This document shows positions 1 to 58,150 of a stretch of DNA of 58,150 nt, piece after piece (the stretch's first letter is position 1; every line of letters begins with the position of its first letter). The notes under the pieces were generated by a model that saw nothing but the letters and a program-made list of their open reading frames with translations, was not told the DNA's origin and searched no databases. Source of the stretch: an uncultured Coriobacteriia bacterium (lineage in GTDB: Bacteria; Actinomycetota; Coriobacteriia; Anaerosomatales; PALSA-660). Location of the stretch: contig CAIKZH010000003.1 in the NCBI GenBank assembly GCA_903831865.1, positions 1 to 58,150 on the forward strand, in the 5' to 3' direction. The position numbers and the translations under genes are program-made.

Positions 1-140
1 AGGGCTTCTACAACCCTCACCGGCGTCACTCTTCGATCGGCGACTTGTCTCCTGCAGAGTTCGAGCGGAGACTGGAGGAGCGGCGGCTTCAGGCCGTCGC
101 GTCATAGACAGCAGGTGTCAACAAGAGCGGGGCAACTCCC
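1..140 (+). mobile_element. Right end of an IS3-family insertion sequence (transposase C-terminus 3..107 plus right inverted repeat)
   Basis: Frame from 3 reads GFYNPHRRHSSIGDLSPAEFE...* (IS3 integrase-core C-terminal motif), followed by TGTCAACAAGAGCGGGGCAACTCC, typical of IS3/IS150 right ends. Confidence 0.85.
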
Positions 141-1151
141 TACGGCCTCGTTGCGGCGCACGAGGACGTCGTAGGCGTCGAGTTCCCGCACGACGGGTTC
201 GCCGACGACCTCGTTCCCAATCATGGTGACGACCTCACACCCACCACCGTGGTCGCGACCCCACAGCCAGTAGGAGATCCCACCGCGAATCTTCACGCCC
301 GGAAACACGTCGTACAACTGCGGAAAGTCAACGAGCTTCACGAAACGGTGGTCACGCAGCATCCGCTCACGGAAGTCGTCCAGGCCCTTTCCGCCCGAGA
401 ACCACCGGGACGGCGTGATCATCACGGCATACCGCGGTTCAAGCGACAGCGCTGCCTCAACGAACAGGTTGTAGATGGGTGTCGCTGACGCACCGCCACC
501 ACCGCCGCCATCGCCGAGCTGGTACGGCGGATTGCCGATGACCACGTCGAACTGCATCGCGCCTCCAAACAACTGGGCCAACCGAGCCTTGATGTCGTCA
601 GCGTGGATGAACGCGTACGCGTGAGTTTCGAGGTCTTCGCCCCTGCCAAGGGTCTTCCTGCTCGCGCCACAGTACTCGCATCTGCCGGCGACCCATGTGT
701 GTTCGGTGCGCGCGAACCAGATGTTGCCATCGTCGCTGGTGAAGGAGCCGGCGATGGAGTGCTCACCGCTGGCGTGCTTCGAGCAATACACGCTTCGGCG
801 TGCAAGTAGGCTGGTGAGGTGCGTGATGCCGATGCCGAACACCTGGTTGGTCAGGATGTGATTGACGCGCTGCTCGAGGTCCGGCATCTCGTCAGCAAGA
901 CCCATGGTGAGGCGCCTGGTAATCTCACGGAGGAACACGCCCGACTTCGTGCACGGATCAAGGAACCTCACCGAACGATCCGCCCACATGCTCGAGCCGT
1001 TGTTGTCGGCCGCCCACGCCTCGGCGAGGTTGTCCAGCATCCTGTTGGCGAATTCAGGCGGTGTGAACACCTCATCGTTAGACAGGTTCGCGATGCACGT
1101 CAACACATCCGGGTTGCGACCGCGAAGCGAGAAGGGTTCCTGGCCGTTCAT
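141..1151 (-). pseudogene. Eco57I-like/type IIG N6-adenine methyltransferase, 3'-truncated by the IS3 element
   Basis: Motifs EVFTPP, FLDPCTKSGVFL, DVVIGNPPY, ITPSRW; the reading frame runs into the IS end at ~140. Confidence 0.8.
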
Positions 1152-1804
1152 ACCGCTCCCCTCGTGGCGCCGCCGAAGGCCGCGCTAGCAAGCTCGCTCA
1201 CCCCGGTTGTCGGGTACGTCCTCGTCGGTATGAAGATCTCGTGCTCGTCGAGGTGGGCGAAGAGCGTGCCCTCCTCACGGAACGCTGCCATCTGGGTCAG
1301 GGCGTCCAGGCGGAAGTCGCGACGCTGGAACTTGCCCTTGCCTAGGTAGCCCCACTCCGCAAAGGTGATTGGTTGGCCAGCGCTGGTGCGCATCGTCAAG
1401 GCATCACCGTGGACTAGGTTCTGAGACAGCACGTAGAAGCCGGCTCGGTAGAGATCATCCGACTCCTCGAGATTCAGGTAGTCAGACAAGATCTCCAGCA
1501 TGTTCGAACGACAATCAGCGAGGTTGTCCGCCAGGAGCTCAATCCCATAGCAACACATCAGGGCGAGAAGCGCGTATTGACGTCGCTCGAAGTTGGACTT
1601 CCCGAACTTGAGTTCGACCGCAGCAAGCTTGCGTTGAAGGATGCGGACGAGGAAGTTGCCGTCCCCGCACGCCGGCTCCAAGAAACGAGAGTCGATGCGC
1701 TCGGTCTCGTCCTTCACGAGGTCGAGCATCGCGTCAACCATCCACGCGGGAGTGAATACCTCTCCGTGGTCCGCGATACGTTGTCTTGAATTGAACAGGC
1801 TCAT
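1148..1804 (-). CDS. SAM-dependent DNA methyltransferase-like subunit of an R-M locus
   Basis: MSLFNSRQRIADHGEVFTP...FLEPACGDGNFL (motif I); overlaps the next gene by 4 nt; start placed at ATG 1804. Confidence 0.8.
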   Translation of the reverse strand: MSLFNSRQRIADHGEVFTPAWMVDAMLDLVKDETERIDSRFLEPACGDGNFLVRILQRKLAAVELKFGKSNFERRQYALLALMCCYGIELLADNLADCRSNMLEILSDYLNLEESDDLYRAGFYVLSQNLVHGDALTMRTSAGQPITFAEWGYLGKGKFQRRDFRLDALTQMAAFREEGTLFAHLDEHEIFIPTRTYPTTGVSELASAAFGGATRGAV

Positions 1805-2034
1805 GGAATGAATCCCGTCCGGGGCGCGATAGCCGAGTTTGGATCCCACGTACGTCCGAGCGAAACCTGTGAGACGTGGTGGCTGGGGACGTTCGTCTGC
1901 ATGGTCGGATGATAGCTGGGTGAGACACTGGCCGACCAGAGTTGCCACTCTGCCGCGTTGCCTGCACCACAATTTGCTGGGTCCGGATACTTGTTCGGCC
2001 GACTCGCGAGAATCACACTCCTACGTGAATCACG

Positions 2035-2988
2035 GTGCCTCGACCCAAGGACGGGAACCCTTTGTCTCTCTTCGAGATCTCCCCCGAGTCCGGGCTTGTG
2101 CCCTTCCGCGAGCTGAAGGGCGACGACATCTACGAGAGTGAGATCGAGGATCTCTTCTGGGAGAACCCCGAGAGCTTCCTCGGCGAGCCAGTCTTCAAGG
2201 TCGCTCGCCAAGCAGTCCTTCCGACCGGGGGACGCGCCGATGCCGTCGTGATCGACAAGGACGCGAGAGTCGTTGTGGTGGAAATCAAGCGCGGCATAGA
2301 CCGTGGTCAGCTGGCACAGTGCCTAGAGTACGCTGGCTGGGCGAGGCGAACGAACCTCGACGAGCTGGCGAGCCTCTACAAGGCAGGCGTCGAGGAGTTC
2401 TTCCAGGACTGGGGAGAGTTCACTGAGAGCGACTCCCCTCGACTGGTTTCCCCAGCCCCTCGGCTTGCTCTTCTCGCTCATGGATTCGAAGGGCGCACCG
2501 AGTCCGCGCTCGAGTACTTGGCCGAGAACGGCGTCCCCATCCTGTGGGTCCCGTTGACCGTCTACTCAGATGCAACGGATCGGCAGTTCATCGACATCCA
2601 GAACGACGTCGAGCCCGCGCTTCCGCTCGCCACCGCCGAAGGCAGTTCGGCAGGAAGCCGCCAGCGCCGCGACGTCCTGCTTGAGGGACACCGGGTGACG
2701 ATAGGTGACCTGCTGGACGCGAGGTTGCTGGGCGTCGGCGAGGAGCTTGCCTGGGACCTGCCCAGGCTCGGCAAGCGCATCACCGCACACGTTGAGGACA
2801 ATGGAGCGCTCTTGCTTGGCGGAGGAGAGTCTTTCGCGTCACCTTCGGCCGCAGCAGGTGCCGCAAGGGGCGGAGCGGGGTCTTTCGACGGCTGGAGGGT
2901 GTGGCGCGCCGACGCGGGCAGGGGCGCACTACTGGATGAGCTTCGCGATCAACTCCTGTTGAGTCACGGCGCCGACAGCGAGACCTGA
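2035..2988 (+). CDS. NucS-like PD-(D/E)XK endonuclease fused to a RAMA-like domain
   Basis: ESEIED...GRADAVVID...VVVEIKRG...QCLEYAGW in the N-terminus; FASPSAAA...FDGWRVWR in the C-terminus. Confidence 0.7.
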   Translation: MPRPKDGNPLSLFEISPESGLVPFRELKGDDIYESEIEDLFWENPESFLGEPVFKVARQAVLPTGGRADAVVIDKDARVVVVEIKRGIDRGQLAQCLEYAGWARRTNLDELASLYKAGVEEFFQDWGEFTESDSPRLVSPAPRLALLAHGFEGRTESALEYLAENGVPILWVPLTVYSDATDRQFIDIQNDVEPALPLATAEGSSAGSRQRRDVLLEGHRVTIGDLLDARLLGVGEELAWDLPRLGKRITAHVEDNGALLLGGGESFASPSAAAGAARGGAGSFDGWRVWRADAGRGALLDELRDQLLLSHGADSET

Positions 2989-3165
2989 CCACGGGCGAGC
3001 GAGACTTGGGGTGCTTTGGGGCTCCTGCTCGCCGAGTACTCGAAGCACCGCCGAAGAACGGTCGGCGGCCTCATGCCCGAGTCGGCGCAGCCGGACTCCC
3101 TCGGCTTTCCTGCTCGGCAGCGGTCAGGTTTGTTCCGTATCCGAGGCTCGACCCTCCGCGACTCG

Positions 3166-3390
3166 CTAGTGGATGTGCGCCTGGATCAGGTAGCCAACGA
3201 TGCCGAGGAAGGTCGTGGCGATCGCCGCGGCCGCCCAGATCACGATCCTGCGCAGATCGGCGGTCTCGGTCTTGTCAGCCTTGCACGTGAGCGCCTCATC
3301 CAGCTTCGCCTCGATCGAGGCGAGCCTGCGGTCGATGTCTGTCATGTGGGTCTCCAAGGCGGCGAGCCGCTCGATCTCCGGGGCGGTCAC
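3166..3390 (-). CDS. Small coiled-coil plus C-terminal TM protein (holin/XhlA-like lysis accessory)
   Basis: Overlaps the endolysin stop; heptad N-terminus and hydrophobic IVIWAAAAIATTFLGIVGYLI. Confidence 0.6.
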   Translation of the reverse strand: MTAPEIERLAALETHMTDIDRRLASIEAKLDEALTCKADKTETADLRRIVIWAAAAIATTFLGIVGYLIQAHIH

Positions 3391-4112
3391 TCGGTGGCCA
3401 GCACTTCGCGCATGGTGGCCTCGTCGTGGTGCATCGTGGTCGCCTGGACCTTACACACGATGCCCTTGGTCGCGGCGCAGGCCGAGATCCGCAGGGCGGC
3501 CAGCCGGCCGCTGTAGGCAAGGAACACCTGCGTGCCGTCTGGGCGCGTGTCGGTGATCGCCGTGTCGCCCAGCGTGCGGGCCAGCGCCACGACGAGGCCG
3601 AGGTTGCCGGTCCGTTTCGTGCGGGCCGAGACCCAGTAGCCGATCGGCGCCGGGGCCGGTGCCGCTGCGTAGGGCGGGTAGCCGTAGCCGACCACGTTCA
3701 GGTACGAGCGCGTGCGACGGTAGACGCCGCCTCCGTTGACCTGAGAGCCCGCCACGCCCGAGGACGTGTTGCCCTCGATCGTCTTGATGCCCCAGGCGTA
3801 GACCGCGGTGACGATGCCGGTGTGGTTGATGCCCGCGTGCTCGCCAGAGAAGTGGTAGCCGACAATCGACCAGGGCCGCGGTCTTGTGCCGGCGAGCCTC
3901 TTGGCGGCGAACTGGTCGTGGAGCTGCTGCGCGCTCGCCGACCAGAACTCATGGCCGAATCCGGTCTGCTCGAGCACGATGGAGACGAACGAGGCGCACC
4001 ACGGCTCGCCCTGGGCGCCGAGAGCCGCTCCGAACTTCGTCAAGTTGACCGGCTTCTCGACGTAGCCCACGTAGGCCGAGGCGATGCGATCGACGTCTGC
4101 GATGTTGCGCAT
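3387..4112 (-). CDS. Endolysin, CHAP-domain amidase/peptidase
   Basis: PWCASFVS...NHTGIV...TIEGNTS CHAP motifs; GGAGGGAG RBS before ATG 4112. Confidence 0.88.
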   Translation of the reverse strand: MRNIADVDRIASAYVGYVEKPVNLTKFGAALGAQGEPWCASFVSIVLEQTGFGHEFWSASAQQLHDQFAAKRLAGTRPRPWSIVGYHFSGEHAGINHTGIVTAVYAWGIKTIEGNTSSGVAGSQVNGGGVYRRTRSYLNVVGYGYPPYAAAPAPAPIGYWVSARTKRTGNLGLVVALARTLGDTAITDTRPDGTQVFLAYSGRLAALRISACAATKGIVCKVQATTMHHDEATMREVLATE

Positions 4113-4168
4113 GGCGCTCCCTCCCTGGAGCCGAACTTGGCCTTGCAAGCTCAATGGTCGCGGTGCTG

Positions 4169-4372
4169 TCAGGGGCTCGCGTTGCTTGCCGCTTCTTCGG
4201 TCCCTCGCGTCGTCACCCTCGCCAGATGCTCCGTGACGGTGGCGAGGTCGCGCCGCGCATCGTCTCGCTCGGCCTTGGCGACCGCGGACTCAAGGGACAG
4301 CGTCGCGATCTGCTGCTGCAGGTACGCGATCACCTGTCCGGCGTCCACGGTGTGCTGACTCTCTTCCGGCAT
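4169..4372 (-). CDS. Small coiled-coil phage protein
   Basis: 67 aa ORF with an AAGGAG RBS between tail fibre and endolysin. Confidence 0.6.
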   Translation of the reverse strand: MPEESQHTVDAGQVIAYLQQQIATLSLESAVAKAERDDARRDLATVTEHLARVTTRGTEEAASNASP

Positions 4373-4420
4373 CGGAACTCCTTCTGCGTGGACATGGTCC
4401 CGTCGTTGATGGGCGCGTCT

Positions 4421-6577
4421 CTATCCGGTGCTGCCGACCAGTGCCCACGCGCCGCCGTCGATGCTGCGTTGCAGGTGGCCCGTGGCGTTCACGTTGAACT
4501 TCACGATGTTGCCGTTCGAGGACTTGAAGATGAGCGCGTTGCTGGCGCTGGCTGACATGTCGCAGCCTCCGGCGGCGGTGAGGACGCCGGTGACGCCGAG
4601 GGTTCCCGAGACCGTCGCGCTACCTGTGACCGTGAGCGTCCCAGAAACCGTGTGCCCGGCGATCCCGCCGCTGGGGGTGAGGACGCCGGCCACACCAAGG
4701 GCGCCGCCAAGGGTGCAACCTCGCGTGCCGACTTGTGAGATGGCTCCGTTCACCGTGAGGTCAGCATTGACCGTCGCAGTCCCTATCGTCGCTGCGGAAC
4801 GCAGGTCGAGCACCGCCGCGACCTTGCCGGAGATTGCGGACGTCTGCAGGACCGCCTCGTCCAGCGTGCCCTGCGAAAACCAGACGCCGCCCGGGCTCCC
4901 GGAGGGCGGGTAGTAGTAGATGTAGCCGACGGGTACCGAGTTCGACATCTCAAGACGCTCGCCGGATGCCGCCGTTCGGAAGAGGGCGGCTGAGATCGTC
5001 CCGCCGCTGATGGACGGCGAACTCAGTGCGACGCTCGCGGAGACGTAGTCGGCCCTTATCGAGTAGAGCGACCAGTCGCCGGGGTACTGCGCGTACGTGT
5101 AGCTGCCGCCTCTGGTCTGGATGCACCGACGCATGATGCCGGTGCCGTCCCAGTACATGTCGCCGACGTTCCACGGCGTGGTGGGAGCGACGAAGAACAC
5201 CTGCGTCTGCAGGCCGCCGGCCGGGCCCTGCGGCCCCTGGATCCCTTGAATTCCCTGGCTCCCCTGGCTGCCCTGCGCACCCGCGGCACCTTGTATCAGG
5301 CTCCAGGTGTAGTCGCTGGGCGTCACGCTCTCGGTCTGCGTGAGCTTGTTGTAGGCGATCCCCATGTACGACATGCCGGTCGGTGAGTCCGTGATCCCGG
5401 CGCCCGCCGCGCTCGTGCCGTACTTAATCCAGGTGTAGGTCGGAGCGCCGTTGCTACCCGCAGGCCCTTGAATGCCCTGCGAGCCAGTGCTACCCGCCGC
5501 ACCTTGTATCAGGCTCCAGGTGTAGTCGGTTGCCGTCGTACTCTCGGTCGCGGTGAGCTTGTTGTACGCGATGCCCATGTAGGTCATGCCGACGGGCGAG
5601 TCCTGAAGCCCGGCGCCTGTCGAGCTTGTTCCGTACTTGATCCAGGTGTAGGTCGTGGCGCCGTTTGCACCGGCGGGACCCTGTATGCCCTGCGTGCCCT
5701 GCGACCCGGCTGGACCCTGTATGCCCTGCGATCCCGTGGCGCCCGTGCTGCCAGGCGCACCCGTCACGCCGACGATGCGCATGGCGCTGGACCAACCGCC
5801 CGACCCGATCTGGACCTCCATGTAGAGATCCGCGGCGGGATTGAACGCGGGGTGCCAGTTCGTCGCGCCATTGGCGCTGTACTGCGTGGACAGGCTCGCT
5901 GCCGCTCCCGGCGAGCCAGCCGGGCCCTGTGCGCCCTGCTCGCCGACGATCCGCATGGCTGCCGACCACGAGCCCGAGCCGACTTTCAGGTGCATGTAGA
6001 TGTCCGCCGAGGCGTTGAAGATCGAGTGCCACGAGGTCGACCCGTCGACGCTGTACTCGACAGACACACTCGCGCCGTCGGCCCCAGGGGCGCCGGGAGA
6101 TCCGGCCGAACCCTCGATCTGCACCGGGGTCGACCACGTCCCGACGAGCGTGCCATCAAGCGCGATGGTCGCGAGCGACATCCACAGTGGGTTGCCGTCC
6201 TCGGCGGGTGGAGAGTCCGACCACGTCGTGGGGTCGGGCCCGGTCGGCGCGGCGGGCTGGCTCGCGGAGCGGATGAAGATGTAGCTCGTGTACTGACCGA
6301 CTCCCGTGGGCAGCTTGCTCGCGGGCACGATGCCGGTGCCCGGACCGCCCTCCATCATGCCGAGCACGAGCATGTCCATGCCGCTCACGATCACGGCGAC
6401 CGTGTCTCCGACCACGGGGTAATAGGCCCCGACTCGTGGCACGCTGGGCACGACCGTGGCGGATCCCGCGATAGTGATGTCCACCGTGCGGTCGCCGACG
6501 GCACTCACCGTCGCCCATCGCAGCCGGGCACCGGCCGGGGCCGTCTTGAACGCGGAGGCCATCTCGTGAAGCTGCAT
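4421..6577 (-). CDS. Tail fibre/receptor-binding protein with collagen-like G-X-Y tracts and internal repeats
   Basis: GxQG repeats, duplicated TYTWIKYG modules, Gly/Thr-rich beta C-terminus; start placed at MQLHEM. Confidence 0.8.
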   Translation of the reverse strand: MQLHEMASAFKTAPAGARLRWATVSAVGDRTVDITIAGSATVVPSVPRVGAYYPVVGDTVAVIVSGMDMLVLGMMEGGPGTGIVPASKLPTGVGQYTSYIFIRSASQPAAPTGPDPTTWSDSPPAEDGNPLWMSLATIALDGTLVGTWSTPVQIEGSAGSPGAPGADGASVSVEYSVDGSTSWHSIFNASADIYMHLKVGSGSWSAAMRIVGEQGAQGPAGSPGAAASLSTQYSANGATNWHPAFNPAADLYMEVQIGSGGWSSAMRIVGVTGAPGSTGATGSQGIQGPAGSQGTQGIQGPAGANGATTYTWIKYGTSSTGAGLQDSPVGMTYMGIAYNKLTATESTTATDYTWSLIQGAAGSTGSQGIQGPAGSNGAPTYTWIKYGTSAAGAGITDSPTGMSYMGIAYNKLTQTESVTPSDYTWSLIQGAAGAQGSQGSQGIQGIQGPQGPAGGLQTQVFFVAPTTPWNVGDMYWDGTGIMRRCIQTRGGSYTYAQYPGDWSLYSIRADYVSASVALSSPSISGGTISAALFRTAASGERLEMSNSVPVGYIYYYPPSGSPGGVWFSQGTLDEAVLQTSAISGKVAAVLDLRSAATIGTATVNADLTVNGAISQVGTRGCTLGGALGVAGVLTPSGGIAGHTVSGTLTVTGSATVSGTLGVTGVLTAAGGCDMSASASNALIFKSSNGNIVKFNVNATGHLQRSIDGGAWALVGSTG
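5281..5666. repeat. Two tandem 213-bp-period repeats in the tail fibre gene
   Basis: TTGTATCAGGCTCCAGGTGTAGTCG occurs at 5291 and 5504; encodes TYTWIKYGTS...YMGIAYNKLT...DYTWSLIQG twice. Confidence 0.9.
5768..6070. repeat. Two 174-bp-period repeats in the tail fibre gene
   Basis: GACGATxCGCATGGC at 5771 and 5945; encodes YS.xG.T.WH..FN..AD.YM...GSG.WS.AMRIVG twice. Confidence 0.8.
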
Positions 6578-6581
6578 GGCT

Positions 6582-7667
6582 CTACACCACCTGTGTCTCT
6601 CGGGCCGTCGCTGACATTGGGTCTGCCGCGGAGAGCGGCATGGTGATCTGGTCGAGCAGATAGCGGTGCACGCTGCCGTCAGGGTGCGTGATGTCCACCA
6701 CGTCCCAGGCGTCGTGCATGGGGTTGACGACCTGCGTCCAGGCGACCTGCTCGCTCTTGCCTGTGACGCTCGCCAGCAGCGTGGCCGCGGCTGCGTCACA
6801 GGCGGCTTGCGTGGTCAGAAGTGGCGAGGAGTAGAAGTAGGGCACCATTCCGGCGGGGCCGAGGTAGTACGTCGGAGACGACGGGTCGGTGTCCCATGCC
6901 ACGCTGCGCAGCGGTGTCGCCACGCCGGTGCCCTCGCCGCTGGCCACGACCCCGGTGTAGGTCTTGTCGTAGCTGAGATGGACCGTGGAGGCGATCACGA
7001 CGGCGGCCTCGCCTCCTGAATAGGTGTAGTCGGCCTGGGTCCGCGCGAGATCCGGCGGGATCCGCAGTCGCGCGAGGCCGTTGGTGTCGAAGTAGAGGTT
7101 GAAGCCCGCGGCCTGCGCGAGGGCCTGCGCACCGGCCCACGGATCCGAACTCTCGCCGGCGTCGAGCACCACCTGCGCGGGGACCGTGGCTGCCCCGGTG
7201 TCCGTCGCGGTGAAGGCGACCGGGCAGGCACCCCAGCGGTCGTGCAGCAGGTCCGTGAGCGCCTGGGCGAGGTCGGTGCCCGCGGCGATCGTGTATGGGT
7301 CCACCAGCCGGGCGCGTGAGATGCGCAAAGAGCGGTCGGAGCCATTGAGGGTGAGACTCATCCCGGCCTCGTCGTAGTCGAGGTCGGTGACCAGGAACAC
7401 GCCGAGTGGGATGAGCGTGCCCGGGACCCCGCGAAACAGCCTGACCTCCACGCCGTAGCTGGACAGCAGGCCGTAGAACTCGGAGAGCAGCCGAGACGAG
7501 TCCGGCGAGACAGTGAGCGCGCACGTGCGCAGGACAGCCCTGGTCGCGTCGATACTCACGGATCCCGTGGAGATCGGGAGCTCGCCCAGATCGGTGTCCC
7601 CGAACCACATCTCGGCCGAGGCGATGGCAAGGTGGGAGGAGCTGATCGCGGAGACGAGATCATCCAT
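6582..7667 (-). CDS. Minor tail protein (DUF5047-like baseplate hub)
   Basis: GSVSIDATRAVLRTCALTV, IPLGVF, AWDTDPSSPTYY.GP.G.VPYFYSSPLLTT as in actinophage minor tail proteins; position in module. Confidence 0.75.
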   Translation of the reverse strand: MDDLVSAISSSHLAIASAEMWFGDTDLGELPISTGSVSIDATRAVLRTCALTVSPDSSRLLSEFYGLLSSYGVEVRLFRGVPGTLIPLGVFLVTDLDYDEAGMSLTLNGSDRSLRISRARLVDPYTIAAGTDLAQALTDLLHDRWGACPVAFTATDTGAATVPAQVVLDAGESSDPWAGAQALAQAAGFNLYFDTNGLARLRIPPDLARTQADYTYSGGEAAVVIASTVHLSYDKTYTGVVASGEGTGVATPLRSVAWDTDPSSPTYYLGPAGMVPYFYSSPLLTTQAACDAAAATLLASVTGKSEQVAWTQVVNPMHDAWDVVDITHPDGSVHRYLLDQITMPLSAADPMSATARETQVV

Positions 7668-7679
7668 CGCGTTGCCCGC

Positions 7680-9329
7680 TCACGCCGGTGGGTCGATCTC
7701 GAGGTAGTTCAGCGTCCAGGTGCCGCGCGGCGCCGCAGCCGTGCCCTGCAGGACCTTCGAGCGCGAGGTGAGGCGGATCCACTTGCTGTTGCCGAACCCG
7801 TCGAGGACGTAGACCGGCCCCTGCGAGGCCACGATGGCGTCCATGTTCGCCAGGTCGGTCGCGTTGGCACACAGGACGTCGTAGCTGCCGTCGAGGCCGT
7901 GCATGTCGCCGGCGACGACGACGGGCTTCGTGCGCCCGCGAGGATAGAAGGCGCCCTGGTCCTCGATACGCTGTATCGCTGGGCCCGTGAGGACCTTCTG
8001 GTCCGGGTTGGACCACACGCCTCCCGCCTGTGCGTAGAAGAACCAGCCCGTGACGTTGCTGGTGATCGTGTGGCCCAGCGTGTCGAGCGAGCACGCCGGA
8101 GACCACGCGGAGCTCACCTGCTGGCCGCCGACCAGACAGTTCACGCGGGAGCGGTACTGCACGCCGGCGCCACGCGGGCAGGTCAGGTCCGTGCAGCCGC
8201 GAGAGGTCGACGTGCCGTCGAACTGCAGATTGGTGTCATAGACGTCGGCCCATGTCGTGCCGCCGTCGAGGCTGCGCTGGAAGTCGAACGTCGGCGACGT
8301 CAGGCCGGACGCGTAGCCGCAGTAGATCACCGGCACCGTCCCGGCCGCATTGTTGCAGGTGGTCGTCGGGGTGGCCGGCGGAGTGATGGCGATGGAGAAC
8401 GACGAGTAGCTCCAGGCGCCCCAGAAGATGTCGCCTCCGGGAACGTCCCGTGACGCGCGAGCGTAGCAGCGATAGGCCGCGCCGTTGACGAGCGAGGTGC
8501 CACACGTGGCGGTGAGCGCGACGGAGGTGGGAGTCGACCCGTCCCCGTAGGCGTCGTTGTTGTAGAGCAGGCTCGCCTTCACGCCGCCGTTGACGACCGT
8601 CGCCCACACCGGCGTCGAGACGGCCGGATCGAAGCCCGTGGCCCCGTAGGCCACCGCGTCGAAGATGCAGATCTGGACCTGGCCCCCGGTCAGGTAGTCG
8701 CCGAGGGCCGGCGCGTTGGTCTGCCACAGCTCGACCACGGTCGAGACCGAGAGCGCGATGGCAGGGAACGACGTGCCGGCGACCGCCCCGGAAGGCGCGC
8801 TGACCGTCACCGTCGCGGGCTTGAGGGTGAAGACGTCGGCATAGAGCTCGTAGATGTAGGCGCGGCTGGCGTAGGTGGCCAGGTGCTGGTCCCACACGCT
8901 GTGCACGAGGTTGTCGATGTGGGCCTGCGCCCACTGTGTGCCGTCCTGGGCCAGCGGCCGCCCCGTCGATGGGTGGCCGATGACGTCGGTGGCGCTCGTG
9001 GCCTTCGGGTAGGTCGCGTAGGGCCCGGTGTAGAGCGTCTTGGCGTTTCGGTCCTTGACGGTGGCGACCGCGACCGAGCACGGCTTGCCGTCGGTCGCCG
9101 CGAGCAGGTAGCGCATGCCCGGAACGACCGTGATGATGCGTTCCCCGGATCCGGGAGTGAACGTGCCGAGCTCGACCTGTGCGAGGACGTTGCTGGTCGC
9201 GCCCGCGCTTCGGCGTATGTAGGTGGCGTCGGACTGGTCGGAGAGAACGCCGTTGATGGACGAGCCGCCCGTGCGCGCCGCGTAGGGCACCCACCAGTCC
9301 GCGTTCGGCCGCAGTCGAGTGGTGGGCAC
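7680..9329 (-). CDS. Minor tail / distal-tail-like protein
   Basis: 549 aa directly after tape measure; C-terminal PRGRTKPVVV...WTLNYLEID resembles Dit-like domains. Confidence 0.65.
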   Translation of the reverse strand: MPTTRLRPNADWWVPYAARTGGSSINGVLSDQSDATYIRRSAGATSNVLAQVELGTFTPGSGERIITVVPGMRYLLAATDGKPCSVAVATVKDRNAKTLYTGPYATYPKATSATDVIGHPSTGRPLAQDGTQWAQAHIDNLVHSVWDQHLATYASRAYIYELYADVFTLKPATVTVSAPSGAVAGTSFPAIALSVSTVVELWQTNAPALGDYLTGGQVQICIFDAVAYGATGFDPAVSTPVWATVVNGGVKASLLYNNDAYGDGSTPTSVALTATCGTSLVNGAAYRCYARASRDVPGGDIFWGAWSYSSFSIAITPPATPTTTCNNAAGTVPVIYCGYASGLTSPTFDFQRSLDGGTTWADVYDTNLQFDGTSTSRGCTDLTCPRGAGVQYRSRVNCLVGGQQVSSAWSPACSLDTLGHTITSNVTGWFFYAQAGGVWSNPDQKVLTGPAIQRIEDQGAFYPRGRTKPVVVAGDMHGLDGSYDVLCANATDLANMDAIVASQGPVYVLDGFGNSKWIRLTSRSKVLQGTAAAPRGTWTLNYLEIDPPA

Positions 9330-11887
9330 TAGAGGGCCCTCTTCTCGCGGATCAGGCGCTCCATGAACGCCTTGGCCGCCGTGTCGCCGGCGCGCTGGGC
9401 CTCAGCCACGGTGCAGCCGGGAGCCGCGGTGACGCTCACCTGCACCGCTCCCGACGCGACGTGGATGGACGTGCCGCCCGCGAGTGCAAGCTGCGGCCCG
9501 GCCGAGCCCACGCCCAGCGAGTCGAGCACCTGCGGGATCAGCGCGATGGCCTGGCTGCGGAACCGGCGCGCGAGCGGGATGATCGCCTCGGTGCCGTGCA
9601 GGACGGCCGCATAGCCGGATCCAGGCCCGGACGAGATTCCGCCGCGCATGAACCCCTTTGGGTGGTACCACTCTGGCCACGAGGTCCGCGCGCCGGTGTC
9701 CGGGCCGAGGATGCCCCACTTCTTGCCTTTGGCCTCGAACGCGAGCTTGTTGAAGAACTCGATGCCGGTGTGGTGTCCAGGCACGAGTCCGACGCTGACC
9801 TCCTTGCCTCGGCCCTTCTCCAGAGCGCCGGGGATGGTCGCGGTCGTCAGCCGGCCGTAGCCGAGTCCCATCGACTGGAGGACGAGCGACACGAGCCCGG
9901 AACAGTCCGCGGCTGCCTGCGACATCGCCCCCCAGACGTAGGGCTTGCCGACCATGGACATGGCCTCGACCAGCCCACGGGCGACGGAGCCGAAGCCTCC
10001 GGTCAGTCCCCTCACGTTCTTGAGCGCACTCGCGATCACCCCGGTGTCGCCCGAGTCGAAGATTGAGGACAGGAGCGACGGCACGTTGGAGGCCAGCCCC
10101 CAGATCCCTCCGAACGCACTCTTCACGATCTGTAGGGCGTTGGAGAAGTTCAGGCCGTTGACGAAGCCTCCGACGACGTGGCCGCCCAGCGCCTGGAACA
10201 CGGTGGAGGGCGAGTGGATGCCAAGGAAGCTCTTCACGGCGTCGATCAGCTTGCCGGCGAGCGTCCGTCCCGCGTCCTCGATGGCCTTCAGCCCGCCGGT
10301 CAGTCCCGAGACCATGCCGGAGATCACGCCGGATCCCCACGAGGCGGCCTGCGAGATCATGGCCTTGATGGGCGCGGTGACCTTGGCCACGACCGTCGTC
10401 ACCACGGACACGATGGAGTTCCAGATCCCGGAGAGCGTCGTCGTGACCGCCGTCCAAGCGGTGGTGGTCGCCTTGCGGATGGTCGTCCACGCCCCGGTCA
10501 CCGCGTCGACTATGTGCTGGAAGAGGTAGCAGTGCTTGTAGGCGGTCGTGAACGCGCCGACCACGGCATTGACGATGAGTGGCCCCAGCTTCTGCAGCCA
10601 CGCTCCGAGTGCGACGCCCTCCTTGATGACCCAGGTGAATCCCTGGACCAGCTTGGCGAGGACGACCACCCCAGCGACCACGGCCGCGATGACGACGGCG
10701 ATCGGCGCCGCGATGGATATGAGCAGGATGGTGCCGAGCACCTTCAGGATCGGCATCAGCGGCTTGAGCATCGGGGCGAGCTGGGCCCACGCCTGCTTCA
10801 GGTTGTCGAACGCCTTCGCGAGCGAGTCCTTCACGATGGCCGCGACCTTGGAGAAGATCGGCGCGAGCACCGTCCACACCTGCTTGCCGGCGGTGATGAT
10901 GGGCTGCAGCCTGAGCATGACCTGGGTGAAGATGCCCCGGACCTTGTCCCAGTTCTTGTAGATGAACAGCCCCGCCGCGCCCACGAGCACGGCGACGAGC
11001 CCGATGGGCCCGAAGGCGGCGTTGGCGGCCAGTGCCGCGCCGGCGACTGCGGCGATGCCGATGACCAGGCCCTTGGTCGCCTTGGGCGCCGCATCGAACT
11101 TCGCGATGAGGCCGGAGAGGAAGCCCATGAACTGCGCGAGGTACGGCAGGATCTGCGTGCCGACCGTCACCTGCAGGGCCTGCAGGCTCGCGTTGAACTT
11201 CGCCTGGGCGCCGGCGGCGGTGTTGCCGTAGGCCGCAGCCTGTCCCGATGCCTTGGCTTGGATGTCCTTCAGGTAGTTCAGGCGGATGGCGGTGAGCTGG
11301 GCGGCCTTCTGCTGCGCGTCCAGACCCTTTGTGTTCGGCTTGACCGCCTCGATCCCGAACTGCTTCAGGATGCGCGTGTTGCCAGCCAGCACGAGGCCGA
11401 TCTGCGAGGCGGCCGATGTGACGTCCTCGCCTTTCGCGCGGGCGACGTCCATCGCGAGGCCCATCAGGTTCTGGGCCTTCGTGACCGATCCGGTGCGCTG
11501 CACGAGGTCCGCGAGCGCCGAGGACAGCGACTCCTTGGAGAAGCCCGAGAAGCGCATCATCGCGCTCAGGTTCTTCTCGACCGAGGGCGCGAGCTTGTCC
11601 CACGACCCTCCTGCCGCCTTGACGGACGTGGCGAGCCGGGCCTGCACCACCTGGGCGTCTGTGGCCGCCTTGACTGAGTCCTTGAGCCACAGGACGATCC
11701 CGGAGGACGCCAGCGCGCTGCCGAGGCGCCCCACCACGGATCCGAGGGCGGAGCCCATCTTCTGAAACGCGCTGCCGATAGCGCTCGTGTGGCCCGAGAC
11801 CTGTGTCTTGAGCTTCGTCAGCTGGTTCATGGCGCGGTCGATCTGCGCGCCGTTGTACTCGCCTACGACGGAGACGGTGACAGACAC
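9329..11887 (-). CDS. Tape measure protein with C-terminal NlpC/P60-like peptidase
   Basis: Ala-rich helical body, LGIHSPSTVF motif, YVWGA...DCSGLV...HTGI, AVLHGTEAIIPL. Confidence 0.9.
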   Translation of the reverse strand: MSVTVSVVGEYNGAQIDRAMNQLTKLKTQVSGHTSAIGSAFQKMGSALGSVVGRLGSALASSGIVLWLKDSVKAATDAQVVQARLATSVKAAGGSWDKLAPSVEKNLSAMMRFSGFSKESLSSALADLVQRTGSVTKAQNLMGLAMDVARAKGEDVTSAASQIGLVLAGNTRILKQFGIEAVKPNTKGLDAQQKAAQLTAIRLNYLKDIQAKASGQAAAYGNTAAGAQAKFNASLQALQVTVGTQILPYLAQFMGFLSGLIAKFDAAPKATKGLVIGIAAVAGAALAANAAFGPIGLVAVLVGAAGLFIYKNWDKVRGIFTQVMLRLQPIITAGKQVWTVLAPIFSKVAAIVKDSLAKAFDNLKQAWAQLAPMLKPLMPILKVLGTILLISIAAPIAVVIAAVVAGVVVLAKLVQGFTWVIKEGVALGAWLQKLGPLIVNAVVGAFTTAYKHCYLFQHIVDAVTGAWTTIRKATTTAWTAVTTTLSGIWNSIVSVVTTVVAKVTAPIKAMISQAASWGSGVISGMVSGLTGGLKAIEDAGRTLAGKLIDAVKSFLGIHSPSTVFQALGGHVVGGFVNGLNFSNALQIVKSAFGGIWGLASNVPSLLSSIFDSGDTGVIASALKNVRGLTGGFGSVARGLVEAMSMVGKPYVWGAMSQAAADCSGLVSLVLQSMGLGYGRLTTATIPGALEKGRGKEVSVGLVPGHHTGIEFFNKLAFEAKGKKWGILGPDTGARTSWPEWYHPKGFMRGGISSGPGSGYAAVLHGTEAIIPLARRFRSQAIALIPQVLDSLGVGSAGPQLALAGGTSIHVASGAVQVSVTAAPGCTVAEAQRAGDTAAKAFMERLIREKRAL

Positions 11888-11888
11888 C

Positions 11889-12401
11889 TCAGGTCACCTG
11901 TCCTCGGCCCTGGCCGGCGTCGAGGCGAGCCTGTAGCTCCGCCTCGGCCGCGCGCACGTCGGCGAGCATCGCGGCCTGCACCTCGCCGCCGATCTCGTCC
12001 CACGCGTGCCACAGGAACCGGCCTGGCTTCGCCGTGCCGTCGAGCCAGCGGATCATGGCGGCGCCTTGGGGGGTCTTGCCGCCGGCGTTGACCTTGCCGG
12101 CGAACTCGAAGATGGCCGCATCCCTCTTCGCGGCGTAGACCGAGACCTGGAACTTCCCGCGCTTGGTGCGCTCGCGCACCTTATAGGCGCCGGACACGTC
12201 GTCGCCGTGCACGCCTGGCAGGGAGGACAGGGAGGCGTCGGCGAACATGGCGATGCGGTTGCCCGCCACGCGCAGCTGCGATCGCAGGCACTTGGAGAGG
12301 TCCGGAGCGAGGTTGCGAAGGGCACGGACGGTGTTGGTCACGCCGTCGATCTGCAGGCGGACCTCCCAGGCGCCGTTCGCCTGCGCGCTCACCGACGCCA
12401 C
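11889..12401 (-). CDS. HK97 gp10-like tail component
   Basis: IDGVTNTVRALRNL...AIFEFAG...PGRFLWHAWD pattern; position in tail module. Confidence 0.55.
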   Translation of the reverse strand: MASVSAQANGAWEVRLQIDGVTNTVRALRNLAPDLSKCLRSQLRVAGNRIAMFADASLSSLPGVHGDDVSGAYKVRERTKRGKFQVSVYAAKRDAAIFEFAGKVNAGGKTPQGAAMIRWLDGTAKPGRFLWHAWDEIGGEVQAAMLADVRAAEAELQARLDAGQGRGQVT

Positions 12402-12411
12402 CTCGCACCTC

Positions 12412-12896
12412 CTAGACCTTCCCGAGACGCTTGAGCGCCTCTTGGTGCTTTCGCTCCCTCTCCGCTTCCTCGCCGGCCTCGGCTGCCTCCTCGACCATCG
12501 CGTCGAACAGCTCCGGCCACGGCCCCCTGGGGATGCCGAGGAGCTCTAGAAGGTCGCCGACGGGCTGGCCGGAGAGGGCGACGCGGGCGATGAGGCGCAT
12601 GGCGCCATCGGTTCCCCCGGCTCGTCCCCCTCGGGCTGCTCGTCTTCGTCCATCGCCATGCCGGCGACCACGTCCTCGAACTGCTCCTGCGTGGTGTCAG
12701 CCGGAAGGTCGCCGCTCTTGATGAGGGCGAGGCGGGTCATGAAGGTCAGCGCGACCACGCCCTCCATCGCCTTGCTGCCGAGAGCCCGCTCCGCCTTGGC
12801 CTGCTCCGAGAATCCGATGGTGATGCGCACCGGCTCCCGCTTCTCGTCGACCCACTCCACCCAGCCGCGGGTGACCGTCGAGTTCTTGAATCGCAT
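12412..12896 (-). CDS. Tail assembly chaperone pair (12546..12896; extended form to 12412 via -1 frameshift)
   Basis: Two overlapping ORFs after the major tail gene, joined by slippery GGGGGAA (minus strand, 12612-12618). Confidence 0.85.
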
Positions 12897-12911
12897 GGGC
12901 TTCTGCGCCTC

Positions 12912-13886
12912 CTAGTAGGTCGCGACGGAGTTGACGACAGTGGCGGTGAGGATGGTCGAGCCGCCCGATGCGATGGTCGGCTGGGCCGTGAGCGTGATCT
13001 CGCGGTTGGCGTTCTTGGCGTCGACGGCGGGGAAGTCCACGACAAACGGGCAGTTCGTGCACGCGAGGGTGAGGGTGTTGGTGCCGTTGACGAACTGCAC
13101 CGAGAAGCTGCCGTAGGCCACGACGCTGGTGGGCGCGGTCCCGGTCGGCGTGCCCGTGAGCGCCTCTTTCCACATGCCGAGGTCGCTCACGAGCGCGGAG
13201 AGCGAGATCGTGACCTGCTGCTTGTCCTCGAGGATGTCCGCCGGCGTGATGGATCCCGAACACAGGGGCGTATCGACGTTGTTGTTGATCTTGATGTCGC
13301 CCTGCGTGAGCAGGACGGCCGCGAGCGTCGAGCCGACCACGTCGATCTGGAACGTGCCGCCCACCGGCGTCCAGCGGCTGTCGCCCGACTCCGCGGTCCC
13401 CGGCACGTAGGTGGCGGGCATCGTGAGCGCGCCGCCCTTCCACGTCGGCTTGAAGTGGAGCGGCTCGTTGGCCTTCCAGGTCAGCTCGAGCTGGTCGAGC
13501 TTGCAGTCCTGGAGGGACTGGATGATGCCGGACAGCGAGCCCCACAGCGTGAAGTACGGCCGGGGGAGCGCCAGGGTGATCACGTGGGTGTAGGTCGGGC
13601 CCGCGCCTGTCACGGCGTCGGCGCCGAGGGCTGCGAGCAGGTAGAGGCCCGCGCTGCCGAAGTAGGCGGGGCACTCGTAGTCGGATGCCCCGATGATCGA
13701 GGCGAGGAAGGCGGAGGTGTCGCCGGCCGCGCCGCTCGTCACCTCGTCGATCTGCACGTCACGCTCGACGTGCGGAAGGGTGCCGCTGTACAGGCCATGG
13801 CCGAAGGTGGGAGACGCGGCGGGCGTGCCCTTCGCCGTCTGCTTGCCGATCCCGACCAGTCCGAGTCCGGGGTTGAGCTGTGCCAT
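12912..13886 (-). CDS. Major tail tube protein
   Basis: VGIGKQTAKGTPA, YTHVIT...PYFTLW, DCKLDQLELTW; 324 aa upstream of the chaperones. Confidence 0.85.
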   Translation of the reverse strand: MAQLNPGLGLVGIGKQTAKGTPAASPTFGHGLYSGTLPHVERDVQIDEVTSGAAGDTSAFLASIIGASDYECPAYFGSAGLYLLAALGADAVTGAGPTYTHVITLALPRPYFTLWGSLSGIIQSLQDCKLDQLELTWKANEPLHFKPTWKGGALTMPATYVPGTAESGDSRWTPVGGTFQIDVVGSTLAAVLLTQGDIKINNNVDTPLCSGSITPADILEDKQQVTISLSALVSDLGMWKEALTGTPTGTAPTSVVAYGSFSVQFVNGTNTLTLACTNCPFVVDFPAVDAKNANREITLTAQPTIASGGSTILTATVVNSVATY

Positions 13887-13893
13887 CGTCTAC

Positions 13894-14097
13894 TCACTCC
13901 TTCTTCTCGGACGGCTTGCCGGCCGCCTTGGGCTTGACCTCGCTCGCCAGCCCGATGGACACGAGGTGCGCGACCACGCGCTCGTCGGCCGCGTCGAGGT
14001 CCCCGGCGGGGAGGTCGAACGCGATCCGCTCGCTTCCGTCGCCCGTCTCGCCGTGGACCGGCCGCTTGATCTCGTAGCGCGTCTTCATGGGTCTCAT
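13894..14097 (-). CDS. Small virion-associated hypothetical protein
   Basis: Short ORF fills the gap between tail terminator and tube genes. Confidence 0.5.
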   Translation of the reverse strand: MRPMKTRYEIKRPVHGETGDGSERIAFDLPAGDLDAADERVVAHLVSIGLASEVKPKAAGKPSEKKE

Positions 14098-14110
14098 CCT
14101 GCTTTCGCTG

Positions 14111-14548
14111 TCAGCCGACGACGGTCGTGCACTGGATGGTCAGTTCGATGCCGCACGCGCGGTGCTTCTCGTCCGGCCACCACCCGACGATGTCGAGCCC
14201 GGCGACGGCGGCGAGCTGGCAAAGTCCTCCCAGCGTCGGGTCGGCGGTGATGGCCACCTCGATGGCCCCCGCGTCCGTCTTCGCGGCGTCCCGCACCTCC
14301 GCGTAGGTCCTCACGGCGAGTCGGCGAAAGACGCGCACCTTGACGAGGAACTGCTCTTGCATCTCGGCGAGGCCCGAGACCTCGTAGGTCTGGGTCACGT
14401 CGTGGTCCTCGTCGATCCACACGTGCCGGTCGGTCCTGCGCGCCGGGGTGCCCAGTTCGACGGTCGCGCCAGCGAGGTCGTCTAGACCTGAGATGAGAGC
14501 GAGCAGGGCGTCCTCGACTTCGAACGCCTTTGTCCTGAGTCCGGCCAT
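14111..14548 (-). CDS. Tail terminator/completion protein
   Basis: 145 aa with ADPTLGGLC motif; position in module. Confidence 0.65.
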   Translation of the reverse strand: MAGLRTKAFEVEDALLALISGLDDLAGATVELGTPARRTDRHVWIDEDHDVTQTYEVSGLAEMQEQFLVKVRVFRRLAVRTYAEVRDAAKTDAGAIEVAITADPTLGGLCQLAAVAGLDIVGWWPDEKHRACGIELTIQCTTVVG

Positions 14549-14549
14549 G

Positions 14550-15152
14550 TCAGCCCACCATCGGGATGCGCCGGTCGTAGTCGGCGAGGATCGCGTCCAC
14601 TTCCGGGATGCCGCTGGGGCGATCCGGGGAGGCGACGACGATGCGGAAGGTGTTGTCGCCCTGGGACTGCATCGTGGCCCGCGCCGGGAGCGATGAGGGC
14701 AGCAGGACGTCCACGGCCCACTTCAGCGCGGCGTACTTGATCGGTGCCGGCGGGACCGCGTAGCCGTGCGTGTACTCCACGTCGACCGTCGAGCCGCGGG
14801 GCCAGGCGACGGGACGCCCCAGAGGACCGATGCGGGTGACCACGCCGCGGCGCGCGATCCTCACGAGCGCGAGCTCGGTATTCGTGAGGTCCACTCCGTC
14901 GACTGCGATCGACGAGACGCCGGTCACCTCGACGTCGGGCAGGATGATCGTGGAGGACCCGTCCCCCCGCACAGAGCAGGTCGACGTCCTGGGAAGGAAC
15001 GCGACCCCGCACAGATGCTCGATGCGCTCCTCGACCATGGCGATGCGATCAGCGAGCATCGCGTCCGGGTAGGAGTCGGCGCTCTCCAGCGTCTCGTCCT
15101 CGGCGCGGAGCTCGTCGATCGTGAAGTAGGCCGTCGCGGGAGCCTCGGGCAC
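14550..15152 (-). CDS. Head-tail connector/adaptor protein
   Basis: YFTIDELRA...IEHLCG..F...VEYTHGYAVPPAPIKYAAL...PSGIPEVDAIL; start placed at GTG 15152. Confidence 0.75.
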   Translation of the reverse strand: MPEAPATAYFTIDELRAEDETLESADSYPDAMLADRIAMVEERIEHLCGVAFLPRTSTCSVRGDGSSTIILPDVEVTGVSSIAVDGVDLTNTELALVRIARRGVVTRIGPLGRPVAWPRGSTVDVEYTHGYAVPPAPIKYAALKWAVDVLLPSSLPARATMQSQGDNTFRIVVASPDRPSGIPEVDAILADYDRRIPMVG

Positions 15153-15166
15153 GAGAGCTACTCCGT

Positions 15167-15466
15167 CTACCCGGCCGCGGTCAGAGCCGCGATGATCTGG
15201 GCCTTGGTGGCCTCCTCGTCGTGCTGCACGCCCTTGGAGGCCGCCAGCGCGATGAGCTCCGCCCGGTTCATCTTCTCGACCGGCTTGGCAGGCGCGTCCG
15301 CCGTCTCGGGCACCGCGTCGTCCTTGACCGGCTTGGCCTTCTGGCCGGTCAGGCGCTCGTACTCCGGCTTCGGCACCGAGGCGCCCGCCGGATAGCGCAG
15401 GAAGCCGATGCCACGCGCGTAGGACTCGTAGAGCGGCTTGCGGGTGATGACCCTCTCGACCGCCAT
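15167..15466 (-). CDS. Small protein with Rho-N/HeH-like helical C-terminus
   Basis: EKMNRAELIALAASKGV...ATKAQIIAAL; common after capsid genes. Confidence 0.6.
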   Translation of the reverse strand: MAVERVITRKPLYESYARGIGFLRYPAGASVPKPEYERLTGQKAKPVKDDAVPETADAPAKPVEKMNRAELIALAASKGVQHDEEATKAQIIAALTAAG

Positions 15467-15489
15467 GTCTTCCTCTCCTCATCTGGGAA

Positions 15490-15519
15490 GGCCCGGCGCC
15501 CGTTGCCAGGCGCCGGGCC
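15490..15519 (-). terminator. GC-rich hairpin downstream of the capsid gene (terminator or mRNA stabiliser)
   Basis: GGCCCGGCGCC-8nt-GGCGCCGGGCC perfect 11-bp stem; weak U tract. Confidence 0.55.
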
Positions 15520-15549
15520 CTCGATCGCTCGTCCGTGTAGGACCTGCGC

Positions 15550-16872
15550 CTAGTGACCGGCGTGCGAGCCGTGGGCATCGACGGTGCAGAACGCGTAGGA
15601 GCGCTCTGTGCCCGCCGCGGCGCGCAGGCGCGCCTTGTAGGTCACGAGGTCCTTCGTGAAGTTGTCGCCGGTCTGGTCGCTCATCGTGAGGTTGACGCCC
15701 TCGCGGACCGCGACCTCCCACTGCGAGAAGTCGGCGACCATCGGCTGGCCCTGCGTGAACGACGCGTGCCGGACCACGTTCAAGCCCCACATCGTGCGCG
15801 GCAGCGGGGCGAGCGGGCCGCCGTAGAGGTAGAGCCCGCTGGTCGCGACGCGCTGGATGATCTCGTCTTGGTAGTCGAGCGAGTTCAGGCCGACGGCGGT
15901 CGCCACGATCGAGCCGCACGATGCGATCTCGATGGCGATCGCGGCCTTGAGGATCCCGTCGGACAGCGACTCGTCCGTCCCGCGCTCGTAGTAGAGGCGG
16001 TCGGCCCAGTTGTACATGCCGAGCAGGTTCTCCCCGTCGCCGTCACCGGCGATGATCTGGCGCTGCAGCTCTGCCATGGCGCCGTAGACCATGCGCCCGT
16101 CGATCCACGCGACCAGACGCGGCGCGTCCTGGGTCTTCTCCCAGGTGGTGGTCGCGATGTGCCCGATCTTGTGGACCTTCATGTCCACGTCGTCGAACTT
16201 GATGTCCGTCAGCGGGTAGTCGCCCTGTGCGGCGATCGACGCGGCGGAGTTGGTGAAGAGCTTCTCCACGTGGAACCGCACGAGGTCCGACGTGGTGGCC
16301 GTGACGCTCACCAGCTGCAGGATGTTGAGCGGCAGCTGGGGCAGGCCCACGATGTCCGGACGGATGTCCGGCAGCACCAGGACCTCGGCGTCGCCGTCGA
16401 TCGGGCCGGGGGTGTCGTCGCCGGCCATGGCGCGCACGACCTCGTCGCGGCCCAGGATCTCGAACAACGGCGTCTCGCCGCCGATCGAGCCGTTGGCGAG
16501 ACGACCGCTGTCGGCCAGCGCCTGGTAGACGTCGCCGTCCACGAAGCGCGATCCTGCGGTCACCTTGCGGCGCACGGGGTGCGAGGCTCCGGCCGCGCGC
16601 AGGCCGCCCGTGGAAGCGCCGGACGCCTCGGCGTCGGAGCAGGCGTCCGCGAACATCTGCTCGAGCGAGTCGACGCTGTCCTTCGCGTCTCCGAGAGCCT
16701 TGCGCGCCTCGAAGTACTTCGCCTTGAAGTCCTCCGTGGTCAGCGTCTCCTCGGAGACGGCGGTGTCCATCATCGCCTTGGTGTTGCGCTCGAGCTCGGC
16801 AGCGTGGTCGCGCGCCTTGCTGAGCTCGGCGCCGATCTTCCGCGCCGTCTCGGTCGTGGCCTTGGGTGCCAT
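15550..16872 (-). CDS. Major capsid protein (HK97 fold)
   Basis: Coiled-coil delta domain, KIGH, QIIAGDGDGENLLG, GLYLYGGP...WGLNVV, FTKDLV. Confidence 0.92.
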   Translation of the reverse strand: MAPKATTETARKIGAELSKARDHAAELERNTKAMMDTAVSEETLTTEDFKAKYFEARKALGDAKDSVDSLEQMFADACSDAEASGASTGGLRAAGASHPVRRKVTAGSRFVDGDVYQALADSGRLANGSIGGETPLFEILGRDEVVRAMAGDDTPGPIDGDAEVLVLPDIRPDIVGLPQLPLNILQLVSVTATTSDLVRFHVEKLFTNSAASIAAQGDYPLTDIKFDDVDMKVHKIGHIATTTWEKTQDAPRLVAWIDGRMVYGAMAELQRQIIAGDGDGENLLGMYNWADRLYYERGTDESLSDGILKAAIAIEIASCGSIVATAVGLNSLDYQDEIIQRVATSGLYLYGGPLAPLPRTMWGLNVVRHASFTQGQPMVADFSQWEVAVREGVNLTMSDQTGDNFTKDLVTYKARLRAAAGTERSYAFCTVDAHGSHAGH

Positions 16873-16890
16873 CGCCAGATCCCTCCTAAG

Positions 16891-17790
16891 TCAGTCGAAT
16901 GCGCTGCGCAGCATCGCCGCGACTTCCGCCCTGTCCACGGTGCGCCCGCTGTCAGCGGTCGGATCTCTGACCGAATCGCTGGTCGCGCCGTCGCCCCCGT
17001 CCCCGCCGCCGTCGTCTCCTCCGCCGTCCACGCTGCTCAGGACCTGGTTGATCAGGTCGCGAGCGTCGGTGAGCTTGCCTTCGTTCTCCGTCGAGAGCGT
17101 CCGGCCGACCGCGACCGGCTCCGCGGCGTCGGCGGGAGTGGCGGAGGCAGCTGCCACAGCCGGTGCGTGACGGAATCCCAGCGCCGCGAAGTCGAACCGG
17201 GAGAGGGCGGCCGCTTGGAGGGACTCGGTGACCTCGTCCGCGAATCCCCACTCGGCCGCGTCGGCCGCGGTGAGCCACGTCTCGGCGTCCATCGCGGCCA
17301 GCAGCTCGGCCTCGTCCTTGGTCGACCGGCTCAAATAGGTCGAGACCATTGCCTCGCGGATCTTGTCGAGCGAGTCGGCGACCGAGCGCATCTCGTTCGC
17401 GTCCCCGATGGCCAAAGACCACGGGTTGTGGATCATCAGCATCGTGTTGGCCGGCATGACGATGCGGTCGCCTGCCAGCGCCACGATCGACGCGATGGAA
17501 GCCGCGTAGCCGTCCACGTAGGTGGTGACGCTGGCGGGGTTGGCGCGCAGCGTGTTGTAGATCGCCACGCCGTCGAAGACAGAGCCGCCGGGCGAGTTGA
17601 TGTGCAGGTTGATCTGCGCCACCGGCCCCAGCGCCTTCAGTTGATCGACGAAGTCCTTGGCGGAGGTGGAATCCCCCCACCACGAGTCGCCGATCTCGTC
17701 GTAGATGTAGATATCGGCCTCGCCATCGGCGACAGCCTTCACGCGGAACCAGGGCCGACCGCTGGCAGGGTTGAGCTTCGGCCTGGGCAT
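16891..17790 (-). CDS. ClpP-type prohead maturation protease
   Basis: IYIYDEIG, HINSPGGSVFDG, DGYAASIASIV, LMIHNPW, ETWLTA. Confidence 0.93.
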   Translation of the reverse strand: MPRPKLNPASGRPWFRVKAVADGEADIYIYDEIGDSWWGDSTSAKDFVDQLKALGPVAQINLHINSPGGSVFDGVAIYNTLRANPASVTTYVDGYAASIASIVALAGDRIVMPANTMLMIHNPWSLAIGDANEMRSVADSLDKIREAMVSTYLSRSTKDEAELLAAMDAETWLTAADAAEWGFADEVTESLQAAALSRFDFAALGFRHAPAVAAASATPADAAEPVAVGRTLSTENEGKLTDARDLINQVLSSVDGGGDDGGGDGGDGATSDSVRDPTADSGRTVDRAEVAAMLRSAFD

Positions 17791-17796
17791 GGCTGA

Positions 17797-19140
17797 TCAG
17801 TCCTCCTCGTCGAGATGCAGGGGTGCAGGCGCGCCGCGCAGCGCTTCGGTCACGAGCGGATCCGTGGCGGGGACGGGCGCCGGATCCGGAGCCGCGGCGG
17901 CGGGAGTCTGGCCGGGGACCTGCATGTTGACCGGCGCGAGCGGCAGGTCGTAGGGGTTGTCCGTGGTCGTGGGGTCGGCCGGGGGCAGCTCCTCGTATCT
18001 GCGGCGCTCGTTGGCGGCGTTGGTCCCGGACTGCTGCATCATCAGATGCATGCGGGCGCGCGCCTCTGGATCCGGCCGCAGGATCTCGTCCACGTTGAAC
18101 TTCAGGTACAGGCCGTCCCACGCGGGTTCGGGAGCCACGAGCTGCGCCTGCAGCTCGTCCTCGACGAGCTCCACCGCGCCGCCGACGGCGTCGACGTAGA
18201 AGGCGCGGCGGGCCTCGAGCATTGAGGCGTAGGCGGCCTTCTCGGACAGCCCCATCTGCATGAGCGTCAGTCCGTAGGCGCCGATGACCTCCTCGCGCGA
18301 GAGCTTGCGCTGGTCGATCAGGGCGACGTCGGCCGCCGATACCCCGAGCGTGTCGACGCTCCACTCGCCCCCGAGAAGGGCGAACCGTCCGCCGTTCGCG
18401 GGACCGGAGTAGAGTTTCTCGAGCTCGTTGCGCAGCTTGGTCTCGTCGTCTGGGTTGCGCGTGAGCTTGGCGGCGGTGAACACGGCCCTCGGGGTGACGC
18501 CGTTGGCCATCGTCGCGTTCTGGAGGTCCATCGAGGCGTCCTCGAGCGCGAGCGTGCGGGCCAGTGCCTCGAGGGGAGAGACGCGCCCGGGCAGCCAGAC
18601 GTGGACGACCTGCTCGGGCGCGAGGGTCGCCATCACACCGCCGGCCATCACCCGGTAGCCGATGATGCCCGACGCGTCCTGGATCGTCGTGACGTACTTC
18701 CACGGGATGGGCCACAGCTCTGTGGGCGGAGATCCGAGGCTGGGGCGGTACGGCACGATCAGCCCCTCGCCCTGGACGAACAGGTCGAGCAGGAACTGCA
18801 CCTTCAGCCGCGTCTGGGATGCTCGCGGGAACGGGGAGGTGAGAAGCGCCGGAAGCCCGTTGCCTTCTGCTCCCCGCACCTGAGTGCGGGTCTCGGCATC
18901 CACGCCGTCGTAGACGTTGATCGACAGGCGGGCGATGCCCATGACGAGCTTGTTGACCACGGCGAACACCCACGGCTGGCGCCGGTACATCTGCTCGTAG
19001 GTGACCGCCCGGAACTCTCCCGGCTGGGAGATCAGGCGCACGAAGTTGTTGCCGGCGGAGTGCCATATCTTCGGGCCGGGGTCCACGGGGAACGAGGCGC
19101 GCACCTGACGCGCGTGGCCGCCGGAGATCACGAGACTCAC
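17797..19140 (-). CDS. HK97-family portal protein
   Basis: PWVFAVVNKL, ELWPIP, SPLEAL, NGVTPRAV, YSGPANGG, NERRRYEELPP. Confidence 0.9.
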   Translation of the reverse strand: MSLVISGGHARQVRASFPVDPGPKIWHSAGNNFVRLISQPGEFRAVTYEQMYRRQPWVFAVVNKLVMGIARLSINVYDGVDAETRTQVRGAEGNGLPALLTSPFPRASQTRLKVQFLLDLFVQGEGLIVPYRPSLGSPPTELWPIPWKYVTTIQDASGIIGYRVMAGGVMATLAPEQVVHVWLPGRVSPLEALARTLALEDASMDLQNATMANGVTPRAVFTAAKLTRNPDDETKLRNELEKLYSGPANGGRFALLGGEWSVDTLGVSAADVALIDQRKLSREEVIGAYGLTLMQMGLSEKAAYASMLEARRAFYVDAVGGAVELVEDELQAQLVAPEPAWDGLYLKFNVDEILRPDPEARARMHLMMQQSGTNAANERRRYEELPPADPTTTDNPYDLPLAPVNMQVPGQTPAAAAPDPAPVPATDPLVTEALRGAPAPLHLDEED

Positions 19141-19361
19141 GGCGCCACCTCGATCTCCTGCAGCCACAGCCGATCGGAGCGCGGGATCACCGCGCGGCCA
19201 TCGATCTGCGTGGGACCGTCAACGCCGAGGGCCTCGGCGCACTCGAGCACGATGCAGTCGCGGTAGACGCCGACCAGGACGCCACGGACGCTCACGTCGT
19301 CGGGGCGATGGACGACCACCGTCGAGCGCTTCATGCGATCGATGTAGCGGCGCAGACTCAT
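19137..19361 (-). CDS. Small Sm/LSm-fold-like protein
   Basis: TVVVHRPDDVSVRGVLVGVYRDCIVLECAEAL...GRAVIPRSDRLWLQE resembles Sm1/Sm2 spacing. Confidence 0.5.
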   Translation of the reverse strand: MSLRRYIDRMKRSTVVVHRPDDVSVRGVLVGVYRDCIVLECAEALGVDGPTQIDGRAVIPRSDRLWLQEIEVAP

Positions 19362-19382
19362 GAGGCGAGCCTGCGCGCGCTG

Positions 19383-20885
19383 TCAGCCGCCGATGACGAA
19401 CGCCCCTCCGCCCGCGTTCGCGTCCTGCTCAGCCGCGCGTGCCGCCATCGCGAGCGCGACGGCGGCGTCGATGCGCTCCTCCTCGTGGAGCTTGGTGAGC
19501 CTCCAGCCACGCCCGGGCTTGTCGTGCACGCCGCAGTTGAGGATCGCCGTGGTGAGTTCGTCGGCCCCGGTCCCACCCGCGCGAGTCGTCTTGCCCGCGC
19601 GGATGAGGTGGCGACGGATGAGCTCGTGCAGGTTGTCCGCGGCCGGGATCATGTATGCGTCGGACTGCGGCAGGTCGACCATCGGCAGGCCCTCGGAGGC
19701 GAGGATCGAACTGGAGCGGGTCATGAAGTACGGATCCACCAGCACCTGCTCGACGTAGTTCTCTGCGCACAGGTCTCGCAGAAGCTGCTCGATCGCCTCG
19801 AAATCCATCTGGCCTGTGATGTCGCTCGCGCGAAAGACCCACGTGCGCAGGTTGTGATGGCCGTCCGTGCTGCGCTGATCGAGCACGACCGCCGACGTGT
19901 CGCGCTTCGAGGCGGCGTCCACGCCCACGAAGCACGGCGTGCAGTCGTCGAAGAGCGGCAGCGTGAGGCACTTCTGCCAGTCCTGCCACCGAAACGCCCG
20001 CGCGGCGCCCTTGGAGACAGGGAAGCGGTTGAGGTGGTAGCGCTCGAACTCCCACAGCGGCAGCGTGTCGTGGGCGGTCTTGAGTGCGGGGACCGTGATC
20101 CACGGCATCGGGTTGGCGTCCTTCCACACCTTCGAGTCGTGTGGATCGTCCTCGTCGTCGGCACCGCACCAGTAAACGTAGCCGTGCGAATCCCGCCGCA
20201 GGTTCGGGATGAGCTCCCACAGAGGACCCTTGCGCTCCGGACCAGCGGTGGAGAGCACGATCAGCAGACCCTCGGTCTCCCAGTTGCCGATCATGCCGGA
20301 CGACATTGCGTCGTAGACGCCGGTGTCCTTGTGCACGTGGTACTCGTCGATCACGCACACGTCGGCGTGTCGGCCCTGCACGGACTTCTCGTCGCCGGGA
20401 AGGACCTGAAAGACGGCGCCGGTGGCCGCTATCTGTATCGAGCTCTTGAACACCTGGCACGAACGGCTCAGGTCGGCATCATGCAGGACCATCGCCCGGG
20501 CCTTGTCGAACAGGATGTGGGCCTGCTCCCGGTCACGCGCCACGACGTAGTACTGCCCCTGGTAGCGATGCTCGAGGAACATGCACGCGAGCACGAGGGC
20601 GGCGCCGAGTTCGGTCTTGGCGCCGTCACGCGGAAGGCTGATGAGCGCCTTGCGGACGCGGCGACGGCCCTTGCGATCGAGGTCGGCGAAGATCGGCAGG
20701 ATGATGTTGTCGAGCTGGAACCTGACCGGCTCAAGCGGCGTGAACGCGACCTTCCCGCCGCCCAGATGGACGAGATGCTCGGCGCAGAAGACCCGGATCA
20801 TCTCGGCGCGCAGCATCCCCGCCTCGCCGTAGCGCTCGGGCAGCTTCGAGGAGTACCCGTTGCCGCGGGCGCGGCGCGCACTCAC
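19383..20885 (-). CDS. terL: Terminase large subunit
   Basis: Walker A-like PRDGAKTE, Walker B VIDEYH, LSTAG, WKDANP, nuclease VGVDAASKRD and RIDAAVALAMA. Confidence 0.93.
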   Translation of the reverse strand: MSARRARGNGYSSKLPERYGEAGMLRAEMIRVFCAEHLVHLGGGKVAFTPLEPVRFQLDNIILPIFADLDRKGRRRVRKALISLPRDGAKTELGAALVLACMFLEHRYQGQYYVVARDREQAHILFDKARAMVLHDADLSRSCQVFKSSIQIAATGAVFQVLPGDEKSVQGRHADVCVIDEYHVHKDTGVYDAMSSGMIGNWETEGLLIVLSTAGPERKGPLWELIPNLRRDSHGYVYWCGADDEDDPHDSKVWKDANPMPWITVPALKTAHDTLPLWEFERYHLNRFPVSKGAARAFRWQDWQKCLTLPLFDDCTPCFVGVDAASKRDTSAVVLDQRSTDGHHNLRTWVFRASDITGQMDFEAIEQLLRDLCAENYVEQVLVDPYFMTRSSSILASEGLPMVDLPQSDAYMIPAADNLHELIRRHLIRAGKTTRAGGTGADELTTAILNCGVHDKPGRGWRLTKLHEEERIDAAVALAMAARAAEQDANAGGGAFVIGG

Positions 20886-21442
20886 CCCTCGTCCTTGCCG
20901 GCGAGCCTCGCGCGATTGGCGATCGCCTTCTTCTCGACGTGCTCCGCGACCGCGAAGGCGACCGCGGCGGTGGCGGTCTCCATGAAGTTACCGCGGACAC
21001 GGGCGATCGGGTTGAGTGCGAGCTCGTTGGAGAGCATCCGCAGCCGGTCGAGCGCCTCGCCGTGCATCTTGACCGCCGGGTTCTGCTTCATGCGATGGCC
21101 GACGATGACCGCCTCGCCGTCGCCGTTCTTGGCCAGGATCGGCTCGCGCATCATCTCGCCGTACTCGTCGATCAGCTTCTCGGCGGCGATCATGATGCCG
21201 GCCTGGGCGCAGTAGCCGCGTACCAGCACGAGGTCGGGTTCACGCAGGTGCCCGAGCGTCGCCATGTCCGCGACGATCATGTCCCAGATCTGCTGTGCGA
21301 TCGGAGACAGCGCGCTGGGCGCTTCGGCGCTCGCGACCCTCTGCTCGACCCGAGTAACCTCCGCAGGCTTGGCGCGGCCCGGTCCCTTGCGATGCCCCGC
21401 GCGGCTGCCGTCAGGCTTCGGGACACGCCCCTGTCCGCTCAT
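20882..21442 (-). CDS. terS: Terminase small subunit, P27 family
   Basis: GRVPKP...APSALSPIAQQIW...YC...KQNPAV...ELALNPIARVR; directly upstream of terL. Confidence 0.85.
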   Translation of the reverse strand: MSGQGRVPKPDGSRAGHRKGPGRAKPAEVTRVEQRVASAEAPSALSPIAQQIWDMIVADMATLGHLREPDLVLVRGYCAQAGIMIAAEKLIDEYGEMMREPILAKNGDGEAVIVGHRMKQNPAVKMHGEALDRLRMLSNELALNPIARVRGNFMETATAAVAFAVAEHVEKKAIANRARLAGKDEG

Positions 21443-21807
21443 CGCAGCGCCCCAGGGAAACGCTCGTCGAGCAGAGCGCGGATGCCATTGCATACGTGCT
21501 CGCACCGGGCGGCGAGCCCGGGACGTGCCTCGGAGGCCAGTCGGGCGAACATCGAGGCCACCACGGCGGCTTCGATGATCGTCCGGGCGACCTGCGTGTC
21601 TGTGTCCGGCGCCGGTGGCAGCTTGAGCTCGGCGTGGTCGATGGCGGGTCGCCACTGCGCTGACATCGCGCGTTGGCGGCAGGCGGCCGTGCGGCAGGCC
21701 GTGGAGCAGTACATCCGCGCCGGCCCGCGTCTTGCGCGAGGGGGCAGCTCGTTCTCGCATCCGATGCGCGCGCAGACGCGGCGGGGGTCTTTGGACGATG
21801 TTTCCAT
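21439..21807 (-). CDS. Zinc-finger (CGNR-like) protein between cos and terS
   Basis: C-ARIG-C...RRGPARMYCSTACR; paralogue at 50561-50941. Confidence 0.7.
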   Translation of the reverse strand: METSSKDPRRVCARIGCENELPPRARRGPARMYCSTACRTAACRQRAMSAQWRPAIDHAELKLPPAPDTDTQVARTIIEAAVVASMFARLASEARPGLAARCEHVCNGIRALLDERFPGALR

Positions 21808-21860
21808 GTGCCCAGCGTGGCCGGGCTGTCAGGAAACTCGTTACATCGTCCGAACCATTG

Positions 21861-21955
21861 CGTTACCGCGAAACGCCCAGATTCGGGCGCAAAGAAGGGC
21901 GCCTGGCAGGCAGGGTCGGGGTGTCAGGAGGCTGGAGATTCGACCCCCCTTACCC
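21861..21955 (-). other. Putative cos/packaging-initiation region of the prophage
   Basis: GGGTAAGGGGGGTCGAATCTC...GACCC...CGCG motif of the kind found upstream of P27 terS in HK97-like phages; repeated at 47486 and 49975. Confidence 0.6.
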
Positions 21956-22275
21956 TAATGGGCCCAGCAAACGCTAGGCACGCAGTTACCTCGAGTGTGT
22001 GCTGCGTCCCTGCGGTGCGACGGGCAGTTCATTTGGGCGCTGCCGCCCGTTGCGGGAGTCGCCGATGGCTGCCCCATCGTGTCCAACGGCATAAGACGGC
22101 AGGGATGTTGCATGGAGGTTACGTATGCGGCGAGCTGGCGCGGTCACTCTCAGCCAGTTCCGTACTGTCGGCTGTCGGGCGCACGAATCCAAGGCCCACT
22201 GGAGTAGTCTGAATCCCGGAGTCGCATCAGCTCCCCGTCATCGGCGCAAGCCGTCCAGCGCAGTCGAGAACCGAC

Positions 22276-23433
22276 TTGGAGGTCGCCCTCTTGGGTGCAT
22301 TCGTCATAGGAATGGGCAAGACAAGGTTCGGTCCGACGTCCAAGCCCATGTTCGAACTTGCGCAGGAAGCTGCGCTCGACGCCCTCCGCGACGCCAGCCT
22401 GCAACCCGACGAGGTCGACGCAATCATCGTCGCGAACTTCCTCGGAGGCCCAAACGAGGGTCAACTTCATCTGAACTCCGTGCTCGCAGGCATCTTCCCA
22501 GGGGTCCACGTGCCAAGTTGGAGAACTGAGGCCGCCTGTGCTTCCGGAGGCGTCGCAGTCCACCAAGCGGTCCTCGCTCTTGCGAGGTACAGACGCGTCC
22601 TCGTCATTGGCGTTGAGCGTCTGAGCGGGGTAGTCGGAACCCAGCTCGCGCGAAACATCGGAATGGCAGGGGACGCGATCCTCGACGTCGCTGAGGGGGT
22701 GAGCTTTCCTGCGGCGTACGCGCTCGTGGCGCAGTCACACATGATGCGCTTTGGCACGACAACCCGCGACCTTGAGTTGGTGAGTTTGAAGAATCACGCG
22801 AACGCGAACCTCAACCCGAAGGCTCACTTCTATCTCAAGAAGGTCACGCAAGGGGACATCGACCAAGGACCCATGGTCGCCTCTCCCTTGAGGCTCTTCG
22901 ACTGCTGCCCTATCTCCGATGGAGCGGCTGCACTCGTCGTGTCTAGTGAGCGGTCACGCGACGACGACATTGAGATTAGGGGTTCCGCCTTGGCCAGTGA
23001 TGTCATTTCACTTTCGCAGAGGGAGGACACGACCAGTTTCGCGGCGACGAAGGAAGCTGCAGGCCGTGCGTATGCGGAAGCGGGAATCACCCCGGGAGAG
23101 GTGGATCTAGCCGAAGTCCATGACTGCTTTACGATTGCTGAGATCGTCGCGATGGAGGATCTCGGTCTATGTCGCCCAGGAGAGGCCGTCGACGCGATTC
23201 GTGCGGGAGACAGCGGAATCAATGGCCGCCTCCCTGTGAACCCCAGCGGCGGATTGAAGGCGGGCGGTCATGCAATCGGCGCCACCGGAGTGAGCCAGAT
23301 TTGCGAGATTGTGCTGCAGCTTCGAGGAGCCGCCGGCCTGAGGCAGGTGCCTGGAGCGCGAGTGGGAGTCGCGCACAGCGTCGGCGGAGTCGGCGGCACG
23401 AGTGCCGTCCATGTGCTGGGGGCCGTGCGATGA
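22276..23433 (+). CDS. Thiolase (SCP2/archaeal-type acetyl-CoA C-acyltransferase)
   Basis: EAACASGG, KNHANA..NP.A, DCCPISDGAAA, AEVHDCFTIAE, NPSGGLKAGGH.IGATG. Confidence 0.92.
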   Translation: MEVALLGAFVIGMGKTRFGPTSKPMFELAQEAALDALRDASLQPDEVDAIIVANFLGGPNEGQLHLNSVLAGIFPGVHVPSWRTEAACASGGVAVHQAVLALARYRRVLVIGVERLSGVVGTQLARNIGMAGDAILDVAEGVSFPAAYALVAQSHMMRFGTTTRDLELVSLKNHANANLNPKAHFYLKKVTQGDIDQGPMVASPLRLFDCCPISDGAAALVVSSERSRDDDIEIRGSALASDVISLSQREDTTSFAATKEAAGRAYAEAGITPGEVDLAEVHDCFTIAEIVAMEDLGLCRPGEAVDAIRAGDSGINGRLPVNPSGGLKAGGHAIGATGVSQICEIVLQLRGAAGLRQVPGARVGVAHSVGGVGGTSAVHVLGAVR

Positions 23434-24533
23434 GTCTCTACAAGTGCCCGGAGTGTGGCCGTTCTTACCGCTACTCAGTGAGCGTGTGCAGCTGGTGCCA
23501 CATCCCGCTCGTCGAAGAGGCATGGGAAGGGGCGACCGCAGTCGCAGTCTCCGAAGTCTTGGTGCCGATGTTGGGACACGAGGACGTGCCTTACTGGTGT
23601 GTCTTGGCCCGAACGCACGAGGGCTACAACTTGATTCTGAAGAGCGACGTGGCGGTTTCCGTGGGCGACGCGATGTCCGCCGTCTCAGATGACACGATGC
23701 TGTCAGAGGTAGGAGTCATCGGCAGCGGCGTGATGGGCTCGTCAATCGTGGAGCTGCTTCTGACTCGAGGACATCGCGTTGTATGGCTCGGCCGGACCTC
23801 GGCGGGCTTGACCCGAGCCAAGGTGCGGGTTCTTGACCGCTTGGGACGAACCCAGGACGAGGTCGAACTCCAGTCCTCGGCGCAACGTCTCACAATCTCC
23901 AATGACGACGCCGCCCTAGCGGCGTGCGATGTAGTCATCGAAGTTGTTGTCGAGCAATTGCAGGCAAAGAAGGACGCCTTGCGCAACGCTGAAGCCGCGA
24001 TGCGCAGCGATGCCATCCTCGCAACCAATACATCTGGCCTGTCTCTGGACGACCTGGCGGCCGGCCTCGCGAGGCCAGAGAAGTTCGGCGCGCTCCACTT
24101 CTTCAACCCGGCAACACGCATGCGCCTGGTCGAGACTGCGGTATGCTCGCGAACCAGCCAGCAAACGTCACTCGAACTGGATCGATTCGCGCGCTCACTC
24201 GGCAAGATTCCTGTCCGGGTCGCCGCTACCCCGGCCTTCGCGGTCAACCGCGCGCTGATGCCACTCTTGAACGAGGCGGTTCGCGAGCTGGAGGAGAATG
24301 TGGCGGACGCGGCGTCGATCGATGAAGCCGTGAGGCTCGGACTGAACCATCCAATGGGACCGCTCGCGCTTGCCGACCTTATCGGCTTGGACGTCCTTGT
24401 TGAGATCATGGACAACCTCGCGGACCGCCTCAGTGACGAGACATACAGACCGCGCCCGTTGATTCTTCGCATGGTCGCCGCCGGTGAGCTTGGACGCAAG
24501 TCCGGCAAGGGCTTCTACGAATACGCGAAATAG
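23430..24533 (+). CDS. 3-hydroxyacyl(butyryl)-CoA dehydrogenase with N-terminal DUF35-like Zn-ribbon/OB domain
   Basis: CPECG...CSWC N-terminus; GVIGSGVMG, ATNTS, HFFNP, NHPMGPLALADLIGLD, LGRKSGKGFYEY. Confidence 0.88.
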   Translation: MSLYKCPECGRSYRYSVSVCSWCHIPLVEEAWEGATAVAVSEVLVPMLGHEDVPYWCVLARTHEGYNLILKSDVAVSVGDAMSAVSDDTMLSEVGVIGSGVMGSSIVELLLTRGHRVVWLGRTSAGLTRAKVRVLDRLGRTQDEVELQSSAQRLTISNDDAALAACDVVIEVVVEQLQAKKDALRNAEAAMRSDAILATNTSGLSLDDLAAGLARPEKFGALHFFNPATRMRLVETAVCSRTSQQTSLELDRFARSLGKIPVRVAATPAFAVNRALMPLLNEAVRELEENVADAASIDEAVRLGLNHPMGPLALADLIGLDVLVEIMDNLADRLSDETYRPRPLILRMVAAGELGRKSGKGFYEYAK

Positions 24534-24547
24534 AGCTCTCCGGGCTG

Positions 24548-25831
24548 CTAGAACTTGAAGAAGAGCTTTCGGCGGTAGAGGAACTCAGCCAGCAGCAGGA
24601 ATCCTCCGAGTTCAAGCGCGGAGAACAGGAGCGTCGCCGCAGTTGGTGACATGACCTTAGTCATCGCCCTCGCAATGAGCGCGGCCAGAGTCGTAACGTG
24701 TCCATGCCAGTCCAAGCGAATCAACCCGGTTGTCGCGGCGAACGCATTTTCGCCGATGAACATAAGAAGCGCGTTCCGGCCCAGAGGCACAAGCCAACGC
24801 CACCCCTTGGTTTTGCCCTTCATGTCGAGCCACCAATAGAGAAGGCCGAAAGCAAGGGTGGCAATTCCCGAGCTAACGAGCACGAAGGAAGCCGTCCAGA
24901 TGTACTTGTTGACGGGGAGGCCGATCTGGCCGAGCACGACTCCAGCGATGATGCCGACGATGCCCAGGGCAATCGTGGGGCGGACGATCTTGCCGGACCC
25001 GTGGTCCCCAACCACGAACTTGCCAAGCGTGAGACCGAGTAGGATCTGGGCGCTGACGGAGAGCAGACCGAGTGTGCCGTCGGGATCGAAGCCCGAAGCC
25101 TCATAAGTGTGATGAAGCCCCCAAAGCGTCTTGTCCACCCAGCCGGCGAGTGACGTGTGCTCGAGGACGGCCACTGACCCTGGGCCAGCCGGATTTGCTG
25201 TCCACGCGCCAGGTATTACGCCCGGCGCGTGGACATATAGAATCAGTACAGTGTGGATTGCGAGGAGGATGGCTGCGGCGCTGAGGGTCCACTTCCAGTC
25301 TTTGCGTATGAAGAACCATGCGACCCACGAGCCGATCGCGATTCGTTGTAGGACGCCCATCACCCGCAACATGCGGAAGGGCTCCACAAGGCTGATCCTG
25401 AAGTACGACACATCGTACTTGTAGAATCCCAGCGCCACCCCGATGGCGAAAAGGATCAGGACTCTCTTGACGAACTGCTTCGTGACCTGATCGTAGTTCT
25501 CATCGGTCAGCTTCCTCGCTGAGAATGCGAGGGACATGCCGACCGCAAACATGAACGCGGGCGCGATTGTGTCGGCTAGGTGGAATCCGTTCCACGCAGG
25601 GTGCAGAAGCCACCAAGGCGTCGCAGCTGCGATCAGCGGATGGTCCATGTAGATCATCAGACCAACGACGATTGCACGAAGGATGTCCAGCGACATGATC
25701 CGCGGCCGCGTTGCTTGAACGAGCGGGAGAACGTCAGTCGGAGGAGCGGTCACGGGATTTGCCGCGGCTTTGGGCACGGGGATGCTCCCAGGATCGGTGG
25801 CGAGCGGACGGCAGCAAGGGACAGACGGCAT
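24548..25831 (-). CDS. HGSNAT-like membrane acyltransferase (start uncertain)
   Basis: RIMSLDILR, H..WNGFHLAD.I.PAF.F.VG, GVLQRIA, DPDG.LG, PVNK.IWT.SFVL, LGRNAL. Confidence 0.88.
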   Translation of the reverse strand: MPSVPCCRPLATDPGSIPVPKAAANPVTAPPTDVLPLVQATRPRIMSLDILRAIVVGLMIYMDHPLIAAATPWWLLHPAWNGFHLADTIAPAFMFAVGMSLAFSARKLTDENYDQVTKQFVKRVLILFAIGVALGFYKYDVSYFRISLVEPFRMLRVMGVLQRIAIGSWVAWFFIRKDWKWTLSAAAILLAIHTVLILYVHAPGVIPGAWTANPAGPGSVAVLEHTSLAGWVDKTLWGLHHTYEASGFDPDGTLGLLSVSAQILLGLTLGKFVVGDHGSGKIVRPTIALGIVGIIAGVVLGQIGLPVNKYIWTASFVLVSSGIATLAFGLLYWWLDMKGKTKGWRWLVPLGRNALLMFIGENAFAATTGLIRLDWHGHVTTLAALIARAMTKVMSPTAATLLFSALELGGFLLLAEFLYRRKLFFKF

Positions 25832-25893
25832 GATAGTATACGTCCGCTTTCGGGGCACGGCCTTCGGTGCCGCGAACCGATAGGAGGGCTCAC

Positions 25894-27396
25894 ATGTCTC
25901 CATATGCTCAGGATGTCGCGACTGATCGCACCGCGGCACCTTCGGATGACGAGCGTTGGAAGCGGTTGTTCAGTCGCCCGGCGTTCTGGTTGACCGCGGT
26001 TGCTGCCCTCACCGTCGTCTCGGGCACTCTTGGGGTCTATCTGTCAGGTCGGCCGACGATCGTCTCGGTGACCAACGGCACCACCTCCATGCAGGCCGCC
26101 GGCGGCGACCGCCGGATCGTGGTGACATCCGTTGCGACGTCCAAGATCCCCCTGGCCGGCGTCGATGGATTCTCCTACGTCATCGATCACAACCCCGGAA
26201 CCGTTCCCAAGCCAGTGATCAATGCGACGACGATTCCCGATAGTTCGGCCCTCGCGATCCCAACGTACGACGGGTCGGGACAAGCGAACCATCCTGGAGT
26301 GATCGACTTTCTGACCGAATTCGGCATGCGGTCTTGGGCTGGATACCGCTACTGGATGTCGATGACTCCCTATCCGCAAGACAACGATGGATACGAGAAC
26401 CCGTCTATTCTTGTCTCGAACGACGGGGTGCGCTGGACCCGCCCGAAGGGACTTCGAGCTCCGCTAGCGACTCCAAGCGGCGGGTTCGTGCACCTCAAGA
26501 ACCATCTGAGCGATCCCGACCTCGTCTATGACGCGAAAGCGAATCGACTCGTGCTGTTCTACAGGGAGAACGAAGGTAGCCAGGCTGATTCCCGGGAAGT
26601 GATCAATCGGCTAGACATATCCTTCTCCGGCGCGTCGTTCCATCTTCAGCACTACCCCGCGGTGGTCTCACGATTCACGCGAGACGTTGAAATCCTGTCC
26701 CCGGGGGTGGTGATAGACCGGCAAGGAATGTGGCACATGTGGTTCACGTCGTTCTACCCGGAGGGCGGAGCTTACCGAAAGGCAGGCATTCTCAAGTTGT
26801 TCACGTGCTCGAGTTCGGATGGCGTGCGTTGGGGAGATCCTGTTCTGTGCACGCCGAGTCTCGACGCGCGCTTCTATGGCACCAACCCGCGACCGAATCT
26901 CCCATTCGGAGGCGGTGACCACCTCTACCCCTGGCACCTCGAGGCGAAGCTAGACGGCGACAAGATACAGCTACTGATCTGTACCTCGACGCGTGCCTCT
27001 GACGCATCCCTTGACGAAGGCAGCGCGCTCTACCTAGTTGTCACAACGCCGTCGCATCCCGCTTCGCTGACGTTCCCTGTCGACGGGCCCCTCGTCGCTG
27101 GAAATCCGGACGAAGCTATCTATCGTGCCGGGTTCGTCCCCGGACCGACAGACCGCATCTGGTATAGCGCGCGCGACGACTCGCACTGGTTCAGTGCTGC
27201 CGACCCAGGCCACTGGAAGATTGCGTTTCTTGAGGGACGCGTCAGCGACGGTATCTGGAGTGCGGCGTCCTCGGCGGCGATCGAGTTGCCCATCCTGACA
27301 CCCGGCCACTGGTACTTCCACGTTCGCGCTGTTAGCGGTCTAGGAGCTTGGTCCGGTACGTCCACCAAGAAGGTGGACGTGCTATCTGCGCGTTGA
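25894..27396 (+). CDS. Membrane-anchored/exported beta-propeller glycosidase-like protein
   Basis: N-terminal TM; YDGSGQANHP, YWMSMTPYP, ENPSILVSNDG, SDPDLVYD, SSDGVRW Asp-box-like repeats; GGAGG RBS. Confidence 0.7.
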   Translation: MSPYAQDVATDRTAAPSDDERWKRLFSRPAFWLTAVAALTVVSGTLGVYLSGRPTIVSVTNGTTSMQAAGGDRRIVVTSVATSKIPLAGVDGFSYVIDHNPGTVPKPVINATTIPDSSALAIPTYDGSGQANHPGVIDFLTEFGMRSWAGYRYWMSMTPYPQDNDGYENPSILVSNDGVRWTRPKGLRAPLATPSGGFVHLKNHLSDPDLVYDAKANRLVLFYRENEGSQADSREVINRLDISFSGASFHLQHYPAVVSRFTRDVEILSPGVVIDRQGMWHMWFTSFYPEGGAYRKAGILKLFTCSSSDGVRWGDPVLCTPSLDARFYGTNPRPNLPFGGGDHLYPWHLEAKLDGDKIQLLICTSTRASDASLDEGSALYLVVTTPSHPASLTFPVDGPLVAGNPDEAIYRAGFVPGPTDRIWYSARDDSHWFSAADPGHWKIAFLEGRVSDGIWSAASSAAIELPILTPGHWYFHVRAVSGLGAWSGTSTKKVDVLSAR

Positions 27397-27458
27397 CAGC
27401 GACCATCGCACTCCGCTTGCGCCCGAATCCGCCCATCCCCACTACCCGCGCTGCGAGG

Positions 27459-28289
27459 TCAGCGGATGGGCGCCGCAAGGACGCCCACCGTGGTCATGAG
27501 GTTGAGACAGACGCGGCGAAGCGAGTCGCCCTCTGGCAAGGGGATTACGAGACCAGGCTGTTGAGGCAGTGAGACCTCGTCTGGCCAGATTTGAAACCTC
27601 CCGTCCATGAGGACAAGATAGGCGCGGCGTGCCCGTTCCAGTTCACTGTCGCTGATCCGGTGCGCAGCCGGGTCCGAATCGTCGCTTCTCGGCAACCGCG
27701 CCAGCGCCGAGTAGCGTGCTGCGAGAAGGTCCAGACGTGCCCTCGCGTTCTCGGCGCGTCGCACGAGACCGCGGGGACGAGCCTCGCCTGACAGGGCACG
27801 GGAGAGGTCTCCTCGGTCGACCTGCTCCCCAGCTAGGAGACGGGCAACGCGATTCGTCAGCTCCAAACTGGCGGCGAAAGCTGACACGTTGTGAACGGAT
27901 GCGTCGACCAGAGCGCTGGCCGCATCACATGGCTTCACGCTGTACCTGTCGCGCCATGTCTGGAGATCCCTTCGGATCTGACGCATCGTCACGTAGCGGT
28001 CTCCGTACCAGAGCCAAACGAACACTGGAACGTTGGCCAGGTCCTCGATGTACCTCATGCCCGCTCGCCGTCTGTCGAGCAGTGTCAACAGCAATCGAAG
28101 CTGTGCTTGGGGCCATTTCGCGCAGCGTTCGCCGTCCCGGCCATCAACGGGTCTCGACGCGCACTCGAGTAGCCCCAGATCAGACCATTCGCGAATCAGG
28201 CGGGGAGTAACGGGCGTCCCCGCAGCGTGCGCCGCAACGACAAGATCGTCAGCTGTGTACATCGCCGCTCTCAAGATCGCCGAATACAC
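27459..28289 (-). CDS. Hypothetical protein with MerR-like HTH N-terminus
   Basis: YTADDLV...TPRLIREWSDLGLL. Confidence 0.5.
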   Translation of the reverse strand: MYSAILRAAMYTADDLVVAAHAAGTPVTPRLIREWSDLGLLECASRPVDGRDGERCAKWPQAQLRLLLTLLDRRRAGMRYIEDLANVPVFVWLWYGDRYVTMRQIRRDLQTWRDRYSVKPCDAASALVDASVHNVSAFAASLELTNRVARLLAGEQVDRGDLSRALSGEARPRGLVRRAENARARLDLLAARYSALARLPRSDDSDPAAHRISDSELERARRAYLVLMDGRFQIWPDEVSLPQQPGLVIPLPEGDSLRRVCLNLMTTVGVLAAPIR

Positions 28290-28548
28290 CTACCGCTCTA
28301 GCGCTCTTCCTGGCGTTCACCTCGTACGGGAACGAATCATAACGCTCGGCTCAAAGCGACGCGGCGTGGACGCGCAGTTCGCATGAGAGCGAGTGGCGCC
28401 TCTTCTGGGGCCAGTTCGAACTGCTGCCGCTCCGCTAATCCGTGGTTCGAGTTCTGCGGTGATGAACTGTCTTCGGGTAGCGGCGGCAAGGTAACCGCGG
28501 CGCAGGTTCTCCTCTACGATCGATCCGCCGTCGGACAGCGGCCCGTGA

Positions 28549-29330
28549 CTACTTTCGACCGACCCTCTCCTCACCCAGCGCCTTCAGGTCCGCGAGCAGC
28601 TGCGCGGTGTTGAATCCCTCGGGGCTCCTGCCCCCGCTCAGCACCTCGTCCGAGACGTAGGCGATCGCCTCGTCGCAGCACGCGGCCAGGAAGGAGCTCG
28701 CCATCTTCTGCACGCGTCCCACGTCACGCAGACGAGGTCGCGTCTGTGCGTCACGATCGGCACGTGGTGGCCGCCGAGGGTCGCGGTGTTGGTGCGCTTC
28801 ACCGTTCAGGCGCGTCCCGCGTTGAACTCGTCCATCGCGTAGGCAGGCAGCTGCAGGCCGATGCCCACGGCGCCGAACAGCCAGCATGCGGTCAGGATCT
28901 CGCTCACGTTGCCGCCCTCGATGGCGAGGTAGGCGGCGATCTTGTGCACGTGACCGTCCGCGTCGGTGATGCCGCTCTTGCGCCGCCACGACGCTGCCTT
29001 GGCCATGTCCGTGCCACGGTCGGTGGAAGGTTTGCCGGGGACATAGCCGGTCAGCGCCGAGTACGCGGAGATGACGCTCGCGGTGTCGAATCGGCAGGCC
29101 AGCGTCGGCACCGATTCGTCACACCACACCATGTGCTCGTGCGCCGCGCCGGCAAGCACGCAGTCGCCGACCGAGTCGTTGCCGAGCATGCCCCACGATA
29201 CGACCGTCTTCTCATGGCCGAAAGTCGCAGGCGGATGCGGCAGGACCGTCTTGTCCACGTAGTCGGCCAGGCGGAAGGTCGGCGGCATGGCTGAGAGTGT
29301 GCGGCCGGGGTGGAACTCGATCATCTTCAT
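28549..29330 (-). pseudogene. Papain-like cysteine peptidase pseudogene
   Basis: WGMLGNDSVGDCVLA and GGHHV..VTW motifs; in-frame TGA at 28806-28808 and a frameshift near 28720. Confidence 0.7.
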
Positions 29331-29361
29331 GCTCTTCCTCGTCCTCTCTTGCTGCCGGTTC

Positions 29362-29664
29362 TCACACGAACGTGGGCGGCTCGCCGTCGCATTCACCATC
29401 CACGCGGACGAGGCCGGCAGGAGGGTCCGGTCGCGAATGGCGCCTGCGAAGCCGCTCCTCGCGCACCCGCAACTCGCCCGCGACCTTGGCCTCACCCGAC
29501 CAGAACCGCGCGTGCAGCAGGGCAGCCTCGAGCAACTCCATCCAGTCGGTCTCGGTCAGATGTGCCGCGTACTCGCTGCGTCCCCACGCCGCCCACCACT
29601 CGCGGGTTATCTGCGGCCACTTCACGTGGCTCGGAAGCTCGGGCTGAGGCGCGCCCTGGCTCAT
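29362..29664 (-). CDS. Actinophage-type terminase small subunit-like protein
   Basis: WPQITREWWAAWGRS...TETDWMELLEAALLH..FW....ELR pattern; C-terminus diverges. Confidence 0.6.
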   Translation of the reverse strand: MSQGAPQPELPSHVKWPQITREWWAAWGRSEYAAHLTETDWMELLEAALLHARFWSGEAKVAGELRVREERLRRRHSRPDPPAGLVRVDGECDGEPPTFV

Positions 29665-30875
29665 GACCGGGTCGCCTCCTTGCCGGTGAAGGTCTCCCAG
29701 CGCTTCACGATCACGTCGCAGTAGGCGGGGTCGAGTTCGAGGCCGTAGCAGACGCGCCCGAGTTGCTCGGCGGCGATGAGCGTGGTGCCGGATCCGAGGA
29801 ACAGGTCGAGCACGCAGTCCCCGGTCTTCGACGAGTGATCGAGCGCTCTGGCCACGAGCGCGACCGGCTTCATCGTCGGGTGCTCCTCGCTGCGTCTCGG
29901 CCGAGGTATCTCCCACACGTCGTCGAGATCCCGGCGGTCGCAGAAGGTCGACGCACCCTTCTTCGGCCAGCCGTACCAGATCGGCTCATAGCGCCTGTGG
30001 TACTTCGAGCGGCCCAGCACGAAAGTGTCCTTGACCCAGATCACCGTCGCTGACCAGTGAAGGCCGGCGCCGCGGAGCGCGAAGTCGAGAGATGGCCACT
30101 CCGATGCTCCCAGCACGCAGTAGACGTCGCCTTTGGCGAAGGCGGCGATCTGCAGCGCGACCATGCCGAGGAAGTCGTGGAAGTCTTGCGGCGAGAGGTT
30201 GTCGTTCTTGAGGCCAGGACGCTGACGGTGCCGCGGGTTGGAGTCCAGGCCGATGGCCACGTTCCAAGGCGGGTCCGTAAACACCATGTCCGCGTCTCGG
30301 TCCGCCATCAGGCCCTTCACGTCATCGGAACTGGTCGCATCGCCGCACAGCAGCCGGTGATTCCCGAGCATCCACAGGTCGCCCGCCTTCGTGACCGGAT
30401 CCTCTGGCGGCTCGGGCGCCTCGTCCTCGATCACCTCTGGCCCGGCGGACGGGGCCGCAGTGAACAGCAACTCGAGCTCGGAGTGCTCGAAGCCGGTCAG
30501 GTCCATGTCGAACTCGCCCGTGTCGAGGTCGCTCAGCAGGTCCTTCAGCATCGGCAGGTCAGGCGCGGCCAGCTCCGCGATGCGGTTGTCGGCGATGAGG
30601 TCGGCCCACTCCGCGGCCTCGCTCTCGTAGTCCTGCCAGTCGACAGGCACCTGCTCGAGCTTGAGGACGCGTGCGGCTTCCAGCCGGCCGTGGCCTCTCA
30701 CCACGAACCCGGAGCGCGTCGAGACCGTGATCGGGGCGCGCCAGCCCTGGGCGGAGATGATCTTGGCGAGCAGCTCGATCTGGGAAGCGGGGTGCGTGTT
30801 GGGGTTGCGAGGGTTGCCGGTGACTCGCTCGATGGGCACGAGCTCGTCGTGGGCGCACAAGACGTCGGGGCTCAC
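29661..30875 (-). CDS. ParB-N-terminal DNA methyltransferase (N4/N6)
   Basis: NPRNPNTH, GHGRLEA, IADNR; HRLLCGDAT, FTDPPW, HPTMKPV, DLFLGSGTT. Confidence 0.92.
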   Translation of the reverse strand: MSPDVLCAHDELVPIERVTGNPRNPNTHPASQIELLAKIISAQGWRAPITVSTRSGFVVRGHGRLEAARVLKLEQVPVDWQDYESEAAEWADLIADNRIAELAAPDLPMLKDLLSDLDTGEFDMDLTGFEHSELELLFTAAPSAGPEVIEDEAPEPPEDPVTKAGDLWMLGNHRLLCGDATSSDDVKGLMADRDADMVFTDPPWNVAIGLDSNPRHRQRPGLKNDNLSPQDFHDFLGMVALQIAAFAKGDVYCVLGASEWPSLDFALRGAGLHWSATVIWVKDTFVLGRSKYHRRYEPIWYGWPKKGASTFCDRRDLDDVWEIPRPRRSEEHPTMKPVALVARALDHSSKTGDCVLDLFLGSGTTLIAAEQLGRVCYGLELDPAYCDVIVKRWETFTGKEATRS

Positions 30876-31324
30876 GCGTCTCTCCTTGCTCGTCGGCTTA
30901 CTCGGGTCTTGGCGTGGTGGCAGGGCAGGCATCGGCAGTAGAGGTTGGCCACGTCGTTAGTCCCGCCATCGGACAGCGGATCGACGTGATCGCACTCCCA
31001 CGGCTGCCCCTCGGGGAACAGGCGCCCCTTGAGCTTGGTCCCGCAGTCCTCGCACTTGCCGCCGGCGAGCTCGTAGCGCTTCGCTCGATTGCGCGCGTAG
31101 TCCGGATCCCGATAACCCTCCCGCCACTTCTGCGATTCGCGTCGGCGCTTCTCCTCGGTAAACGTGTGCTCCGGGCAGTAGGTCGACCCGCCAGTGAGCC
31201 GTCCGCACTTCGCGCACAAGGTCGACTTGGCGCCTCCGCGCTTGTGCTTGGCGCATCTCGCGGTGCCGTCCTCGGTGATGCGCCCGCACACGAGGCAGGT
31301 GCGACTGGGTACCGGAGTCCTCAC
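30872..31324 (-). CDS. HNH endonuclease (terminase-associated, gp74-like)
   Basis: CEDCG...ECDHVDPLSDGGTNDVANLYCRCLPCHHAKT. Confidence 0.88.
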   Translation of the reverse strand: MRTPVPSRTCLVCGRITEDGTARCAKHKRGGAKSTLCAKCGRLTGGSTYCPEHTFTEEKRRRESQKWREGYRDPDYARNRAKRYELAGGKCEDCGTKLKGRLFPEGQPWECDHVDPLSDGGTNDVANLYCRCLPCHHAKTRVSRRARRDA

Positions 31325-31893
31325 GACCGCCTCGCGCGGCTGCCGTACCGCTCGCGAGCGTCGGCGACCAGCGCAGGAAGATGGCGCCTTATGGTCTCCG
31401 GGCAGAGACCCGATTCCGCAGATGCCGCGCGCAGCGTAGAGCCTCCCCGCAGCAGGCGCTCGGCAACGACGAGCGCCGGAGCGACGCGACCCTCGAAGTG
31501 CCTTCGGTGAGCCTCCGCTGACGCCTTCTGGTGGACTTCGGATGAGATCCCCAGGGCCTTGCGGCGTTGGGACTCCCGCCCTGCGGTCGACAGCGTGCGG
31601 GGGTGTCGGCACCCGTCACTCCCGCGAAGCGCGTCCGGATTCGCCTTCCCGCGAGCAACCATCCGCAGGTGATGGTCCTCGTCGCAGATCACCGCGGACT
31701 TCGTGAGATGTCCCATCTCACGCAACACATGGCAGTCCACGTCGTGGACCCGGTGCGCATGGCCTGCGACGACGCGGTAGGGACCGCAGCCGCATATCGG
31801 ACAGATGCCGTCCTCAAGTAGGCGCCTGATCTCCTCCGGCTCGGCGGCCTTGGATACGTCGACAATCGGCCGGTTGTACTTTCGACGGCTCAC
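31321..31893 (-). CDS. Ros/MucR-like zinc finger plus HTH protein
   Basis: CPICG.G.YRVVAGHAHRVH; C-terminal TLRAASAESGLCPETIRRH. Confidence 0.6.
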   Translation of the reverse strand: MSRRKYNRPIVDVSKAAEPEEIRRLLEDGICPICGCGPYRVVAGHAHRVHDVDCHVLREMGHLTKSAVICDEDHHLRMVARGKANPDALRGSDGCRHPRTLSTAGRESQRRKALGISSEVHQKASAEAHRRHFEGRVAPALVVAERLLRGGSTLRAASAESGLCPETIRRHLPALVADARERYGSRARRS

Positions 31894-32507
31894 GTCCGCT
31901 CCCGCTTCCGTGCCACGCGGGTGTGGGTCCAGCAGAGGCCGCCGGTGCCGTTGGCGTCGTTTCTACATCCGGGCACCGAGCACTCGGCCGCACGCTCGGC
32001 TTGCTTTGCCGCGGCCTGGATCTCACGCTGGGCCCGGCGCTGTTGTTCGATCTCGTGGTACTGGCGCACACGCTCCTCGGCGTAGCAGGTGAAGCACAGG
32101 CCGCTGGCCGTGTGTCTCGCCGGCCACCTGCCGCATGCCGGGCACAGGGCCGGAGGGTTGGCGGCGTCCTCCGCGATCCTGCGCTCGATCAGCGAGAGCG
32201 ACAGCGCTCCGGACAACGCCTGAGTTCGGAAGATGGCGTTCTCGCCGGAGGTCCACGACTCGCCTCGCGTCTGGCTGAGCATGATGCCGCGCCTGGATCC
32301 AGGCTTGCGCAGTTCGACGCGCATCCGATGCGCCTTGCGCTCCACCGCAGCGACGGTGCGACCGAGGGCCTCAGCGATGGCTCTTGATCCTTCCTTCGCG
32401 TGTCCGCGCAGGTAGCGGATCTCGCCCGACGACCACGGGCCTGAAATCATCCGCGCGGAATCATCCACCCTCCGCTCGGCGGCACTCCCTTCGCGACGAA
32501 TGGTCAC
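31890..32507 (-). CDS. Hypothetical HTH/Zn-binding phage protein
   Basis: WSSGEIRYL...IAEALGRTVAAVERKA; CPACG...CFTC. Confidence 0.6.
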   Translation of the reverse strand: MTIRREGSAAERRVDDSARMISGPWSSGEIRYLRGHAKEGSRAIAEALGRTVAAVERKAHRMRVELRKPGSRRGIMLSQTRGESWTSGENAIFRTQALSGALSLSLIERRIAEDAANPPALCPACGRWPARHTASGLCFTCYAEERVRQYHEIEQQRRAQREIQAAAKQAERAAECSVPGCRNDANGTGGLCWTHTRVARKRERT

Positions 32508-33337
32508 GCGGCCCCCTTGAAGTCTGACGCGTACCACTTTTCGGACGCCTCGGAGTCCTTCCGTCTTGCCACCATCCGGTGGATCGCTGATTGTGAGACG
32601 CCCATGGCGCGCGCTATCGATGCCTGAGACGCCCCCGCCTCCAGCATCTCCAGCGCCCGGAGTTCATCGGCGTCCCTCAAGGCGCGGGGATGGCCTATCC
32701 TCGGCTCTCGCATCGCCCATCTGGCCATCTGGCGGGACAGGGCGTCGCAAGACACGCCGACCGCTTCGGCTGCATCCTGCAGCCGCATGCCGCTCTCGTA
32801 CATGGCGGCCGCCCGACGGTATTTCGGCTCGTACTCTCTCGCGACCGCCTCACGCTGGCGGCGGGACGCCGATCTACGCTGATCGTCGGTGAAGTTGGCC
32901 CTGGCACGGGCTGCGCACGCAGCGCGCTCTTCTTCAGTGAGCCTGCGAGTCTGCCGAGGAGCGGGGCTCGTTCTATGACGTTCCGCTTTCGCTCCTTGAC
33001 CCTGTGGAAGGTGCGACGTGTTGTCTCGGAGCCGCATTTCGTCCGACAACTCCGACGAGCAGAGTGGCGTCGTGTACGGCAGGTGGGCCGCTTCCCGCAA
33101 GTCGTCGGCGCTGATCCCGTGGGCGAGGTGCGCATGCACGGCGAGAGACCTCCACCCCGCGCGCCCACAGATCGGGCACTCCTGAGCTTCGATACACGCC
33201 CGCACCTGTTCGGGACTCCCGAGGTTGTGGTGAGCGGTTCGCTCTGCGTCCATCTTCGTTAGATCACACCGCGCATCGTGCTTCGAACGTCGGTTCTTGG
33301 CGCATTGGCTCGGCCCGTGCAGGGGATTAAGCGTCAC
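32504..33337 (-). CDS. Ros/MucR-like zinc finger plus double HTH protein
   Basis: CPICGRAGWRSLAVHAHLAHGISADDLRE...TPLCS; two C-terminal HTHs. Confidence 0.65.
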   Translation of the reverse strand: MTLNPLHGPSQCAKNRRSKHDARCDLTKMDAERTAHHNLGSPEQVRACIEAQECPICGRAGWRSLAVHAHLAHGISADDLREAAHLPYTTPLCSSELSDEMRLRDNTSHLPQGQGAKAERHRTSPAPRQTRRLTEEERAACAARARANFTDDQRRSASRRQREAVAREYEPKYRRAAAMYESGMRLQDAAEAVGVSCDALSRQMARWAMREPRIGHPRALRDADELRALEMLEAGASQASIARAMGVSQSAIHRMVARRKDSEASEKWYASDFKGAA

Positions 33338-33383
33338 GACTCCTCCTCCGCTCCTTCGGACGCGTGCGCTTTCCCGAAGCCCC

Positions 33384-33605
33384 TCACCTGGTCACACTGC
33401 CTTGCTCACGCCACTTGCGGAGCATCCCGGAGACGTAGCGGGTGTTCATGTCTTTGCCACGCTTGGCTGCCTCGTCGATCGCCTGCTCGGTGTTGCCCAT
33501 GCCGTAGACGCGCAACCATCGCGCGACCCACGACCACTCGCCATCGGTCAGGTCTCGCCCGACGAATCCGTCCCAGTACGACCGCTCCAGCTTCCCGTCG
33601 CTCAC
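33384..33605 (-). CDS. Small DnaD-like domain protein
   Basis: TEQAIDEAA...RYVSGMLRKW. Confidence 0.55.
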   Translation of the reverse strand: MSDGKLERSYWDGFVGRDLTDGEWSWVARWLRVYGMGNTEQAIDEAAKRGKDMNTRYVSGMLRKWREQGSVTR

Positions 33606-34267
33606 GCTCGCGCCTCCTGTTGCGTCTCGGCCTTGAGGATGTGGGCGATGAGCCGCATGTTGCCCGGCTCGCCCTGAACGGCCGCCTGCCCGATCGCCTG
33701 CTTGGTCGCCTCTTCACCGAACGCCCTGCACCACTTCACGATCGAGCGGATCTCGTCGGGCTTGGCATCGCGGCGAAGTTTCTCCTCGAAGTACGAGCGC
33801 ACCGGGTGAGGGGCTTCTGTCTCGCGTGCTATCGACAAGACCTTGTCTCTTGAAGGTGAAGGCGTAGGAGAAGGTGAAAGAGAAAGAGAAGCGGCGTTGT
33901 CCGCTGCTTCCCGCTGTTCTTCGCTGTTGAGCGGCGGGCGCCGCTTGTCGGCGTGGATGTTGGACTGATAGCTGTAGAAGGACGCGGGTGGAAGGTAGAT
34001 GACCTCAGCTCCGCGATCCCACAGTTCCAGCAGTCCGGCGTCCTCGATGATCGCGAGCGCCTCTTCGACGTCCTTCGGCGTCTTGTCTCGGCGGTACGGG
34101 CATACCAGGGCGAGCAGGCGCTTCGGGCAGCCCGTGATGGTGGCGTCCTCTTCGACGTGCGGGATCATCCACGTGTAGAGCAACGCCGCGAAGTCGCTGC
34201 GCTGCGCGACGGCGTCGACCTTCTCGTCCAGGGAGATGTCGGTCGAGATGTTCCGGCGCCGGCTCAC
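33602..34267 (-). CDS. Phage replication initiator (wHTH plus DnaD-like C-terminus)
   Basis: RRNISTDISLDEKV...ALLYTWMIPH; SPSPTPSPS linker; C-terminal helical domain. Confidence 0.7.
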   Translation of the reverse strand: MSRRRNISTDISLDEKVDAVAQRSDFAALLYTWMIPHVEEDATITGCPKRLLALVCPYRRDKTPKDVEEALAIIEDAGLLELWDRGAEVIYLPPASFYSYQSNIHADKRRPPLNSEEQREAADNAASLSLSPSPTPSPSRDKVLSIARETEAPHPVRSYFEEKLRRDAKPDEIRSIVKWCRAFGEEATKQAIGQAAVQGEPGNMRLIAHILKAETQQEARA

Positions 34268-34406
34268 GACTCGCTCCCGCAGCGGGCGATGAGCGTCTCG
34301 GCGTCCGGATAGCAGACCATCGGAGCCGTGAGCCGATCGCCCTCGACGTCCCAAGGCTTGTCGAGGACGCTCAGGTCGTCGATCTGCAGGACGCGTTCAG
34401 GCACGA

Positions 34407-34625
34407 CTACGGCTTGGACTTGATGGCGCTGACGATGCCCTCGGCCACGTGCAAGACCGTGCGATAGGCGCCGTAGACGACGGGGATGACGCCGGCGAGC
34501 GTCATGGCGTCGGCCTGGACGGGCACGCTCGCGGGGATGATCTTGAGCGCGACGGCGGCCGACAGCACCGCGAAGAGCAGCATGAACCAGAACGACGTGC
34601 TTTGAGTGCCGGGACCGACTTGCAT
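34407..34625 (-). CDS. Small two-TM membrane protein
   Basis: Two hydrophobic segments; GGAGG RBS. Confidence 0.5.
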   Translation of the reverse strand: MQVGPGTQSTSFWFMLLFAVLSAAVALKIIPASVPVQADAMTLAGVIPVVYGAYRTVLHVAEGIVSAIKSKP

Positions 34626-34750
34626 GGGGACCTCCAGATGCGGTGAGCCGATGGGTCGCTAAATGGCCGCGGCACCGCCTCCTCGCGGACTCCGCCGCAC
34701 GAACGCGCCGCAGAAATCTGCGAGCCTGCATTCGCGCGACATCGCAGTGC

Positions 34751-35104
34751 TCACAGCAGCCGCCCGACTACCCACGCTGCGGCGATCTCAGGCGGCAGAT
34801 CGTCGTGGGGCCTCGAGCTCGGCGGGTCGAACTTCGACAAACGCATCGGAACCTTCCCGGCAAGGTCGGGATAGCGGCCGACGAGGATGCGCGCGAGCGG
34901 ACCGCTGTAGCTGTTGTCGACCGCGTACGGGCTGCCATCGCGGTCGAGGTGACACTCGTCCCTGAGCCGCTCGATCCCCTTCTTGACGCGCGGAGTCTTG
35001 TGGTCAGCGATGGCCTCACGCAGCCACTTCACCAAGAGCGCTTCTGCGTCCGGGTTTGCATCCAGCCACGAGTGCGCGCGAATCATGGCGTCGGGGCGAC
35101 TCAC
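34751..35104 (-). CDS. Hypothetical phage protein
   Basis: Coupled to the upstream resolvase stop; WLDANP...IERLR...VDNSY. Confidence 0.5.
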   Translation of the reverse strand: MSRPDAMIRAHSWLDANPDAEALLVKWLREAIADHKTPRVKKGIERLRDECHLDRDGSPYAVDNSYSGPLARILVGRYPDLAGKVPMRLSKFDPPSSRPHDDLPPEIAAAWVVGRLL

Positions 35105-35595
35105 CGGCGTGTCTTCTGCATCGCGAGGTAGTGGAGACCGTGCGCGGCCGCGCTCCGCAGGTGTTCGTTGCGCAGCACCTCGTCTCCCGGACAGATGCCG
35201 TGCTGTCCCAGGGCCCAGAGCCGCATCGCCTGCGCGTAGGCGGTCATGACCGTCTCCGGGTCCTGCCACACGATCTCGCCGGAGTCCGTGAGCGAGCGCA
35301 GGACGGGCACGAGCAGCCCGACCGTGAGCGGAGTCGTCCAGCGGTTCTTCGCCGCGCGCAGATGACCGGGGATGTCCTTGTACGACTCGCAGGCGAGCAC
35401 ATCGGCACGCGGCCACTCCGCGGTAGCCTCGGCAATCTCGGCGGCCATGTGCTCGACTCGCGTCACGCAGGGACCGAACTGGGGACAGGTCGCTCCGGCC
35501 TTGGAGCGGACGGTGAGGGCGCGCGCGACACGGCGGCCCTCGAACAGCACGAGGCCGGTGTTGGCGAGACCGGGGTCGATGGCGAGAAGGTTCAT
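35101..35595 (-). CDS. RuvC-like Holliday junction resolvase
   Basis: MNLLAIDPGLANTGLV, LACE, EHLRSAAAH. Confidence 0.75.
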   Translation of the reverse strand: MNLLAIDPGLANTGLVLFEGRRVARALTVRSKAGATCPQFGPCVTRVEHMAAEIAEATAEWPRADVLACESYKDIPGHLRAAKNRWTTPLTVGLLVPVLRSLTDSGEIVWQDPETVMTAYAQAMRLWALGQHGICPGDEVLRNEHLRSAAAHGLHYLAMQKTRR

Positions 35596-35743
35596 CGGCC
35601 CCTCACATCGAGCGCCTCGGCGATGCCAAGAATCGCGGACTCGCCTGAGAGCCCGATGCCCGCGGTGTCGTCGAGCACGCAGGTGACCTGGGACCGGCAG
35701 GACCGGCCGCCGAAACCGATTCCAAACCCGACGCGAGAGGCGG

Positions 35744-36643
35744 TCATGACCGCGACCCCTCACCGGGCCACGTCACTTCCGGATCCGCGTCGGTGGCGAC
35801 GCGCTCATCCTTCGGCGCGATTCCGTCCAGGACCGTGGCAGCCTGCTCGGCGGTAAGGTCCTTGGCGGCGCGCACATGGAAGCGCGTATTGAGCGCGCTG
35901 CGCAAAGCAGGGACGCTCCTGCCCGACGCCTTCCAAATCCGCTCGATGGCGGCGATCTGGTCTGATGATGCGAGCTGGACCGCGGTGAGCGGGACGTCGC
36001 TCAGGTCCTCGATGTCCTGCGTGAAGATGTCTGAGGCGGCGGTGGCCGAGAGAATGGCCGCGATGAAGGCGCGCTTCTGCGCCATCTTCAGCACCGTGTT
36101 GTAGTTGTCGGCCGGATTGTCGTGCTCGACCTTCTCGCCGGCGACGACGATCTCCCATGTGCCGGTGTCCGGGTTCTTCTTGGTGGAGTGGCCCCGGCCT
36201 CCCAGGAGCGCGATCGCCTCAGCCTGCTTGTCCTTGCGCAGATCCCAGTAGGCGGGCGGGACCGGCTCGCCGGTGAAGGTGACCTCGCCGGTGCGGAATC
36301 GGTACTTGCCCTCCTTGGTGGAGCAGGATCCCATCGCGTCGCCGACGACCTGTCCGGTGACCAGCGACGTGAGCGTGCAGGTCAGGACGTAATCGCGGTG
36401 GTCGTTATCGAGCTTCTCGACGTCGCGGTGATAGCTCGGCGCGAGGCGGAAGGTCATGGCGAGCTTCTCGGCGCCGGGCTTGAGCAGGCTGGGCTTGTCG
36501 CCGCACCCGGGGATCTTGCCGTAGTGCTCACCCTCGTGCATGACGCCCGCCATGACCTGCTGGATGAGCGCGACTTGCGCGATGATGTCGGCGGGAGTCA
36601 GCACCTCGTGCTGACAGATCGCGAGAGCGGTGTCCTCGCTCAT
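35744..36643 (-). CDS. Putative single-strand annealing/recombination protein
   Basis: HYGKIPGC.DKPSLLKPGAEKL...NTVLKMAQKRAFIAA..ASDIFTQDIED. Confidence 0.7.
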   Translation of the reverse strand: MSEDTALAICQHEVLTPADIIAQVALIQQVMAGVMHEGEHYGKIPGCGDKPSLLKPGAEKLAMTFRLAPSYHRDVEKLDNDHRDYVLTCTLTSLVTGQVVGDAMGSCSTKEGKYRFRTGEVTFTGEPVPPAYWDLRKDKQAEAIALLGGRGHSTKKNPDTGTWEIVVAGEKVEHDNPADNYNTVLKMAQKRAFIAAILSATAASDIFTQDIEDLSDVPLTAVQLASSDQIAAIERIWKASGRSVPALRSALNTRFHVRAAKDLTAEQAATVLDGIAPKDERVATDADPEVTWPGEGSRS

Positions 36644-36894
36644 CGCGCGCAGCCCGGACCAGCGGCTTTGGCTGCGGAAACCGGACTGCTGAGCGAGATG
36701 AGCAGTTCCGATGGCGGCACGCCGAAGGCTTCGGCGACGCGCCGGATCGTTGTCCGAGAGACTCTGCGGCCGGCGAGAAGCTGTGCCAGCGTGACACGGT
36801 TCACGCCTGACGCCGTGACGAGGTCCGCCAGGTTCCAGCAGCGCTCGTCGATGAGCGCCCTAACGCGCGCCACTGAGATTTCGGGGGCCTTCAC
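36640..36894 (-). CDS. XRE-family HTH protein
   Basis: LADLVTASGVNRVTLAQLLAG...IRRVAEAFGVPP. Confidence 0.75.
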   Translation of the reverse strand: MKAPEISVARVRALIDERCWNLADLVTASGVNRVTLAQLLAGRRVSRTTIRRVAEAFGVPPSELLISLSSPVSAAKAAGPGCAR

Positions 36895-37085
36895 AGATCT
36901 GCCTCCCACTCCATGTGCTCGTCGGCAGTCGTGTCGAGCCACCGAACGAACCCGCTCTTGGGGATGCGGATGGTCCGACCAAATCTGTGATAGGGGACGT
37001 TCTTTGACCTGATGAGCCCGTACAGGTAGTTCTTGGAGACGCCGATTGCCTTCGCCGCCTCACCGACCGAGTACTCGAGTTCCAT
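36891..37085 (-). CDS. Excisionase/Cro-like HTH_17 protein
   Basis: YSVGEAAKAIGVSKNYLYGLI....P..RFGRTIRIP. Confidence 0.85.
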   Translation of the reverse strand: MELEYSVGEAAKAIGVSKNYLYGLIRSKNVPYHRFGRTIRIPKSGFVRWLDTTADEHMEWEADL

Positions 37086-37190
37086 GGTATGGCGCTTTCT
37101 CTCACTCGGTAGCACTTCCGGCCGCTATGTAACCACTCCGGGTTGCACCACACAAGGGTTCGGTTCAGATTAGGTCATGCAAATGTCAGT

Positions 37191-37236
37191 CACCGGGTGT
37201 ACCTTATTTGCACCGGGTGACCTATAGAGCTAGAAT
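37191..37236 (+). promoter_or_regulatory. Repressor promoter with overlapping operator repeats
   Basis: TTGCAC (37208) N17 TAGAAT (37231); CACCGGGTG at 37191 and 37211. Confidence 0.65.
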
Positions 37237-37254
37237 CCGCATCGAGGGAGACGA

Positions 37255-37641
37255 ATGGAGCCAGAAGCGCGGGTTGTCCTGTCCATCGACGAAGAGGCGT
37301 ACATGGCGGATCAGAAAGGGCTTCGGGCGGCATCGAGGCTGAAAGCGACGACGGTCTACATGCTCGACCTGCCCGAACTCGGATATCGAATCCAGAAGGC
37401 GCGTATCAACCGGCGGTACCCCACCGCGGCGGCCATGAAGAGAGCACTCGACGATTGGTGCTCGGCGCACGGGATGCCGTCGCTATCGATCGGGATGGTC
37501 CACCGACTCGAGACAGGTAAGCGCCCCCTGTCGGCCGACGAGATCCTGATGTTTGAAGAGGTGCTCAAGCCGGAGGGCGGGCCGGCGTACTTCCTGCCGA
37601 AGATCGGCGAGAGCGAACCGGACTGTCAGCCGGGCGACTGA
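37255..37641 (+). CDS. Prophage immunity repressor (XRE HTH)
   Basis: LGYRIQKAR...SIGMVHRLETGKRPLS; divergent from the early operon and upstream of the integrase. Confidence 0.75.
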   Translation: MEPEARVVLSIDEEAYMADQKGLRAASRLKATTVYMLDLPELGYRIQKARINRRYPTAAAMKRALDDWCSAHGMPSLSIGMVHRLETGKRPLSADEILMFEEVLKPEGGPAYFLPKIGESEPDCQPGD

Positions 37642-37642
37642 G

Positions 37643-38803
37643 GTGACCCGCCGCGCTCTCGGATCCCGCGTGGAGGTTTCACCGGGGCTCCATCGTCTCC
37701 GCGTTCCATGTGAGCCCGACCCGGAAACGGGGCGGCGCCGGGAGATTGATCGGCACTTTAGAGGCAGCGCGCGCGAGGCGGACCAGGAGCTCGCGCGCAT
37801 GCTGTCCGCCGAGGGTCACGCAGGCCCGCCCTCGGCCATCGCCTTGAAGGAGTACCTGGAGCAGCGGTATCTGCCCTGGGCCGAGGGACGGCTCCGGCGG
37901 ACCACGATGGCCGGCTACCGAAGCGTTGTCAGGATCCACGTCGTTCCTCGACTCGGGTCCCTAAGGCTCTCGAAGGTCACGCCGCATGTCATCGACATGT
38001 GGGTCGCGCGCATGCTCCGGGAAAAGGTGAAGGATCAGACTCGCAACCACGCCTACGTGGTGCTCCGCACGGCCCTCAGGCAGGCCGTCGCCTGGGGGAT
38101 GCTGCCCTCCGATCCGACCGTTGGGACGCGTGCGCCGAACGTGCCCGAACGCGACTTGGTGACGCTGGACATCGACCAAGCGAACAGGTACCTCGACGCC
38201 TTCGCGGGGACTGCGTGCGAACTCGCGGTCGTGATCGCTTTGGGAGTGGGGCTGCGTCGGAGCGAGGCGTGCGCTCTGCAGTGGAGCGACCTGAAGCTCG
38301 TGGCGCCGACGGGCGACGCCCCCGCATCAGGAGCGGTCACGATTACCAAGGCTCGCCACCAGTATGGCCGGGAGGTCTGGACGACCGAGCCGAAGTCGAA
38401 GAGCAGCCGCCGGGCGCTCTTGCTCGCCCCTTGGGTGGTCGAGGCGCTGCTGCCGCACCGCGGACTCGGGCCTGTGGTCTCCATGGCGCCGGACGAACTC
38501 ACCCGCGCCTACCGCAAGACGATCAAGACATTCAACGCGGAGCACACCAAGACGCCCCTGCCCTACGTTCCGTTCCGCGATCTGCGCAATGCGCATGGCA
38601 GCATCATGGTCGACCTCGGAGAGGGCACGAAGGCGATTGCCGACTACTACGGACATGAGACGTCGGAGGTAACCGAGCGAAGGTACATCCGTCCGCACCT
38701 GGCGGTCCAGGAGCGCTACGTCGCGACCGTCCAGAGGATGCGACACTCCCCGCAAAGTCCCGCAACCGAGGGGGACGAGAGGGTATCGGCGGGGACGGAA
38801 TAG
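37643..38803 (+). CDS. int: Tyrosine integrase of the prophage
   Basis: GLRRSEACALQWSDL, PKSKSSRR, FRDLRN, YGH...TERRY. Confidence 0.9.
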   Translation: MTRRALGSRVEVSPGLHRLRVPCEPDPETGRRREIDRHFRGSAREADQELARMLSAEGHAGPPSAIALKEYLEQRYLPWAEGRLRRTTMAGYRSVVRIHVVPRLGSLRLSKVTPHVIDMWVARMLREKVKDQTRNHAYVVLRTALRQAVAWGMLPSDPTVGTRAPNVPERDLVTLDIDQANRYLDAFAGTACELAVVIALGVGLRRSEACALQWSDLKLVAPTGDAPASGAVTITKARHQYGREVWTTEPKSKSSRRALLLAPWVVEALLPHRGLGPVVSMAPDELTRAYRKTIKTFNAEHTKTPLPYVPFRDLRNAHGSIMVDLGEGTKAIADYYGHETSEVTERRYIRPHLAVQERYVATVQRMRHSPQSPATEGDERVSAGTE

Positions 38804-38867
38804 CTGCCGTGAGCCCCTTTGACCTGCGGTTTCGTCTCCCCTCGTCCCCCGCTGTCACCCCCACGGC

Positions 38868-38915
38868 GGTTTCCTAAACCATGTGCCGCAGGTTCGAATC
38901 CTGCCGGGGGCACCA
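38868..38915 (+). other. Attachment site: duplicated 3' half of tRNA-Arg(CCT)
   Basis: GGT-TTCCTAA-ACC...GCAGGTTCGAATCCTGCCGGGGGCACCA; no D-arm or acceptor 5' half upstream. Confidence 0.85.
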
Positions 38916-39067
38916 CGCCTGACCTGCTGTTTCTCCGGAATCAGGCTCCGGATTCGAGGCCCGAGATGCCCCTTTGGGCACACTCCGGGCACACAACACG
39001 GTGCATCCAGACGACGCTGGACGCCTCTTTGCGCAGTTCAGCGCCTGCATCGGCACAAGCAGCCGCA

Positions 39068-39514
39068 CTACCCGCGTCGGTGTCCCTGCGACCGGGAGTC
39101 TGTGCTCTGCAGGTGCTGCAGGACGCACGATCGACAGATGTCGGGCACACGGTCGCTGCCGTGGTGCCTCCTCAAAGCGTTGCCATACGCCTCCCGCATG
39201 GAGTCGGCGTTCCGGTAGGGGTGCAAGCCGTGACCGGCGTTCCAATCGTGCTGGAGTGCGGCCCATGACGCGTCCGGGTCGGCGGCGCGCCTCTGCTCAA
39301 CAAACTGCACCATCTCAGCGACGAACGGGCGCGGCCGACGATGACGCACGGTTCGGGCGCGGCACTGAGGACTGCGGTTGTCGAAGTGACCCTGACCATC
39401 GAGCGCTCGATCGGGAGCGAAGGGACACGGGCTGACCGATGCGAGCACAGCCGCGGCCTCTTCCAGAGTGCGCTTGAGGCGGTGGGCCTGATCTCGATGC
39501 GTCTCTTCCCTCAT
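39068..39514 (-). CDS. Hypothetical protein
   Basis: ORF with a GGGGAG RBS downstream of the second integrase; no motif recognised. Confidence 0.3.
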   Translation of the reverse strand: MREETHRDQAHRLKRTLEEAAAVLASVSPCPFAPDRALDGQGHFDNRSPQCRARTVRHRRPRPFVAEMVQFVEQRRAADPDASWAALQHDWNAGHGLHPYRNADSMREAYGNALRRHHGSDRVPDICRSCVLQHLQSTDSRSQGHRRG

Positions 39515-39582
39515 TGCTCCCCAGCCGTTCGTCTGCCAACCGTGTCTGCGAAGCCTAGCACCGCGAGAGGGCGCGGCAGGAG

Positions 39583-40770
39583 CTAGGCGCCGCTCGCCGC
39601 CTCTTTGCGCAGCTCAGCGCGTGCAACGGCGCGAGCCTCGGCCAGCTTCGCGACTGCATCCGCCTGCATGCCGGGCAGCAGGTGTCCATACACACTCAGG
39701 GTGAACCCCGCCGATGAGTGACCGAGCCTCTCCTGCACGACCTTCGCCGGCGCCCCCGTCCTGATGAGCTGGCTGGCGTGTGAGTGCCGCAGATCGTGGA
39801 AGCGCACATGCACGCCGACGTGGCGACAGAAGACGTGGTACGCCTGCGAGAACTTCGAGGGAGGCCAGGGATCGCCGGTGTCTCCGGCGCACACAAGGTG
39901 GTTCTCGTGCCATGCCTCCCCCAGCGCCAACCGGCGCTCCTTCTGCCGACGTCGATGCGCTGCCAGCTCTTTGAGCGTGTCGGCATCCAGCGGCAAGGCC
40001 CTCCTGCTCGCGGCCGACTTCGGCTGCCTAAACACGAGCCCGGTGCTGGGCTCCTGAAGCGTCCGACTCACGGTGAGCACGCCGGCCTTGGTGTCGAGAT
40101 CCGACCACCGAAGACCCAGGACCTCTCCACGCCGCAGTCCCGCGTTGGCAGCGAGCAGCACTGCCGCATAGAGGCTCAGGTGCCCGTCTTCCTTGGCCGA
40201 GGCGAGGAGGCGCTCGGTGGCCACCTCATCGATCGCCTTCATCTCGATATGCCGCGCTCTCGGAGCGTCCAGGCGATCACAGGGGTTGACCACGAGGATG
40301 CCGACGCGCACCGCGCGGCCCAGAGCCGCCCGCAACACACGGTGATGAGAGAGCACGGTGCGAGCCGATAGTCCTCCCTCACCCTTGGCCCGGCCACTGG
40401 TGAGCTCCTCGGTGTAGTAGCGCTGGATCCGGGTGGGCGTGAGCTGGTTCAGGCGCACGGAACCGAGCGCCGGGACGAGCCGCTTGTCCACGATCTGCCG
40501 GTAGCCGTCCAGGGTGTAGGGCGCCACGCTGGGTGCGGCGTAGTCCTTCATCCATGTGGCGAGCCACTCGCCCACCGTCATCCGCGACGGCTCGGCGTAG
40601 GAGCCGGTGTCGAGCCCGTGCAGCAGCGCGGTGAGCGCGGACTGCGCCTCACGCTTGGTGACCGCGTGCACCGTGTGGTAGTCGAAGAGCTGCCGCCCCG
40701 CCTCGTCGCGACCCCGAAAGATCCGGGCCTGCCAGGTGTCGGGCGACTTGCGGCGCAGCAGCCCTCTCAT
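39583..40770 (-). CDS. int: Tyrosine integrase of the second element
   Basis: WQARIFRG, GLRRGEVLGLRWSD, PKSAASRR, RFHDLRHSHAS, ERLGHSS..FTLSVYGH. Confidence 0.93.
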   Translation of the reverse strand: MRGLLRRKSPDTWQARIFRGRDEAGRQLFDYHTVHAVTKREAQSALTALLHGLDTGSYAEPSRMTVGEWLATWMKDYAAPSVAPYTLDGYRQIVDKRLVPALGSVRLNQLTPTRIQRYYTEELTSGRAKGEGGLSARTVLSHHRVLRAALGRAVRVGILVVNPCDRLDAPRARHIEMKAIDEVATERLLASAKEDGHLSLYAAVLLAANAGLRRGEVLGLRWSDLDTKAGVLTVSRTLQEPSTGLVFRQPKSAASRRALPLDADTLKELAAHRRRQKERRLALGEAWHENHLVCAGDTGDPWPPSKFSQAYHVFCRHVGVHVRFHDLRHSHASQLIRTGAPAKVVQERLGHSSAGFTLSVYGHLLPGMQADAVAKLAEARAVARAELRKEAASGA

Positions 40771-41663
40771 GACGTGGCGCCCGCTCCCTCCGAGTTGCCC
40801 GCGTCCTTCTGGCCCCTGCGGTAGATGCGCTGACGACATCTCTCGCTGCACCAGTCCCGACTCGCTCTCGCCCCCGTCGCGTCCCAGGGAAGCCCGCAGC
40901 CCTCGCAGGTGCGGTAGTCGCGGTTGCCGTCGATCGCGAGCGCGAGCTGCAACCACATCGCACCCAGAAGCGAACCGACCCGATAGGTCAGGCGCAGCCC
41001 CGCGCCGTAGGACTTGTTCGTGGCAGCGAGAGCGGGCGTGACATCCGCGTGCTTGAGGCCCTGGTTCACCTCGCTTGCCAGCATCGCCTGCACGATCTCG
41101 CGGTCGCTGCTGCTGGCGTCCACGATCAGTAGGCAGGAGTCCATGAGCTCGCCCTTCCAGCACTGCGGCGGGCCATTGGGATAGATGCCGAGCTCATCTC
41201 CCACGCGACGTGTCTCCCACATGCGTTCGATCAGCTCTGAGGGATTGCCGCCTCGCAGCTCGTCCCACATCTCGATGGCGAGCGCCACGCTCTCGCGCGC
41301 CTCGCCCCAGTCATCCTCGTCTCCCGCGTAGCCCTCAGGCAGGCCGCGCGCGGTCTTTGAGATCCTGTCGGGCAGAGGGTCGAGACTCCCATAGGCGCGC
41401 GCGAAGTCCGCGAACGCCTCGGGGGTGTCCTCGATCGCCGCGAAGATCCGGAACAGCGCCGGCTCATCTTTGAGCGGCGCGTAGGACTCGCCCTCGACGC
41501 CCACGAGCGCGACGGAGTCGCCGGCCGGAACAGCAACCTTGCCGTGCTGCGAGGCCCCGTGGTGAAGCGTCTTCCACTCCGCTTCCTGCAGCCGATGCCA
41601 CCGGAATGAGACCAGCTCCGCGATCGCCGGTTCCTGTCGCGCAAGTGTCACAGTATTGCTCAC
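40767..41663 (-). CDS. CGNR zinc-finger regulator-like protein
   Basis: SLLGAMWLQLA...CEGCG...DWCSERCRQRIYR. Confidence 0.7.
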   Translation of the reverse strand: MSNTVTLARQEPAIAELVSFRWHRLQEAEWKTLHHGASQHGKVAVPAGDSVALVGVEGESYAPLKDEPALFRIFAAIEDTPEAFADFARAYGSLDPLPDRISKTARGLPEGYAGDEDDWGEARESVALAIEMWDELRGGNPSELIERMWETRRVGDELGIYPNGPPQCWKGELMDSCLLIVDASSSDREIVQAMLASEVNQGLKHADVTPALAATNKSYGAGLRLTYRVGSLLGAMWLQLALAIDGNRDYRTCEGCGLPWDATGARASRDWCSERCRQRIYRRGQKDAGNSEGAGATS

Positions 41664-41746
41664 CTCATACTGTTGTTGTGTCCGTCGAGCGCATCATACA
41701 CTGGACGTGGCCTAGGCGAGAAGTCAAATGAGGAAAGGAAGTCGCG

Positions 41747-41962
41747 ATGCTCCGGCTCGAAAGGGAAAGGGTGCGTGCGGGACTGAGCCGCTCGGCACTC
41801 GCGCGTCTCGCTCTGATGCACTCGGCCACGGTCGGACAGATCGAGAACGGCTACATCGGGCGCCCCTACCCCGTGCAGCTCGCCAAGCTCGCGAGTGCGC
41901 TCATGTTCGAAGGTGAGCCGGCAGATCTGCTGGACCAGGTGCGCGCAGATGACGACGAGTAG
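41747..41962 (+). CDS. XRE HTH protein
   Basis: ERVRAGLSRSALARLA.....VGQIENG; GAAAGGA RBS. Confidence 0.8.
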   Translation: MLRLERERVRAGLSRSALARLALMHSATVGQIENGYIGRPYPVQLAKLASALMFEGEPADLLDQVRADDDE

Positions 41963-42179
41963 CGCACCGAAGCTCGAGGATCTGCCTGACGTGATCCCCG
42001 TAAAGACGGTAGCCGCCTTCCTCGGGTGCGCGGAGAACACCTGCTACGCCGCGATACGGGCCGGCGCGCTGCCGGCCGTGAGACTCGGCCGTCGGCTGCT
42101 CGTGCCGAAGGCGAGCCTGATGCGCTTCCTTCACGGCACAACGCACACCGAGTCCACGATCGACACACAAGGCCGATGA
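41949..42179 (+). CDS. Excisionase/AlpA-like HTH_17 protein
   Basis: LPDVIPVKTVAAFLG...YAAIRAGALPAVRLGRRLLVPK. Confidence 0.85.
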   Translation: MTTSSAPKLEDLPDVIPVKTVAAFLGCAENTCYAAIRAGALPAVRLGRRLLVPKASLMRFLHGTTHTESTIDTQGR

Positions 42180-42186
42180 CGCGGCC

Positions 42187-43020
42187 ATGAAGCTCTCGGA
42201 CCGCATGCTTCGAGCCGACGTGTTCACCGACGGTCGCCTGATCCGCGTCTCGCCGGGTGCGCGGCTGCTGGCCATGGTGCTCGATCCGGTTGCTGAGGCC
42301 ACGGGAGTGGTTCGCCGGGACCCCGACGAGATCCGCAGCAGCGCGGCGCTGTTCCTGGCTGACGAGGAGGGCATGCCCCCAACCGCGGAGCAGATCGAGA
42401 AGTGGGTCGAGGAGCTCGTGGCCCGTGGCTGGGCGCTGGCCTATGAAGTCGGGTCCATGCGACTGCTCTACCTGCGGGGATTCGGCGCCCGTCAGAAGGG
42501 CGCCAACGTCTGCATAGGAGTGAGCCAGACCACCGGGGAGATCGAGCAACATCTGCCGACGCCGCCGTGCGTGACACTCGTCCCCCACCATGAGAAGACG
42601 AGGGACAAAGCGGGACACGAGGTGGAGCTGCGGCTTCGCAAGATGCTGCCCCGCCACTGCCAGGACGCGGGTGCCTGCCCGTGTGAGAGGTTCACCAACC
42701 CTTCGCCTACCCACCCCGAACAAGTAAGTAGAGGTAATGGGATTGAACTTGACCTGAGGGCATTTGAAATCCAACCAGATGAAGATGTGGATGGTCATCT
42801 CAGTGAAGGGGAGCGCGAGGGGGAGCTCGACGCGGAGCTTGCGAGACTCTCGGCCGAGTTCGGTCCCGAGATCGCGACGCAGGCGCTCTTCAAGGAACAG
42901 CTCACCTCGAGGAAGTGCGACCCTCCCAGAGCTGTGAGCGCAGCCATGGTTCGAGTGCGATGTGAGGCGCTGGTGCAGCAGGACATAGAAGCAAGGGCGC
43001 ACGGAGAAGGCTTCGGGTGA
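42187..43020 (+). CDS. Phage-type replication initiator-like protein
   Basis: RMLRADVFTD.RL..VSPGARLL...D wHTH-type N-terminus; acidic low-complexity linker. Confidence 0.6.
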   Translation: MKLSDRMLRADVFTDGRLIRVSPGARLLAMVLDPVAEATGVVRRDPDEIRSSAALFLADEEGMPPTAEQIEKWVEELVARGWALAYEVGSMRLLYLRGFGARQKGANVCIGVSQTTGEIEQHLPTPPCVTLVPHHEKTRDKAGHEVELRLRKMLPRHCQDAGACPCERFTNPSPTHPEQVSRGNGIELDLRAFEIQPDEDVDGHLSEGEREGELDAELARLSAEFGPEIATQALFKEQLTSRKCDPPRAVSAAMVRVRCEALVQQDIEARAHGEGFG

Positions 43021-43208
43021 GCGCGTCGGGCTGCGGTCGCCGGCTCAAGGGGCACCTCTTCCCCGACGGGGCGCGGCGGGAGTGCGATCACGTCGTCGCG
43101 CTCTCGGATGGCGGGTCGAACGCCGGGGAGAACCTGCGCTGCCGTTGCCTGGCCTGCCACTATCCCAAAACCGCGAAGGATCGCGGGGTCCGGGGGCAGG
43201 ACAGGTGA
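43017..43208 (+). CDS. Minimal HNH endonuclease, homologous to the prophage HNH
   Basis: CGRRLKGHLFPDG..RECDHVVALSDGGSN..ENLRCRCLACH. Confidence 0.75.
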   Translation: MSASGCGRRLKGHLFPDGARRECDHVVALSDGGSNAGENLRCRCLACHYPKTAKDRGVRGQDR

Positions 43209-43439
43209 GACTCGTTGACGGCGGAGACTGTGAGGCCCATGGTCCGGACATCACCGGCCCCCTGGGGCCGCCGACCTTCTCGTCCGCCGCACGCCGCCGC
43301 GGGCACGCAGGCGCCTCACGAAGCGAGCAGTCGTATCATTTGCTTGCACCGAGTGCTTGTGACCTGCCTCGCGCAGGTCCGCGCGATCCTTGCTAGGCGT
43401 CGTGGGCCGACTTCCTTTCCGGATGCCTGGGGGTATCGG

Positions 43440-44936
43440 ATGGACATGAGATCTGAGCGTCGGGCGCTCGACAAGCTGTACAAGCGCCGAGACCGGTATG
43501 ACATTCCCGATTGGCAGCGCGACGAAGTCTGGTCGGTCGACAAGAAGCGTCGACTCATAGACAGCATCCTTCGCGGCTGGAAGCTGCCGAAGTTCTACTT
43601 CCAGAAGACCCACGACAACCCCGATGAGTTCGACGTCGTTGACGGCCAGCAACGCCTGACAGCGATTTGGGAGTTCCTTGATGGGGAGTTCTCGCTGTCG
43701 GCGGAATCGGCCACTGAGTTCGGCGGCGAGCGTTATGAAGACCTCCAGGAGGACGTCTCGGACGCGTTCGACGACTACGAGATCGAGTACGACGAGATTA
43801 CCAACGCGACGGACGAAGACGTCAAGGAGTTCTTCCAGAGACTCCAGGAGGGTCTGCCCCTGACGAGCAGCGAGAAGCTCAACTCGGTCCACAGCAAACT
43901 CCGCGACTTCTGCGCCAAGGCCGCGAAGGATCCGTTCTTCTCGAAGACGACCGTGATTGCGGACAAGCGCTATGCACACTTTGACATCGTCGCCAAAGTC
44001 ACCGCCCTCGAGATCGAGGGGCTGGACGCGGGTCTTCGCTATGAGGACGTCCGAAAGGTCTTCATCGACAACGCGTCGTTCTCGTCGCAGTCTGCGGCTG
44101 CCAAGCGAGTCAGCGGAGCGATCAAGTTCCTGCGGGAGAACTTCCCTGAATCGTTCAAGCCCTTCCGCAATCGCACGATTGTCCAATCGGTCATCACACT
44201 TGTCTGCCACCTCCGTGAGGCGGGGCTCACGGCAGAGCAAGGCGAGATGCTGAGGGACTTCATCGTGTTCTTCCTGGGTGAGCTCAACAGGCAGGTGGAA
44301 CTCGGACAGAAGGCGACCGATTCGGACTTCTTGGACTTCCAGCGCACGGTCAATGCGAACGTGAAGACTGGTGCCAGAACCCGGCAGACGATCCTGCTGC
44401 GCAAGCTCTTCCAGAGGCATCCTCAGTTCTTCAGCGCCCTGAGCCAGTCGGCAGATCTTGCGGCGGGAGTCAATGACAGCATCGGGAAGCTTGCGACCTC
44501 TGTGCGAGAGTTGGTCGCCGCAAGCAACGACCGATATGCAGCGCGAAATGGCGGCGACCTATTCAAGCCTACGAACAAGACGGCGAGCTCCCTAGCTGGC
44601 CTTGGGGTGCCGGTCACGTCGGTCGAGGAGTACAAGGCATTCATCGACAACCTGTACTTCGTCTTCTGGGAGGGGCCCGGCCAGCGCCTCGATGGCCAGG
44701 TCCCATCTTCGTTCGTCGATGTGAACGACCTGAGGACGATGCTCCAGCACGACGTCGATCACGGCAAGGGCGCCAAGGCTGCCGCAAAGCGCAGACATCT
44801 GGGATCCGTCTTCGCACGGTATGCAGGCGTGTCGTCGCCTGATGCGATAGACCCTGCGGCCTTTCCCGTCGTGCAGGCGAATGTACTTGGCGCCCTCGAG
44901 TCGGACTTGAGCGCGCTTGCCAAGTCGCTCATTTAG
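43440..44936 (+). CDS. DUF262 (GmrSD/ParB-like) protein with HEPN-like C-terminus
   Basis: PDWQRDEVW, LIDSILRG, VVDGQQRLT, FQRLQ.G.PL; C-terminal RTMLQH (Rx4H). Confidence 0.8.
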   Translation: MDMRSERRALDKLYKRRDRYDIPDWQRDEVWSVDKKRRLIDSILRGWKLPKFYFQKTHDNPDEFDVVDGQQRLTAIWEFLDGEFSLSAESATEFGGERYEDLQEDVSDAFDDYEIEYDEITNATDEDVKEFFQRLQEGLPLTSSEKLNSVHSKLRDFCAKAAKDPFFSKTTVIADKRYAHFDIVAKVTALEIEGLDAGLRYEDVRKVFIDNASFSSQSAAAKRVSGAIKFLRENFPESFKPFRNRTIVQSVITLVCHLREAGLTAEQGEMLRDFIVFFLGELNRQVELGQKATDSDFLDFQRTVNANVKTGARTRQTILLRKLFQRHPQFFSALSQSADLAAGVNDSIGKLATSVRELVAASNDRYAARNGGDLFKPTNKTASSLAGLGVPVTSVEEYKAFIDNLYFVFWEGPGQRLDGQVPSSFVDVNDLRTMLQHDVDHGKGAKAAAKRRHLGSVFARYAGVSSPDAIDPAAFPVVQANVLGALESDLSALAKSLI

Positions 44937-45011
44937 CAGTGTGCGACCACAGGTAGATCTCAGGACGCTCGACGCCTAGCGCATACTGGTGGCCACGGGC
45001 ACGAGGCTTGA

Positions 45012-45941
45012 GTGCAACACACAGGGAGACAGGGGGGCGAAGACTTGGCGAGCACCGCGGGCCTACTGCGGCAGGCGCTCGATGCCGTCACGGACGGACT
45101 TGATAGTCTCATTCGGACCCTGCCCATAAAGGACAATCGCTGGCATGAGCCGGGCATCGTCTATGTCGCCCCGGACTACGCCTGGGGAGACATCGCAGCC
45201 GGCGAGCGCGCCCAACAGCTATCACTCAAGCGCTCCTACGACCTTGTGTCCGAGCGTCTGCGGCTGCTAGTGGCTGGAGCGCCTGAGGAACTAACCCGCC
45301 AGCTTGCGGATGCGGACGTCGCCTTTCGAGTGTGGGTTGAGCTCGACTACTCGAACTGGCACTTGTCGCCCAGCTCTGATTCAAATGTAGAAGCGCTCCG
45401 AGCGGATGCGGCCGCAATCTCAAGAATTCTGGACATCGTTGAACGCCTCGGTGCCGGAGAGACGTTCGCGATTCCGGACACGAATAGCCTGCTGAGGGCG
45501 CCTGACCCTGTCGCCTACCGTGACGTACTTGGGCAGAACGAGTTCACCTTCACTCTCCTGCCGACGGTGCTCGGCGAACTTGATCGGTTGAAGATCGAAC
45601 ACAGGAATCCCGACGTGCGCGACAAGGCCAAAGCCGTGATTGGCCGCATCAAGGGATGGCGCAATCAGGGGACGCTGTCTGCTGGCGTGAAGGTGGATCA
45701 GTCGATTACCGTCCGCGCCCTGCACGCGGAGCCGGACATGAACGACACGCTGTCGTGGCTCGACCCGGCCGTCGACGATGATCGGATCATCGCGGGCGTT
45801 CTCGCAATCCAGGCGGAGCATCCCGGGGCGCGAGCCGTCCTCATAACCGGCGACATCAACCTGATGAACAAGTCGGATGCCGCGCTAGTGGAGACCGCAG
45901 AGGCTCCCCAACGGGCGCGTCCAGCGGACGGCGCAGGCTAG
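45012..45941 (+). CDS. PIN-domain ribonuclease
   Basis: IPDTNSLL, TVLGELDRLK, DDDRII, LITGDINL. Confidence 0.8.
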   Translation: MQHTGRQGGEDLASTAGLLRQALDAVTDGLDSLIRTLPIKDNRWHEPGIVYVAPDYAWGDIAAGERAQQLSLKRSYDLVSERLRLLVAGAPEELTRQLADADVAFRVWVELDYSNWHLSPSSDSNVEALRADAAAISRILDIVERLGAGETFAIPDTNSLLRAPDPVAYRDVLGQNEFTFTLLPTVLGELDRLKIEHRNPDVRDKAKAVIGRIKGWRNQGTLSAGVKVDQSITVRALHAEPDMNDTLSWLDPAVDDDRIIAGVLAIQAEHPGARAVLITGDINLMNKSDAALVETAEAPQRARPADGAG

Positions 45942-45995
45942 GCGAGCGACGAAGAGAAGCGTCGCGGCCCGCCGCAGACGCGCTGACCGTTGGGC
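45906..45995 (+). repeat. attC-like integron cassette site 1
   Basis: CCCAAC...GCGCGTC // GACGCGC...GTTGGGC, overlapping the PIN gene end. Confidence 0.7.
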
Positions 45996-46197
45996 GGAAT
46001 CGCTGGCCCGTCGTCGGCGTTTCGCAACGGGTCGTTGCAGAAGGAGGTGCGCGGTCTTGCAGGCGGCCAGGCGACTGATCGTTCGCGCACTCAACGGGCT
46101 CTGCGGCTTGGTCGACGCGGTCGCTTACCGGCCGGTCGTGGTTCGCTTCGGCAGGCCACTCCCGCACCGCTGGAACTGCAACTTGGCGCGACTCTCG

Positions 46198-46518
46198 ATG
46201 CGGCTGGATGAGCGCTGGGGTACCGGATACTGGAACGGAGACGGTCCGCAGCCGGGGGAGCCGTGCGAGGCGTGCGGCCGGAGGCCGGCGCTGTTCTTCA
46301 TCGGCGGCTACGCGGACGATCCCGACTTGGAAGAGCCCGTTGAGGTGGGCGACGACGACTACTTCTTCGCTCACCGGGAGGTCGCCCTCTGCGGCTGGTG
46401 CAAGCTCCCCCCACACGACGCCCCCTTCGGAAGTGAGGCGGAGTTGCAGCAGGCGCTTCGGGCGGCGGCTGAGAGGTCGACGCGTTGGGGATGGCGCTGG
46501 AGGCCGACTTGGGAGTAG
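46198..46518 (+). CDS. Small Zn-ribbon hypothetical protein (cassette)
   Basis: CEACG...LCGWC; lies between two attC-like sites. Confidence 0.45.
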   Translation: MRLDERWGTGYWNGDGPQPGEPCEACGRRPALFFIGGYADDPDLEEPVEVGDDDYFFAHREVALCGWCKLPPHDAPFGSEAELQQALRAAAERSTRWGWRWRPTWE

Positions 46519-46547
46519 CTGGGCTCGGCACAGTCTGCGGGAGATCC

Positions 46548-46634
46548 GCCCAACAACCGCATCCTTAGCGGACGGCGTAAGCTGGAGCAAGAAGGAAGTG
46601 CTGTGGTCCGCCGCAGATGCAGACCACGTTGGGC
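46548..46634 (+). repeat. attC-like integron cassette site 2
   Basis: GCCCAAC...GCATC..GCGGAC // GTCCGC..GATGC...GTTGGGC. Confidence 0.75.
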
Positions 46635-46653
46635 GTGCCAAAGGGGGGAGCTG

Positions 46654-46929
46654 GTGGACGATTCCAAGTATGAGCGTCGCGTGACGCTGCTCTGCCCGAC
46701 CTGCGGATCAGACCAGTTCGCTTTCGACGATGACGATGAATCCGCTCCAGTGACATGCTCGAACTGCGGTCGTCAGACCACGCGTGAGGCCCTCATCGAG
46801 GAGAACTCCGAAAACATCGAGTCTCACGTTGCCGAGATCGGCGAAGAGGTCGTCGCAGACGCAGCCAAGGACCTGAACAAGTCGCTTCGCGATGCCTTTC
46901 GCGGCAGCAAGAACATCCGGCTTGAGTGA
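46654..46929 (+). CDS. ECs_2282-like putative zinc-binding protein
   Basis: LLCPTCGSDQF...VTCSNCG...LIEENSENI. Confidence 0.7.
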   Translation: MDDSKYERRVTLLCPTCGSDQFAFDDDDESAPVTCSNCGRQTTREALIEENSENIESHVAEIGEEVVADAAKDLNKSLRDAFRGSKNIRLE

Positions 46930-47402
46930 TGGCTCTCTCCTTCACCATCAGCGACGTGCTTGCCGCCCTCGCACTGGTTCTCTCATTGGTTGCGACCGTT
47001 GCGACCGCCCGCTTCAACGCGCGGCAGAAGTCCCTAATCGAGAGTCAGGAGCTGCTGAACCGGCGGCTATTGGCTCGTGAGCAAAGCGAGGCTGCAGCGA
47101 GCGAGCAGGCTGACTTGTCGGCCAGCCTTGTGAAAGTCGGGCAGAGCAACTGGCGCTTGAAGATCTACAACCGGGGCAAGGCGGCGGCGCGCAACGTTAC
47201 GATCACCACGGCGGAAGATGACGACTTGCTGATCCAGGAGGATGTGGTTTCGAAGTTTCCGCTGGAGCTTCTGGAGCCGGCGCACGGGGTGGACCTGATC
47301 TCACTCATCCATTTGGGCTCCAAGAGCAAGCACGAGGTCACCCTTGGCTGGAGCGACGACTTCAGGGACTCCAACACAAAGACCGTGTACGTGACGATCT
47401 AG
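46926..47402 (+). CDS. N-terminally membrane-anchored hypothetical protein
   Basis: Hydrophobic N-terminus, coiled coil, Ig-like LKIYNRGKAAARNV. Confidence 0.65.
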   Translation: MMALSFTISDVLAALALVLSLVATVATARFNARQKSLIESQELLNRRLLAREQSEAAASEQADLSASLVKVGQSNWRLKIYNRGKAAARNVTITTAEDDDLLIQEDVVSKFPLELLEPAHGVDLISLIHLGSKSKHEVTLGWSDDFRDSNTKTVYVTI

Positions 47403-47485
47403 CGTAGCAGTGAACCTCTGGTTCAAGCTCGAAGAGCAACACGTGGGACCTGCCTCGTCACGACTCCAATCCAGAGAGCGGCACA

Positions 47486-47535
47486 GGGGTACGGGGGGTG
47501 GAATCTCTAGCGCCCTCTTGCGCCGACCCTGCCTG
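47486..47535 (+). repeat. Partial copy of the cos-like motif
   Basis: GGGGTACGGGGGGTGGAATCTCTAGC...CCGACCCTGCCTG. Confidence 0.6.
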
Positions 47536-47624
47536 GCCGCTCTTGTGGCTAGCGCCCATGTGCAGGCTCTGGCAATGAATCGCGCGGACGCCGTTACGCA
47601 AGCCGGTGACAGAGCCTCGGGCGA

Positions 47625-47897
47625 CTAGTAGTCGAGCGCGTGCCTGCCGGTCGGACTGTTCGAGCAGTTGCCACCTACCTGGCTGGCGTCGGCCCCACAA
47701 AAGACACATCGGCCCGGATTGCCCCCGATGATGTGCCTCTGGGTTGGACTACTGGGGCACGTGCCGCCTACCTGACTGGCGTCAACCCCGCAGAAGCGGC
47801 ACTTTGACGGGTCGCTAATCACATGCCTCCCGGTCGGACTGTTCGAGCAGTTGCCGCCCACCTGACTGTCATCGATGCCGCAATAGACGCATGCCAT
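47625..47897 (-). CDS. Cys/His-rich three-repeat protein
   Basis: 3x C-x-(Y/F)-CG-x-D-x-SQVGG-x-C-xx-SPT-x-RH; AAGGAGG RBS. Confidence 0.7.
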   Translation of the reverse strand: MACVYCGIDDSQVGGNCSNSPTGRHVISDPSKCRFCGVDASQVGGTCPSSPTQRHIIGGNPGRCVFCGADASQVGGNCSNSPTGRHALDY

Positions 47898-47977
47898 GAT
47901 TGCCCTCCTTGCTTGCCGTTGCTGACGAATGCTCGCGTACCAGGATTACCTTGAGCAGTGCCAACGGACTCGACCAG

Positions 47978-49627
47978 TCACTTTGAGAGCAGGAATGCAT
48001 CGAGCTCCTTGACCGTGAGTTCGAGTCCGTTTGCGCGAGCGGATTCGTCCGCGGAGGCGAACGCGAGGCAGTGCTCCCAGTAGGACTTGTAAGCGCGCGC
48101 CTTGTCGTACTTGAACAAGGGGGCCGCCAGCGCCTTGGACCGGAAGACCTTCAGCACCGCTTCTGAGTAGGAGTCGTAGATCGGCACGACGGGCTTGTGG
48201 AAGTGCAGGTACTTGGAGACGAACGACTTGGGCGCGTCGCCGGTCTGGCCTTTGGCCAGCGAGTCGCGAATGAGCGTGGTCAGCTGGCCATGGACCGCGA
48301 CGAGAGTCTCGAGATCCGCCACCCGGAGATCGTCCCCGTCCGGCAGACTGGCGATGAGTCCGTCGACCATCGCATGGTTGTGGGCAAGAATCCGCGCGAC
48401 CTCGCGTATCGCGGAACCGGGTCCTGATCGATCCTCCGCAGGGACCAGCGCGTCTATTCGCGTAGCGTAGCCGCGGCCGATGATGGCCACCTTGGCCACC
48501 ACGCCGGCCGTGTCATCGTGCTTGGGATGTCGGCTGCACAACCCGTAGAGTTCATCGTCAAGCACTCCCCAGATCGCCTTCTGCTCGGCAATCACCTCCT
48601 GGCAACCGGTCCAGAACTCCGAATCAGGCATGTTCGTGCTCCTTGTGTCGTTGGCGCGGGTCATCGCGAGCTTGAGATGCGCTGGTGCGGGAGTCGTCGG
48701 CGTCTCGGCGGATGCGACTGCGGTCGGCGTGCTGCGCTCTGCCGCGTCCGACCGCCTGGCCACACTCTCCAGGCATGCGACCCGAGCAGACAGCCGAGGA
48801 ACGGTCTTCGGACCAAGAGGTGTTGCGCCCGTGAAGAAGCCGGAGACCTCACCCCAGATCTCGACCACATCCTCCTCGTAGAACGAGACCTCGTTCGGGA
48901 AGTCGGCAATCACGTCGTCGAAGCCGCCACCTTGCACGATTGTGTTGAGTTGGACCCACGTGCTCCCGTCATCCTCCTCGTGGATGCCGGTCACCTTCCC
49001 GACGACATGGATCCGTGTGCCGGCCAGCCGCTTCGCGTCCTTCTTCAGAACGCGGTACTCGATGTCGCGACAACTCGCGACGAACTCGTCGTCGGTCTCG
49101 ACTCGCTCGACAACGCGGGTATACGAGAGCGACTTGCCGATCGGGTCCGTCACCTCGACTAGCAGGTCATTGGCGCCGATGGCGAGGGGCGCCTCAATGG
49201 AGAAGCCGCCGTCGGAGCCGACGGTCACGGCCTGCTCGCCGATCGTCACACTGGAGGCAGGAGGCGCCTTGCCCACCAGCATCACATCGGCCGCGCTGAC
49301 CTTCTCGAAGGGATCGGGGGCGGTGATCTGCACACTGGGCCGGATCCCGAACAACCGTGCTGCGTCCGCTGCCGGCGCGGCGAACGGACAGAGGAGCTGT
49401 CGGTCGGCGGACTCCATCGGGCACTCCGCCCGCTCGTGCCAGGCGTACCGGATGATGTTCTTGTCACTCACGGCGGATGGCGAGTCGATGTGGCCTAGAG
49501 CCCACTCATGCGTCGGCCACAACTCAAGATCCGCTAGCCACGCCCTCTCAGGGCAGAAGCACTTGTCGGCCGAGCGATACAGGCAGCCCGTCTGGGTCTG
49601 GTTGGGCCATGCGTCCTCGAAGCCCAT
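47978..49627 (-). CDS. Multidomain hypothetical protein (Ig-like, OB-like, C-terminal SKYLHF/PIYDS helical domain)
   Basis: VQITAP...GANDLLVEVTD Ig-like segment; SFVSKYLHFHKPVVPIYDS; internal AAGGAG-ATG at 48631. Confidence 0.55.
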   Translation of the reverse strand: MGFEDAWPNQTQTGCLYRSADKCFCPERAWLADLELWPTHEWALGHIDSPSAVSDKNIIRYAWHERAECPMESADRQLLCPFAAPAADAARLFGIRPSVQITAPDPFEKVSAADVMLVGKAPPASSVTIGEQAVTVGSDGGFSIEAPLAIGANDLLVEVTDPIGKSLSYTRVVERVETDDEFVASCRDIEYRVLKKDAKRLAGTRIHVVGKVTGIHEEDDGSTWVQLNTIVQGGGFDDVIADFPNEVSFYEEDVVEIWGEVSGFFTGATPLGPKTVPRLSARVACLESVARRSDAAERSTPTAVASAETPTTPAPAHLKLAMTRANDTRSTNMPDSEFWTGCQEVIAEQKAIWGVLDDELYGLCSRHPKHDDTAGVVAKVAIIGRGYATRIDALVPAEDRSGPGSAIREVARILAHNHAMVDGLIASLPDGDDLRVADLETLVAVHGQLTTLIRDSLAKGQTGDAPKSFVSKYLHFHKPVVPIYDSYSEAVLKVFRSKALAAPLFKYDKARAYKSYWEHCLAFASADESARANGLELTVKELDAFLLSK

Positions 49628-49929
49628 CAGGCGTCCCGGCTCGGCCTGGCGAACGGGCACGCCTCTTGGGTCGCCCACTTCACGTAGTGCGGGCACTCCC
49701 CGCGATCCCAGTAATACAGAGACGAGTACTCCGTGTCGTGCTGCTCCGATGACGCCGGTACGCCGGGCGGACGGCGCGATCCGAGCGGACTCCACTGCGG
49801 ATGATGACACCGCCGGTCCTCGAGATAGGCGCAGTAGTGGTAGCGCGAGCCTTGACCGCTGTCGCGGTCAAGGAGACCGAGCACTCCGTCAACCGCCGTC
49901 TTCTTCGCGACCATTGATCCCCCCGGCAC
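49627..49929 (-). CDS. Small Cys-rich hypothetical protein
   Basis: Coupled to the downstream gene; several Cys/His residues. Confidence 0.35.
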   Translation of the reverse strand: MPGGSMVAKKTAVDGVLGLLDRDSGQGSRYHYCAYLEDRRCHHPQWSPLGSRRPPGVPASSEQHDTEYSSLYYWDRGECPHYVKWATQEACPFARPSRDA

Positions 49930-49974
49930 GCCGGCCTCGCGTCTTGGCGACAGTATCCGCCAACCCGAGGAGAA

Positions 49975-50068
49975 GGTAAGGGGGCTGCAATCTCTAGCGG
50001 CCTGCCGCGCCGACCCTGCCTGCCAGGCGCCCTTCTCTGCGCCCGAATCTGGGCGTTTCGCGGCAACG
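49975..50068 (+). repeat. Near-complete copy of the prophage cos-like region
   Basis: 50010-50068 matches the reverse complement of 21861-21919 at 57/59 nt. Confidence 0.85.
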
Positions 50069-50183
50069 ATAACTTCTGGCGCGTGTTACGAAACTCGAGA
50101 CTCAGCGCAATCAGATGTGACGAGCCGCAACGACATGGGACGAAGCCGGGGGTCCGGGGTTGCCTGATGCGCCTGTCTCTGAC

Positions 50184-50208
50184 TATCGTGTATCGTCGAT
50201 ATGCGATA
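50184..50208 (+). promoter_or_regulatory. ArsR-type operator palindrome
   Basis: TATCG-TGTATCGTCGATATG-CGATA directly upstream of the arsR-like gene. Confidence 0.6.
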
Positions 50209-50222
50209 GGAGGTCGGAGGCC

Positions 50223-50525
50223 GTGACATACGACGAGATGGCGTGTTTCGCGCGGGCGCTCGCCCACCCCGCGCGGATGAGGATCATCGGGCTGCTCTCC
50301 TACGAGAAGGAGTGCCTGGGCCCGCAGGTCTTCGGCGAGCTGGAGCTTGCGCAGTCCACCGTCTCGGAGCACCTCAGAGTGCTGAAGGAGGCGGGAGTCA
50401 TCGACTCCCGTCCGGTCGGCGCGACCACCGCCTACCGCCTTCTCCCCTGCGTGCTCGAGCGCTACGCCGTGGCCGTCGCCGACATCGTCGAGAGCGCGGA
50501 CACCCACGGCCCGGGCAGGGCGTAG
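50223..50525 (+). CDS. ArsR/SmtB family regulator
   Basis: ALAHPARMRII, LAQSTVSEHLRVLKEAG. Confidence 0.88.
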   Translation: MTYDEMACFARALAHPARMRIIGLLSYEKECLGPQVFGELELAQSTVSEHLRVLKEAGVIDSRPVGATTAYRLLPCVLERYAVAVADIVESADTHGPGRA

Positions 50526-50560
50526 GGCGCCGTGTCACACAGGGCTGCTAGTCTCGGATC

Positions 50561-50941
50561 ATGAGCGGAATCCCACAAGCACCTCGCTGCGCCTGGATCG
50601 GCTGCGACAACCCACTTCCACCGCCGGCCAGGCGCGGTCGGGCCCGCATCTACTGCTCGGACTCCTGCAGGATGGCGGCCGCGCGGCATCGAAGGATCTC
50701 CGCGCCATACAGGCCGGACATCGCATGGAGCCCGGACGTCGATCCCGCCGAGCTCACGCTGCCCCCGGAGGCCGATTACGATACGCAGGTCGCCCGCGCG
50801 GTGCTCGAGGCCGCGATGATCTCATCGGCCTTCGCGCGCCTGGCCGCCTACGCGCGCCCCGAGCTCGCCGCACCCTCCGAGCGGATGTGCCGCGTCATCC
50901 GCAAGGCGCTCGACAAGGAGTTCCCCGGATGGAACAGATGA
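50561..50941 (+). CDS. Zinc-finger protein, paralogue of prophage gene 21439-21807
   Basis: CAWIGCDNPLPPPARRGRARIYCSDSCR...DTQVAR...FARLA..ARP.LAA...FPG. Confidence 0.75.
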   Translation: MSGIPQAPRCAWIGCDNPLPPPARRGRARIYCSDSCRMAAARHRRISAPYRPDIAWSPDVDPAELTLPPEADYDTQVARAVLEAAMISSAFARLAAYARPELAAPSERMCRVIRKALDKEFPGWNR

Positions 50942-51465
50942 GCGCCGCCGAGCACGTGTCACGCGACGCGACCCGGCAGAATGGCCTTCAGGCCGGTGCA
51001 TTCAGCGCATGGACGCGCTGGACGGACCGGGCCTCTCTGCCGGGCTTGCGGTTCCCCGGCGTCTACGTGATCGCAGCCCCCGAAGTCGACATCACGGCTG
51101 AGCCGTTCTCGTGGCGGGCGGACATCGTCTACGTGGGCATGTCGAACTCGAGGGGCGGAGTCGGCTCGCGGCTCGGGCAGTTCGAGAGCACTCTGCAGGG
51201 CCGCATGGGTCATGGCGGTGCCCAGAGGCTCTACCGCAAGCACGGCGACTGCTCCGGTCTGCCCGCGGGGCTCTTCGTCGCAGTCCGCACCTTCGAGTGC
51301 AGCGTCACATCCGACGACCCGGACGATCTCCGCGCCATGGGGTGCGTCGCGAAGTGCGAGTACGACTGCTTCGCGGAGTTCGCGGAGGCATTCGGCCGAC
51401 TGCCGGAGTTCAACGACAAGGCGCGATCGCCCAAGTACCTGCCCTGGCCACCACCGAAGTCGTGA
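50938..51465 (+). CDS. GIY-YIG-like nuclease
   Basis: PGVYVIA...IVYVGMS...SRL.QF...E...GRLPEFN. Confidence 0.6.
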   Translation: MSAAEHVSRDATRQNGLQAGAFSAWTRWTDRASLPGLRFPGVYVIAAPEVDITAEPFSWRADIVYVGMSNSRGGVGSRLGQFESTLQGRMGHGGAQRLYRKHGDCSGLPAGLFVAVRTFECSVTSDDPDDLRAMGCVAKCEYDCFAEFAEAFGRLPEFNDKARSPKYLPWPPPKS

Positions 51466-51590
51466 GCGAGCTGTCGCTTCGCCTCCGGCTCCGTGGGCGC
51501 GCATGCGGCGCCCTTGTCACTCCGGTCGGCTAGACTCGGCATACGAACGATGCTCGCGCCTGAGACTCAGGCTCGAGGAGGTCGGGCACT

Positions 51591-52211
51591 GTGACACTCC
51601 GAGACCGCATCTTGGCTGCTACTGCTGAGGCTCCCGGCCTGACGGACCGTGAGTTGGCCGACAGACTGCTCGGGCCGTCATCTGCTCCTCAGGGAGTGAA
51701 TCAGGCGGCTCGTGCGCTCGCAGCGGGCGGCGCCTTGAGTCGCTTCCCTCGCGCTGATGGCAAGATCGGCAACTTCCTTCCGGGCGTCCAACCGCAGGCT
51801 CGAAGCAGTGCCTCGGGCACGACCGGCGCAGCCCGCAGCTCCTCGGGCATGAGCGAAGACGAGGTGAAGCGAGCGGTCGCAGATTGGCTGGAAGCCGCCG
51901 GATGGTCGGTCGTGGTCCGCTGGGGGCGTGAGCGCGGCATCGACATCGAGGCCAGGCGTGGCGGCGAGCGCTGGGTCATCGAGGCGAAGGGCTGCGGCTC
52001 GCTGGGCGCGATGCGCGTGAACTACTTCCTGTCCATGCTCGGCGAGACGCTGCAGCGGATGGATGATCCCGGGGCTCACCACAGCATCGCCCTTCCCGAC
52101 ATGCCTCAGTTCCGGGGCCTGTGGTCCCGCTTGCCGCAGCTGGCGAAGACACGCACAGGGATCTCCGCCATCTTCGTCGGAGAAGGTGGCGCGGTTGTCC
52201 ACCTCGACTAG
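51591..52211 (+). CDS. wHTH plus PD-(D/E)XK nuclease
   Basis: LTDRELADRL; SEDEVK...GIDIEA...VIEAKG. Confidence 0.75.
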   Translation: MTLRDRILAATAEAPGLTDRELADRLLGPSSAPQGVNQAARALAAGGALSRFPRADGKIGNFLPGVQPQARSSASGTTGAARSSSGMSEDEVKRAVADWLEAAGWSVVVRWGRERGIDIEARRGGERWVIEAKGCGSLGAMRVNYFLSMLGETLQRMDDPGAHHSIALPDMPQFRGLWSRLPQLAKTRTGISAIFVGEGGAVVHLD

Positions 52212-52265
52212 GGTCGGGTCTGCGATCCCGACTTGGGCGTCTGTTCACAATCCGCGAGGCTGAGG

Positions 52266-52532
52266 ATGTTCTCGAACACGGAAGCGTTCGCGCTGCTGGC
52301 CGTCATGGGCGCGATTGACGAGCAGAGCCGCCGCGTGCACGCCCAGGCGGTCGTGCACGACCTCGGGCTAGACCCTCGCCTCGAACCGTTCATCCCCTTG
52401 CCGCCATCTCGGAAGCGGAAGCTTCGTGTCTACGAGTCGGTGCTCGGTTCGTACCGTGGGTGGTCCGCGCTCCCAGAACCGGCACGGACGCGCACTATCG
52501 AACAACTCGCCCGGGCGCTCAGAGGAGGATGA
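52266..52532 (+). CDS. Small hypothetical protein
   Basis: ORF with a GAGG RBS; no motif recognised. Confidence 0.4.
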   Translation: MFSNTEAFALLAVMGAIDEQSRRVHAQAVVHDLGLDPRLEPFIPLPPSRKRKLRVYESVLGSYRGWSALPEPARTRTIEQLARALRGG

Positions 52533-52588
52533 GGTAGAGCAGTCGCCGACGACGCTGCGATCAGCCCTTCTACCGGGTCGGGGGGCGC

Positions 52589-52810
52589 ACGAGCGAGTAC
52601 GATCGGATTCCGCAAGCGAGGCGAACCGGAAGCGAGCGCCTCCGCGATGGCGACCGCGAACTCCCCCTCGACCTTCTCGGCTTCTGGCGCTGGAGCGCCT
52701 CAGCAGACTACGGCGGCTTCGACGGGGAGCTGGCTCCCATCAACCGCCAACTTGCGGGCTTGAAGCGCAGGCACGAGGAACTTGACACTGTCCTCACGGG
52801 CAAGCTGTGA
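52589..52810 (+). pseudogene. Probable gene remnant (LLGFWRWSAS family), start codon lost
   Basis: Open frame from ACG: RRTGSERL..G..LPLDLLGFWRWSAS, then unrelated sequence; sits before attC-like site 3. Confidence 0.35.
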
Positions 52811-52861
52811 CACCAGCGGGGCGACTCCTCGGCCGTTCTGATCAGCGGCCTTGTCGGGGCA

Positions 52862-52942
52862 GCCGAACAAGCGCGTCCTGACGCGTCCTGCGAGGCGCAC
52901 AATGGTGGGGGATCCGCGCAGATCACGCGCAACCCGTTCGGC
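52862..52942 (+). repeat. attC-like integron cassette site 3
   Basis: GCCGAAC..GCGCGT.CTG.CGCG // CGCGCAG...ACGCGC...GTTCGGC. Confidence 0.7.
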
Positions 52943-53052
52943 GGAACCGGCGGTCCCGACCGGCGCCAAGTACCGAGGACTCTCCGAAGGGGCAGACTCC
53001 ACCGTTTCGGGCGTTCCCGACCAAGACCCTTTGCGAGACGCGGAGGCCACCA

Positions 53053-54027
53053 GTGGAATCCATGTTGTTTGTGCGCGCCGGCAACGGCAACGAGCTCGTC
53101 GATGACTTCGTCCGGTCCGGGCTCGTCGCGGTCGGCTGGTCGAAGTTCGGAGACCTATCGTCCGTCAAGTCGGCTGCAGACCTGGAGCGCATGCTCCTTC
53201 GGACCTATCCCGATGGCGTGAACGCATCCGGCCGCCCGGCGAAGCTCTACGCCGAGATAGTCCACTTCGCCCTCGAGGCGAAGCCAGGCGACCTTGTCGT
53301 CACCGCCGATGGCAGGCGTCGCCGGCTGATCGTTGGCATGATCGACGGCCCGTACGAGTTCCGGCCCGAGCAGCCGCTGAGTTCCGGCGGGGAGCCGTAT
53401 CGGCACACCCTGCCGGTCTCCTGGACGTTCGCTGTCGCGAGAGACAAGGAAGGCCCGCAATCGTTCCCCGAGACTCGCCAGAGGAGGAAGACGGCCTTCT
53501 GGTTGGGAAGCGACACCGCATCCGCGATCATGAGCGCGCCGAGGATGTCTCTCGCTGCGCATCCGGAGGCGCCCCCGCGCAAGTCCGCTGCTCCCTACCC
53601 GCAGCCCATGGCGGAAGCGCCAGTTGCCAACGGAGCCGATGCTCTGCAAGCGTGGCTGGACCAGAACGAGCGGCTCGCCGAAGTTCTGCCTTCGGAAGAG
53701 CTGGCGGCAAGGGCCGCGGCAGCGAATCCAAATCCGCGAAGGGTCGAGTCAAACGGCGCCACCTTCGTGCGCGATTCGTTCGTGGCGGCGTTCGCGAAAC
53801 AACTTGCCCGCGGCGTGTGCGACCTGTGCGCACAGCCGGCTCCATTCCACTCGATGAACAGGCGACCCTATCTCGAGTCCCATCACGTGCAGTGGCTGTC
53901 TCGTGACGGCCGCGACGCGCTCGACAACGCCGTGGCTCTCTGCCCCAACTGCCACCGCAGGATGCACGTTCGCGACGAGCAGGCGGACATCGAGAAGCTG
54001 CAGAGGAAGATCGCCGCTCGTCCATGA
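53053..54027 (+). CDS. McrA-like HNH endonuclease with Mrr-associated-type N-terminal domain
   Basis: VRAG...VAVGW...GDLVV; CDLC...YLESHHVQWLS..G.D..DNAVALCPNCHRRMH. Confidence 0.8.
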   Translation: MESMLFVRAGNGNELVDDFVRSGLVAVGWSKFGDLSSVKSAADLERMLLRTYPDGVNASGRPAKLYAEIVHFALEAKPGDLVVTADGRRRRLIVGMIDGPYEFRPEQPLSSGGEPYRHTLPVSWTFAVARDKEGPQSFPETRQRRKTAFWLGSDTASAIMSAPRMSLAAHPEAPPRKSAAPYPQPMAEAPVANGADALQAWLDQNERLAEVLPSEELAARAAAANPNPRRVESNGATFVRDSFVAAFAKQLARGVCDLCAQPAPFHSMNRRPYLESHHVQWLSRDGRDALDNAVALCPNCHRRMHVRDEQADIEKLQRKIAARP

Positions 54028-54030
54028 GCG

Positions 54031-54110
54031 GAGGTGCTCGGGAGAGGCACGTGCCCAGAATGATTCAGCGCCGCGCAGCTGCTCGCGGACCTGAAGGCGC
54101 CGGGGTGAGG
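54031..54110 (+). pseudogene. Remnant of the 3' end of the prophage peptidase gene
   Basis: 54071-54100 is identical to the reverse complement of 28578-28607. Confidence 0.75.
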
Positions 54111-54270
54111 CGTGGACAGGCTGGGCGACGTCACAAGCTCGCTCGACCCCTGGATCACCTGGGGTGGCAAGTGACCAGCGTAGACTGCCTGTGACAACAA
54201 GCCGCGGAGAGCCTGGGAGCACGGTCAGACAGGGCAGCGTTCGGCAAGTACGAACCGACGGGAGGCTCTC

Positions 54271-55818
54271 GTGGTCGTCAAGCTTGGCCTCTTCAACTTC
54301 AAGTCCATCGCAGATCTCGGGGAGCTAGAGCTACGGCCACTCACAGTGCTGTGCGGTCCAAACGCCTCCGGAAAGAGCTCGGTGCTGCAGAGCCTTCTTA
54401 TGCTGAGCCAGACCTTCGAAGGCCCTGCGGTGGATCGAGCGCCCGTTCTGCTCAACGGGCCGCTGGTTCGCCTCGGTAGCTTCAGAGAAGTGGTGCGCGG
54501 CTACGATCTCCAGCTTCCGGTCACGCTGAAGCTCGAGTTCGATGTCGCGGGGCATAACGTGGAGCACGCTCGCCCTGCTCTGTGGGCGGTGGCGGCGGGG
54601 ACGGCGCTCGAAGATGAGGGCGTGGCGTCCATGTGGGACGTTACTAGCCTTGCGTTTGAGGTCACTCTGGCCGCAGCGGAGCACTCTGGCCCGGCCTGGC
54701 AGCGTTTCCCCTTCGTCAGCAGGCTCGCCACTAGAGCGGCCGGCAGCGACGAAGTCTACTTCGAGATGAGCATCGAGCGCCCGGCGCCGGATCAGGTGGC
54801 AACCATACGCTACACGCTGTCTGGCGACGACGGTCCCCGTCGCAACGAGTTCTCAGCTGACGTGACGCTGCACCGGCTGAAGCCAGACGAGGTCGTCCTA
54901 GCCGAAGACCTCGGGGCGTCCTATGCCTCCCGACGTCTTCGGTTCACATCCCCGTTCATGGTGCGAGGTTCATTCGCGTTCAACTTGCGAGGTTCTGACT
55001 TCGGACAGCGAGACATGGATGCTCGGGCGCTGCGTCTGTCCTGCGCCCTCATCGATGTGATTGCTACGGCGCTCGGTCCAACCCTCAAGTACGTGGGCCC
55101 ACTTCGAGCAGAACCGCAAAGCGACTACCCGGTGACGAGCGATGCTGCCGACATCGGGCCTCGCGGCGAGAACGCCGCTCAGGTACTGGCGCAGGAGTAC
55201 AACAGACCGTGCGACCGGCCCCGGCTGGATTCGGACTCGGACGACGTCGAGCAGAACAACTCCACCGTCCTGGAGGAGTTGCAGCACTGGTTTGACGTGA
55301 TGGAACTGGGCAGGCTGCAGGCCGTCGCGTCGGAGACAGGAGTCGAGCTCACGCTGACGTCGAGCGCGACTGGATCTGTGCCCGTCTCTTTGGCAGGGAC
55401 AGGATTCGGCGTGAGCCAGCTGCTTCCCATCTTGCTGCAGGGGCTCAGGATGCAGCCACAGGACACGCTGCTGCTGGAACAGCCGGAGATACACCTGCAC
55501 CCGAAGCTGCAGATGCAGGTCGCCGACTTCCTGATCAGTCTCGCCAAGATCGATCGCTCAGTCGTCGTCGAGACTCACAGCGACCACGTTGTCAGTCGCG
55601 TCGTCCGTCGGATAGTCGAAGGACAGCTGTCTCCCGAGGATGCCGCTATCTACTTCGCACACAACGACGAGCACGGGACCCGCTTTGAGCGTGTCGAAGT
55701 CGACGACGTGTTCGGCATCGTCAACTGGCCGGAAGGGTTCTTCGACCAGGACGCAGATGAGCAAGAGGCCATTCTCCGTGCCTCGCTCAGGCGCCGAGCC
55801 GACACTGGCCGGAACTGA
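54271..55818 (+). CDS. ABC/AAA ATPase with DUF3696-like C-terminus
   Basis: NFKS, GPNASGKSS, YVGPLR, GFGVSQLLP, LLEQPEIHLHP, VETHSDH, WPEGFFDQ. Confidence 0.9.
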   Translation: MVVKLGLFNFKSIADLGELELRPLTVLCGPNASGKSSVLQSLLMLSQTFEGPAVDRAPVLLNGPLVRLGSFREVVRGYDLQLPVTLKLEFDVAGHNVEHARPALWAVAAGTALEDEGVASMWDVTSLAFEVTLAAAEHSGPAWQRFPFVSRLATRAAGSDEVYFEMSIERPAPDQVATIRYTLSGDDGPRRNEFSADVTLHRLKPDEVVLAEDLGASYASRRLRFTSPFMVRGSFAFNLRGSDFGQRDMDARALRLSCALIDVIATALGPTLKYVGPLRAEPQSDYPVTSDAADIGPRGENAAQVLAQEYNRPCDRPRLDSDSDDVEQNNSTVLEELQHWFDVMELGRLQAVASETGVELTLTSSATGSVPVSLAGTGFGVSQLLPILLQGLRMQPQDTLLLEQPEIHLHPKLQMQVADFLISLAKIDRSVVVETHSDHVVSRVVRRIVEGQLSPEDAAIYFAHNDEHGTRFERVEVDDVFGIVNWPEGFFDQDADEQEAILRASLRRRADTGRN

Positions 55819-55821
55819 CTC

Positions 55822-56739
55822 ATGTCGACAATTCGTGCCGTTCCCGAGCCGTCCGTCTACCACATCACAGCCGAGGACTGGCGCGTTGATGAGAAGCGGG
55901 ACGCCTTCGAGGCGCGGTTCCTCGACATACTCGGCGGTTTGCGCGTTGGGTCAGGTCGCCTTGCATGGTCCGACCGGATTGAAGCGCTCCTTTGGGGAGT
56001 TGACTCGGGGCCAGCCTGGTTCAGGGACAAGGCCGCCTGGAACCAGTTCTACAGCAAGCGGGTCGCGAAGCAGCTGCGCCCGCTTCTGGACAGCGTGCCT
56101 ACGGACGACACGGAAGGGCTTGCGGAGATCGCACCCGACCCGACGGGCCGCCCGGACGAAGAGCCCTACAAGGAGGAGTTCCTGCGGATCTGTGCCAGCT
56201 ACTGCCTGTTGGACGAGGACTTCGTTCTGGCTCTCGGCTTCGACGCGGAGCGCCCGACAAGCGTCCTTGTGCGCCAGCCTGGCTGCGCGGACCGCCAGGT
56301 GCAGACGGTGTCAGAGTACGACGACATTCTCGCGCTGGTGGAAGTGACTGACGATCTGTGGCCCCAGTCGGCCGACGATGGGGAGACGCTGCGGCGCGCG
56401 CTGGGGATCTGGCATCGGCGGCACGCATTCTCGGCCGACGGCTTCATCTACGAGTTCAGCTTCGCTGGGGACTTTCTGCGAGCTCTTTCAAAGGAACGCG
56501 ATGACCGCGCGGGCGTGCTGGATTCCATGGTGCGGCGGTTGACGCAGACGCGACGAGCTGCAGAGGGAGACCGCGCCATCCAAGACGAGGACGCTTCGTG
56601 GGCCGGCCAGACGGTTCGACGCTTCCGTGCCCGAGGGCCGCGCCGCATCCACTACGAGTGCCCGAGTGCCAGAGCGATACGCTTCATCGACTACTACCCG
56701 GAGGGCAAGCACGACGTCGGCCTTCGTGCCAAGGACTGA
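55822..56739 (+). CDS. ATPase partner with putative RelE/ParE-like C-terminal domain
   Basis: FSFAGDFLRAL...RRFRARGPRRIHY...IRFIDYYPEGKHD. Confidence 0.55.
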   Translation: MSTIRAVPEPSVYHITAEDWRVDEKRDAFEARFLDILGGLRVGSGRLAWSDRIEALLWGVDSGPAWFRDKAAWNQFYSKRVAKQLRPLLDSVPTDDTEGLAEIAPDPTGRPDEEPYKEEFLRICASYCLLDEDFVLALGFDAERPTSVLVRQPGCADRQVQTVSEYDDILALVEVTDDLWPQSADDGETLRRALGIWHRRHAFSADGFIYEFSFAGDFLRALSKERDDRAGVLDSMVRRLTQTRRAAEGDRAIQDEDASWAGQTVRRFRARGPRRIHYECPSARAIRFIDYYPEGKHDVGLRAKD

Positions 56740-56966
56740 CACACGACGGCCCTGCTGAGCGACTCAAGGCAGCAGCGTAGAGGAGAGTGTGAAGCTCGCC
56801 CGAGAAGAGGGTTGGTCCCGCAGGGGGTTGACCCTGCTTGGACCCCCACGCATGTCTCGCGACAACGCTCTGGGCAGGCGTATCTTGGCGTATGTGCTCC
56901 AGAGACGCGGTCCGAAGTGGCTTCAGGCGAATCCGCTAGTCATTGTTCGACAGAACCGGGGGAACC

Positions 56967-57133
56967 GTGACGCGGATTGACGAGCTCAACGATCAGGCGC
57001 GCAAGACTCTCGACAAGATCGAGACGAACTTGGAGGCGCACTCAACGTCGATGGCTGCGACAGCGAACGTGGGAATCACTCTCGGGACCGCGCTCGCCGC
57101 TGGGTTGGCCATACTGGCCAAAGACGTCATCCC
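56967..57133 (+). pseudogene. Membrane protein gene truncated by the IS3 element
   Basis: GTG start after GGGGG; hydrophobic segment runs into the IS end. Confidence 0.4.
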
Positions 57134-57203
57134 TGAAACGCCCCGGGTTTGACGGAGGCTCCGTTTCCAGGATTACTTGATCCCGGAGAAAGGAGTCGGA
57201 CCT

Positions 57204-57506
57204 GTGGCACGACCTTCGAAGTACCCGCCCGAGTTCCGTGAGCGCTGTGTCAGGATCGCCCGGGAGTCCGAGCGCCCGATCGCCGCGGTGGCGCGTGATC
57301 TGGGCATGCACCACGAGACCTTGCGGCTGTGGGTGCGCCAGGACGAGGCCGACGACGGCACGCGCTCGGATCGCCTCACCACCGCCGAGCGCGAGGAGCT
57401 CACGGCTCTGCGGCGCGAGAACCGCGACCTGAAGAGGTCCAACGAGATCCTGAAGGCGGCGAGCGTGTTTTTCGCCCGCGAACTCGACCAGCCCCGTCCG
57501 AGGTGA
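57204..57506 (+). CDS. IS3 transposase OrfA
   Basis: KYPPEFRERCV...VARDLG...ETLRLWVRQ...LRRENRDLKRSNEILKAASVFFA. Confidence 0.9.
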   Translation: MARPSKYPPEFRERCVRIARESERPIAAVARDLGMHHETLRLWVRQDEADDGTRSDRLTTAEREELTALRRENRDLKRSNEILKAASVFFARELDQPRPR

Positions 57507-58093
57507 GCGCGTTCGTCGACGCGAATCGCGAGCACTTCGGGGTCGAGCCGATCTGCCGGGAGATAGAGGCTTCCGCGAGTGCGTATAGGGCGAGGCGGAC
57601 CAGACCACCGTCTGCTCGCTCGCTGCGAGACATCCGGTTGCTGGCCGAGATCCGCCGCGTGCACGCTGACTCTGACGGCATCTATGGCCAGTTCAAGATC
57701 TGGGACGAGCTCAACGCCCGGGGCACGACAGTCGCCCGCTGCACCGTCGAGAGGCTGATGCGCGCCCACGGCATCGCGGGAGTCTCCAACGGCCCTGTCT
57801 GCCGCACGACCATCCCCGGCCCGTCTCCCAGCGCCGCTCCCGATCTCGTGCGCCGTGACTTCTCCGCCGATCGCCCCGATCAGGTGTGGCTCTCGGACTT
57901 CACCTACATCCGCACCTGGGAGGGCTGGAGCTACCTGGCCATCGTGCTCGACGTGCACACGAGGCGCATCGTCGGCTGGCAGCTCGCGAGCCACATGCGC
58001 CAGTCGCTCGTCACCGACGCCTTCGACATGGCGCTGTCAGCACGACAGGAGCACGACGGCGGACTCATCGCCCACTCCGACAACGGGAGCCAG
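57503..58093 (+). pseudogene. IS3 transposase OrfB, interrupted
   Basis: FGVEPIC, VARCTVERLM, WLSDFTYI, HSDNGSQ, then foreign sequence. Confidence 0.85.
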
Positions 58094-58150
58094 GGTGAAA
58101 TCAAGCGGTCGTCGCAACACCTCGAGAGCGAGGAGTTGCGATGGATCGAG
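58094..58150 (+). mobile_element. Left end of an IS30-like element inserted in IS3 orfB
   Basis: GGTGAAATCAAGCGGTCGTCGCAACAC directly after the HSDxGSQ codons. Confidence 0.7.

Follow-up and report, generated by a model that had tools for sequence, protein, structure and literature searches.

Why should a non-coding sequence that lies beside the terminase genes of a prophage recur, with hardly a change, in a neighboring region that encodes no terminase? The question is raised by a window of 58,150 nt (the whole stretch of DNA analyzed here, from contig CAIKZH010000003.1 of an uncultured Coriobacteriia bacterium), in which positions 21861-21919 (minus strand) and 50010-50068 (plus strand) agree at 57/59 nt. 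Direct comparison yielded the two differences that the initial annotation had implied, and a match with three or fewer mismatches was obtained in 0/100 dinucleotide shuffles of the window. At 88% identity, the similar stretch can be lengthened to 94 nt (21861-21954 versus 49975-50068), and the G-rich block GGTAAGGGGG..AATCTC.AGC precedes both copies, as had likewise been noted. A third copy, previously described as partial and placed at 47486-47535, is indeed present (47488-47535 is 85% identical to the second copy and 47487-47535 is 80% identical to the first), but it is not partial: the alignment continues to about 47612 with the same boxes, and positions 47478-47577 were matched by a sequence-only model with an E value of 3.5e-17. 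The repeated unit is a module of about 150 nt, which is composed of three blocks with fixed spacing and occurs in the window as follows:

21808-21957, minus strand: copy A, predicted cos region of prophage 1 (sequence-only model, E = 3.0e-21; layout compared with the HK97 ends)
21955 to 21937, minus strand: block I of copy A, GGGTAAGGGGGGTCGAATC
21919 to 21905, minus strand: block II of copy A, CCGACCCTGCCTGCC, cut predicted at 21905 or a few nt from it
21890 to 21874, minus strand: block III of copy A, GCGCCCGAATCTGGGCG, with a G at predicted position +21
21866-21861 and 21844-21839, minus strand: GTAACG repeats of copy A
49975-50105, plus strand: copy B (block I 49975-49992, block II 50010-50024, block III 50039-50055; E = 2.7e-21)
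47486-47612, plus strand: copy C, second subtype, full length (block II 47523-47535; E = 3.5e-17)

Six copies of the module are present in the MAG, i.e., the three of the window and those on contigs C38 (4047-4100, copy D), C156 (1893-2018, copy E), and C133 (6-66, copy F), all of them in phage or island contexts. The alternative of a genome-wide repeat is thereby ruled out, since GACCCTGCCTG has six occurrences in the 2.155-Mb assembly and every one of them is located within a module copy. The similarity of copies A and B is unevenly distributed: it amounts to 57/59 in the core from block II through block III, to 26/35 in block I plus spacer, and to 31/56 in the diverged downstream repeat region. 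The paralogous genes on their flanks (21439-21807 versus 50561-50941) share 63.7% of their DNA and 58% of their protein sequence; the non-coding sequence is thus more similar than the adjoining paralogs, as had been stated earlier. Copy F, which was outside the training set of the model, scored an E value of 1e-9 and adjoins an IS256-type transposase at a contig end. A seventh block II-like match falls within a coding sequence of C39 and was rejected as a chance occurrence. As a side observation, the contig ends of C133 and of G067:C274 fall close together, 15 to 18 nt past block II; these are two cases with repeats nearby, and they were not used as evidence.

Copy A is located within an apparently complete prophage with the following packaging and head genes:

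about 3166-38927: prophage 1, apparently complete
15550-16872, minus strand: HK97-fold capsid protein (PF05065)
16891-17790, minus strand: ClpP-type prohead protease (PF00574)
17797-19167, minus strand: portal (PF04860)
19383-20885, minus strand: large terminase TerL with TerL_ATPase and TerL_nuclease domains (PF03354 and PF20441)
20882-21442, minus strand: small terminase TerS of the Terminase_4/P27 type (PF05119, 3.5e-13)
21439-21807, minus strand: g24, a 122-aa zinc-ribbon and helical protein, the first gene after copy A
21956-28569: variable cargo segment directly 5' of copy A (thiolase, 3-hydroxyacyl-CoA dehydrogenase, acyltransferase, and unknowns)
30872-31291, minus strand: HNH endonuclease of prophage 1, with homologs directly 5' of the module in four relatives

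The nearest named relatives of TerL and TerS are those of cos phages, namely, phiC31, phi105, Streptococcus thermophilus DT1-type phages, and Gordonia phage Gudmit. The module is located directly upstream of a g24-type zinc-ribbon gene in 15 distinct loci, usually followed by genes for a Terminase_4 TerS and TerL; a g24-like gene lies directly 3' of copies A, B, and D, of the IMG/VR twin of A, and of the copies in G009, G001, G133, L022, L025, L026, L035, L037, G016, and G018. The HNH gene of prophage 1 is separated from copy A by 9 kb comprising two or three genes and the 6.6-kb cargo; it directly precedes the module in the relatives G009 (L012), G133 (L014), L035, and G016 (L054).

Phage HK97 provides a biochemically defined standard for such a locus. 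According to two reports (PMC11331095, PMC9410871), HK97 TerS binds positions +15 to +29 and reads G21 together with the adjacent A-tract, cutting is stimulated by the HNH protein gp74, and cleavage leaves a 10-nt 3' overhang. The right end of HK97 exhibits a G-run-ATCAAATC followed after 21 nt by GACC, and the end lies 13 nt beyond that G; at the left end CCCGA starts at +19, and the distance from GACC to CCCGA is 31 nt. In the module family, the corresponding spacer measures 18 to 20 nt in 12/14 copies (HK97, 21 nt), and the distance from GAC to a CCCGA-like motif is 29 to 31 nt in 11/14 copies (HK97, 31 nt). The locus thus resembles the HK97 cos (TerS gp1, TerL gp2, HNH gp74) in the order HNH, cos, TerS-TerL-portal-protease-capsid, in a G-run...ATC block about 20 nt 5' of GACC, in a cut region that begins at GACC, and in CCCGA plus an A/T tract 29 to 31 nt after GACC at the place bound by TerS in HK97 (PMC11331095). 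It differs in the host phylum, in the zinc-ribbon gene g24 between cos and TerS, in the extra GTAACG-type repeats, in the 6.6-kb cargo between HNH and cos, and in its cut position, which is a predicted one. A Pfam comparison of residues 1 to 117 of HK97 TerS gave no family at E <= 0.01, so that the equivalence of the TerS sites is drawn from position and sequence only.

A second comparison is offered by Paenibacillus larvae cos phages, whose 9-nt 3' overhang CGACTGCCC is known (PMC6070908). The module relative L069 aligns to the start of the record of phage Dragolir, the ends of which fall in CGACGGCCC, a variant of CGACTGCCC, at the position of block II. Features common to the module and the P. 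larvae phages are a CGAC... overhang where block II lies, a G-rich block farther upstream, where the HNH gene ends, and a TerS gene soon after. The arrangement in these phages is more compact, with 50 bp between the end and the start of TerS, and Dragolir has a degenerate block I. Since the Dragolir geometry is tighter than the HK97 one, the cut position is predicted with an uncertainty of about 5 nt.

The designation of the sequence as cos-like in the initial annotation is therefore well supported as a prediction, namely, by the synteny of the module with a position between the HNH and TerS genes in relatives, by the HK97-type set of TerL, portal, ClpP-type protease, and HK97-fold capsid protein, and by the block-by-block match to the HK97 layout, i.e., by homology rather than by mapped ends. 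Could the module instead be a late-operon promoter or a regulatory leader, e.g., for a phage sigma factor or activator? It always precedes the first late gene, its GAATC-to-CGACC spacing of about 17 to 19 nt is reminiscent of a two-box promoter, a TGACA box lies about 20 to 30 nt 5' of the start codon in most copies, and prophage 1 encodes an HTH protein with weak similarity to sigma region 4. This explanation is nevertheless improbable, given that 0 sigma-70-like promoters were detected in either scanned region, that the same blocks occur at the mapped ends of HK97, where there is a biochemically defined TerS site, and that copies C and E retain the module with no gene to drive. Promoter and cos functions could, however, coexist. 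A terminator scan gave matches at chance level only. A structured non-coding RNA or riboregulator is extremely improbable: the slight resemblance of block I to a tRNA T-arm and the short overlapping GC hairpins of the type I copies are outweighed by 0 Rfam matches at gathering score, 0 tRNAs found by ARAGORN in the window, an RNAalifold consensus of 14 copies with -2.37 kcal/mol, 4 pairs, and 0 compensatory changes, and z values of -1.30 to +0.37 for five single-sequence folds.

The cargo segment bears on another explanation, according to which the module would be a site-specific recombination site for cassette insertion. The IMG/VR twin and contigs of two other runs cease to be homologous precisely at 21955 on one side and at 28570-28575 on the other, and the DNA between differs; the cargo position is occupied by other DNA in related phages, and the far boundary bears a 74-nt repeat that is present again past the HNH gene of the island. 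Such a role is very improbable all the same, as the family shows no recombinase linked to the module, the tRNA-Arg site of the integrases lies elsewhere, and recombination beside the cut site is expected for a cos region anyway.

Under the cos interpretation, copy A would be the cos of prophage 1. The sequence itself, the number of copies, the synteny, and the correspondence to the HK97 layout are observed, whereas we infer the cleavage position, the assignment of blocks to proteins, and the packaging of islands. Block II (CCGACCCTGCC...) would be where TerL, with the aid of the HNH endonuclease of the phage, introduces a staggered cut. The small terminase would recognize block III (GCGCCCGAATCTGGG), in which the G at predicted +21 precedes A/T, and block I (GGGTAAGGGGGGTCGAATC), located about 20 nt 5' of GACC, would be an additional conserved terminase or HNH element. 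For g24, which may represent a detachable DNA-binding part of TerS, the GTAACG repeats preceding the first gene are a candidate binding site. The g24 homolog on C38 is fused to Terminase_4, and the g24::Terminase_4 fusion is identical in two metagenome contigs. The protein has no Pfam or PHROG family, and its AF2 model (pLDDT 86) had 0/53 PDB matches at E <= 0.001. This small zinc-ribbon protein, sometimes fused to TerS, is a probable new terminase accessory, and the block assignment offers a testable sequence-level prediction of cut and small-terminase sites for a phage family known only from metagenomes.

Copies B and C accompany an island on the far side of a tRNA gene fragment:

38869-38927, plus strand: tRNA-Arg(CCT) 3' fragment, between the two integrases
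39583-47402: island backbone, no structural genes
39583-40956, minus strand: integrase (PF00589)
41747-42179: repressor-like HTH regulator and Xis-like gene
42187-43020: replication initiator (phrog_1408, 5.4e-8)
43017-43208: short HNH
43344-44936: GmrSD
45012-45941: PIN protein
46654-47402: g57/g58
50160-50525: ArsR-type HTH gene, 3' of copy B
50561-50941, plus strand: g61, a 126-aa homolog of g24 (58% aa identity), 3' of copy B and the ArsR-type HTH gene

The tRNA-Arg fragment at 38869-38927 is presumed to be the att core common to prophage 1 and the island; no second tRNA-Arg fragment or island attR was found to the right within the window, the right boundary was not located, and an IS3 element lies at the window end. 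Families of capsid, portal, tail, lysis, and terminase proteins were absent (0 hits) among the 24/25 predicted genes of 39068-58150 scanned with Pfam or PHROGs, and no paralogs of prophage late genes were found in the island region. The pair g57/g58 was considered as conserved last genes before cos and rejected, as the homologs in G095 and G099 are not followed by a module; no g57/g58 homologs were found in IMG/VR.

Cos-type E. coli PICIs with Rpp, such as EcCICFT073, are capsid-less, integrase-bearing islands (Fillol-Salom et al. 2019, PMC6739421). As in PICIs, an integrase, regulators, and an own replication initiator are present, and capsid, tail, lysis, and terminase genes are absent as expected; the region of integrase, regulatory, replication, and defense genes resembles a cos-type PICI in gene content, and its mobility is predicted. 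Further likenesses to the EcCICFT073 type are two cos sites, a cleavage part resembling that of the helper, and a small protein akin to the DNA-binding part of TerS beside cos. The Rpp counterpart would be g61, which is encoded beside the island cos and is related to the DNA-binding part of TerS via the C38 fusion. Two differences from the EcCICFT073 type are apparent. Island and prophage agree in the block that corresponds to the TerS site, their divergence being confined to the repeats farther away, and the island protein, which may redirect TerS, is a zinc-ribbon rather than a winged helix. Copies A and B have the cut block and the HK97-equivalent TerS block in common. SaPIbov5-type cos SaPIs are packaged by the HNH/cos phages phi12 and phiSLT. 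They correspond to the predicted case here in a satellite with the cos of its helper and in a helper of the class with HNH, P27-type TerS, and HK97-fold head, whereas no Ccm-like capsid-size gene was recognized here and the hosts are unrelated.

The islands of the extra copies may thus be packaged by a helper phage. Copies B and E exhibit the predicted cut and TerS-site blocks of the prophage in regions without head, tail, or terminase genes, and they are therefore predicted substrates of the prophage 1 terminase in the manner of cos satellites; g61 and the diverged repeats of copy B could bias recognition toward the island. Copy C follows another pattern: its first 55 nt are 52/56 identical to copy D, it has CCCATGTGCAGG at the block III position, where type I has CCCGAATCTGGG, and no g24-like gene lies 3' of it. 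The three type II copies differ at the TerS-site bases, and copies C and D would represent a second specificity type, paired with the fused g24::TerS gene on C38. Since copy C differs where HK97 TerS reads and matches another TerS in the genome, it is probably not a substrate of prophage 1. The earlier proposal that the element is selected for cutting by the prophage terminase is hence plausible for copy B, with 57/59 identity and the same predicted blocks, but probably does not extend to copy C. The full explanation, with an HK97-type cos, copies B and E as predicted substrates of the prophage terminase, and copies C and D of a second specificity, appears on balance probable to us.

The high identity of copies A and B could also stem from recent recombination rather than selection. 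A cos module of which copies B to F are inert relics of decayed related prophages, with the A/B match due to recent recombination or gene conversion, is rather unlikely. In favor of it, copies C and E have no downstream packaging gene, copy F abuts a transposase, an IS3 element ends the window, the island attR was not found, and the exchange of cargo exactly at the 5' edge of the module in related phages demonstrates frequent recombination at this place. Decay is less easily reconciled with copies C and E, which keep the whole module of about 130 to 150 nt as far as the place where the start codon has been lost, with the intact open frames of g61, the island integrase, and the replication gene, and with an A/B identity limited to the predicted cut and TerS-site blocks between two diverged flanks. 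Islands of this kind, with cos sites and a load of defense genes, are candidate phage satellites in Actinomycetota, from which few satellites are known.

How far does the module extend beyond this lineage? Neither BLASTN with copy A nor tBLASTN with g24 retrieved a match from 50,697 phage records, 0/60 genomes of relatives contained copy A as DNA, the exact pattern AATCTCYAGC-N8-14-CCGACCCTGCCTG was found in 0 viral and 0 genome contigs, and the proteobacterial-type variant L091 had no match among named phages. The DNA model alone recovered G016 and G018, both outside its training set; 13/15 weak matches in other genomes had no packaging genes nearby and are probably due to chance. Block I GGTAGGGGGGTCRAATC is present as an exact string in 53 IMG/VR contigs, with an HNH-like motif upstream in 36/53 and a GR..KP TerS-like N terminus downstream in at least 18/53, as counted with crude regular expressions and a naive ORF picker. 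In the literature, the block I string TAGGGGGGTC was retrieved from unrelated papers only and the HK97 block string from none; subscription papers and supplements lay outside this search, and a prior description is possible. A joint reading is conceivable, which we put forward tentatively: a new family of cos-type satellites in uncultured Actinomycetota would copy the cleavage and TerS blocks of the helper, a satellite-specific zinc-ribbon protein without Pfam, PHROG, or PDB relatives would serve as a detachable DNA-reading module of TerS and steer packaging to the island, types A/B/E and C/D would coexist in one genome, and HNH-assisted terminases as distant as those of E. coli HK97 and of Firmicutes and Actinomycetota phages would share in block I an almost universal recognition element that has so far escaped description. 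The biochemically defined cos layout of HK97 is recognizable across phyla and could help to locate genome ends in uncultured cos phages. Two of the 53 IMG/VR contigs end 26 and 30 nt past block I, near block II, and no TerS region was found at the start of their far ends. Among the assembled contigs of 18 public runs with the region, the contig breaks at 21890-21919 fit the shared 31-mer repeat.

The repeat is far from a chance resemblance. The stretches 21861-21919 (minus strand) and 50010-50068 differ at 2 positions of 59 nt, exactly the 57/59 match of the initial annotation, and the G-rich block it placed 5' of both is present as well. The likeness stretches to 94 nt at 88% identity. Since no shuffle of the window gave a comparable match between the two stretches and the 11-mer GACCCTGCCTG is confined to six copies in the whole 2.155-Mb home assembly (192 contigs), it is neither coincidental nor a genome-wide repeat, and the latter reading is ruled out. 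Three copies in the window had been described and are indeed there, with three more elsewhere in the assembly; the third is not partial, as had been thought, because 47486-47535 is merely the start of a full-length copy ending at about 47612. This copy C has the same boxes in a second subtype (E 3.5e-17 with a sequence-only covariance model). The module region, about 150 nt, was also found in assembled contigs of 18 public runs.

Copies of the module in the home assembly
21808-21957, minus strand: copy A
49975-50105, plus strand: copy B
47486-47612, plus strand: copy C
contig C38: copy D
contig C156: copy E
end of contig C133: copy F

Conservation of the module resides in its primary sequence, i.e., three evenly maintained blocks (G-rich block I, predicted cut block II, and block III, the predicted small-terminase [TerS] site) whose spacing is fixed, with short repeats after them; GACCCTGC is unchanged in 14 of 14 aligned copies. 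A noncoding RNA had been named as the other reading; it is very unlikely, since no conserved fold was found (consensus of 4 pairs with 0 compensatory changes, -2.37 kcal/mol) and Rfam gave no match for the module. Single-sequence folds were no more stable than shuffles, and no sigma-70-like promoter was found at the module. Sequence-level blocks lacking a fold, an Rfam match, or such a promoter fit a DNA site that would be recognized by protein.

By homology to known phage ends, the module is likely an HK97-type cos region. The block I 17-mer GGTAGGGGGGTCRAATC occurs exactly in 53 IMG/VR contigs of very diverse base composition, with an HNH-like gene upstream in 36 of them and, usually within 100-250 nt downstream, a gene that begins like a P27-type small terminase in at least 18 (both by crude tests). 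Among these contigs, one aligns with the beginning of the record of Paenibacillus larvae phage Dragolir, whose ends lie in CGACGGCCC at the block II position; CGACGGCCC is a variant of CGACTGCCC, the 9-nt 3' overhang described for P. larvae cos phages (PMC6070908). In the HK97 record (L124), a close variant of block I lies 35-56 nt before the right end, where a G-run plus ATCAAATC is followed after 21 nt by GACC, 13 nt from the end, and the left end has CCCGA and then a T tract, starting at +19. The distance from block I to GAC is 18-20 nt in 12 of 14 family copies (21 in HK97), and that from GAC to the CCCGA(A/T)-like block is 29-31 nt in 11 of 14, versus 31 in HK97. According to two HK97 studies, the small-terminase site spans +15 to +29, with G21 read specifically beside an A-tract, and cutting leaves a 10-nt 3' overhang and is boosted by the HNH protein gp74 (PMC11331095, PMC9410871). 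HK97 geometry puts the predicted cut of copy A near 21905 and the G of CCCGAA at +21; the Dragolir comparison would move the cut by about 5 nt. Two IMG/VR contigs stop 26 and 30 nt past block I, where a cos end is expected, but this lends weak support, since neither has a TerS region at its opposite end. The first 100 nt of a contig ending near block II (L127) contain two 23-nt repeats about 30 nt apart with a CRISPR-like look. A search of the open literature yielded no relevant match to GGTAGGGGGGTCRAATC or the HK97 variant string.

Copy A is in the classical cos position of a prophage with a complete late module, immediately 5' of the 122-aa zinc-ribbon gene g24 (21439-21807, minus strand). 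The relatives of the terminase are actinophage-like, in keeping with the assignment to Actinomycetota.

Features of prophage 1
about 3166-21807, minus strand: late module with zinc-ribbon g24, Terminase_4 small terminase, large terminase (TerL), portal, ClpP-type protease, HK97-fold capsid, tail tube, tape measure, collagen-like fibre, and CHAP lysin
21956-28569: 6.6-kb cargo between copy A and the early genes (thiolase, 3-hydroxyacyl-CoA dehydrogenase, acyltransferase, and unknowns)
28549-37115: early genes, including an HNH endonuclease and a DNA methylase
37643-38803: integrase, its end adjoining the tRNA fragment
38869-38927: 3' fragment of tRNA-Arg(CCT)

The cargo has a lower GC content (0.60-0.62) and sharp edges (21955 and 28570-28575). 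In a 95% identical IMG/VR twin of prophage 1, the match covers the late genes, starting precisely at 21955, and the early genes as far as 28570, with a different 6.4 kb in between, and in two other public runs the contig matches break at the same two edges. Because relatives thus differ between shared edges, the segment is variable cargo, a hot-spot inside one prophage directly 5' of cos. Its early-gene edge is marked by one copy (28574-28647) of a 74-nt inverted repeat (82%), the other copy of which (54031-54104) lies just past the long HNH gene of the neighbouring island, before an AAA_15/AAA_21 ATPase with DUF3696.

Homologues of g24 are rare: of 146 genomes in the order, 7 have one, this genome included, as do a few metagenome and IMG/VR contigs. 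The module precedes every homologue with sufficient upstream DNA. Loci are mostly arranged as HNH, module, g24, (methylase), Terminase_4 TerS, TerL, and portal, with HNH immediately 5' of the module at four loci; the DNA model alone found two more such loci, in G016 and G018, both outside its training set. Thirteen other weak matches to this model lacked packaging genes and probably arose by chance. No Pfam or PHROG family matched g24, and its confident structure model (pLDDT 86) had no fold match in the PDB. One homologue is fused in frame to Terminase_4:

C38:3003-3953 (locus L006): orphan 316-aa fusion of g24-type zinc ribbon and Terminase_4, with a type II cos copy on its 5' side

Two independent metagenome contigs carry this frame unchanged, which argues that g24 would be a working part of the small terminase. 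There is no TerL near the fusion gene, which adjoins two defence-like genes; one of these looked CHAT-like by eye. Two side results are a cos layout conserved across phyla and g24 as a probable zinc-ribbon terminase accessory, neither of which was found in the searchable open literature.

The copies fall into two types. Cut block and TerS-site block are common to A, B, E, and the IMG/VR twin (type I; 57/59 for A/B and 52/59 for A/E). Divergence affects block I as well as the distal repeats and flanking genes. Type II (C, D, and loci L022-L024) keeps CCC and has ATGTGCAGG or GCGTGCACAG in place of type I GAATCTGGG, the differing bases being counterparts of the HK97 TerS contacts; its TerS proteins (the C38 fusion and the L022 gene) are 56-64% identical to type I TerS and to each other. 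The mosaic identity could reflect recombination next to the cut site, and C, E, and F may be relic copies. Copy B is a putative substrate of the resident prophage terminase since it has both blocks in common with A. It lies among integrase, replication, and defence genes and has its own g24 homologue (g61, 50561-50941, plus strand; 58% identical to g24); no capsid, portal, tail, or terminase family matched any of the 24 of 25 predicted genes scanned in 39068-58150. We tentatively suggest from these sequences that the extra copies mark phage-derived islands and that at least copy B may plausibly be packaged by the resident prophage.

From the tRNA fragment, the putatively mobile island runs through an integrase, an HTH regulator, an Xis-like gene, a replication initiator, a short HNH gene, GmrSD and PIN defence genes, and g57/g58 (46654-47402) to copy C. 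Between copies C and B lies a convergent 605-aa gene that has three 90-nt repeats, and 3' of copy B follow an ArsR-type gene, g61, GIY-YIG-like and Mrr-like genes, a long HNH protein, an AAA ATPase, and IS3. By analogy, the setting of copy B appears closely parallel to cos-type PICIs. Islands of the SaPIbov5 type make use of the cos of HNH-type staphylococcal phages. EcCICFT073 has two cos sites, the cosQ and cosN of which resemble those of its helper, and it encodes Rpp, which is related to the DNA-binding domain of TerS and redirects the helper's terminase (PMC6739421). The island of copy B likewise has cos copies and its own g24 homologue.

No second tRNA-Arg fragment was found elsewhere in the window. 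The 57-59-nt 3' part of tRNA-Arg(CCT) occurs three times in the assembly (38869-38927, C188:10742-10800, and C156:20769-20825); the gene is intact on C188, and the other two occurrences adjoin integrase genes or fragments, a pattern suggestive of tandem elements at an integration hot-spot. Around the elements, defence-type genes are dense at 102-2988, 43344-45941, 50929-52211, and 54271-56739, comprising Eco57I-like and MmeI-like methylase genes with a RAMA-domain protein, GmrSD, a PIN protein, GIY-YIG-like (by eye) and Mrr-like nucleases, and an OLD/AbiEii-like ATPase. The 605-aa gene (47978-49795, minus strand) has a Glucodextran_B domain, and the three direct repeats of about 90 nt on its 3' side (47641-47892; 71-83% identical) could each contain a short minus-strand ORF.

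Follow-up and report, generated by a model that had tools for sequence, protein, structure and literature searches.

What is the element of about 18 kb (positions 38916-57133) that lies beside a complete prophage in an uncultured Coriobacteriia bacterium, and by what means could it travel? The window, i.e., the whole stretch of DNA analysed here, comprises 58,150 nt and corresponds to the entire contig C3 of a MAG assembly of 192 contigs (96% complete). The original prediction regarded the element as a candidate phage satellite sitting next to its probable helper, with a decayed sibling prophage as the main alternative. Our analysis points to a phage-related integrative defence island, to whose family identity and defence role we assign a probability of roughly 0.85, and the further proposition that its phage-like patches are mostly non-functional or of unproven function is held at slightly under even odds.

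The left neighbour (~3.1-38.8 kb) is a complete, cos-type-looking prophage of siphovirus type, which accounts for every TerL, portal and HK97 capsid gene (one each) of the whole assembly; that no second virion module occurs in an assembly 96% complete speaks for the island reading. Directly after a 48-nt 3' fragment of tRNA-Arg(CCT) (38868-38915, plus strand), the island begins. This att repeat is 100% identical to C188 10741-10800, where the intact tRNA-Arg(CCT) is located at 10713-10788, and the identity to the intact locus continues to 38927; no whole tRNA was detected in the window by ARAGORN or Rfam. Three copies of the repeat exist, on C188, C3 and C156, and a right copy (attR) was not found within the window, so that the status as a single island is itself an assumption. 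The copy on C156 is a candidate right copy, whose link to the island contig cannot be made. A remnant of an integrase 3' end (39009-39060) matches the corresponding end of the island's own integrase gene (39585-39636) at 83%, and this flank is also present on C156, adjoining another tRNA-Arg fragment. At the contig end an IS3-family transposase copy follows (57134-58150, plus strand; rve 1.3e-19 and HTH_21; 82% to C189). Position 57133, previously taken as the end of the island, is the final base ahead of this copy, and the boundary was not borne out, as IS3 stops the assembly there and not necessarily the island. IS3 copies interrupt all three att-bearing contigs. Taken as a locus, tRNA-Arg(CCT) is an integration hot spot holding the island in tandem with a complete prophage.

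The core starts with a tyrosine integrase gene, int (39583-40770, minus strand; Pfam Phage_integrase 4e-24, Phage_int_SAM_3 1.8e-11), whose longest ORF extends to 41163 with a likely start near 40770; the gene upstream, in a different frame, stops at 40767. Downstream of int lies a 148-aa ORF (39068-39514, minus strand; GC3 0.76) with no Pfam match at E<=1. The upstream gene (40767-41663, minus strand) encodes a candidate regulator of 298 aa with a C-terminal CGNR-like zinc finger (CxxC...CSxxC), which matches the 288-289-aa proteins of three related islands by position and shares with them the C-terminal motif RTCExCG...CSxxC (BLASTP E 3e-4), the relatives' proteins being only 22-23% identical to it. 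Its structural-atlas neighbour, a CGNR zinc-finger cluster (TM 0.56), is a lead only. Divergent from this gene, a Cro/CI-type HTH regulator (41747-41962, plus strand; phrog_3 transcriptional repressor 2.3e-6) shares 48-49% identity with its counterparts in the related islands and is followed by an Xis-like/HTH DNA-binding protein (41895-42179, plus strand; phrog_1864, phrog_6401 and phrog_66, excisionase and transcriptional regulator), which is 36% identical to its relatives and 33% to phage ORF 36891-37115, and whose real start is probably later than 41895. The phage-type replication initiation protein Rep (42187-43020, plus strand) is 45-52% identical to Rep of the three related islands; its sole PHROG match is phrog_1408 (5.4e-8), and Pfam gave no match, with neither a primase nor a helicase domain.

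Int and a zinc-finger regulator divergent from HTH-xis-rep-HNH is the layout that had been described, and it is present except that the HNH gene is a truncated 3' fragment. This fragment (HNH63, 63 aa; 43017-43208, plus strand), analysed by BLAST comparison only, retains no more than the last ~57 codons of a phage HNH gene and starts inside the first CxxC, without the first Cys. It matches the end of the HNH on C89 at 88% aa and 85% nt, and the neighbour's HNH (30872-31612) at 59% aa (43043-43172 versus 31034-30905, 79% over 130 nt), so the claim that the island carries the neighbour's HNH stands for a matching piece and not for a whole gene. The 23 island ORFs scanned (19 by Pfam, 2 more by PHROG and 2 more by Pfam) contained no capsid, portal, terminase or tail family (0/23 by Pfam/PHROG), in agreement with what had been noted at first sight. 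Neither lysis nor conjugation genes were present among the ORFs scanned, and FtsK/TraB-type translocases, relaxases and T4SS, the marks of AICE, ICE and mobilisable elements, gave no Pfam match there. The island cannot move between cells unaided.

A search for the same core in other genomes, as the original prediction had advised, was successful: int, the 288-289-aa protein, HTH, Xis-like protein and Rep are syntenic in three other Coriobacteriia MAGs, with the same order in 3/3, different defence cargo and no structural genes in any of them. The core adjoins tRNA-Pro(GGG) in both relatives with a tRNA in view (G003 and L027), and the G003 island is bounded by 46-bp direct repeats at both ends, 18.3 kb apart. 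L026 and L027 have 5.9 kb in common at 95% before they diverge, and G003 shares 3.9 kb at 75%. The relatives' cargo comprises TIR, DUF4238, NOV_C and IS21, as well as AbiEi/AbiEii, AbiV, Mrr and type ISP RM. Our island has the five genes in the same order beside a tRNA 3' end; of the flanking repeats derived from that tRNA end the left copy is present, and on the right the contig stops in IS3. Among 15 family genomes, 3 had Rep (G000 and a weak match included), and a Rep scan of 185,579 species genomes returned three loci, one of which was the G003 locus again, so the family rests on only four genomes plus five metagenomic Rep proteins. From sequence comparison, the core defines a genuine island family in Coriobacteriia, small and previously undescribed. 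Because of the synteny in three MAGs and the 18.3-kb island bounded by 46-bp repeats, we regard it as such and not as a decayed sibling prophage. Against the island reading stand the family size of only four genomes, the 22-23% identity of the zinc-finger proteins and the attR that was not found.

Behind the core, the cargo consists largely of defence-like genes. A DUF262/GmrSD_N protein resembling NsnA, a Menshen sensor-like protein (43215-44936, plus strand; GmrSD_N 4.3e-23, PADLOC NsnA 2.1e-34), precedes a PIN_4 domain protein (45012-45941, plus strand; PIN_4 9e-13) without a PADLOC match. Further downstream are an ArsR-type HTH regulator (50160-50525, plus strand; HTH_5 6e-9, HTH_20 1.5e-8) and three ORFs recognised by GC3 frame plot (50938-52532, plus strand), of which the 206-aa ORF is weakly Mrr_cat-like (E 0.0013, under the curated cut-off) and the 175-aa and 99-aa ORFs have no profile matches. 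A large HNH nuclease (53053-54027, plus strand; HNH 6.6e-9) is not the neighbour's HNH; it has no BLAST match to the phage and resembles type IV methyl-directed restriction enzymes instead (PADLOC mREase_IV 5.2e-21, PDC-S02 1.3e-17). An NsnB-like ABC-type ATPase (AAA_15/AAA_21; AAA_15 4e-24, PADLOC NsnB 2.2e-67) is encoded together with a 305-aa partner (54271-56739, plus strand) that has no matches, Pfam and PADLOC included. Menshen consists of three adjacent genes, nsnA-nsnB-nsnC (PMC12065111, in part); a complete system was rejected here, as the NsnA-like and NsnB-like genes lie 9 kb apart and PADLOC gave no NsnC match.

Set among this cargo are phage-like patches: two cos-like sequences, an intact zinc-finger gene (ZnF), a Zn-ribbon/phrog_6723 cassette, the truncated HNH and an 80-nt relic of a phage gene 3' end (54031-54110, plus strand; 82.5% to phage 28647-28569, inside ORF 28549-28989). 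The relic contains an in-frame stop, and together with the HNH fragment it is plainly debris. The three matches between island and phage at the nucleotide level (cos-like, ZnF and HNH) are well above chance. In the neighbour, the packaging region (19383-21954, minus strand) places a 94-nt non-coding sequence (21861-21954) 50 nt upstream of ZnF (21439-21807), TerS (~20882-21460) and TerL (19383-20885; identified by Terminase_4, TerL_ATPase and TerL_nuclease). By its position only, this sequence is probably the DNA-packaging signal (cos) of the phage family. The island carries it as copy 1 (type A, the neighbour's type; 49975-50068, plus strand) with 88.3% identity over 94 nt (E 4.5e-28), and has a partial copy 2 (right half of type B; 47487-47540, plus strand) that matches C38 4047-4100 at 94.5% over 55 nt, a position shortly before an orphan ZnF-TerS locus. 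The claim that the island carries the neighbour's cos-like sequence stands for the sequence itself, at 88%, with a second, partial copy of the C38 type beside it, and its function as cos is putative. The cos-adjacent zinc-finger gene had also been recognised correctly, as the island ZnF (50561-50941, plus strand) next to copy 1 matches that of the phage with 57% aa over 117 residues (50587-50928 versus 21775-21452, 66% nt over 343 nt) and is intact, with a coding-type GC3 of 0.83. The 175-aa ORF after it shows no similarity to the phage TerS and is not TerS; PF05119 (TerS) occurs in the phage and on C38 only.

Upstream of copy 2 lies the phage cassette of a Zn-ribbon gene (46603-46929; phrog_4852 1.3e-7) and a phrog_6723 gene (46926-47402; 2.4e-41), on the plus strand at 46603-47402. 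The pair is 52% and 63% aa identical to one on C156 that likewise precedes a cos-like copy, behind which a ZnF gene is left with no more than its opening codons. Between the two island copies, two genes on the minus strand (47625-49810; coding repeats, AAGGAGG site upstream) encode a 90-aa triple zinc-knuckle protein and a 610-aa protein (Glucodextran_B 3.9e-8). The copies on C156 and C38 sit among defence genes (Eco57I-like RM and ARPP-1 on C156, CHAT protease on C38) without the int-Rep core, and these placements, like the partial debris character of the patches (HNH, relic, C156 copy), speak for the island reading. The nearest relatives of the patches differ (phage, C89, C38, C156). As read from its DNA, the island has recombined repeatedly with the family of cos phages that resides in its host genome.

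Whether these patches include a working packaging signal separates the island reading from its strongest rival, a cos-type phage satellite of the neighbour, which is plausible but less likely than not. In this scenario, induction of the neighbour prophage or a C38-type relative would let the island excise and replicate through Rep, the helper TerS/TerL with its HNH would cut the island at cos-like copy 1 and package it, the ZnF that it encodes may tilt recognition in its favour, and the defence cargo would repay the host for carriage, by a logic analogous to that of cos SaPIs. The 94-nt non-coding match lies exactly at the expected cos position, and a 13-mer core (13/13 between copy 1 and phage, also in copy 2) is common to all five cos-like copies, with 5 in G000 versus 0 for a reversed control pattern. 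In copy 1 the next, TerS-proximal 50 nt are identical at 45/50, compared with 57% aa in the adjacent gene; this conservation beside an intact ZnF of only 66% nt identity counts against the island reading, since the 45/50 part and the intact ZnF with its GC3 fit a site kept by selection. The right halves of the cos-like copies form two types, one per TerS gene of the genome (n=2), and the island has one of each; on C38 the ZnF domain is fused in frame to TerS, which ties ZnF to packaging. The prophage TerL has ~25% identity to its counterparts in phiC31, phi105 and NBR1, whose records begin 0.6-1.4 kb away from TerL. The core modules are phage-like, conjugation genes were not found in the ORFs scanned, and cos SaPIs provide a precedent (PMC5052747, in part). 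However, cos cleavage, excision and packaging are predicted only, and the island ORFs scanned hold no terS, capsid-size or interference gene. With two cos-like copies in the same orientation at a distance of 2.4 kb, cutting of both by one terminase would be a difficulty, the other phage-like patches are debris, and homologues of ZnF, Zn-ribbon, phrog_6723 and HNH63 occur in 0/3 related islands in a comparison at the gene level. Since related phages conserve their cos regions in any case, a young relic would look alike; IS3 together with the missing attR leaves the integrity of the island in doubt.

Comparison with described satellites sharpens this picture, with several sources consulted as partial texts. 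The cos-type SaPIbov4 and SaPIbov5 of Staphylococcus aureus carry int, regulators, a replication module and a copy of the helper cos, with no terS of their own; our island likewise has a (here putative) copy of the helper cos region, conserved genes of obscure function and a packaging-related gene fragment (PMC5052747, in part). Unlike them, it belongs to another phylum with no sequence homology, lacks a Ccm-like capsid homologue, has a Rep without primase/helicase domain and two cos-like copies of two types, carries defence and not virulence genes, and is known from sequence alone. With PICI, as defined by the five core components of SatelliteFinder, it shares an integrase, a putative regulation module and a replication gene in conserved order, a size of 10-20 kb, att specificity and the absence of virion genes (PMC10085698, in part). 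The integrase was found (Phage_integrase 4e-24), and for regulation (alpA, merR or stl homologue) the HTH matches phrog_3 and the Xis-like protein phrog_66, by PHROG profiles and not those of SatelliteFinder, whereas primase-replicase, terS and a capsid-morphogenesis gene were absent from the 23 ORFs scanned. The missing primase/terS signature had been foreseen. As a PICI the island would be 'Type C' at best, a class set aside as ambiguous (PMC10085698, in part).

Like the island, Vibrionaceae PICMIs are minimally equipped for hijacking, with defence cargo and neither capsid-remodelling nor packaging genes; they are ~6 kb, lie beside fis and carry int, alpA and primase, and virulent phages package them as concatemers by the headful mechanism (PMC10803314, in part). 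Membership is ruled out by the tRNA-Arg site, a size of at least 18 kb and the lack of a primase. Of the proposed PICI/PICMI logic, the lack of structural genes, the defence cargo and the shared sequence and ZnF upstream of terS hold, and the terS/primase signature of PICI and the fis site, ~6 kb size and primase of PICMIs do not. MiniFlayer/MulchRoom (Streptomyces) and EPIPs (Mycolicibacterium) share the Actinomycetota host and depend on a helper for virion parts, yet they carry genes for encapsidation or the virion (terS, capsid, adaptor; tape measure in EPIPs) where the island has none, and were found as particles, whereas the island is known only as chromosomal DNA (PMC10690885, in part; PMC12822802). 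A conserved mobile core with a fast-changing anti-phage load recalls the defence hot spots of P4-like satellites and integrative defence islands, with unrelated core genes (PMC9122126 and PMC11551731, in part). In literature retrieved with 'Coriobacteri' and 'phage satellite', covered in part, we found no described phage satellite of Coriobacteriia.

A composite origin is unlikely. Here the int-Rep island would end near 46 kb, and the cos-bearing ~46-57 kb would be the remains of another tandem element or an assembly product of a strain mixture; the tRNA-Arg locus is indeed an accretion site with three att-repeat copies and integrase remnants, a phage-like segment separates the NsnA-like from the NsnB-like gene, and IS3 copies break all three contigs of a MAG in 192 contigs, but neither an att repeat nor a second integrase was found inside 39.6-57.1 kb, and GC and GC3 are continuous through the region. 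Least probable is the view, formerly the main alternative and now weakened, that a sibling prophage of the neighbour decayed here after deletion of its virion and lysis genes: the phage-like order int - regulators - rep - ... - cos - ZnF, the gene relics and the presence of ZnF, HNH and Xis-like genes homologous to those of the neighbour would fit it, but the core is not that of the neighbour's early region (BLAST: int 28%, Xis-like 33%, Rep no match) and recurs without virion genes in three other genomes, once as a repeat-bounded 18.3-kb element, and the island shows no structural pseudogenes in the 23 ORFs scanned or by tblastx against the phage and carries patches whose nearest relatives differ.

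As an integrative defence island, the element would be excised and integrated at the tRNA 3' end by Int and the Xis-like protein, with the divergent HTH/zinc-finger pair controlling the switch, the excised circle would be replicated by Rep, and the cargo would guard the host. This reading names no vehicle for transfer, which counts against it. If the packaging signal works, the island may travel in the particles of the phage, as a cos-type satellite of its neighbour.

The main new result of this analysis is that the island core is one member of a conserved island family that lacks structural genes and varies in its defence cargo. Genes were called by third-position G+C, since the high G+C of the source assembly (67.8%; 192 contigs, 2.16 Mb, with contig C3 being the window in full) yields many false ORFs, and were afterwards checked against family libraries. 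On the minus strand, the core comprises an integrase gene (39583-~40770) and the gene of a 298-aa zinc-finger protein (40767-41663), which an 83-bp gap parts from divergent plus-strand genes for an HTH protein (41747-41962, phrog_3 repressor), then an Xis-like HTH protein (phrog_66 among others) and then a replication initiation protein, Rep (phrog_1408, 5.4e-8); a minus-strand ORF overlapping the conserved HTH gene (41660-42040) is probably spurious. Rep showed no Pfam domain, and a profile search against PDB returned nothing significant (best E 0.4). As leads only, the Atlas neighbours of Rep were mostly viral proteins of DnaD/Phg_2220-like kinds, and those of the 298-aa protein included a CGNR zinc-finger cluster. 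Neither iterons nor an origin near rep were found by TRF or inverted-repeat search.

Rep is rare, with five matches at E<=1e-5 among 5.8 billion proteins, no relative in IMG/VR (queried as single sequence and as alignment), presence in three out of 15 family genomes (the source MAG and one weak match included) and three loci in a scan of one genome per species (185,579 species), one of which is again the locus in genome G003. As its relatives were found in uncultured Coriobacteriia, the term 'actinobacterial' in the original prediction is correct at the phylum level. The search for the same core in other genomes, which the prediction had proposed, was successful: in all three relatives (G003, L026 and L027) the genes are syntenic, in the order int, a 288-289-aa protein and then divergent HTH, Xis-like and Rep. 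The 288-289-aa proteins are 22-23% identical to the 298-aa protein and have the C-terminal RTCExCG...CSxxC finger in common with it (BLASTP E 3e-4). The core adjoins tRNA-Pro(GGG) in G003 and L027, with no tRNA in view in L026, and in the complete G003 genome a 46-bp tRNA-end repeat on both sides delimits an 18.3-kb element. Over 5.9 kb, L026 and L027 match at 95% before diverging; G003 shares 3.9 kb at 75%. The cargo of the relatives falls into a first set of TIR, DUF4238, NOV_C/sacsin-like, DUF4062 and IS21 and a second set of AbiEi/AbiEii, HEPN-AbiV, Mrr, type ISP RM and DnaJ, and no virion gene was present among the 20 cargo ORFs scanned. Sharing of short sequences between the G003 island and a resident prophage was considered and dropped, as the matches were traced to IS21 copies and an int-like fragment and G003 contains no PF03354 TerL.

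The island had been predicted to start at 38916, which is indeed the base directly after a tRNA-Arg(CCT) fragment (38868-38915; the 3' 48 nt, ending in CCA) that is 100% identical to C188 10741-10800, the site of the intact gene. After a third copy, on C156 (20769-20858), come the same flank and a degraded fragment of int, and the window retains, as a 52-nt remnant, the 3' end of an int gene (39009-39060). The tRNA-Arg copies and the int remnant therefore identify this locus as an accretion site of tandem integrations. No whole tRNA or known RNA family was detected within the window, and contig-end overlaps gave no order for C188, C3 and C156 because every one ends in IS3 copies. Restriction-type genes (MmeI-like methylase pieces and a RAMA-domain protein) are present at the lysis end of the prophage (1-3000), and a ResIII helicase is encoded just downstream of the intact tRNA-Arg (C188 3070-5637).

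The neighbour is a complete siphovirus-type prophage (~3.1-38.8 kb, minus strand). PHROG matches give virion and lysis genes (endolysin, collagen-like fibre, tail proteins, tape measure, minor tail, HK97-type major head protein, ClpP-type protease, portal), and these are followed by TerL (19383-20885) and TerS (Terminase_4). Directly upstream of TerS, in another frame, is a 122-aa zinc-finger ORF (ZnF, 21439-21807); among the early genes are those of a DNA methylase and a 246-aa HNH protein (30872-31612), and a tyrosine integrase is encoded on the plus strand (37553-38803). TerL is ~25% identical to that of phiC31, phi105, Nocardia NBR1 and Streptomyces phages, in whose records it begins 0.6-1.4 kb from base 1; phiC31 and phi105 are cos phages with records beginning at the cohesive end. 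In the 96%-complete assembly the only TerL, portal and HK97 capsid genes are those of the prophage, and a second TerS is located on C38. Comparing 38780-39100 with 1-3500 for a left att site gave 10-nt chance matches only and no repeat. A lower-G+C block (0.60-0.62) at 22276-27396, between the cos-like sequence and the early genes, has metabolic-type content (SCP-x-type thiolase, 3-hydroxyacyl-CoA dehydrogenase, HGSNAT-like acyltransferase, a 509-aa unknown) and may represent either cargo of the phage, at its cos-proximal end, or a join made during assembly. Within the gene for the collagen-like tail fibre is a 207-nt direct repeat of 81% identity (5279-5722), and C89 (1-12179) holds a second early-gene module resembling that of the prophage (HNH 65% aa, a 301-aa protein 70% aa, and int).

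By BLAST, the island matched the remainder of the window and the assembly in five kinds of phage-like patch. Cos-like copy 1 (49975-50068) matches non-coding DNA of the phage (21954-21861), 50 nt upstream of its ZnF, with 88.3% over 94 nt, and copy 2 (47487-47540) matches C38 4047-4100, upstream of the C38 ZnF-TerS gene, with 94.5%. The island ZnF (50561-50941) is full length with 57% aa identity to the phage ZnF, and at 54031-54110 a gene relic containing an in-frame stop matches the 3' end of a phage ORF with 82.5%. It had been suggested that the island carries the cos-like sequence, HNH and zinc-finger gene of its neighbour, which applies to cos-like copy 1 and ZnF, but of HNH only the last ~57 codons remain (43017-43208; 88% aa to the C89 protein, 59% to the phage protein), a truncated fragment because its start falls inside the first CxxC. 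Upstream of copy 2, Zn-ribbon and phrog_6723 genes (46603-47402) have homologues that likewise precede the C156 cos-like copy.

The cos-like pattern occurs five times in the source assembly versus zero for a reversed control pattern. Its 15-mer core is found at <=1 mismatch in nine of the 15 family genomes, whereas copies with extended similarity are absent from the 14 other genomes; the 12 loci outside the source assembly have extended similarity of <=27 nt and encode no homologue of any window protein. Anchored on an invariant 13-mer, all copies have the left part in common, and the right, TerS-side half falls into type A (phage, island copy 1, C156) and type B (island copy 2, C38); phage and island copy 1 agree at 13/13 core positions, 45/50 of the following 50 nt and 23/60 of the positions beyond. 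C38 encodes the ZnF domain and TerS as one in-frame fusion, and the two are adjacent ORFs in the phage as well as in metagenome variant L031, which ties ZnF to packaging. L031, in which these ORFs were read, is one of two variants matching the C38 ZnF/terS region among four contigs from a metagenome motif scan, the other two being C38 itself. Based on position, conservation and the link to TerS, the element is best read as a predicted cos. Isolated phages gave no DNA match to the cos-like region and no tblastn match to ZnF or the phrog_6723 protein, IMG/VR lacked both a relative of the latter and the cos-like pattern, and ZnF homologues in the 5.8-billion-protein set were restricted to the window's own protein. 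The copies showed no RNA/DNA structure (z-scores -0.10, -1.41, +1.02), and a scan around them found zero promoter-like sites and terminator-like sites at chance level. Reading them as late promoters is weakened, because two out of five (island copy 2, C156) face convergent genes.

The ORF after the island ZnF (50938-51465) was considered as TerS, yet has no similarity to phage TerS and no Pfam, PHROG or PDB match; its GIY-YIG-like appearance by eye was supported by no tool and was dropped. A predicted complex of phage TerS and island ZnF scored 0.00 without controls, which counts neither for nor against binding. The orphan ZnF-TerS fusion on C38 (3003-3953, minus strand), preceded by a cos-like copy and without a TerL in its vicinity, neighbours a polysaccharide deacetylase and a CHAT/caspase-like protease. 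C156 (1-21100) is a parallel locus with Zn-ribbon, phrog_6723, a cos-like copy and only the first ZnF codons, followed by an Eco57I-like RM system, an AAA ATPase, a 1034-aa unknown, ARPP-1, the tRNA-Arg fragment and the degraded int. A dispersed ~85-nt element over the Zn-ribbon gene start (46546-46635) recurs on C172, C59, C89 and L031, and its ~720-nt spacing on C172 and L031 suggests putative tandem Zn-ribbon/phrog_6723 cassettes upstream of cos.

The tRNA-Arg locus as a whole is a defence hot spot. The island cargo includes a DUF262/GmrSD_N protein (43215-44936; Pfam 4.3e-23, PADLOC NsnA 2.1e-34), a PIN_4 protein, a weak Mrr_cat-like ORF under the curated cut-off, a 324-aa HNH protein (PADLOC mREase_IV 5.2e-21) and an AAA_15/AAA_21 ATPase (PADLOC NsnB 2.2e-67) with a 305-aa partner that matches no family (54271-56739). 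Both NsnA and NsnB belong to the Menshen system (PMC12065111). Since the two genes are 9 kb apart, with a phage-like segment in between, and NsnC was not found in the island, we do not call this Menshen; they may be parts of one split system or belong to two systems that are unrelated. An apparent 3 x 69-nt tandem repeat (47625-47897, minus strand) is coding, for a 90-aa protein with three CxxC...C...H knuckles, an AAGGAGG site upstream and sub-threshold zinc-finger matches only.

Weighing the points for and against a packaging signal, we therefore favour, with a probability of about 0.45, an integrative defence island in which recombination left the phage patches as scars of unproven function. 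A satellite with a candidate packaging signal is a tentative but serious alternative. The non-coding TerS-side half is conserved far better than the adjacent gene, the island ZnF is intact, types A and B, which correspond to the pair of TerS genes in the assembly, are each represented by one cos-like copy in the island, and, because the island core is phage-like and conjugation genes are absent, it needs a vehicle; cos SaPIs (PMC5052747) are a close precedent. However, two patches are debris, and behind the C156 copy only the first ZnF codons remain before the Eco57I-like RM system begins, which shows that DNA rich in defence genes does retain cos-like remnants as junk. Moreover, homologues of ZnF, Zn-ribbon, phrog_6723 and the 63-aa HNH ORF are absent from the three relatives, the two direct cos-like copies are 2.4 kb apart, terS and a capsid-size gene are absent from the island, no right att repeat lies in the window, which ends in an IS3, and a young relic would look alike because cos regions are conserved among related phages. 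The proposed PICI/PICMI likeness holds in part: two to three out of five PICI components are present under the SatelliteFinder definition, an ambiguous score according to PMC10085698, and the island is not a PICMI. The remaining probability goes to a composite or a decayed prophage. The structural-gene-less core family and the weak or absent likeness to the early genes of the neighbour (int 28%, Xis-like 33%, Rep no match) argue against a decayed sibling.

Quite improbable in our view, the island would be the first satellite of a Coriobacteriia phage and a 'bilingual' one, packageable by either of two helpers. It would carry two packaging signals with a common cut-site core and different TerS-side halves, one fitting the TerS of the neighbouring prophage and the other the C38-type TerS, and the stand-alone ZnF, a domain fused to TerS on C38, may act as cos-specificity adaptor. 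More broadly, cos-like signals in defence islands (C156, C38) might render the defence arsenal transducible by a single resident phage. Satellites of Actinomycetota have been published for Streptomyces (PMC10690885) and Mycolicibacterium (PMC12822802); for Coriobacteriia together with phage satellites, the papers listed appear to concern gut viromes, and actinobacterial satellites may also be recorded in the supplements of PMC10085698.

If the cos-like site works, cos-mimicking satellites would reach an uncultured freshwater/soil actinobacterial class, and a minimal recipe of int, Xis, Rep, cos and a small zinc-finger protein would hijack an HNH/cos siphovirus and deliver defence systems. The findings are of use for annotating defence islands in MAGs and indicate where to seek new defence genes, e.g., the 305-aa partner of the NsnB-like ATPase. 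At the tRNA-Arg locus, prophage, islands and debris accumulate and swap pieces. Even if the cos-like site is idle, the island represents a small family of tRNA-targeting Coriobacteriia defence islands with a 3.9-kb conserved core and fast-changing cargo.

Follow-up and report, generated by a model that had tools for sequence, protein, structure and literature searches.

The window analyzed here is a 58,150-nucleotide stretch of DNA from an uncultured Coriobacteriia-like actinobacterium, and the features discussed are collected in Table 1. They belong to an island with the gene order integrase, replication initiator, truncated HNH, cargo, cos-like repeat, and small-terminase (terS)-like fragment. 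The truncated HNH gene exhibits 85% nucleotide identity to the 3'-terminal part of an HNH gene found immediately before an integron integrase gene (intI) on another contig of the same genome, C89. The partial copy of the cos-region-like repeat (47488-47540) forms with positions 49975-50022 a 48-bp direct repeat, 85% identical, flanking a 2.4-kb insert. The same repeat is found on the minus strand of the neighbouring prophage (21861-21954), just upstream of its terS gene, and also on contigs C156 and C38. This terS (20882-21760) matches phrog_83, and the terS-like fragment of the island is its paralogue; the prophage itself, with the same repeat and terS, is a full one. The contig stops in an IS at position 58150, and the element has no defined ends. 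Judging from its gene content, the island would be a satellite-like element or a decayed prophage, two descriptions that fit equally well, in agreement with the satellite setting put forward in an earlier note on this DNA; the setting is phage-derived.

Table 1. Features of the island and its attC sites (R1, covariance model of the attC family of this genome; positions in the window).
Feature	Position	Strand	Details
Phage-type tyrosine integrase, island left end	39583..41163	-	PF00589, E 4e-24
Replication-initiator-like gene	42187..43020	+	phrog_1408, E 5.4e-8
Truncated phage HNH endonuclease gene	43017..43208	+	63 aa; PF01844, E 8.5e-8
DUF262/GmrSD_N gene, NsnA-like	43215..44936	+	PF03235, E 4.3e-23; PADLOC NsnA, E 2.1e-34
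Claimed degenerate right half	43370..43398	+	10/10 bases common with attC3 subfamily, then GCTAGGC
PIN-domain gene	45012..45941	+	309 aa; PF13638 PIN_4, E 9e-13
attC1	45906..45995	+	R1 41.9 bits, E 1.4e-8, full model
Cassette unit, 639 bp	45990..46628	+	TT of attC1 R' box to G of attC2 R' box
ORF153	46057-46518	+	153 aa, cysteine-rich, orphan; sole ORF of the 639-bp cassette
attC2	46548..46634	+	R1 60 bits, E 2.5e-13
Zn-ribbon ORF and phrog_6723-family ORF	46654-46929, 46926-47402	+	phrog_6723, E 2.4e-41
Partial cos-region-like repeat	47488..47540	+	blastn self-matches and C38 match
Full copy of cos-region-like repeat	49975..50094	+	blastn
Small-terminase-like N-terminal fragment	50561..50941	+	126 aa; paralogue of prophage terS (blastn, blastp)
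attC3	52862..52942	+	R1 46.2 bits, E 1.1e-9, 3-position deletion flagged
HNH type IV restriction-like gene	53053-54027	+	downstream of attC3
NsnB/AAA_15 ATPase gene	54271-55818	+	downstream of attC3

Three imperfect palindromes, which the earlier note had read as attC-like sites placed at gene boundaries, lie precisely at the coordinates listed for attC1, attC2 and attC3 (sequence read-out). All three are co-oriented with the adjoining genes and indeed sit at gene boundaries: attC1 at the stop of the PIN gene, attC2 after ORF153, and attC3 between ORF 52233-52532 and the HNH type IV restriction-like gene. The TAG stop of the PIN ORF (45939-45941) lies within attC1, in its terminal loop. ORF153 begins 62 nt after the end of attC1, attC2 begins 30 nt past the stop of ORF153, and 20 nt separate the end of attC2 from a GTG at 46654 preceded by a G-rich ribosome-binding-like run. 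The ends of the 639-bp cassette were placed from the conserved G|TT cut point, as described for attC sites (PMC5027507), and from the positions of the R1 matches. Its sole ORF returns no match in Pfam, NCBIfam or PADLOC and occurs in one of the 146 genomes of the order, namely its own; its Atlas scores reach 0.87 at most. Upstream, the DUF262 and PIN genes are separated by 75 nt in which a model scan (44937-45011) finds no attC. The unit that they form ends in attC1, and its left boundary was not detected. The coordinates of the DUF262 gene are those of the longest ORF, the real start being possibly near 43441, and relatives of the PIN gene in the order are distant PIN-domain matches with at most 37% identity. 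The letters of a further, degenerate right half reported at 43392 are present, but they are matched neither by the full model (E<=10) nor by a right-half HMM (E<=100), and the claim is not upheld.

Downstream of attC2, the Zn-ribbon and phrog_6723 pair belongs to a phage-type family and not to a known defence family. Homologues of the pair stand as a cassette between attC sites in two related genomes, G099 and G103, and a second copy lies on C156, likewise after an attC; both here and on C156, this unit has lost its own attC. The clearest defence genes of the island are the HNH type IV restriction-like gene and the NsnB-like ATPase gene. An R1 scan reports no further attC between attC3 and the contig end. 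The proposal that the island collects defence genes as cassettes therefore holds in part: the DUF262/PIN pair ends in attC1, whereas the HNH type IV and NsnB-like genes past attC3 are unbounded, and the strictly attC-bounded unit is one orphan ORF with no known function.

The identity of the sites was addressed with model R1, a covariance model built from 19 attC sites of the same genome located on other contigs than the window (alignment A2), and run on the entire 58-kb window with filters off and a reporting limit of E<=10. R1 returns 17 matches, of which three stand out: these are the three palindromes, all on the plus strand and over the full model length, with E-values of 2.5e-13, 1.1e-9 and 1.4e-8, the fourth-best match being at E=0.57. 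As a cross-check on a class 1 integron, R1 finds the three known attC sites (3/3) on the correct strand and nothing else at E below 1; these matches coincide with the annotated ends of dfrA12 and aadA2. The class 1 sites score 18-34 bits, below the window sites, and a low score alone is therefore no sign of inactivity. The unpaired bases at positions 16 and 23 of the lineage sites align with those of the class 1 attC, including that of aadA2. An Rfam search returns no family matching the palindromes. All three palindromes are true integron attC sites and belong to the attC family of the organism's own integrons.

Regarding structure, published attC sites carry outer boxes of consensus RYYYAAC (R'') and GTTRRRY (R'), and a folded bottom strand with an extrahelical G at 16, a T at 23/24 and a 6-bp stem between them, according to PMC5027507. 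The lineage sites agree with this geometry in positions 16/23 and in the 6-bp spacing. The attC2 boxes (GCCCAAC and GTTGGGC) fit the consensus exactly; attC1 (CCCCAAC and GTTGGGC) has C as first base where the consensus has a purine; attC3 (GCCGAAC and GTTCGGC) shows one deviation per box, the two being mutually complementary. In attC1, the top strand leaves a C unpaired at model position 16 and an A at 23, equivalent to bottom-strand G16 and T23, and the 6-bp stem between them contains one A-A mismatch. The same unpaired bases are found in attC2, together with an extra 2-nt bulge (TA) within the 6-bp stem. The R''-L'' arm of attC3 is short by 3 nt, leaving a 3-bp stem and a 3-nt bulge on the opposite arm, so that the extrahelical-base geometry is retained by attC1 and attC2 and lost from attC3; from its sequence, attC3 looks like a decayed site.

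The compensatory changes noticed earlier between attC1 and attC2 are real, and 13 of the 21 pairs vary on both sides in the family. Of the cells in the alignment of the 19 sites from other contigs, 95.0% are paired vs 78.1 +/- 1.3% in shuffles, with none of 500 shuffles equalling the observed pairing; sliding the partners by 1-3 columns drops it to 27.6-38.8%. The window sites fit the same hairpin model, including the L''/L' stem. Between the R and L boxes, the unpaired central spacer has a length of 2 nt on the R''-L'' arm as against 5 nt on the L'-R' arm, the value given in PMC5027507 being "usually five to six" nt per arm. Columns 10-12 form three additional pairs with 88-90, which show covariation in this lineage; class 1 sites leave them unpaired. 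DNA folding of attC1 yields z-scores of -3.4 (plus strand) and -4.1 (minus strand). By blastn, attC2 matches sites on contigs C172, C89 and C59, with 80-84% identity to those attC that are located next to, or downstream of, the intI genes of C89 and C172. Site attC3 falls in a second subfamily, which has GGCGCACAATGG as its loop motif and is also represented in the arrays of C172 and C86. Folded as bottom-strand hairpins, the window sites are predicted IntI substrates.

The window is devoid of an integron integrase, as previously proposed. The integron-integrase model TIGR02249 (curated cutoff 265 bits) reports a best match of 28.4 bits at 39670-39822, inside the phage integrase of the island, whose protein (39583-41163) scores 30.6 bits; both integrases of the window are tyrosine recombinases of the usual phage type. 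Between the truncated HNH and the first cargo gene, no remnant of attI or intI is found, and the window contains no complete integron, having no intI and no similarity to the regions that follow intI on C89 and C172. Sites attC1 and attC2, 553 nt apart, qualify as a CALIN. The default clustering distance of IntegronFinder is 4 kb, by which attC3, located 6.2 kb beyond attC2, would count as a separate lone site. The locus is a two-site CALIN formed by attC1 and attC2, plus a lone, decayed attC3.

Genome-wide, the TIGR02249 search reports two intact intI genes (488 and 461 bits vs the cutoff of 265), while the cutoff is exceeded in none of 14 control genomes. They belong to complete integrons on C172 and C89, and the C172 IntI gives a full-length alignment with VchIntIA (PDB 2A3V, E 5.8e-94). 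On C172, eight attC lie directly downstream of intI. On C89, which also carries phage integrase, RusA, DnaB and HNH genes, intI sits directly after the phage HNH gene; this adjacency is a single case, seen in none of the 137 other IntI-bearing loci examined. R1 matches 25 places on 9 contigs of the genome, each of which either is spaced like a cassette or has mobile genes nearby; most belong to arrays adjoining intI, with a spacing of about 0.4-1.2 kb. Among the 22 matches outside the window, 19 score 54.6-87.9 bits, the window sites scoring 42-60. Integrons have been reported to be nearly absent from Actinomycetota (PMC9024848, PMC13323075). The rarity stated in the earlier note agrees with these accounts but does not extend to this order, which groups with MAGs labelled Coriobacteriia: integron integrases are found in 37 of its 61 genomes, and kin arrays of 23, 20 and 12 attC lie downstream of intI on the same strand. 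Since the order is rich in integrons, no exotic source of the sites need be assumed.

The best explanation as a whole (probability about 0.88) is that the palindromes are attC sites, a small CALIN plus a lone site in a phage-derived island, that they most likely derive from a piece of an array, and that an IntI in trans could still act on attC1 and attC2. An IntI in trans, as the earlier note had invoked, is available: the two intact intI genes lie in the same genome, outside the window. The genome is a MAG of 192 contigs, in which the presence of the intI contigs and the window in one cell rests on binning, on attC subfamilies that they share and on HNH similarity. The interpretation of the earlier note is, as a whole, partly supported, and the cassettes would be served in trans by the lineage's own integrons. 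Most likely, a sibling phage-like element that, like C89, carried intI once bore the array piece at this position, and intI and attI would then have been lost from the element of the window. What is left would read as the DUF262 and PIN unit ending in attC1, the ORF153 cassette, and the Zn-ribbon/phrog_6723 unit deprived of its attC. In such a remnant, recombination of attC1 with attC2 by an IntI in trans could still lead to excision or exchange of ORF153. Given the mismatch of attC1, the bulge of attC2 and the deletion of attC3, activity today is uncertain.

That the palindromes are REP-like repeats or terminators with no relation to integrons is extremely improbable. They are GC-rich hairpins at gene ends, with modest fold z-scores for site 2 (-2.2) and for the plus strand of site 3 (-1.0). 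This reading is contradicted by the restriction of the 25 matches to arrays and CALINs, mostly arrays adjoining intI, as well as by the AAC/GTT boxes, the unpaired bases at 16 and 23 and the alignment with class 1 attC; of two terminator-like sites in the region, neither is at an attC. Another way to obtain such a locus, which we deem unlikely, is that IntI inserted cassettes singly into a pre-existing island by attC x attG recombination at non-classical sites, yielding a CALIN and a SALIN. Such an origin has been proposed in bioRxiv 10.1101/2022.09.11.507474 for SALINs and for small CALINs, two cassettes being present in 1362 of 2961; the missing intI/attI remnant, the isolation of attC3 and the availability of IntI in trans would suit such insertions. 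However, the cluster lies between landmarks that recur elsewhere in the genome, the HNH shared with C89 and, following an attC on C156 too, the Zn-ribbon/phrog_6723 pair and cos-like repeat, and these recurring landmarks fit inheritance as a block better than independent insertions. No empty-site relative with an insertion junction was found.

A somewhat more plausible alternative, which we nonetheless hold as doubtful, takes the sites as fossils, attC by descent that are no longer recombined and whose cargo is fixed. Each site departs from the family structure in its own way, scores lie below those of most array sites, and the third unit has lost its attC. However, attC sites tolerate wide variation of sequence and structure, single extrahelical bases being dispensable in some of those described in PMC5027507. 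Moreover, in attC1 positions 16 and 23 are still canonical and the R boxes still complementary, and the class 1 attC score lower still with R1.

CALINs in phages and defence cassettes in integrons have both been published, and the locus adds a member to a known kind. As in known CALINs, two co-oriented attC bound a cassette with no intI nearby, accompanied by a lone attC, and the cluster is small, like most CALINs. It differs by its uncultured Coriobacteriia-like host, by its location in a phage-derived island, and by its last unit, which has lost its attC; the origin would be an array fragment or attG insertion. Qi et al. 2023 (PMC9892861) describe integrons and CALINs from phage genomes, with a CALIN in the Tetrasphaera jenkinsii phage TJE1 and an integron plus CALIN in the Shewanella prophage M16-3, and in their assays IntI1 recombined attC sites from phages. 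The likeness lies in attC clusters, sometimes with intI, among phage genes, and one published case infects an actinobacterial host. In contrast to those, the element of the window looks like a satellite or a decayed prophage beside a complete prophage, and the host genome carries matching integrons, with intI after a phage HNH in the sibling C89. If phage-derived elements of the order, prophages as well as satellite-like derivatives of them, carry an integron platform in an accessory slot between HNH and the cos/terS region, a conjecture to which we give rather little credence, C89 would be the complete form (HNH, intI, attC) and the window a derivative that dropped intI and kept the cassettes. 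IntI recombination would then let phages and satellites alike exchange their cargo, anti-phage genes among it, and these elements would be vehicles spreading integrons in a phylum otherwise almost devoid of them.

The arrays of C172, C89 and three related genomes (G010, G026 and G007) resemble integrons generally in lying downstream of intI on the same strand, and differ in the attC spacer, shorter and partly paired (2 nt/5 nt), with three extra covarying pairs. Sedentary chromosomal integrons store anti-phage defence cassettes (bioRxiv 10.1101/2024.07.02.601686). As in these, defence-type genes (DUF262/NsnA-like, PIN) are attC-associated here, whereas the defence role of the cassette genes is putative, only part of the island's defence genes is attC-associated, and the strictly bounded cassette has no known function. 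Toxin-antitoxin cassettes (HigB/HigA) are present in the main array of the genome.

The three imperfect palindromes that the earlier note had taken for attC-like sites, hereafter attC1, attC2 and attC3, are present in the window where it had placed them, and they are integron attC sites. Folded as single-stranded DNA, attC1 clearly exceeds its shuffles in stability (z -3.4 and -4.1), but attC2 (z -2.2 and -2.3) and attC3 (z -1.0 and -2.0) do so only modestly, and folding energy alone therefore does not decide the question. A 10-base core common to attC1 and attC2 recurs on other contigs of the same genome (G000, a MAG of 2.16 Mb in 192 contigs, 96% complete) within very similar AAC...GTT palindromes, and an HMM search of the genome reports regular arrays of such sites. 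Nineteen of these, delimited and all located outside the window, were aligned (alignment A2) and served to build the covariance model R1. Paired cells amount to 95.0% in A2 and to 78.1 +/- 1.3% in shuffles, both-sided changes are found in 13 of the 21 pairs, none of 500 shuffles reaches the observed values, and sliding the partners by 1-3 columns makes the paired cells drop to 27.6-38.8%. Run over the whole window with every filter off, R1 reports attC2 (60 bits, E 2.5e-13), attC3 (46.2 bits, E 1.1e-9) and attC1 (41.9 bits, E 1.4e-8), each with the boundaries proposed by eye, and no other match with E < 0.57. When applied to a class 1 integron of 13.7 kb, it recovers 3/3 attC sites (after dfrA12, a small ORF and aadA2), on the cassette strand and at the annotated ends of dfrA12 and aadA2 (E 3.7e-7 to 4.7e-3), and nothing further with E < 1.3. 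The class 1 alignments place an unpaired top-strand C at model position 16 and an A at position 23, hence a bottom-strand G16 and T23 with a 6-bp stem between them, which is the published attC geometry (PMC5027507). The assignment is thus carried by the integrases of the genome, the position of such sites in arrays, the class 1 cross-check and the matching geometry. Genome-wide, R1 reports at least 25 matches (150 of 1686 first-look candidates scored), six of which played no part in model building (three in the window, two on contig C29 and one on contig C156). Their concentration on nine contigs is the opposite of REP-like scatter. Rfam at gathering thresholds returns no match in the whole window, and a gapless inverted-repeat finder missed the three sites because of their bulges; a reader of the raw sequence was able to spot true attC sites.

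Features of the window and of related loci (a contig is named where the feature lies outside the window)
Feature	Position	Strand	Remarks
Prophage late genes	3387-21807	-	endolysin, tail, tape measure, major head protein, protease, portal, large and small terminase
Second integrase of prophage	37553-38803
Phage-type integrase, island start	39583-41163		then replication-initiator-like gene and 63-aa phage HNH endonuclease remnant
DUF262/GmrSD_N, NsnA-like gene	43215-44936	+	precedes PIN gene
PIN-domain gene	45012-45941	+	stop codon inside attC1
attC1	45906-45995	+
639-bp unit	45990-46628		TT of attC1 GTTGGGC to G of attC2 GTTGGGC
ORF153	46057-46518		153 aa
attC2	46548-46634	+
Zn-ribbon ORF, then phrog_6723-family ORF	start most likely GTG 46654	+	after attC2
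48-bp direct repeats	47488-47535, 49975-50022		85% identical
Tandem units	47640-47905		about three, roughly 92 bp each
610-aa gene	47978-49810	-	Glucodextran_B-like domain
attC3	52862-52942	+
IS3-family transposase	57177-58150		HTH_21 + rve
Complete integron L009	C172:1423-9019	-	intI 8039-9019, then 8 attC, same strand
IS110-like transposase gene	C172:16-1194		end of the array
Phage-like element L013	C89:1-12179		integrase 8453-9565, RusA-like, DnaB-like helicase, HNH 2247-2939, intI 1179-2228, attC 700-783
attC pair L184	C29:27113-32656	-	29045-29130 and 32572-32656, no integrase
attC-like site L182	G099:C9, ~3545-3640	-	after phrog_6723 homologue
Array L159	G010:C1:1084000-1103000		23 attC detected
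Array L161	G026:C1:884000-902000		20 attC detected
Array L163	G007:C7:30000-49000		12 attC detected

The published geometry is kept in attC1, apart from a single A-A mismatch of its stem, and in attC2, with an extra 2-nt bulge. The R''-L'' arm of attC3 is short by 3 nt, leaving a stem of 3 bp with 3 nt bulging on the wrong arm; this site, which belongs to a subfamily different from that of attC1 and attC2 and common in the arrays of contigs C172 and C86, is a decayed lone attC. Throughout the attC sites of the genome, the two arms of the central spacer differ in length, at 2 and 5 nt (A2 columns 8-15 and 85-95), and three further pairs covary in the lineage attC family whose counterparts in class 1 sites do not pair. 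This slightly unusual spacer may cause standard attC models to miss sites or to lose sensitivity. The degenerate right half that had been proposed at 43392 is recovered neither by R1 nor by a half-site HMM: the segment 43370-43398 goes unlisted at E <= 100 with HMMs of the left and right 32 nt, which are underpowered, returning the true sites attC1 and attC3 themselves at E > 3, and this half-site is therefore dropped rather than disproved. Contigs with no differing letters span attC1 (run X4), attC2 (X2 and X6) and attC3 (X2) in public lake-water, peat and permafrost metagenomes (X2, X4 and X6), all of them from studies distinct from the probable source.

The three sites lie on the same strand as their neighbouring genes. 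They make up a CALIN (a cluster of attC sites devoid of an integron integrase, as defined in PMC9024848) of two sites, with one complete cassette and two incomplete flanking units, plus the lone attC3. The CALIN-like array without integrase put forward in the earlier note therefore holds as a two-site CALIN, the required integrase being encoded elsewhere in the genome; as such it is an ordinary kind of object. The complete cassette is the 639-bp unit, which contains a single cysteine-rich ORF (ORF153) to which domain and family searches assign no family, which has no homologue in the other 145 genomes of the order (own genome only, 1/146), and for which Atlas gives no lead > 0.87. It is a typical orphan cassette. 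On its left, the DUF262 and PIN genes are separated by 75 nt with no attC within, and the PIN gene returns only distant, domain-level matches, in 53/146 genomes of the order (identity <= 37%). On its right, the Zn-ribbon and phrog_6723 pair has a second copy on C156 (67% nucleotide identity), where an attC from another subfamily directly precedes it. In kin genome G103, an attC lies 14 nt past the stop codon of the pair, and in G099 the pair comes after an attC and is itself followed by an attC-like site; the pair is therefore a cassette elsewhere. Both copies in G000 are without an attC of their own and run into a cos-region-like repeat. The attC-like site of G099 shows the complementary changes AAC to AAG and GTT to GTA, which may have inactivated it and fixed the cassette in place. 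Farther along, attC3 is located 6.2 kb downstream of attC2, flanked by small ORFs on one side and by an HNH type IV restriction-like gene on the other, with an NsnB-like ATPase gene coming next, and R1 reports no attC from there to the contig end. The idea that the island collects defence genes as cassettes, a way in which defence systems do occur (bioRxiv 10.1101/2024.07.02.601686), stands in part: the NsnA-like and PIN genes end in attC1, but the only complete cassette encodes the family-less ORF153, and the HNH type IV-like and NsnB-like genes beyond attC3 are not followed by an attC. The finding bears on the movement of cassettes among phages, satellites and hosts, possibly including defence genes.

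The search of the genome for intI and similar sites returned two integron integrases (IntI), at 488 and 461 bits with profile TIGR02249 (curated cutoff 265, exceeded in 0/14 control genomes), and attC arrays on other contigs (besides C172, the array contigs include C86, C58, C170 and C59). The IntI of C172 is alignable along its entire length with the integron integrase of Vibrio cholerae (2A3V, E 5.8e-94), the structure of which was solved with attC DNA. In its array, the attC sites are ~0.5-1.3 kb apart, neighbours being separated by one or two ORFs. A HigB/HigA pair and an ORF resembling a CopG antitoxin are found among the cassettes of C172, together with several lipoprotein- or membrane-like orphans, and the first ORF past intI looks frameshifted. 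Contig C89, which represents part of a related phage-like element, carries the second intact copy, with HNH, then intI within about 100 nt, an attC ~400 nt past intI and the contig end ~700 nt beyond that attC. The attC pair of C29 adjoins genes resembling an Arr-ms family rifampin ADP-ribosyltransferase (E 5e-44), Imm5 and a GNAT acetyltransferase, with an IS30-type HTH nearby.

Where the window cassettes come from is best suggested by C89. The 3' end of its HNH gene is 85% identical to the HNH remnant of the window, and the likeness ends at the HNH stop codon; the cassettes therefore sit where the sibling element has a complete integron, a matching position that we regard as the best clue to their origin. 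An HNH homologue is found in 0/137 other IntI-bearing loci, so that a conserved 'HNH-intI phage' would be represented by C89 alone. Comparison of 43209-45100 with the post-intI regions of C89 gives chance-level short matches only, and no trace of attI or intI was found in the window. A DNA search of 42000-56800 against 41 kin genomes (own included) returns no empty site or syntenic island, and little but attC cores and a few segments of <= 391 nt at 66-76% identity. The IntI needed for moving the cassettes is, by its predicted function, encoded elsewhere in the genome, once in the sibling phage-like element, in agreement with the suggestion of an IntI acting in trans (two copies outside the window). 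Lone cassettes and small CALINs may also arise by IntI insertion at attG sites, as described in bioRxiv 10.1101/2022.09.11.507474. Among the assembled contigs of four public runs compared with 42000-54000, a joint skipping 45990-46628 is listed in none, which is uninformative on excision since assembled contigs drop rare forms. A joint 50476-52158 (one contig, side 21) was too weak for use, and loose ends at 51713 and 52294 do not coincide with GTT junctions.

The island bearing the cassettes opens with an integrase that is phage-type, as had been noted. It lies beside an apparently complete prophage (3387-38803), the early genes of which are found to the right of the late ones and include a ParB-like/methyltransferase gene and a full HNH. 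Between ~22000 and 28800, the prophage exhibits low third-position GC and few clear ORFs. Beyond the cargo, the island contains a repeat also found just upstream of the prophage small terminase gene, and a terS-like N-terminal fragment. The island is satellite-like, and a decayed prophage fits equally well. Within it, a 2.4-kb segment (47488-50022) between direct repeats, with tandem units and a 610-aa gene, seems by comparison with C156 and C38 to have been inserted into the cos-region-like repeat. The contig terminates in an IS3-family transposase gene, 81% identical to C189, which is the probable cause of the assembly break and conceals the sequence beyond the island.

The more important by-product is an Actinomycetota order in which integrons are common, with a slightly unusual attC spacer and integron parts in phage-derived elements. 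The remark that integrons are rare in Actinomycetota agrees with PMC9024848 (in complete RefSeq genomes of Actinobacteria, no complete integron, one In0 and few CALINs) and with a 2026 permafrost study (their 'virtual absence', PMC13323075), but not with this order, where IntI exceeds the cutoff in 37/61 sampled genomes (own included), among them 5/9 further members of the genus. Actinobacteriota appear among the integron-bearing phyla in a 2021 review (PMC8618304). We found no published link between integrons and Coriobacteriia; the supplementary tables of PMC9024848, PMC13323075 and PMC9892861 may list cases. An evenly drawn sample of the phylum has IntI in 24/401 genomes (22/399 minus two unpublished genomes), concentrated in few families; three further families of the class to which the order belongs give 0/27. 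The closest named IntI relatives (67-73% identity) include those of six MAGs labelled Coriobacteriia, one labelled Actinomycetota and one labelled Actinomycetes, with other phyla interspersed at similar identity. A 598-aa RpoB segment is 84-85% identical to that of three of these Coriobacteriia MAGs, which falls within the 79-87% shown by kin flagged 'same order', and R1-type attC sites are found in 5/5 named MAGs tested (3 to 27 matches each); the Actinomycetota assignment is therefore accepted, indirectly. In kin G010, G026 and G007, the arrays share the strand of intI and extend downstream of it, with no attC on the other side, which is the 'inverted integrase' layout.

Integrons and CALINs are known from phage genomes, one of them that of a phage infecting the actinobacterium Tetrasphaera (PMC9892861). 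The IntI relatives of the phage collection, in a P1 isolate carrying class 1 integrons, Shewanella phage M16-3 and two Vibrio phages, are already published there. Among 18 of the 51 IMG/VR loci with IntI relatives, R1 reports only four weak matches (<= 31.6 bits), and none in the closest locus (L107). Other contigs of X2, X4 and X6 match the attC core only, with differing flanks, and this attC subfamily is therefore widespread in these habitats.
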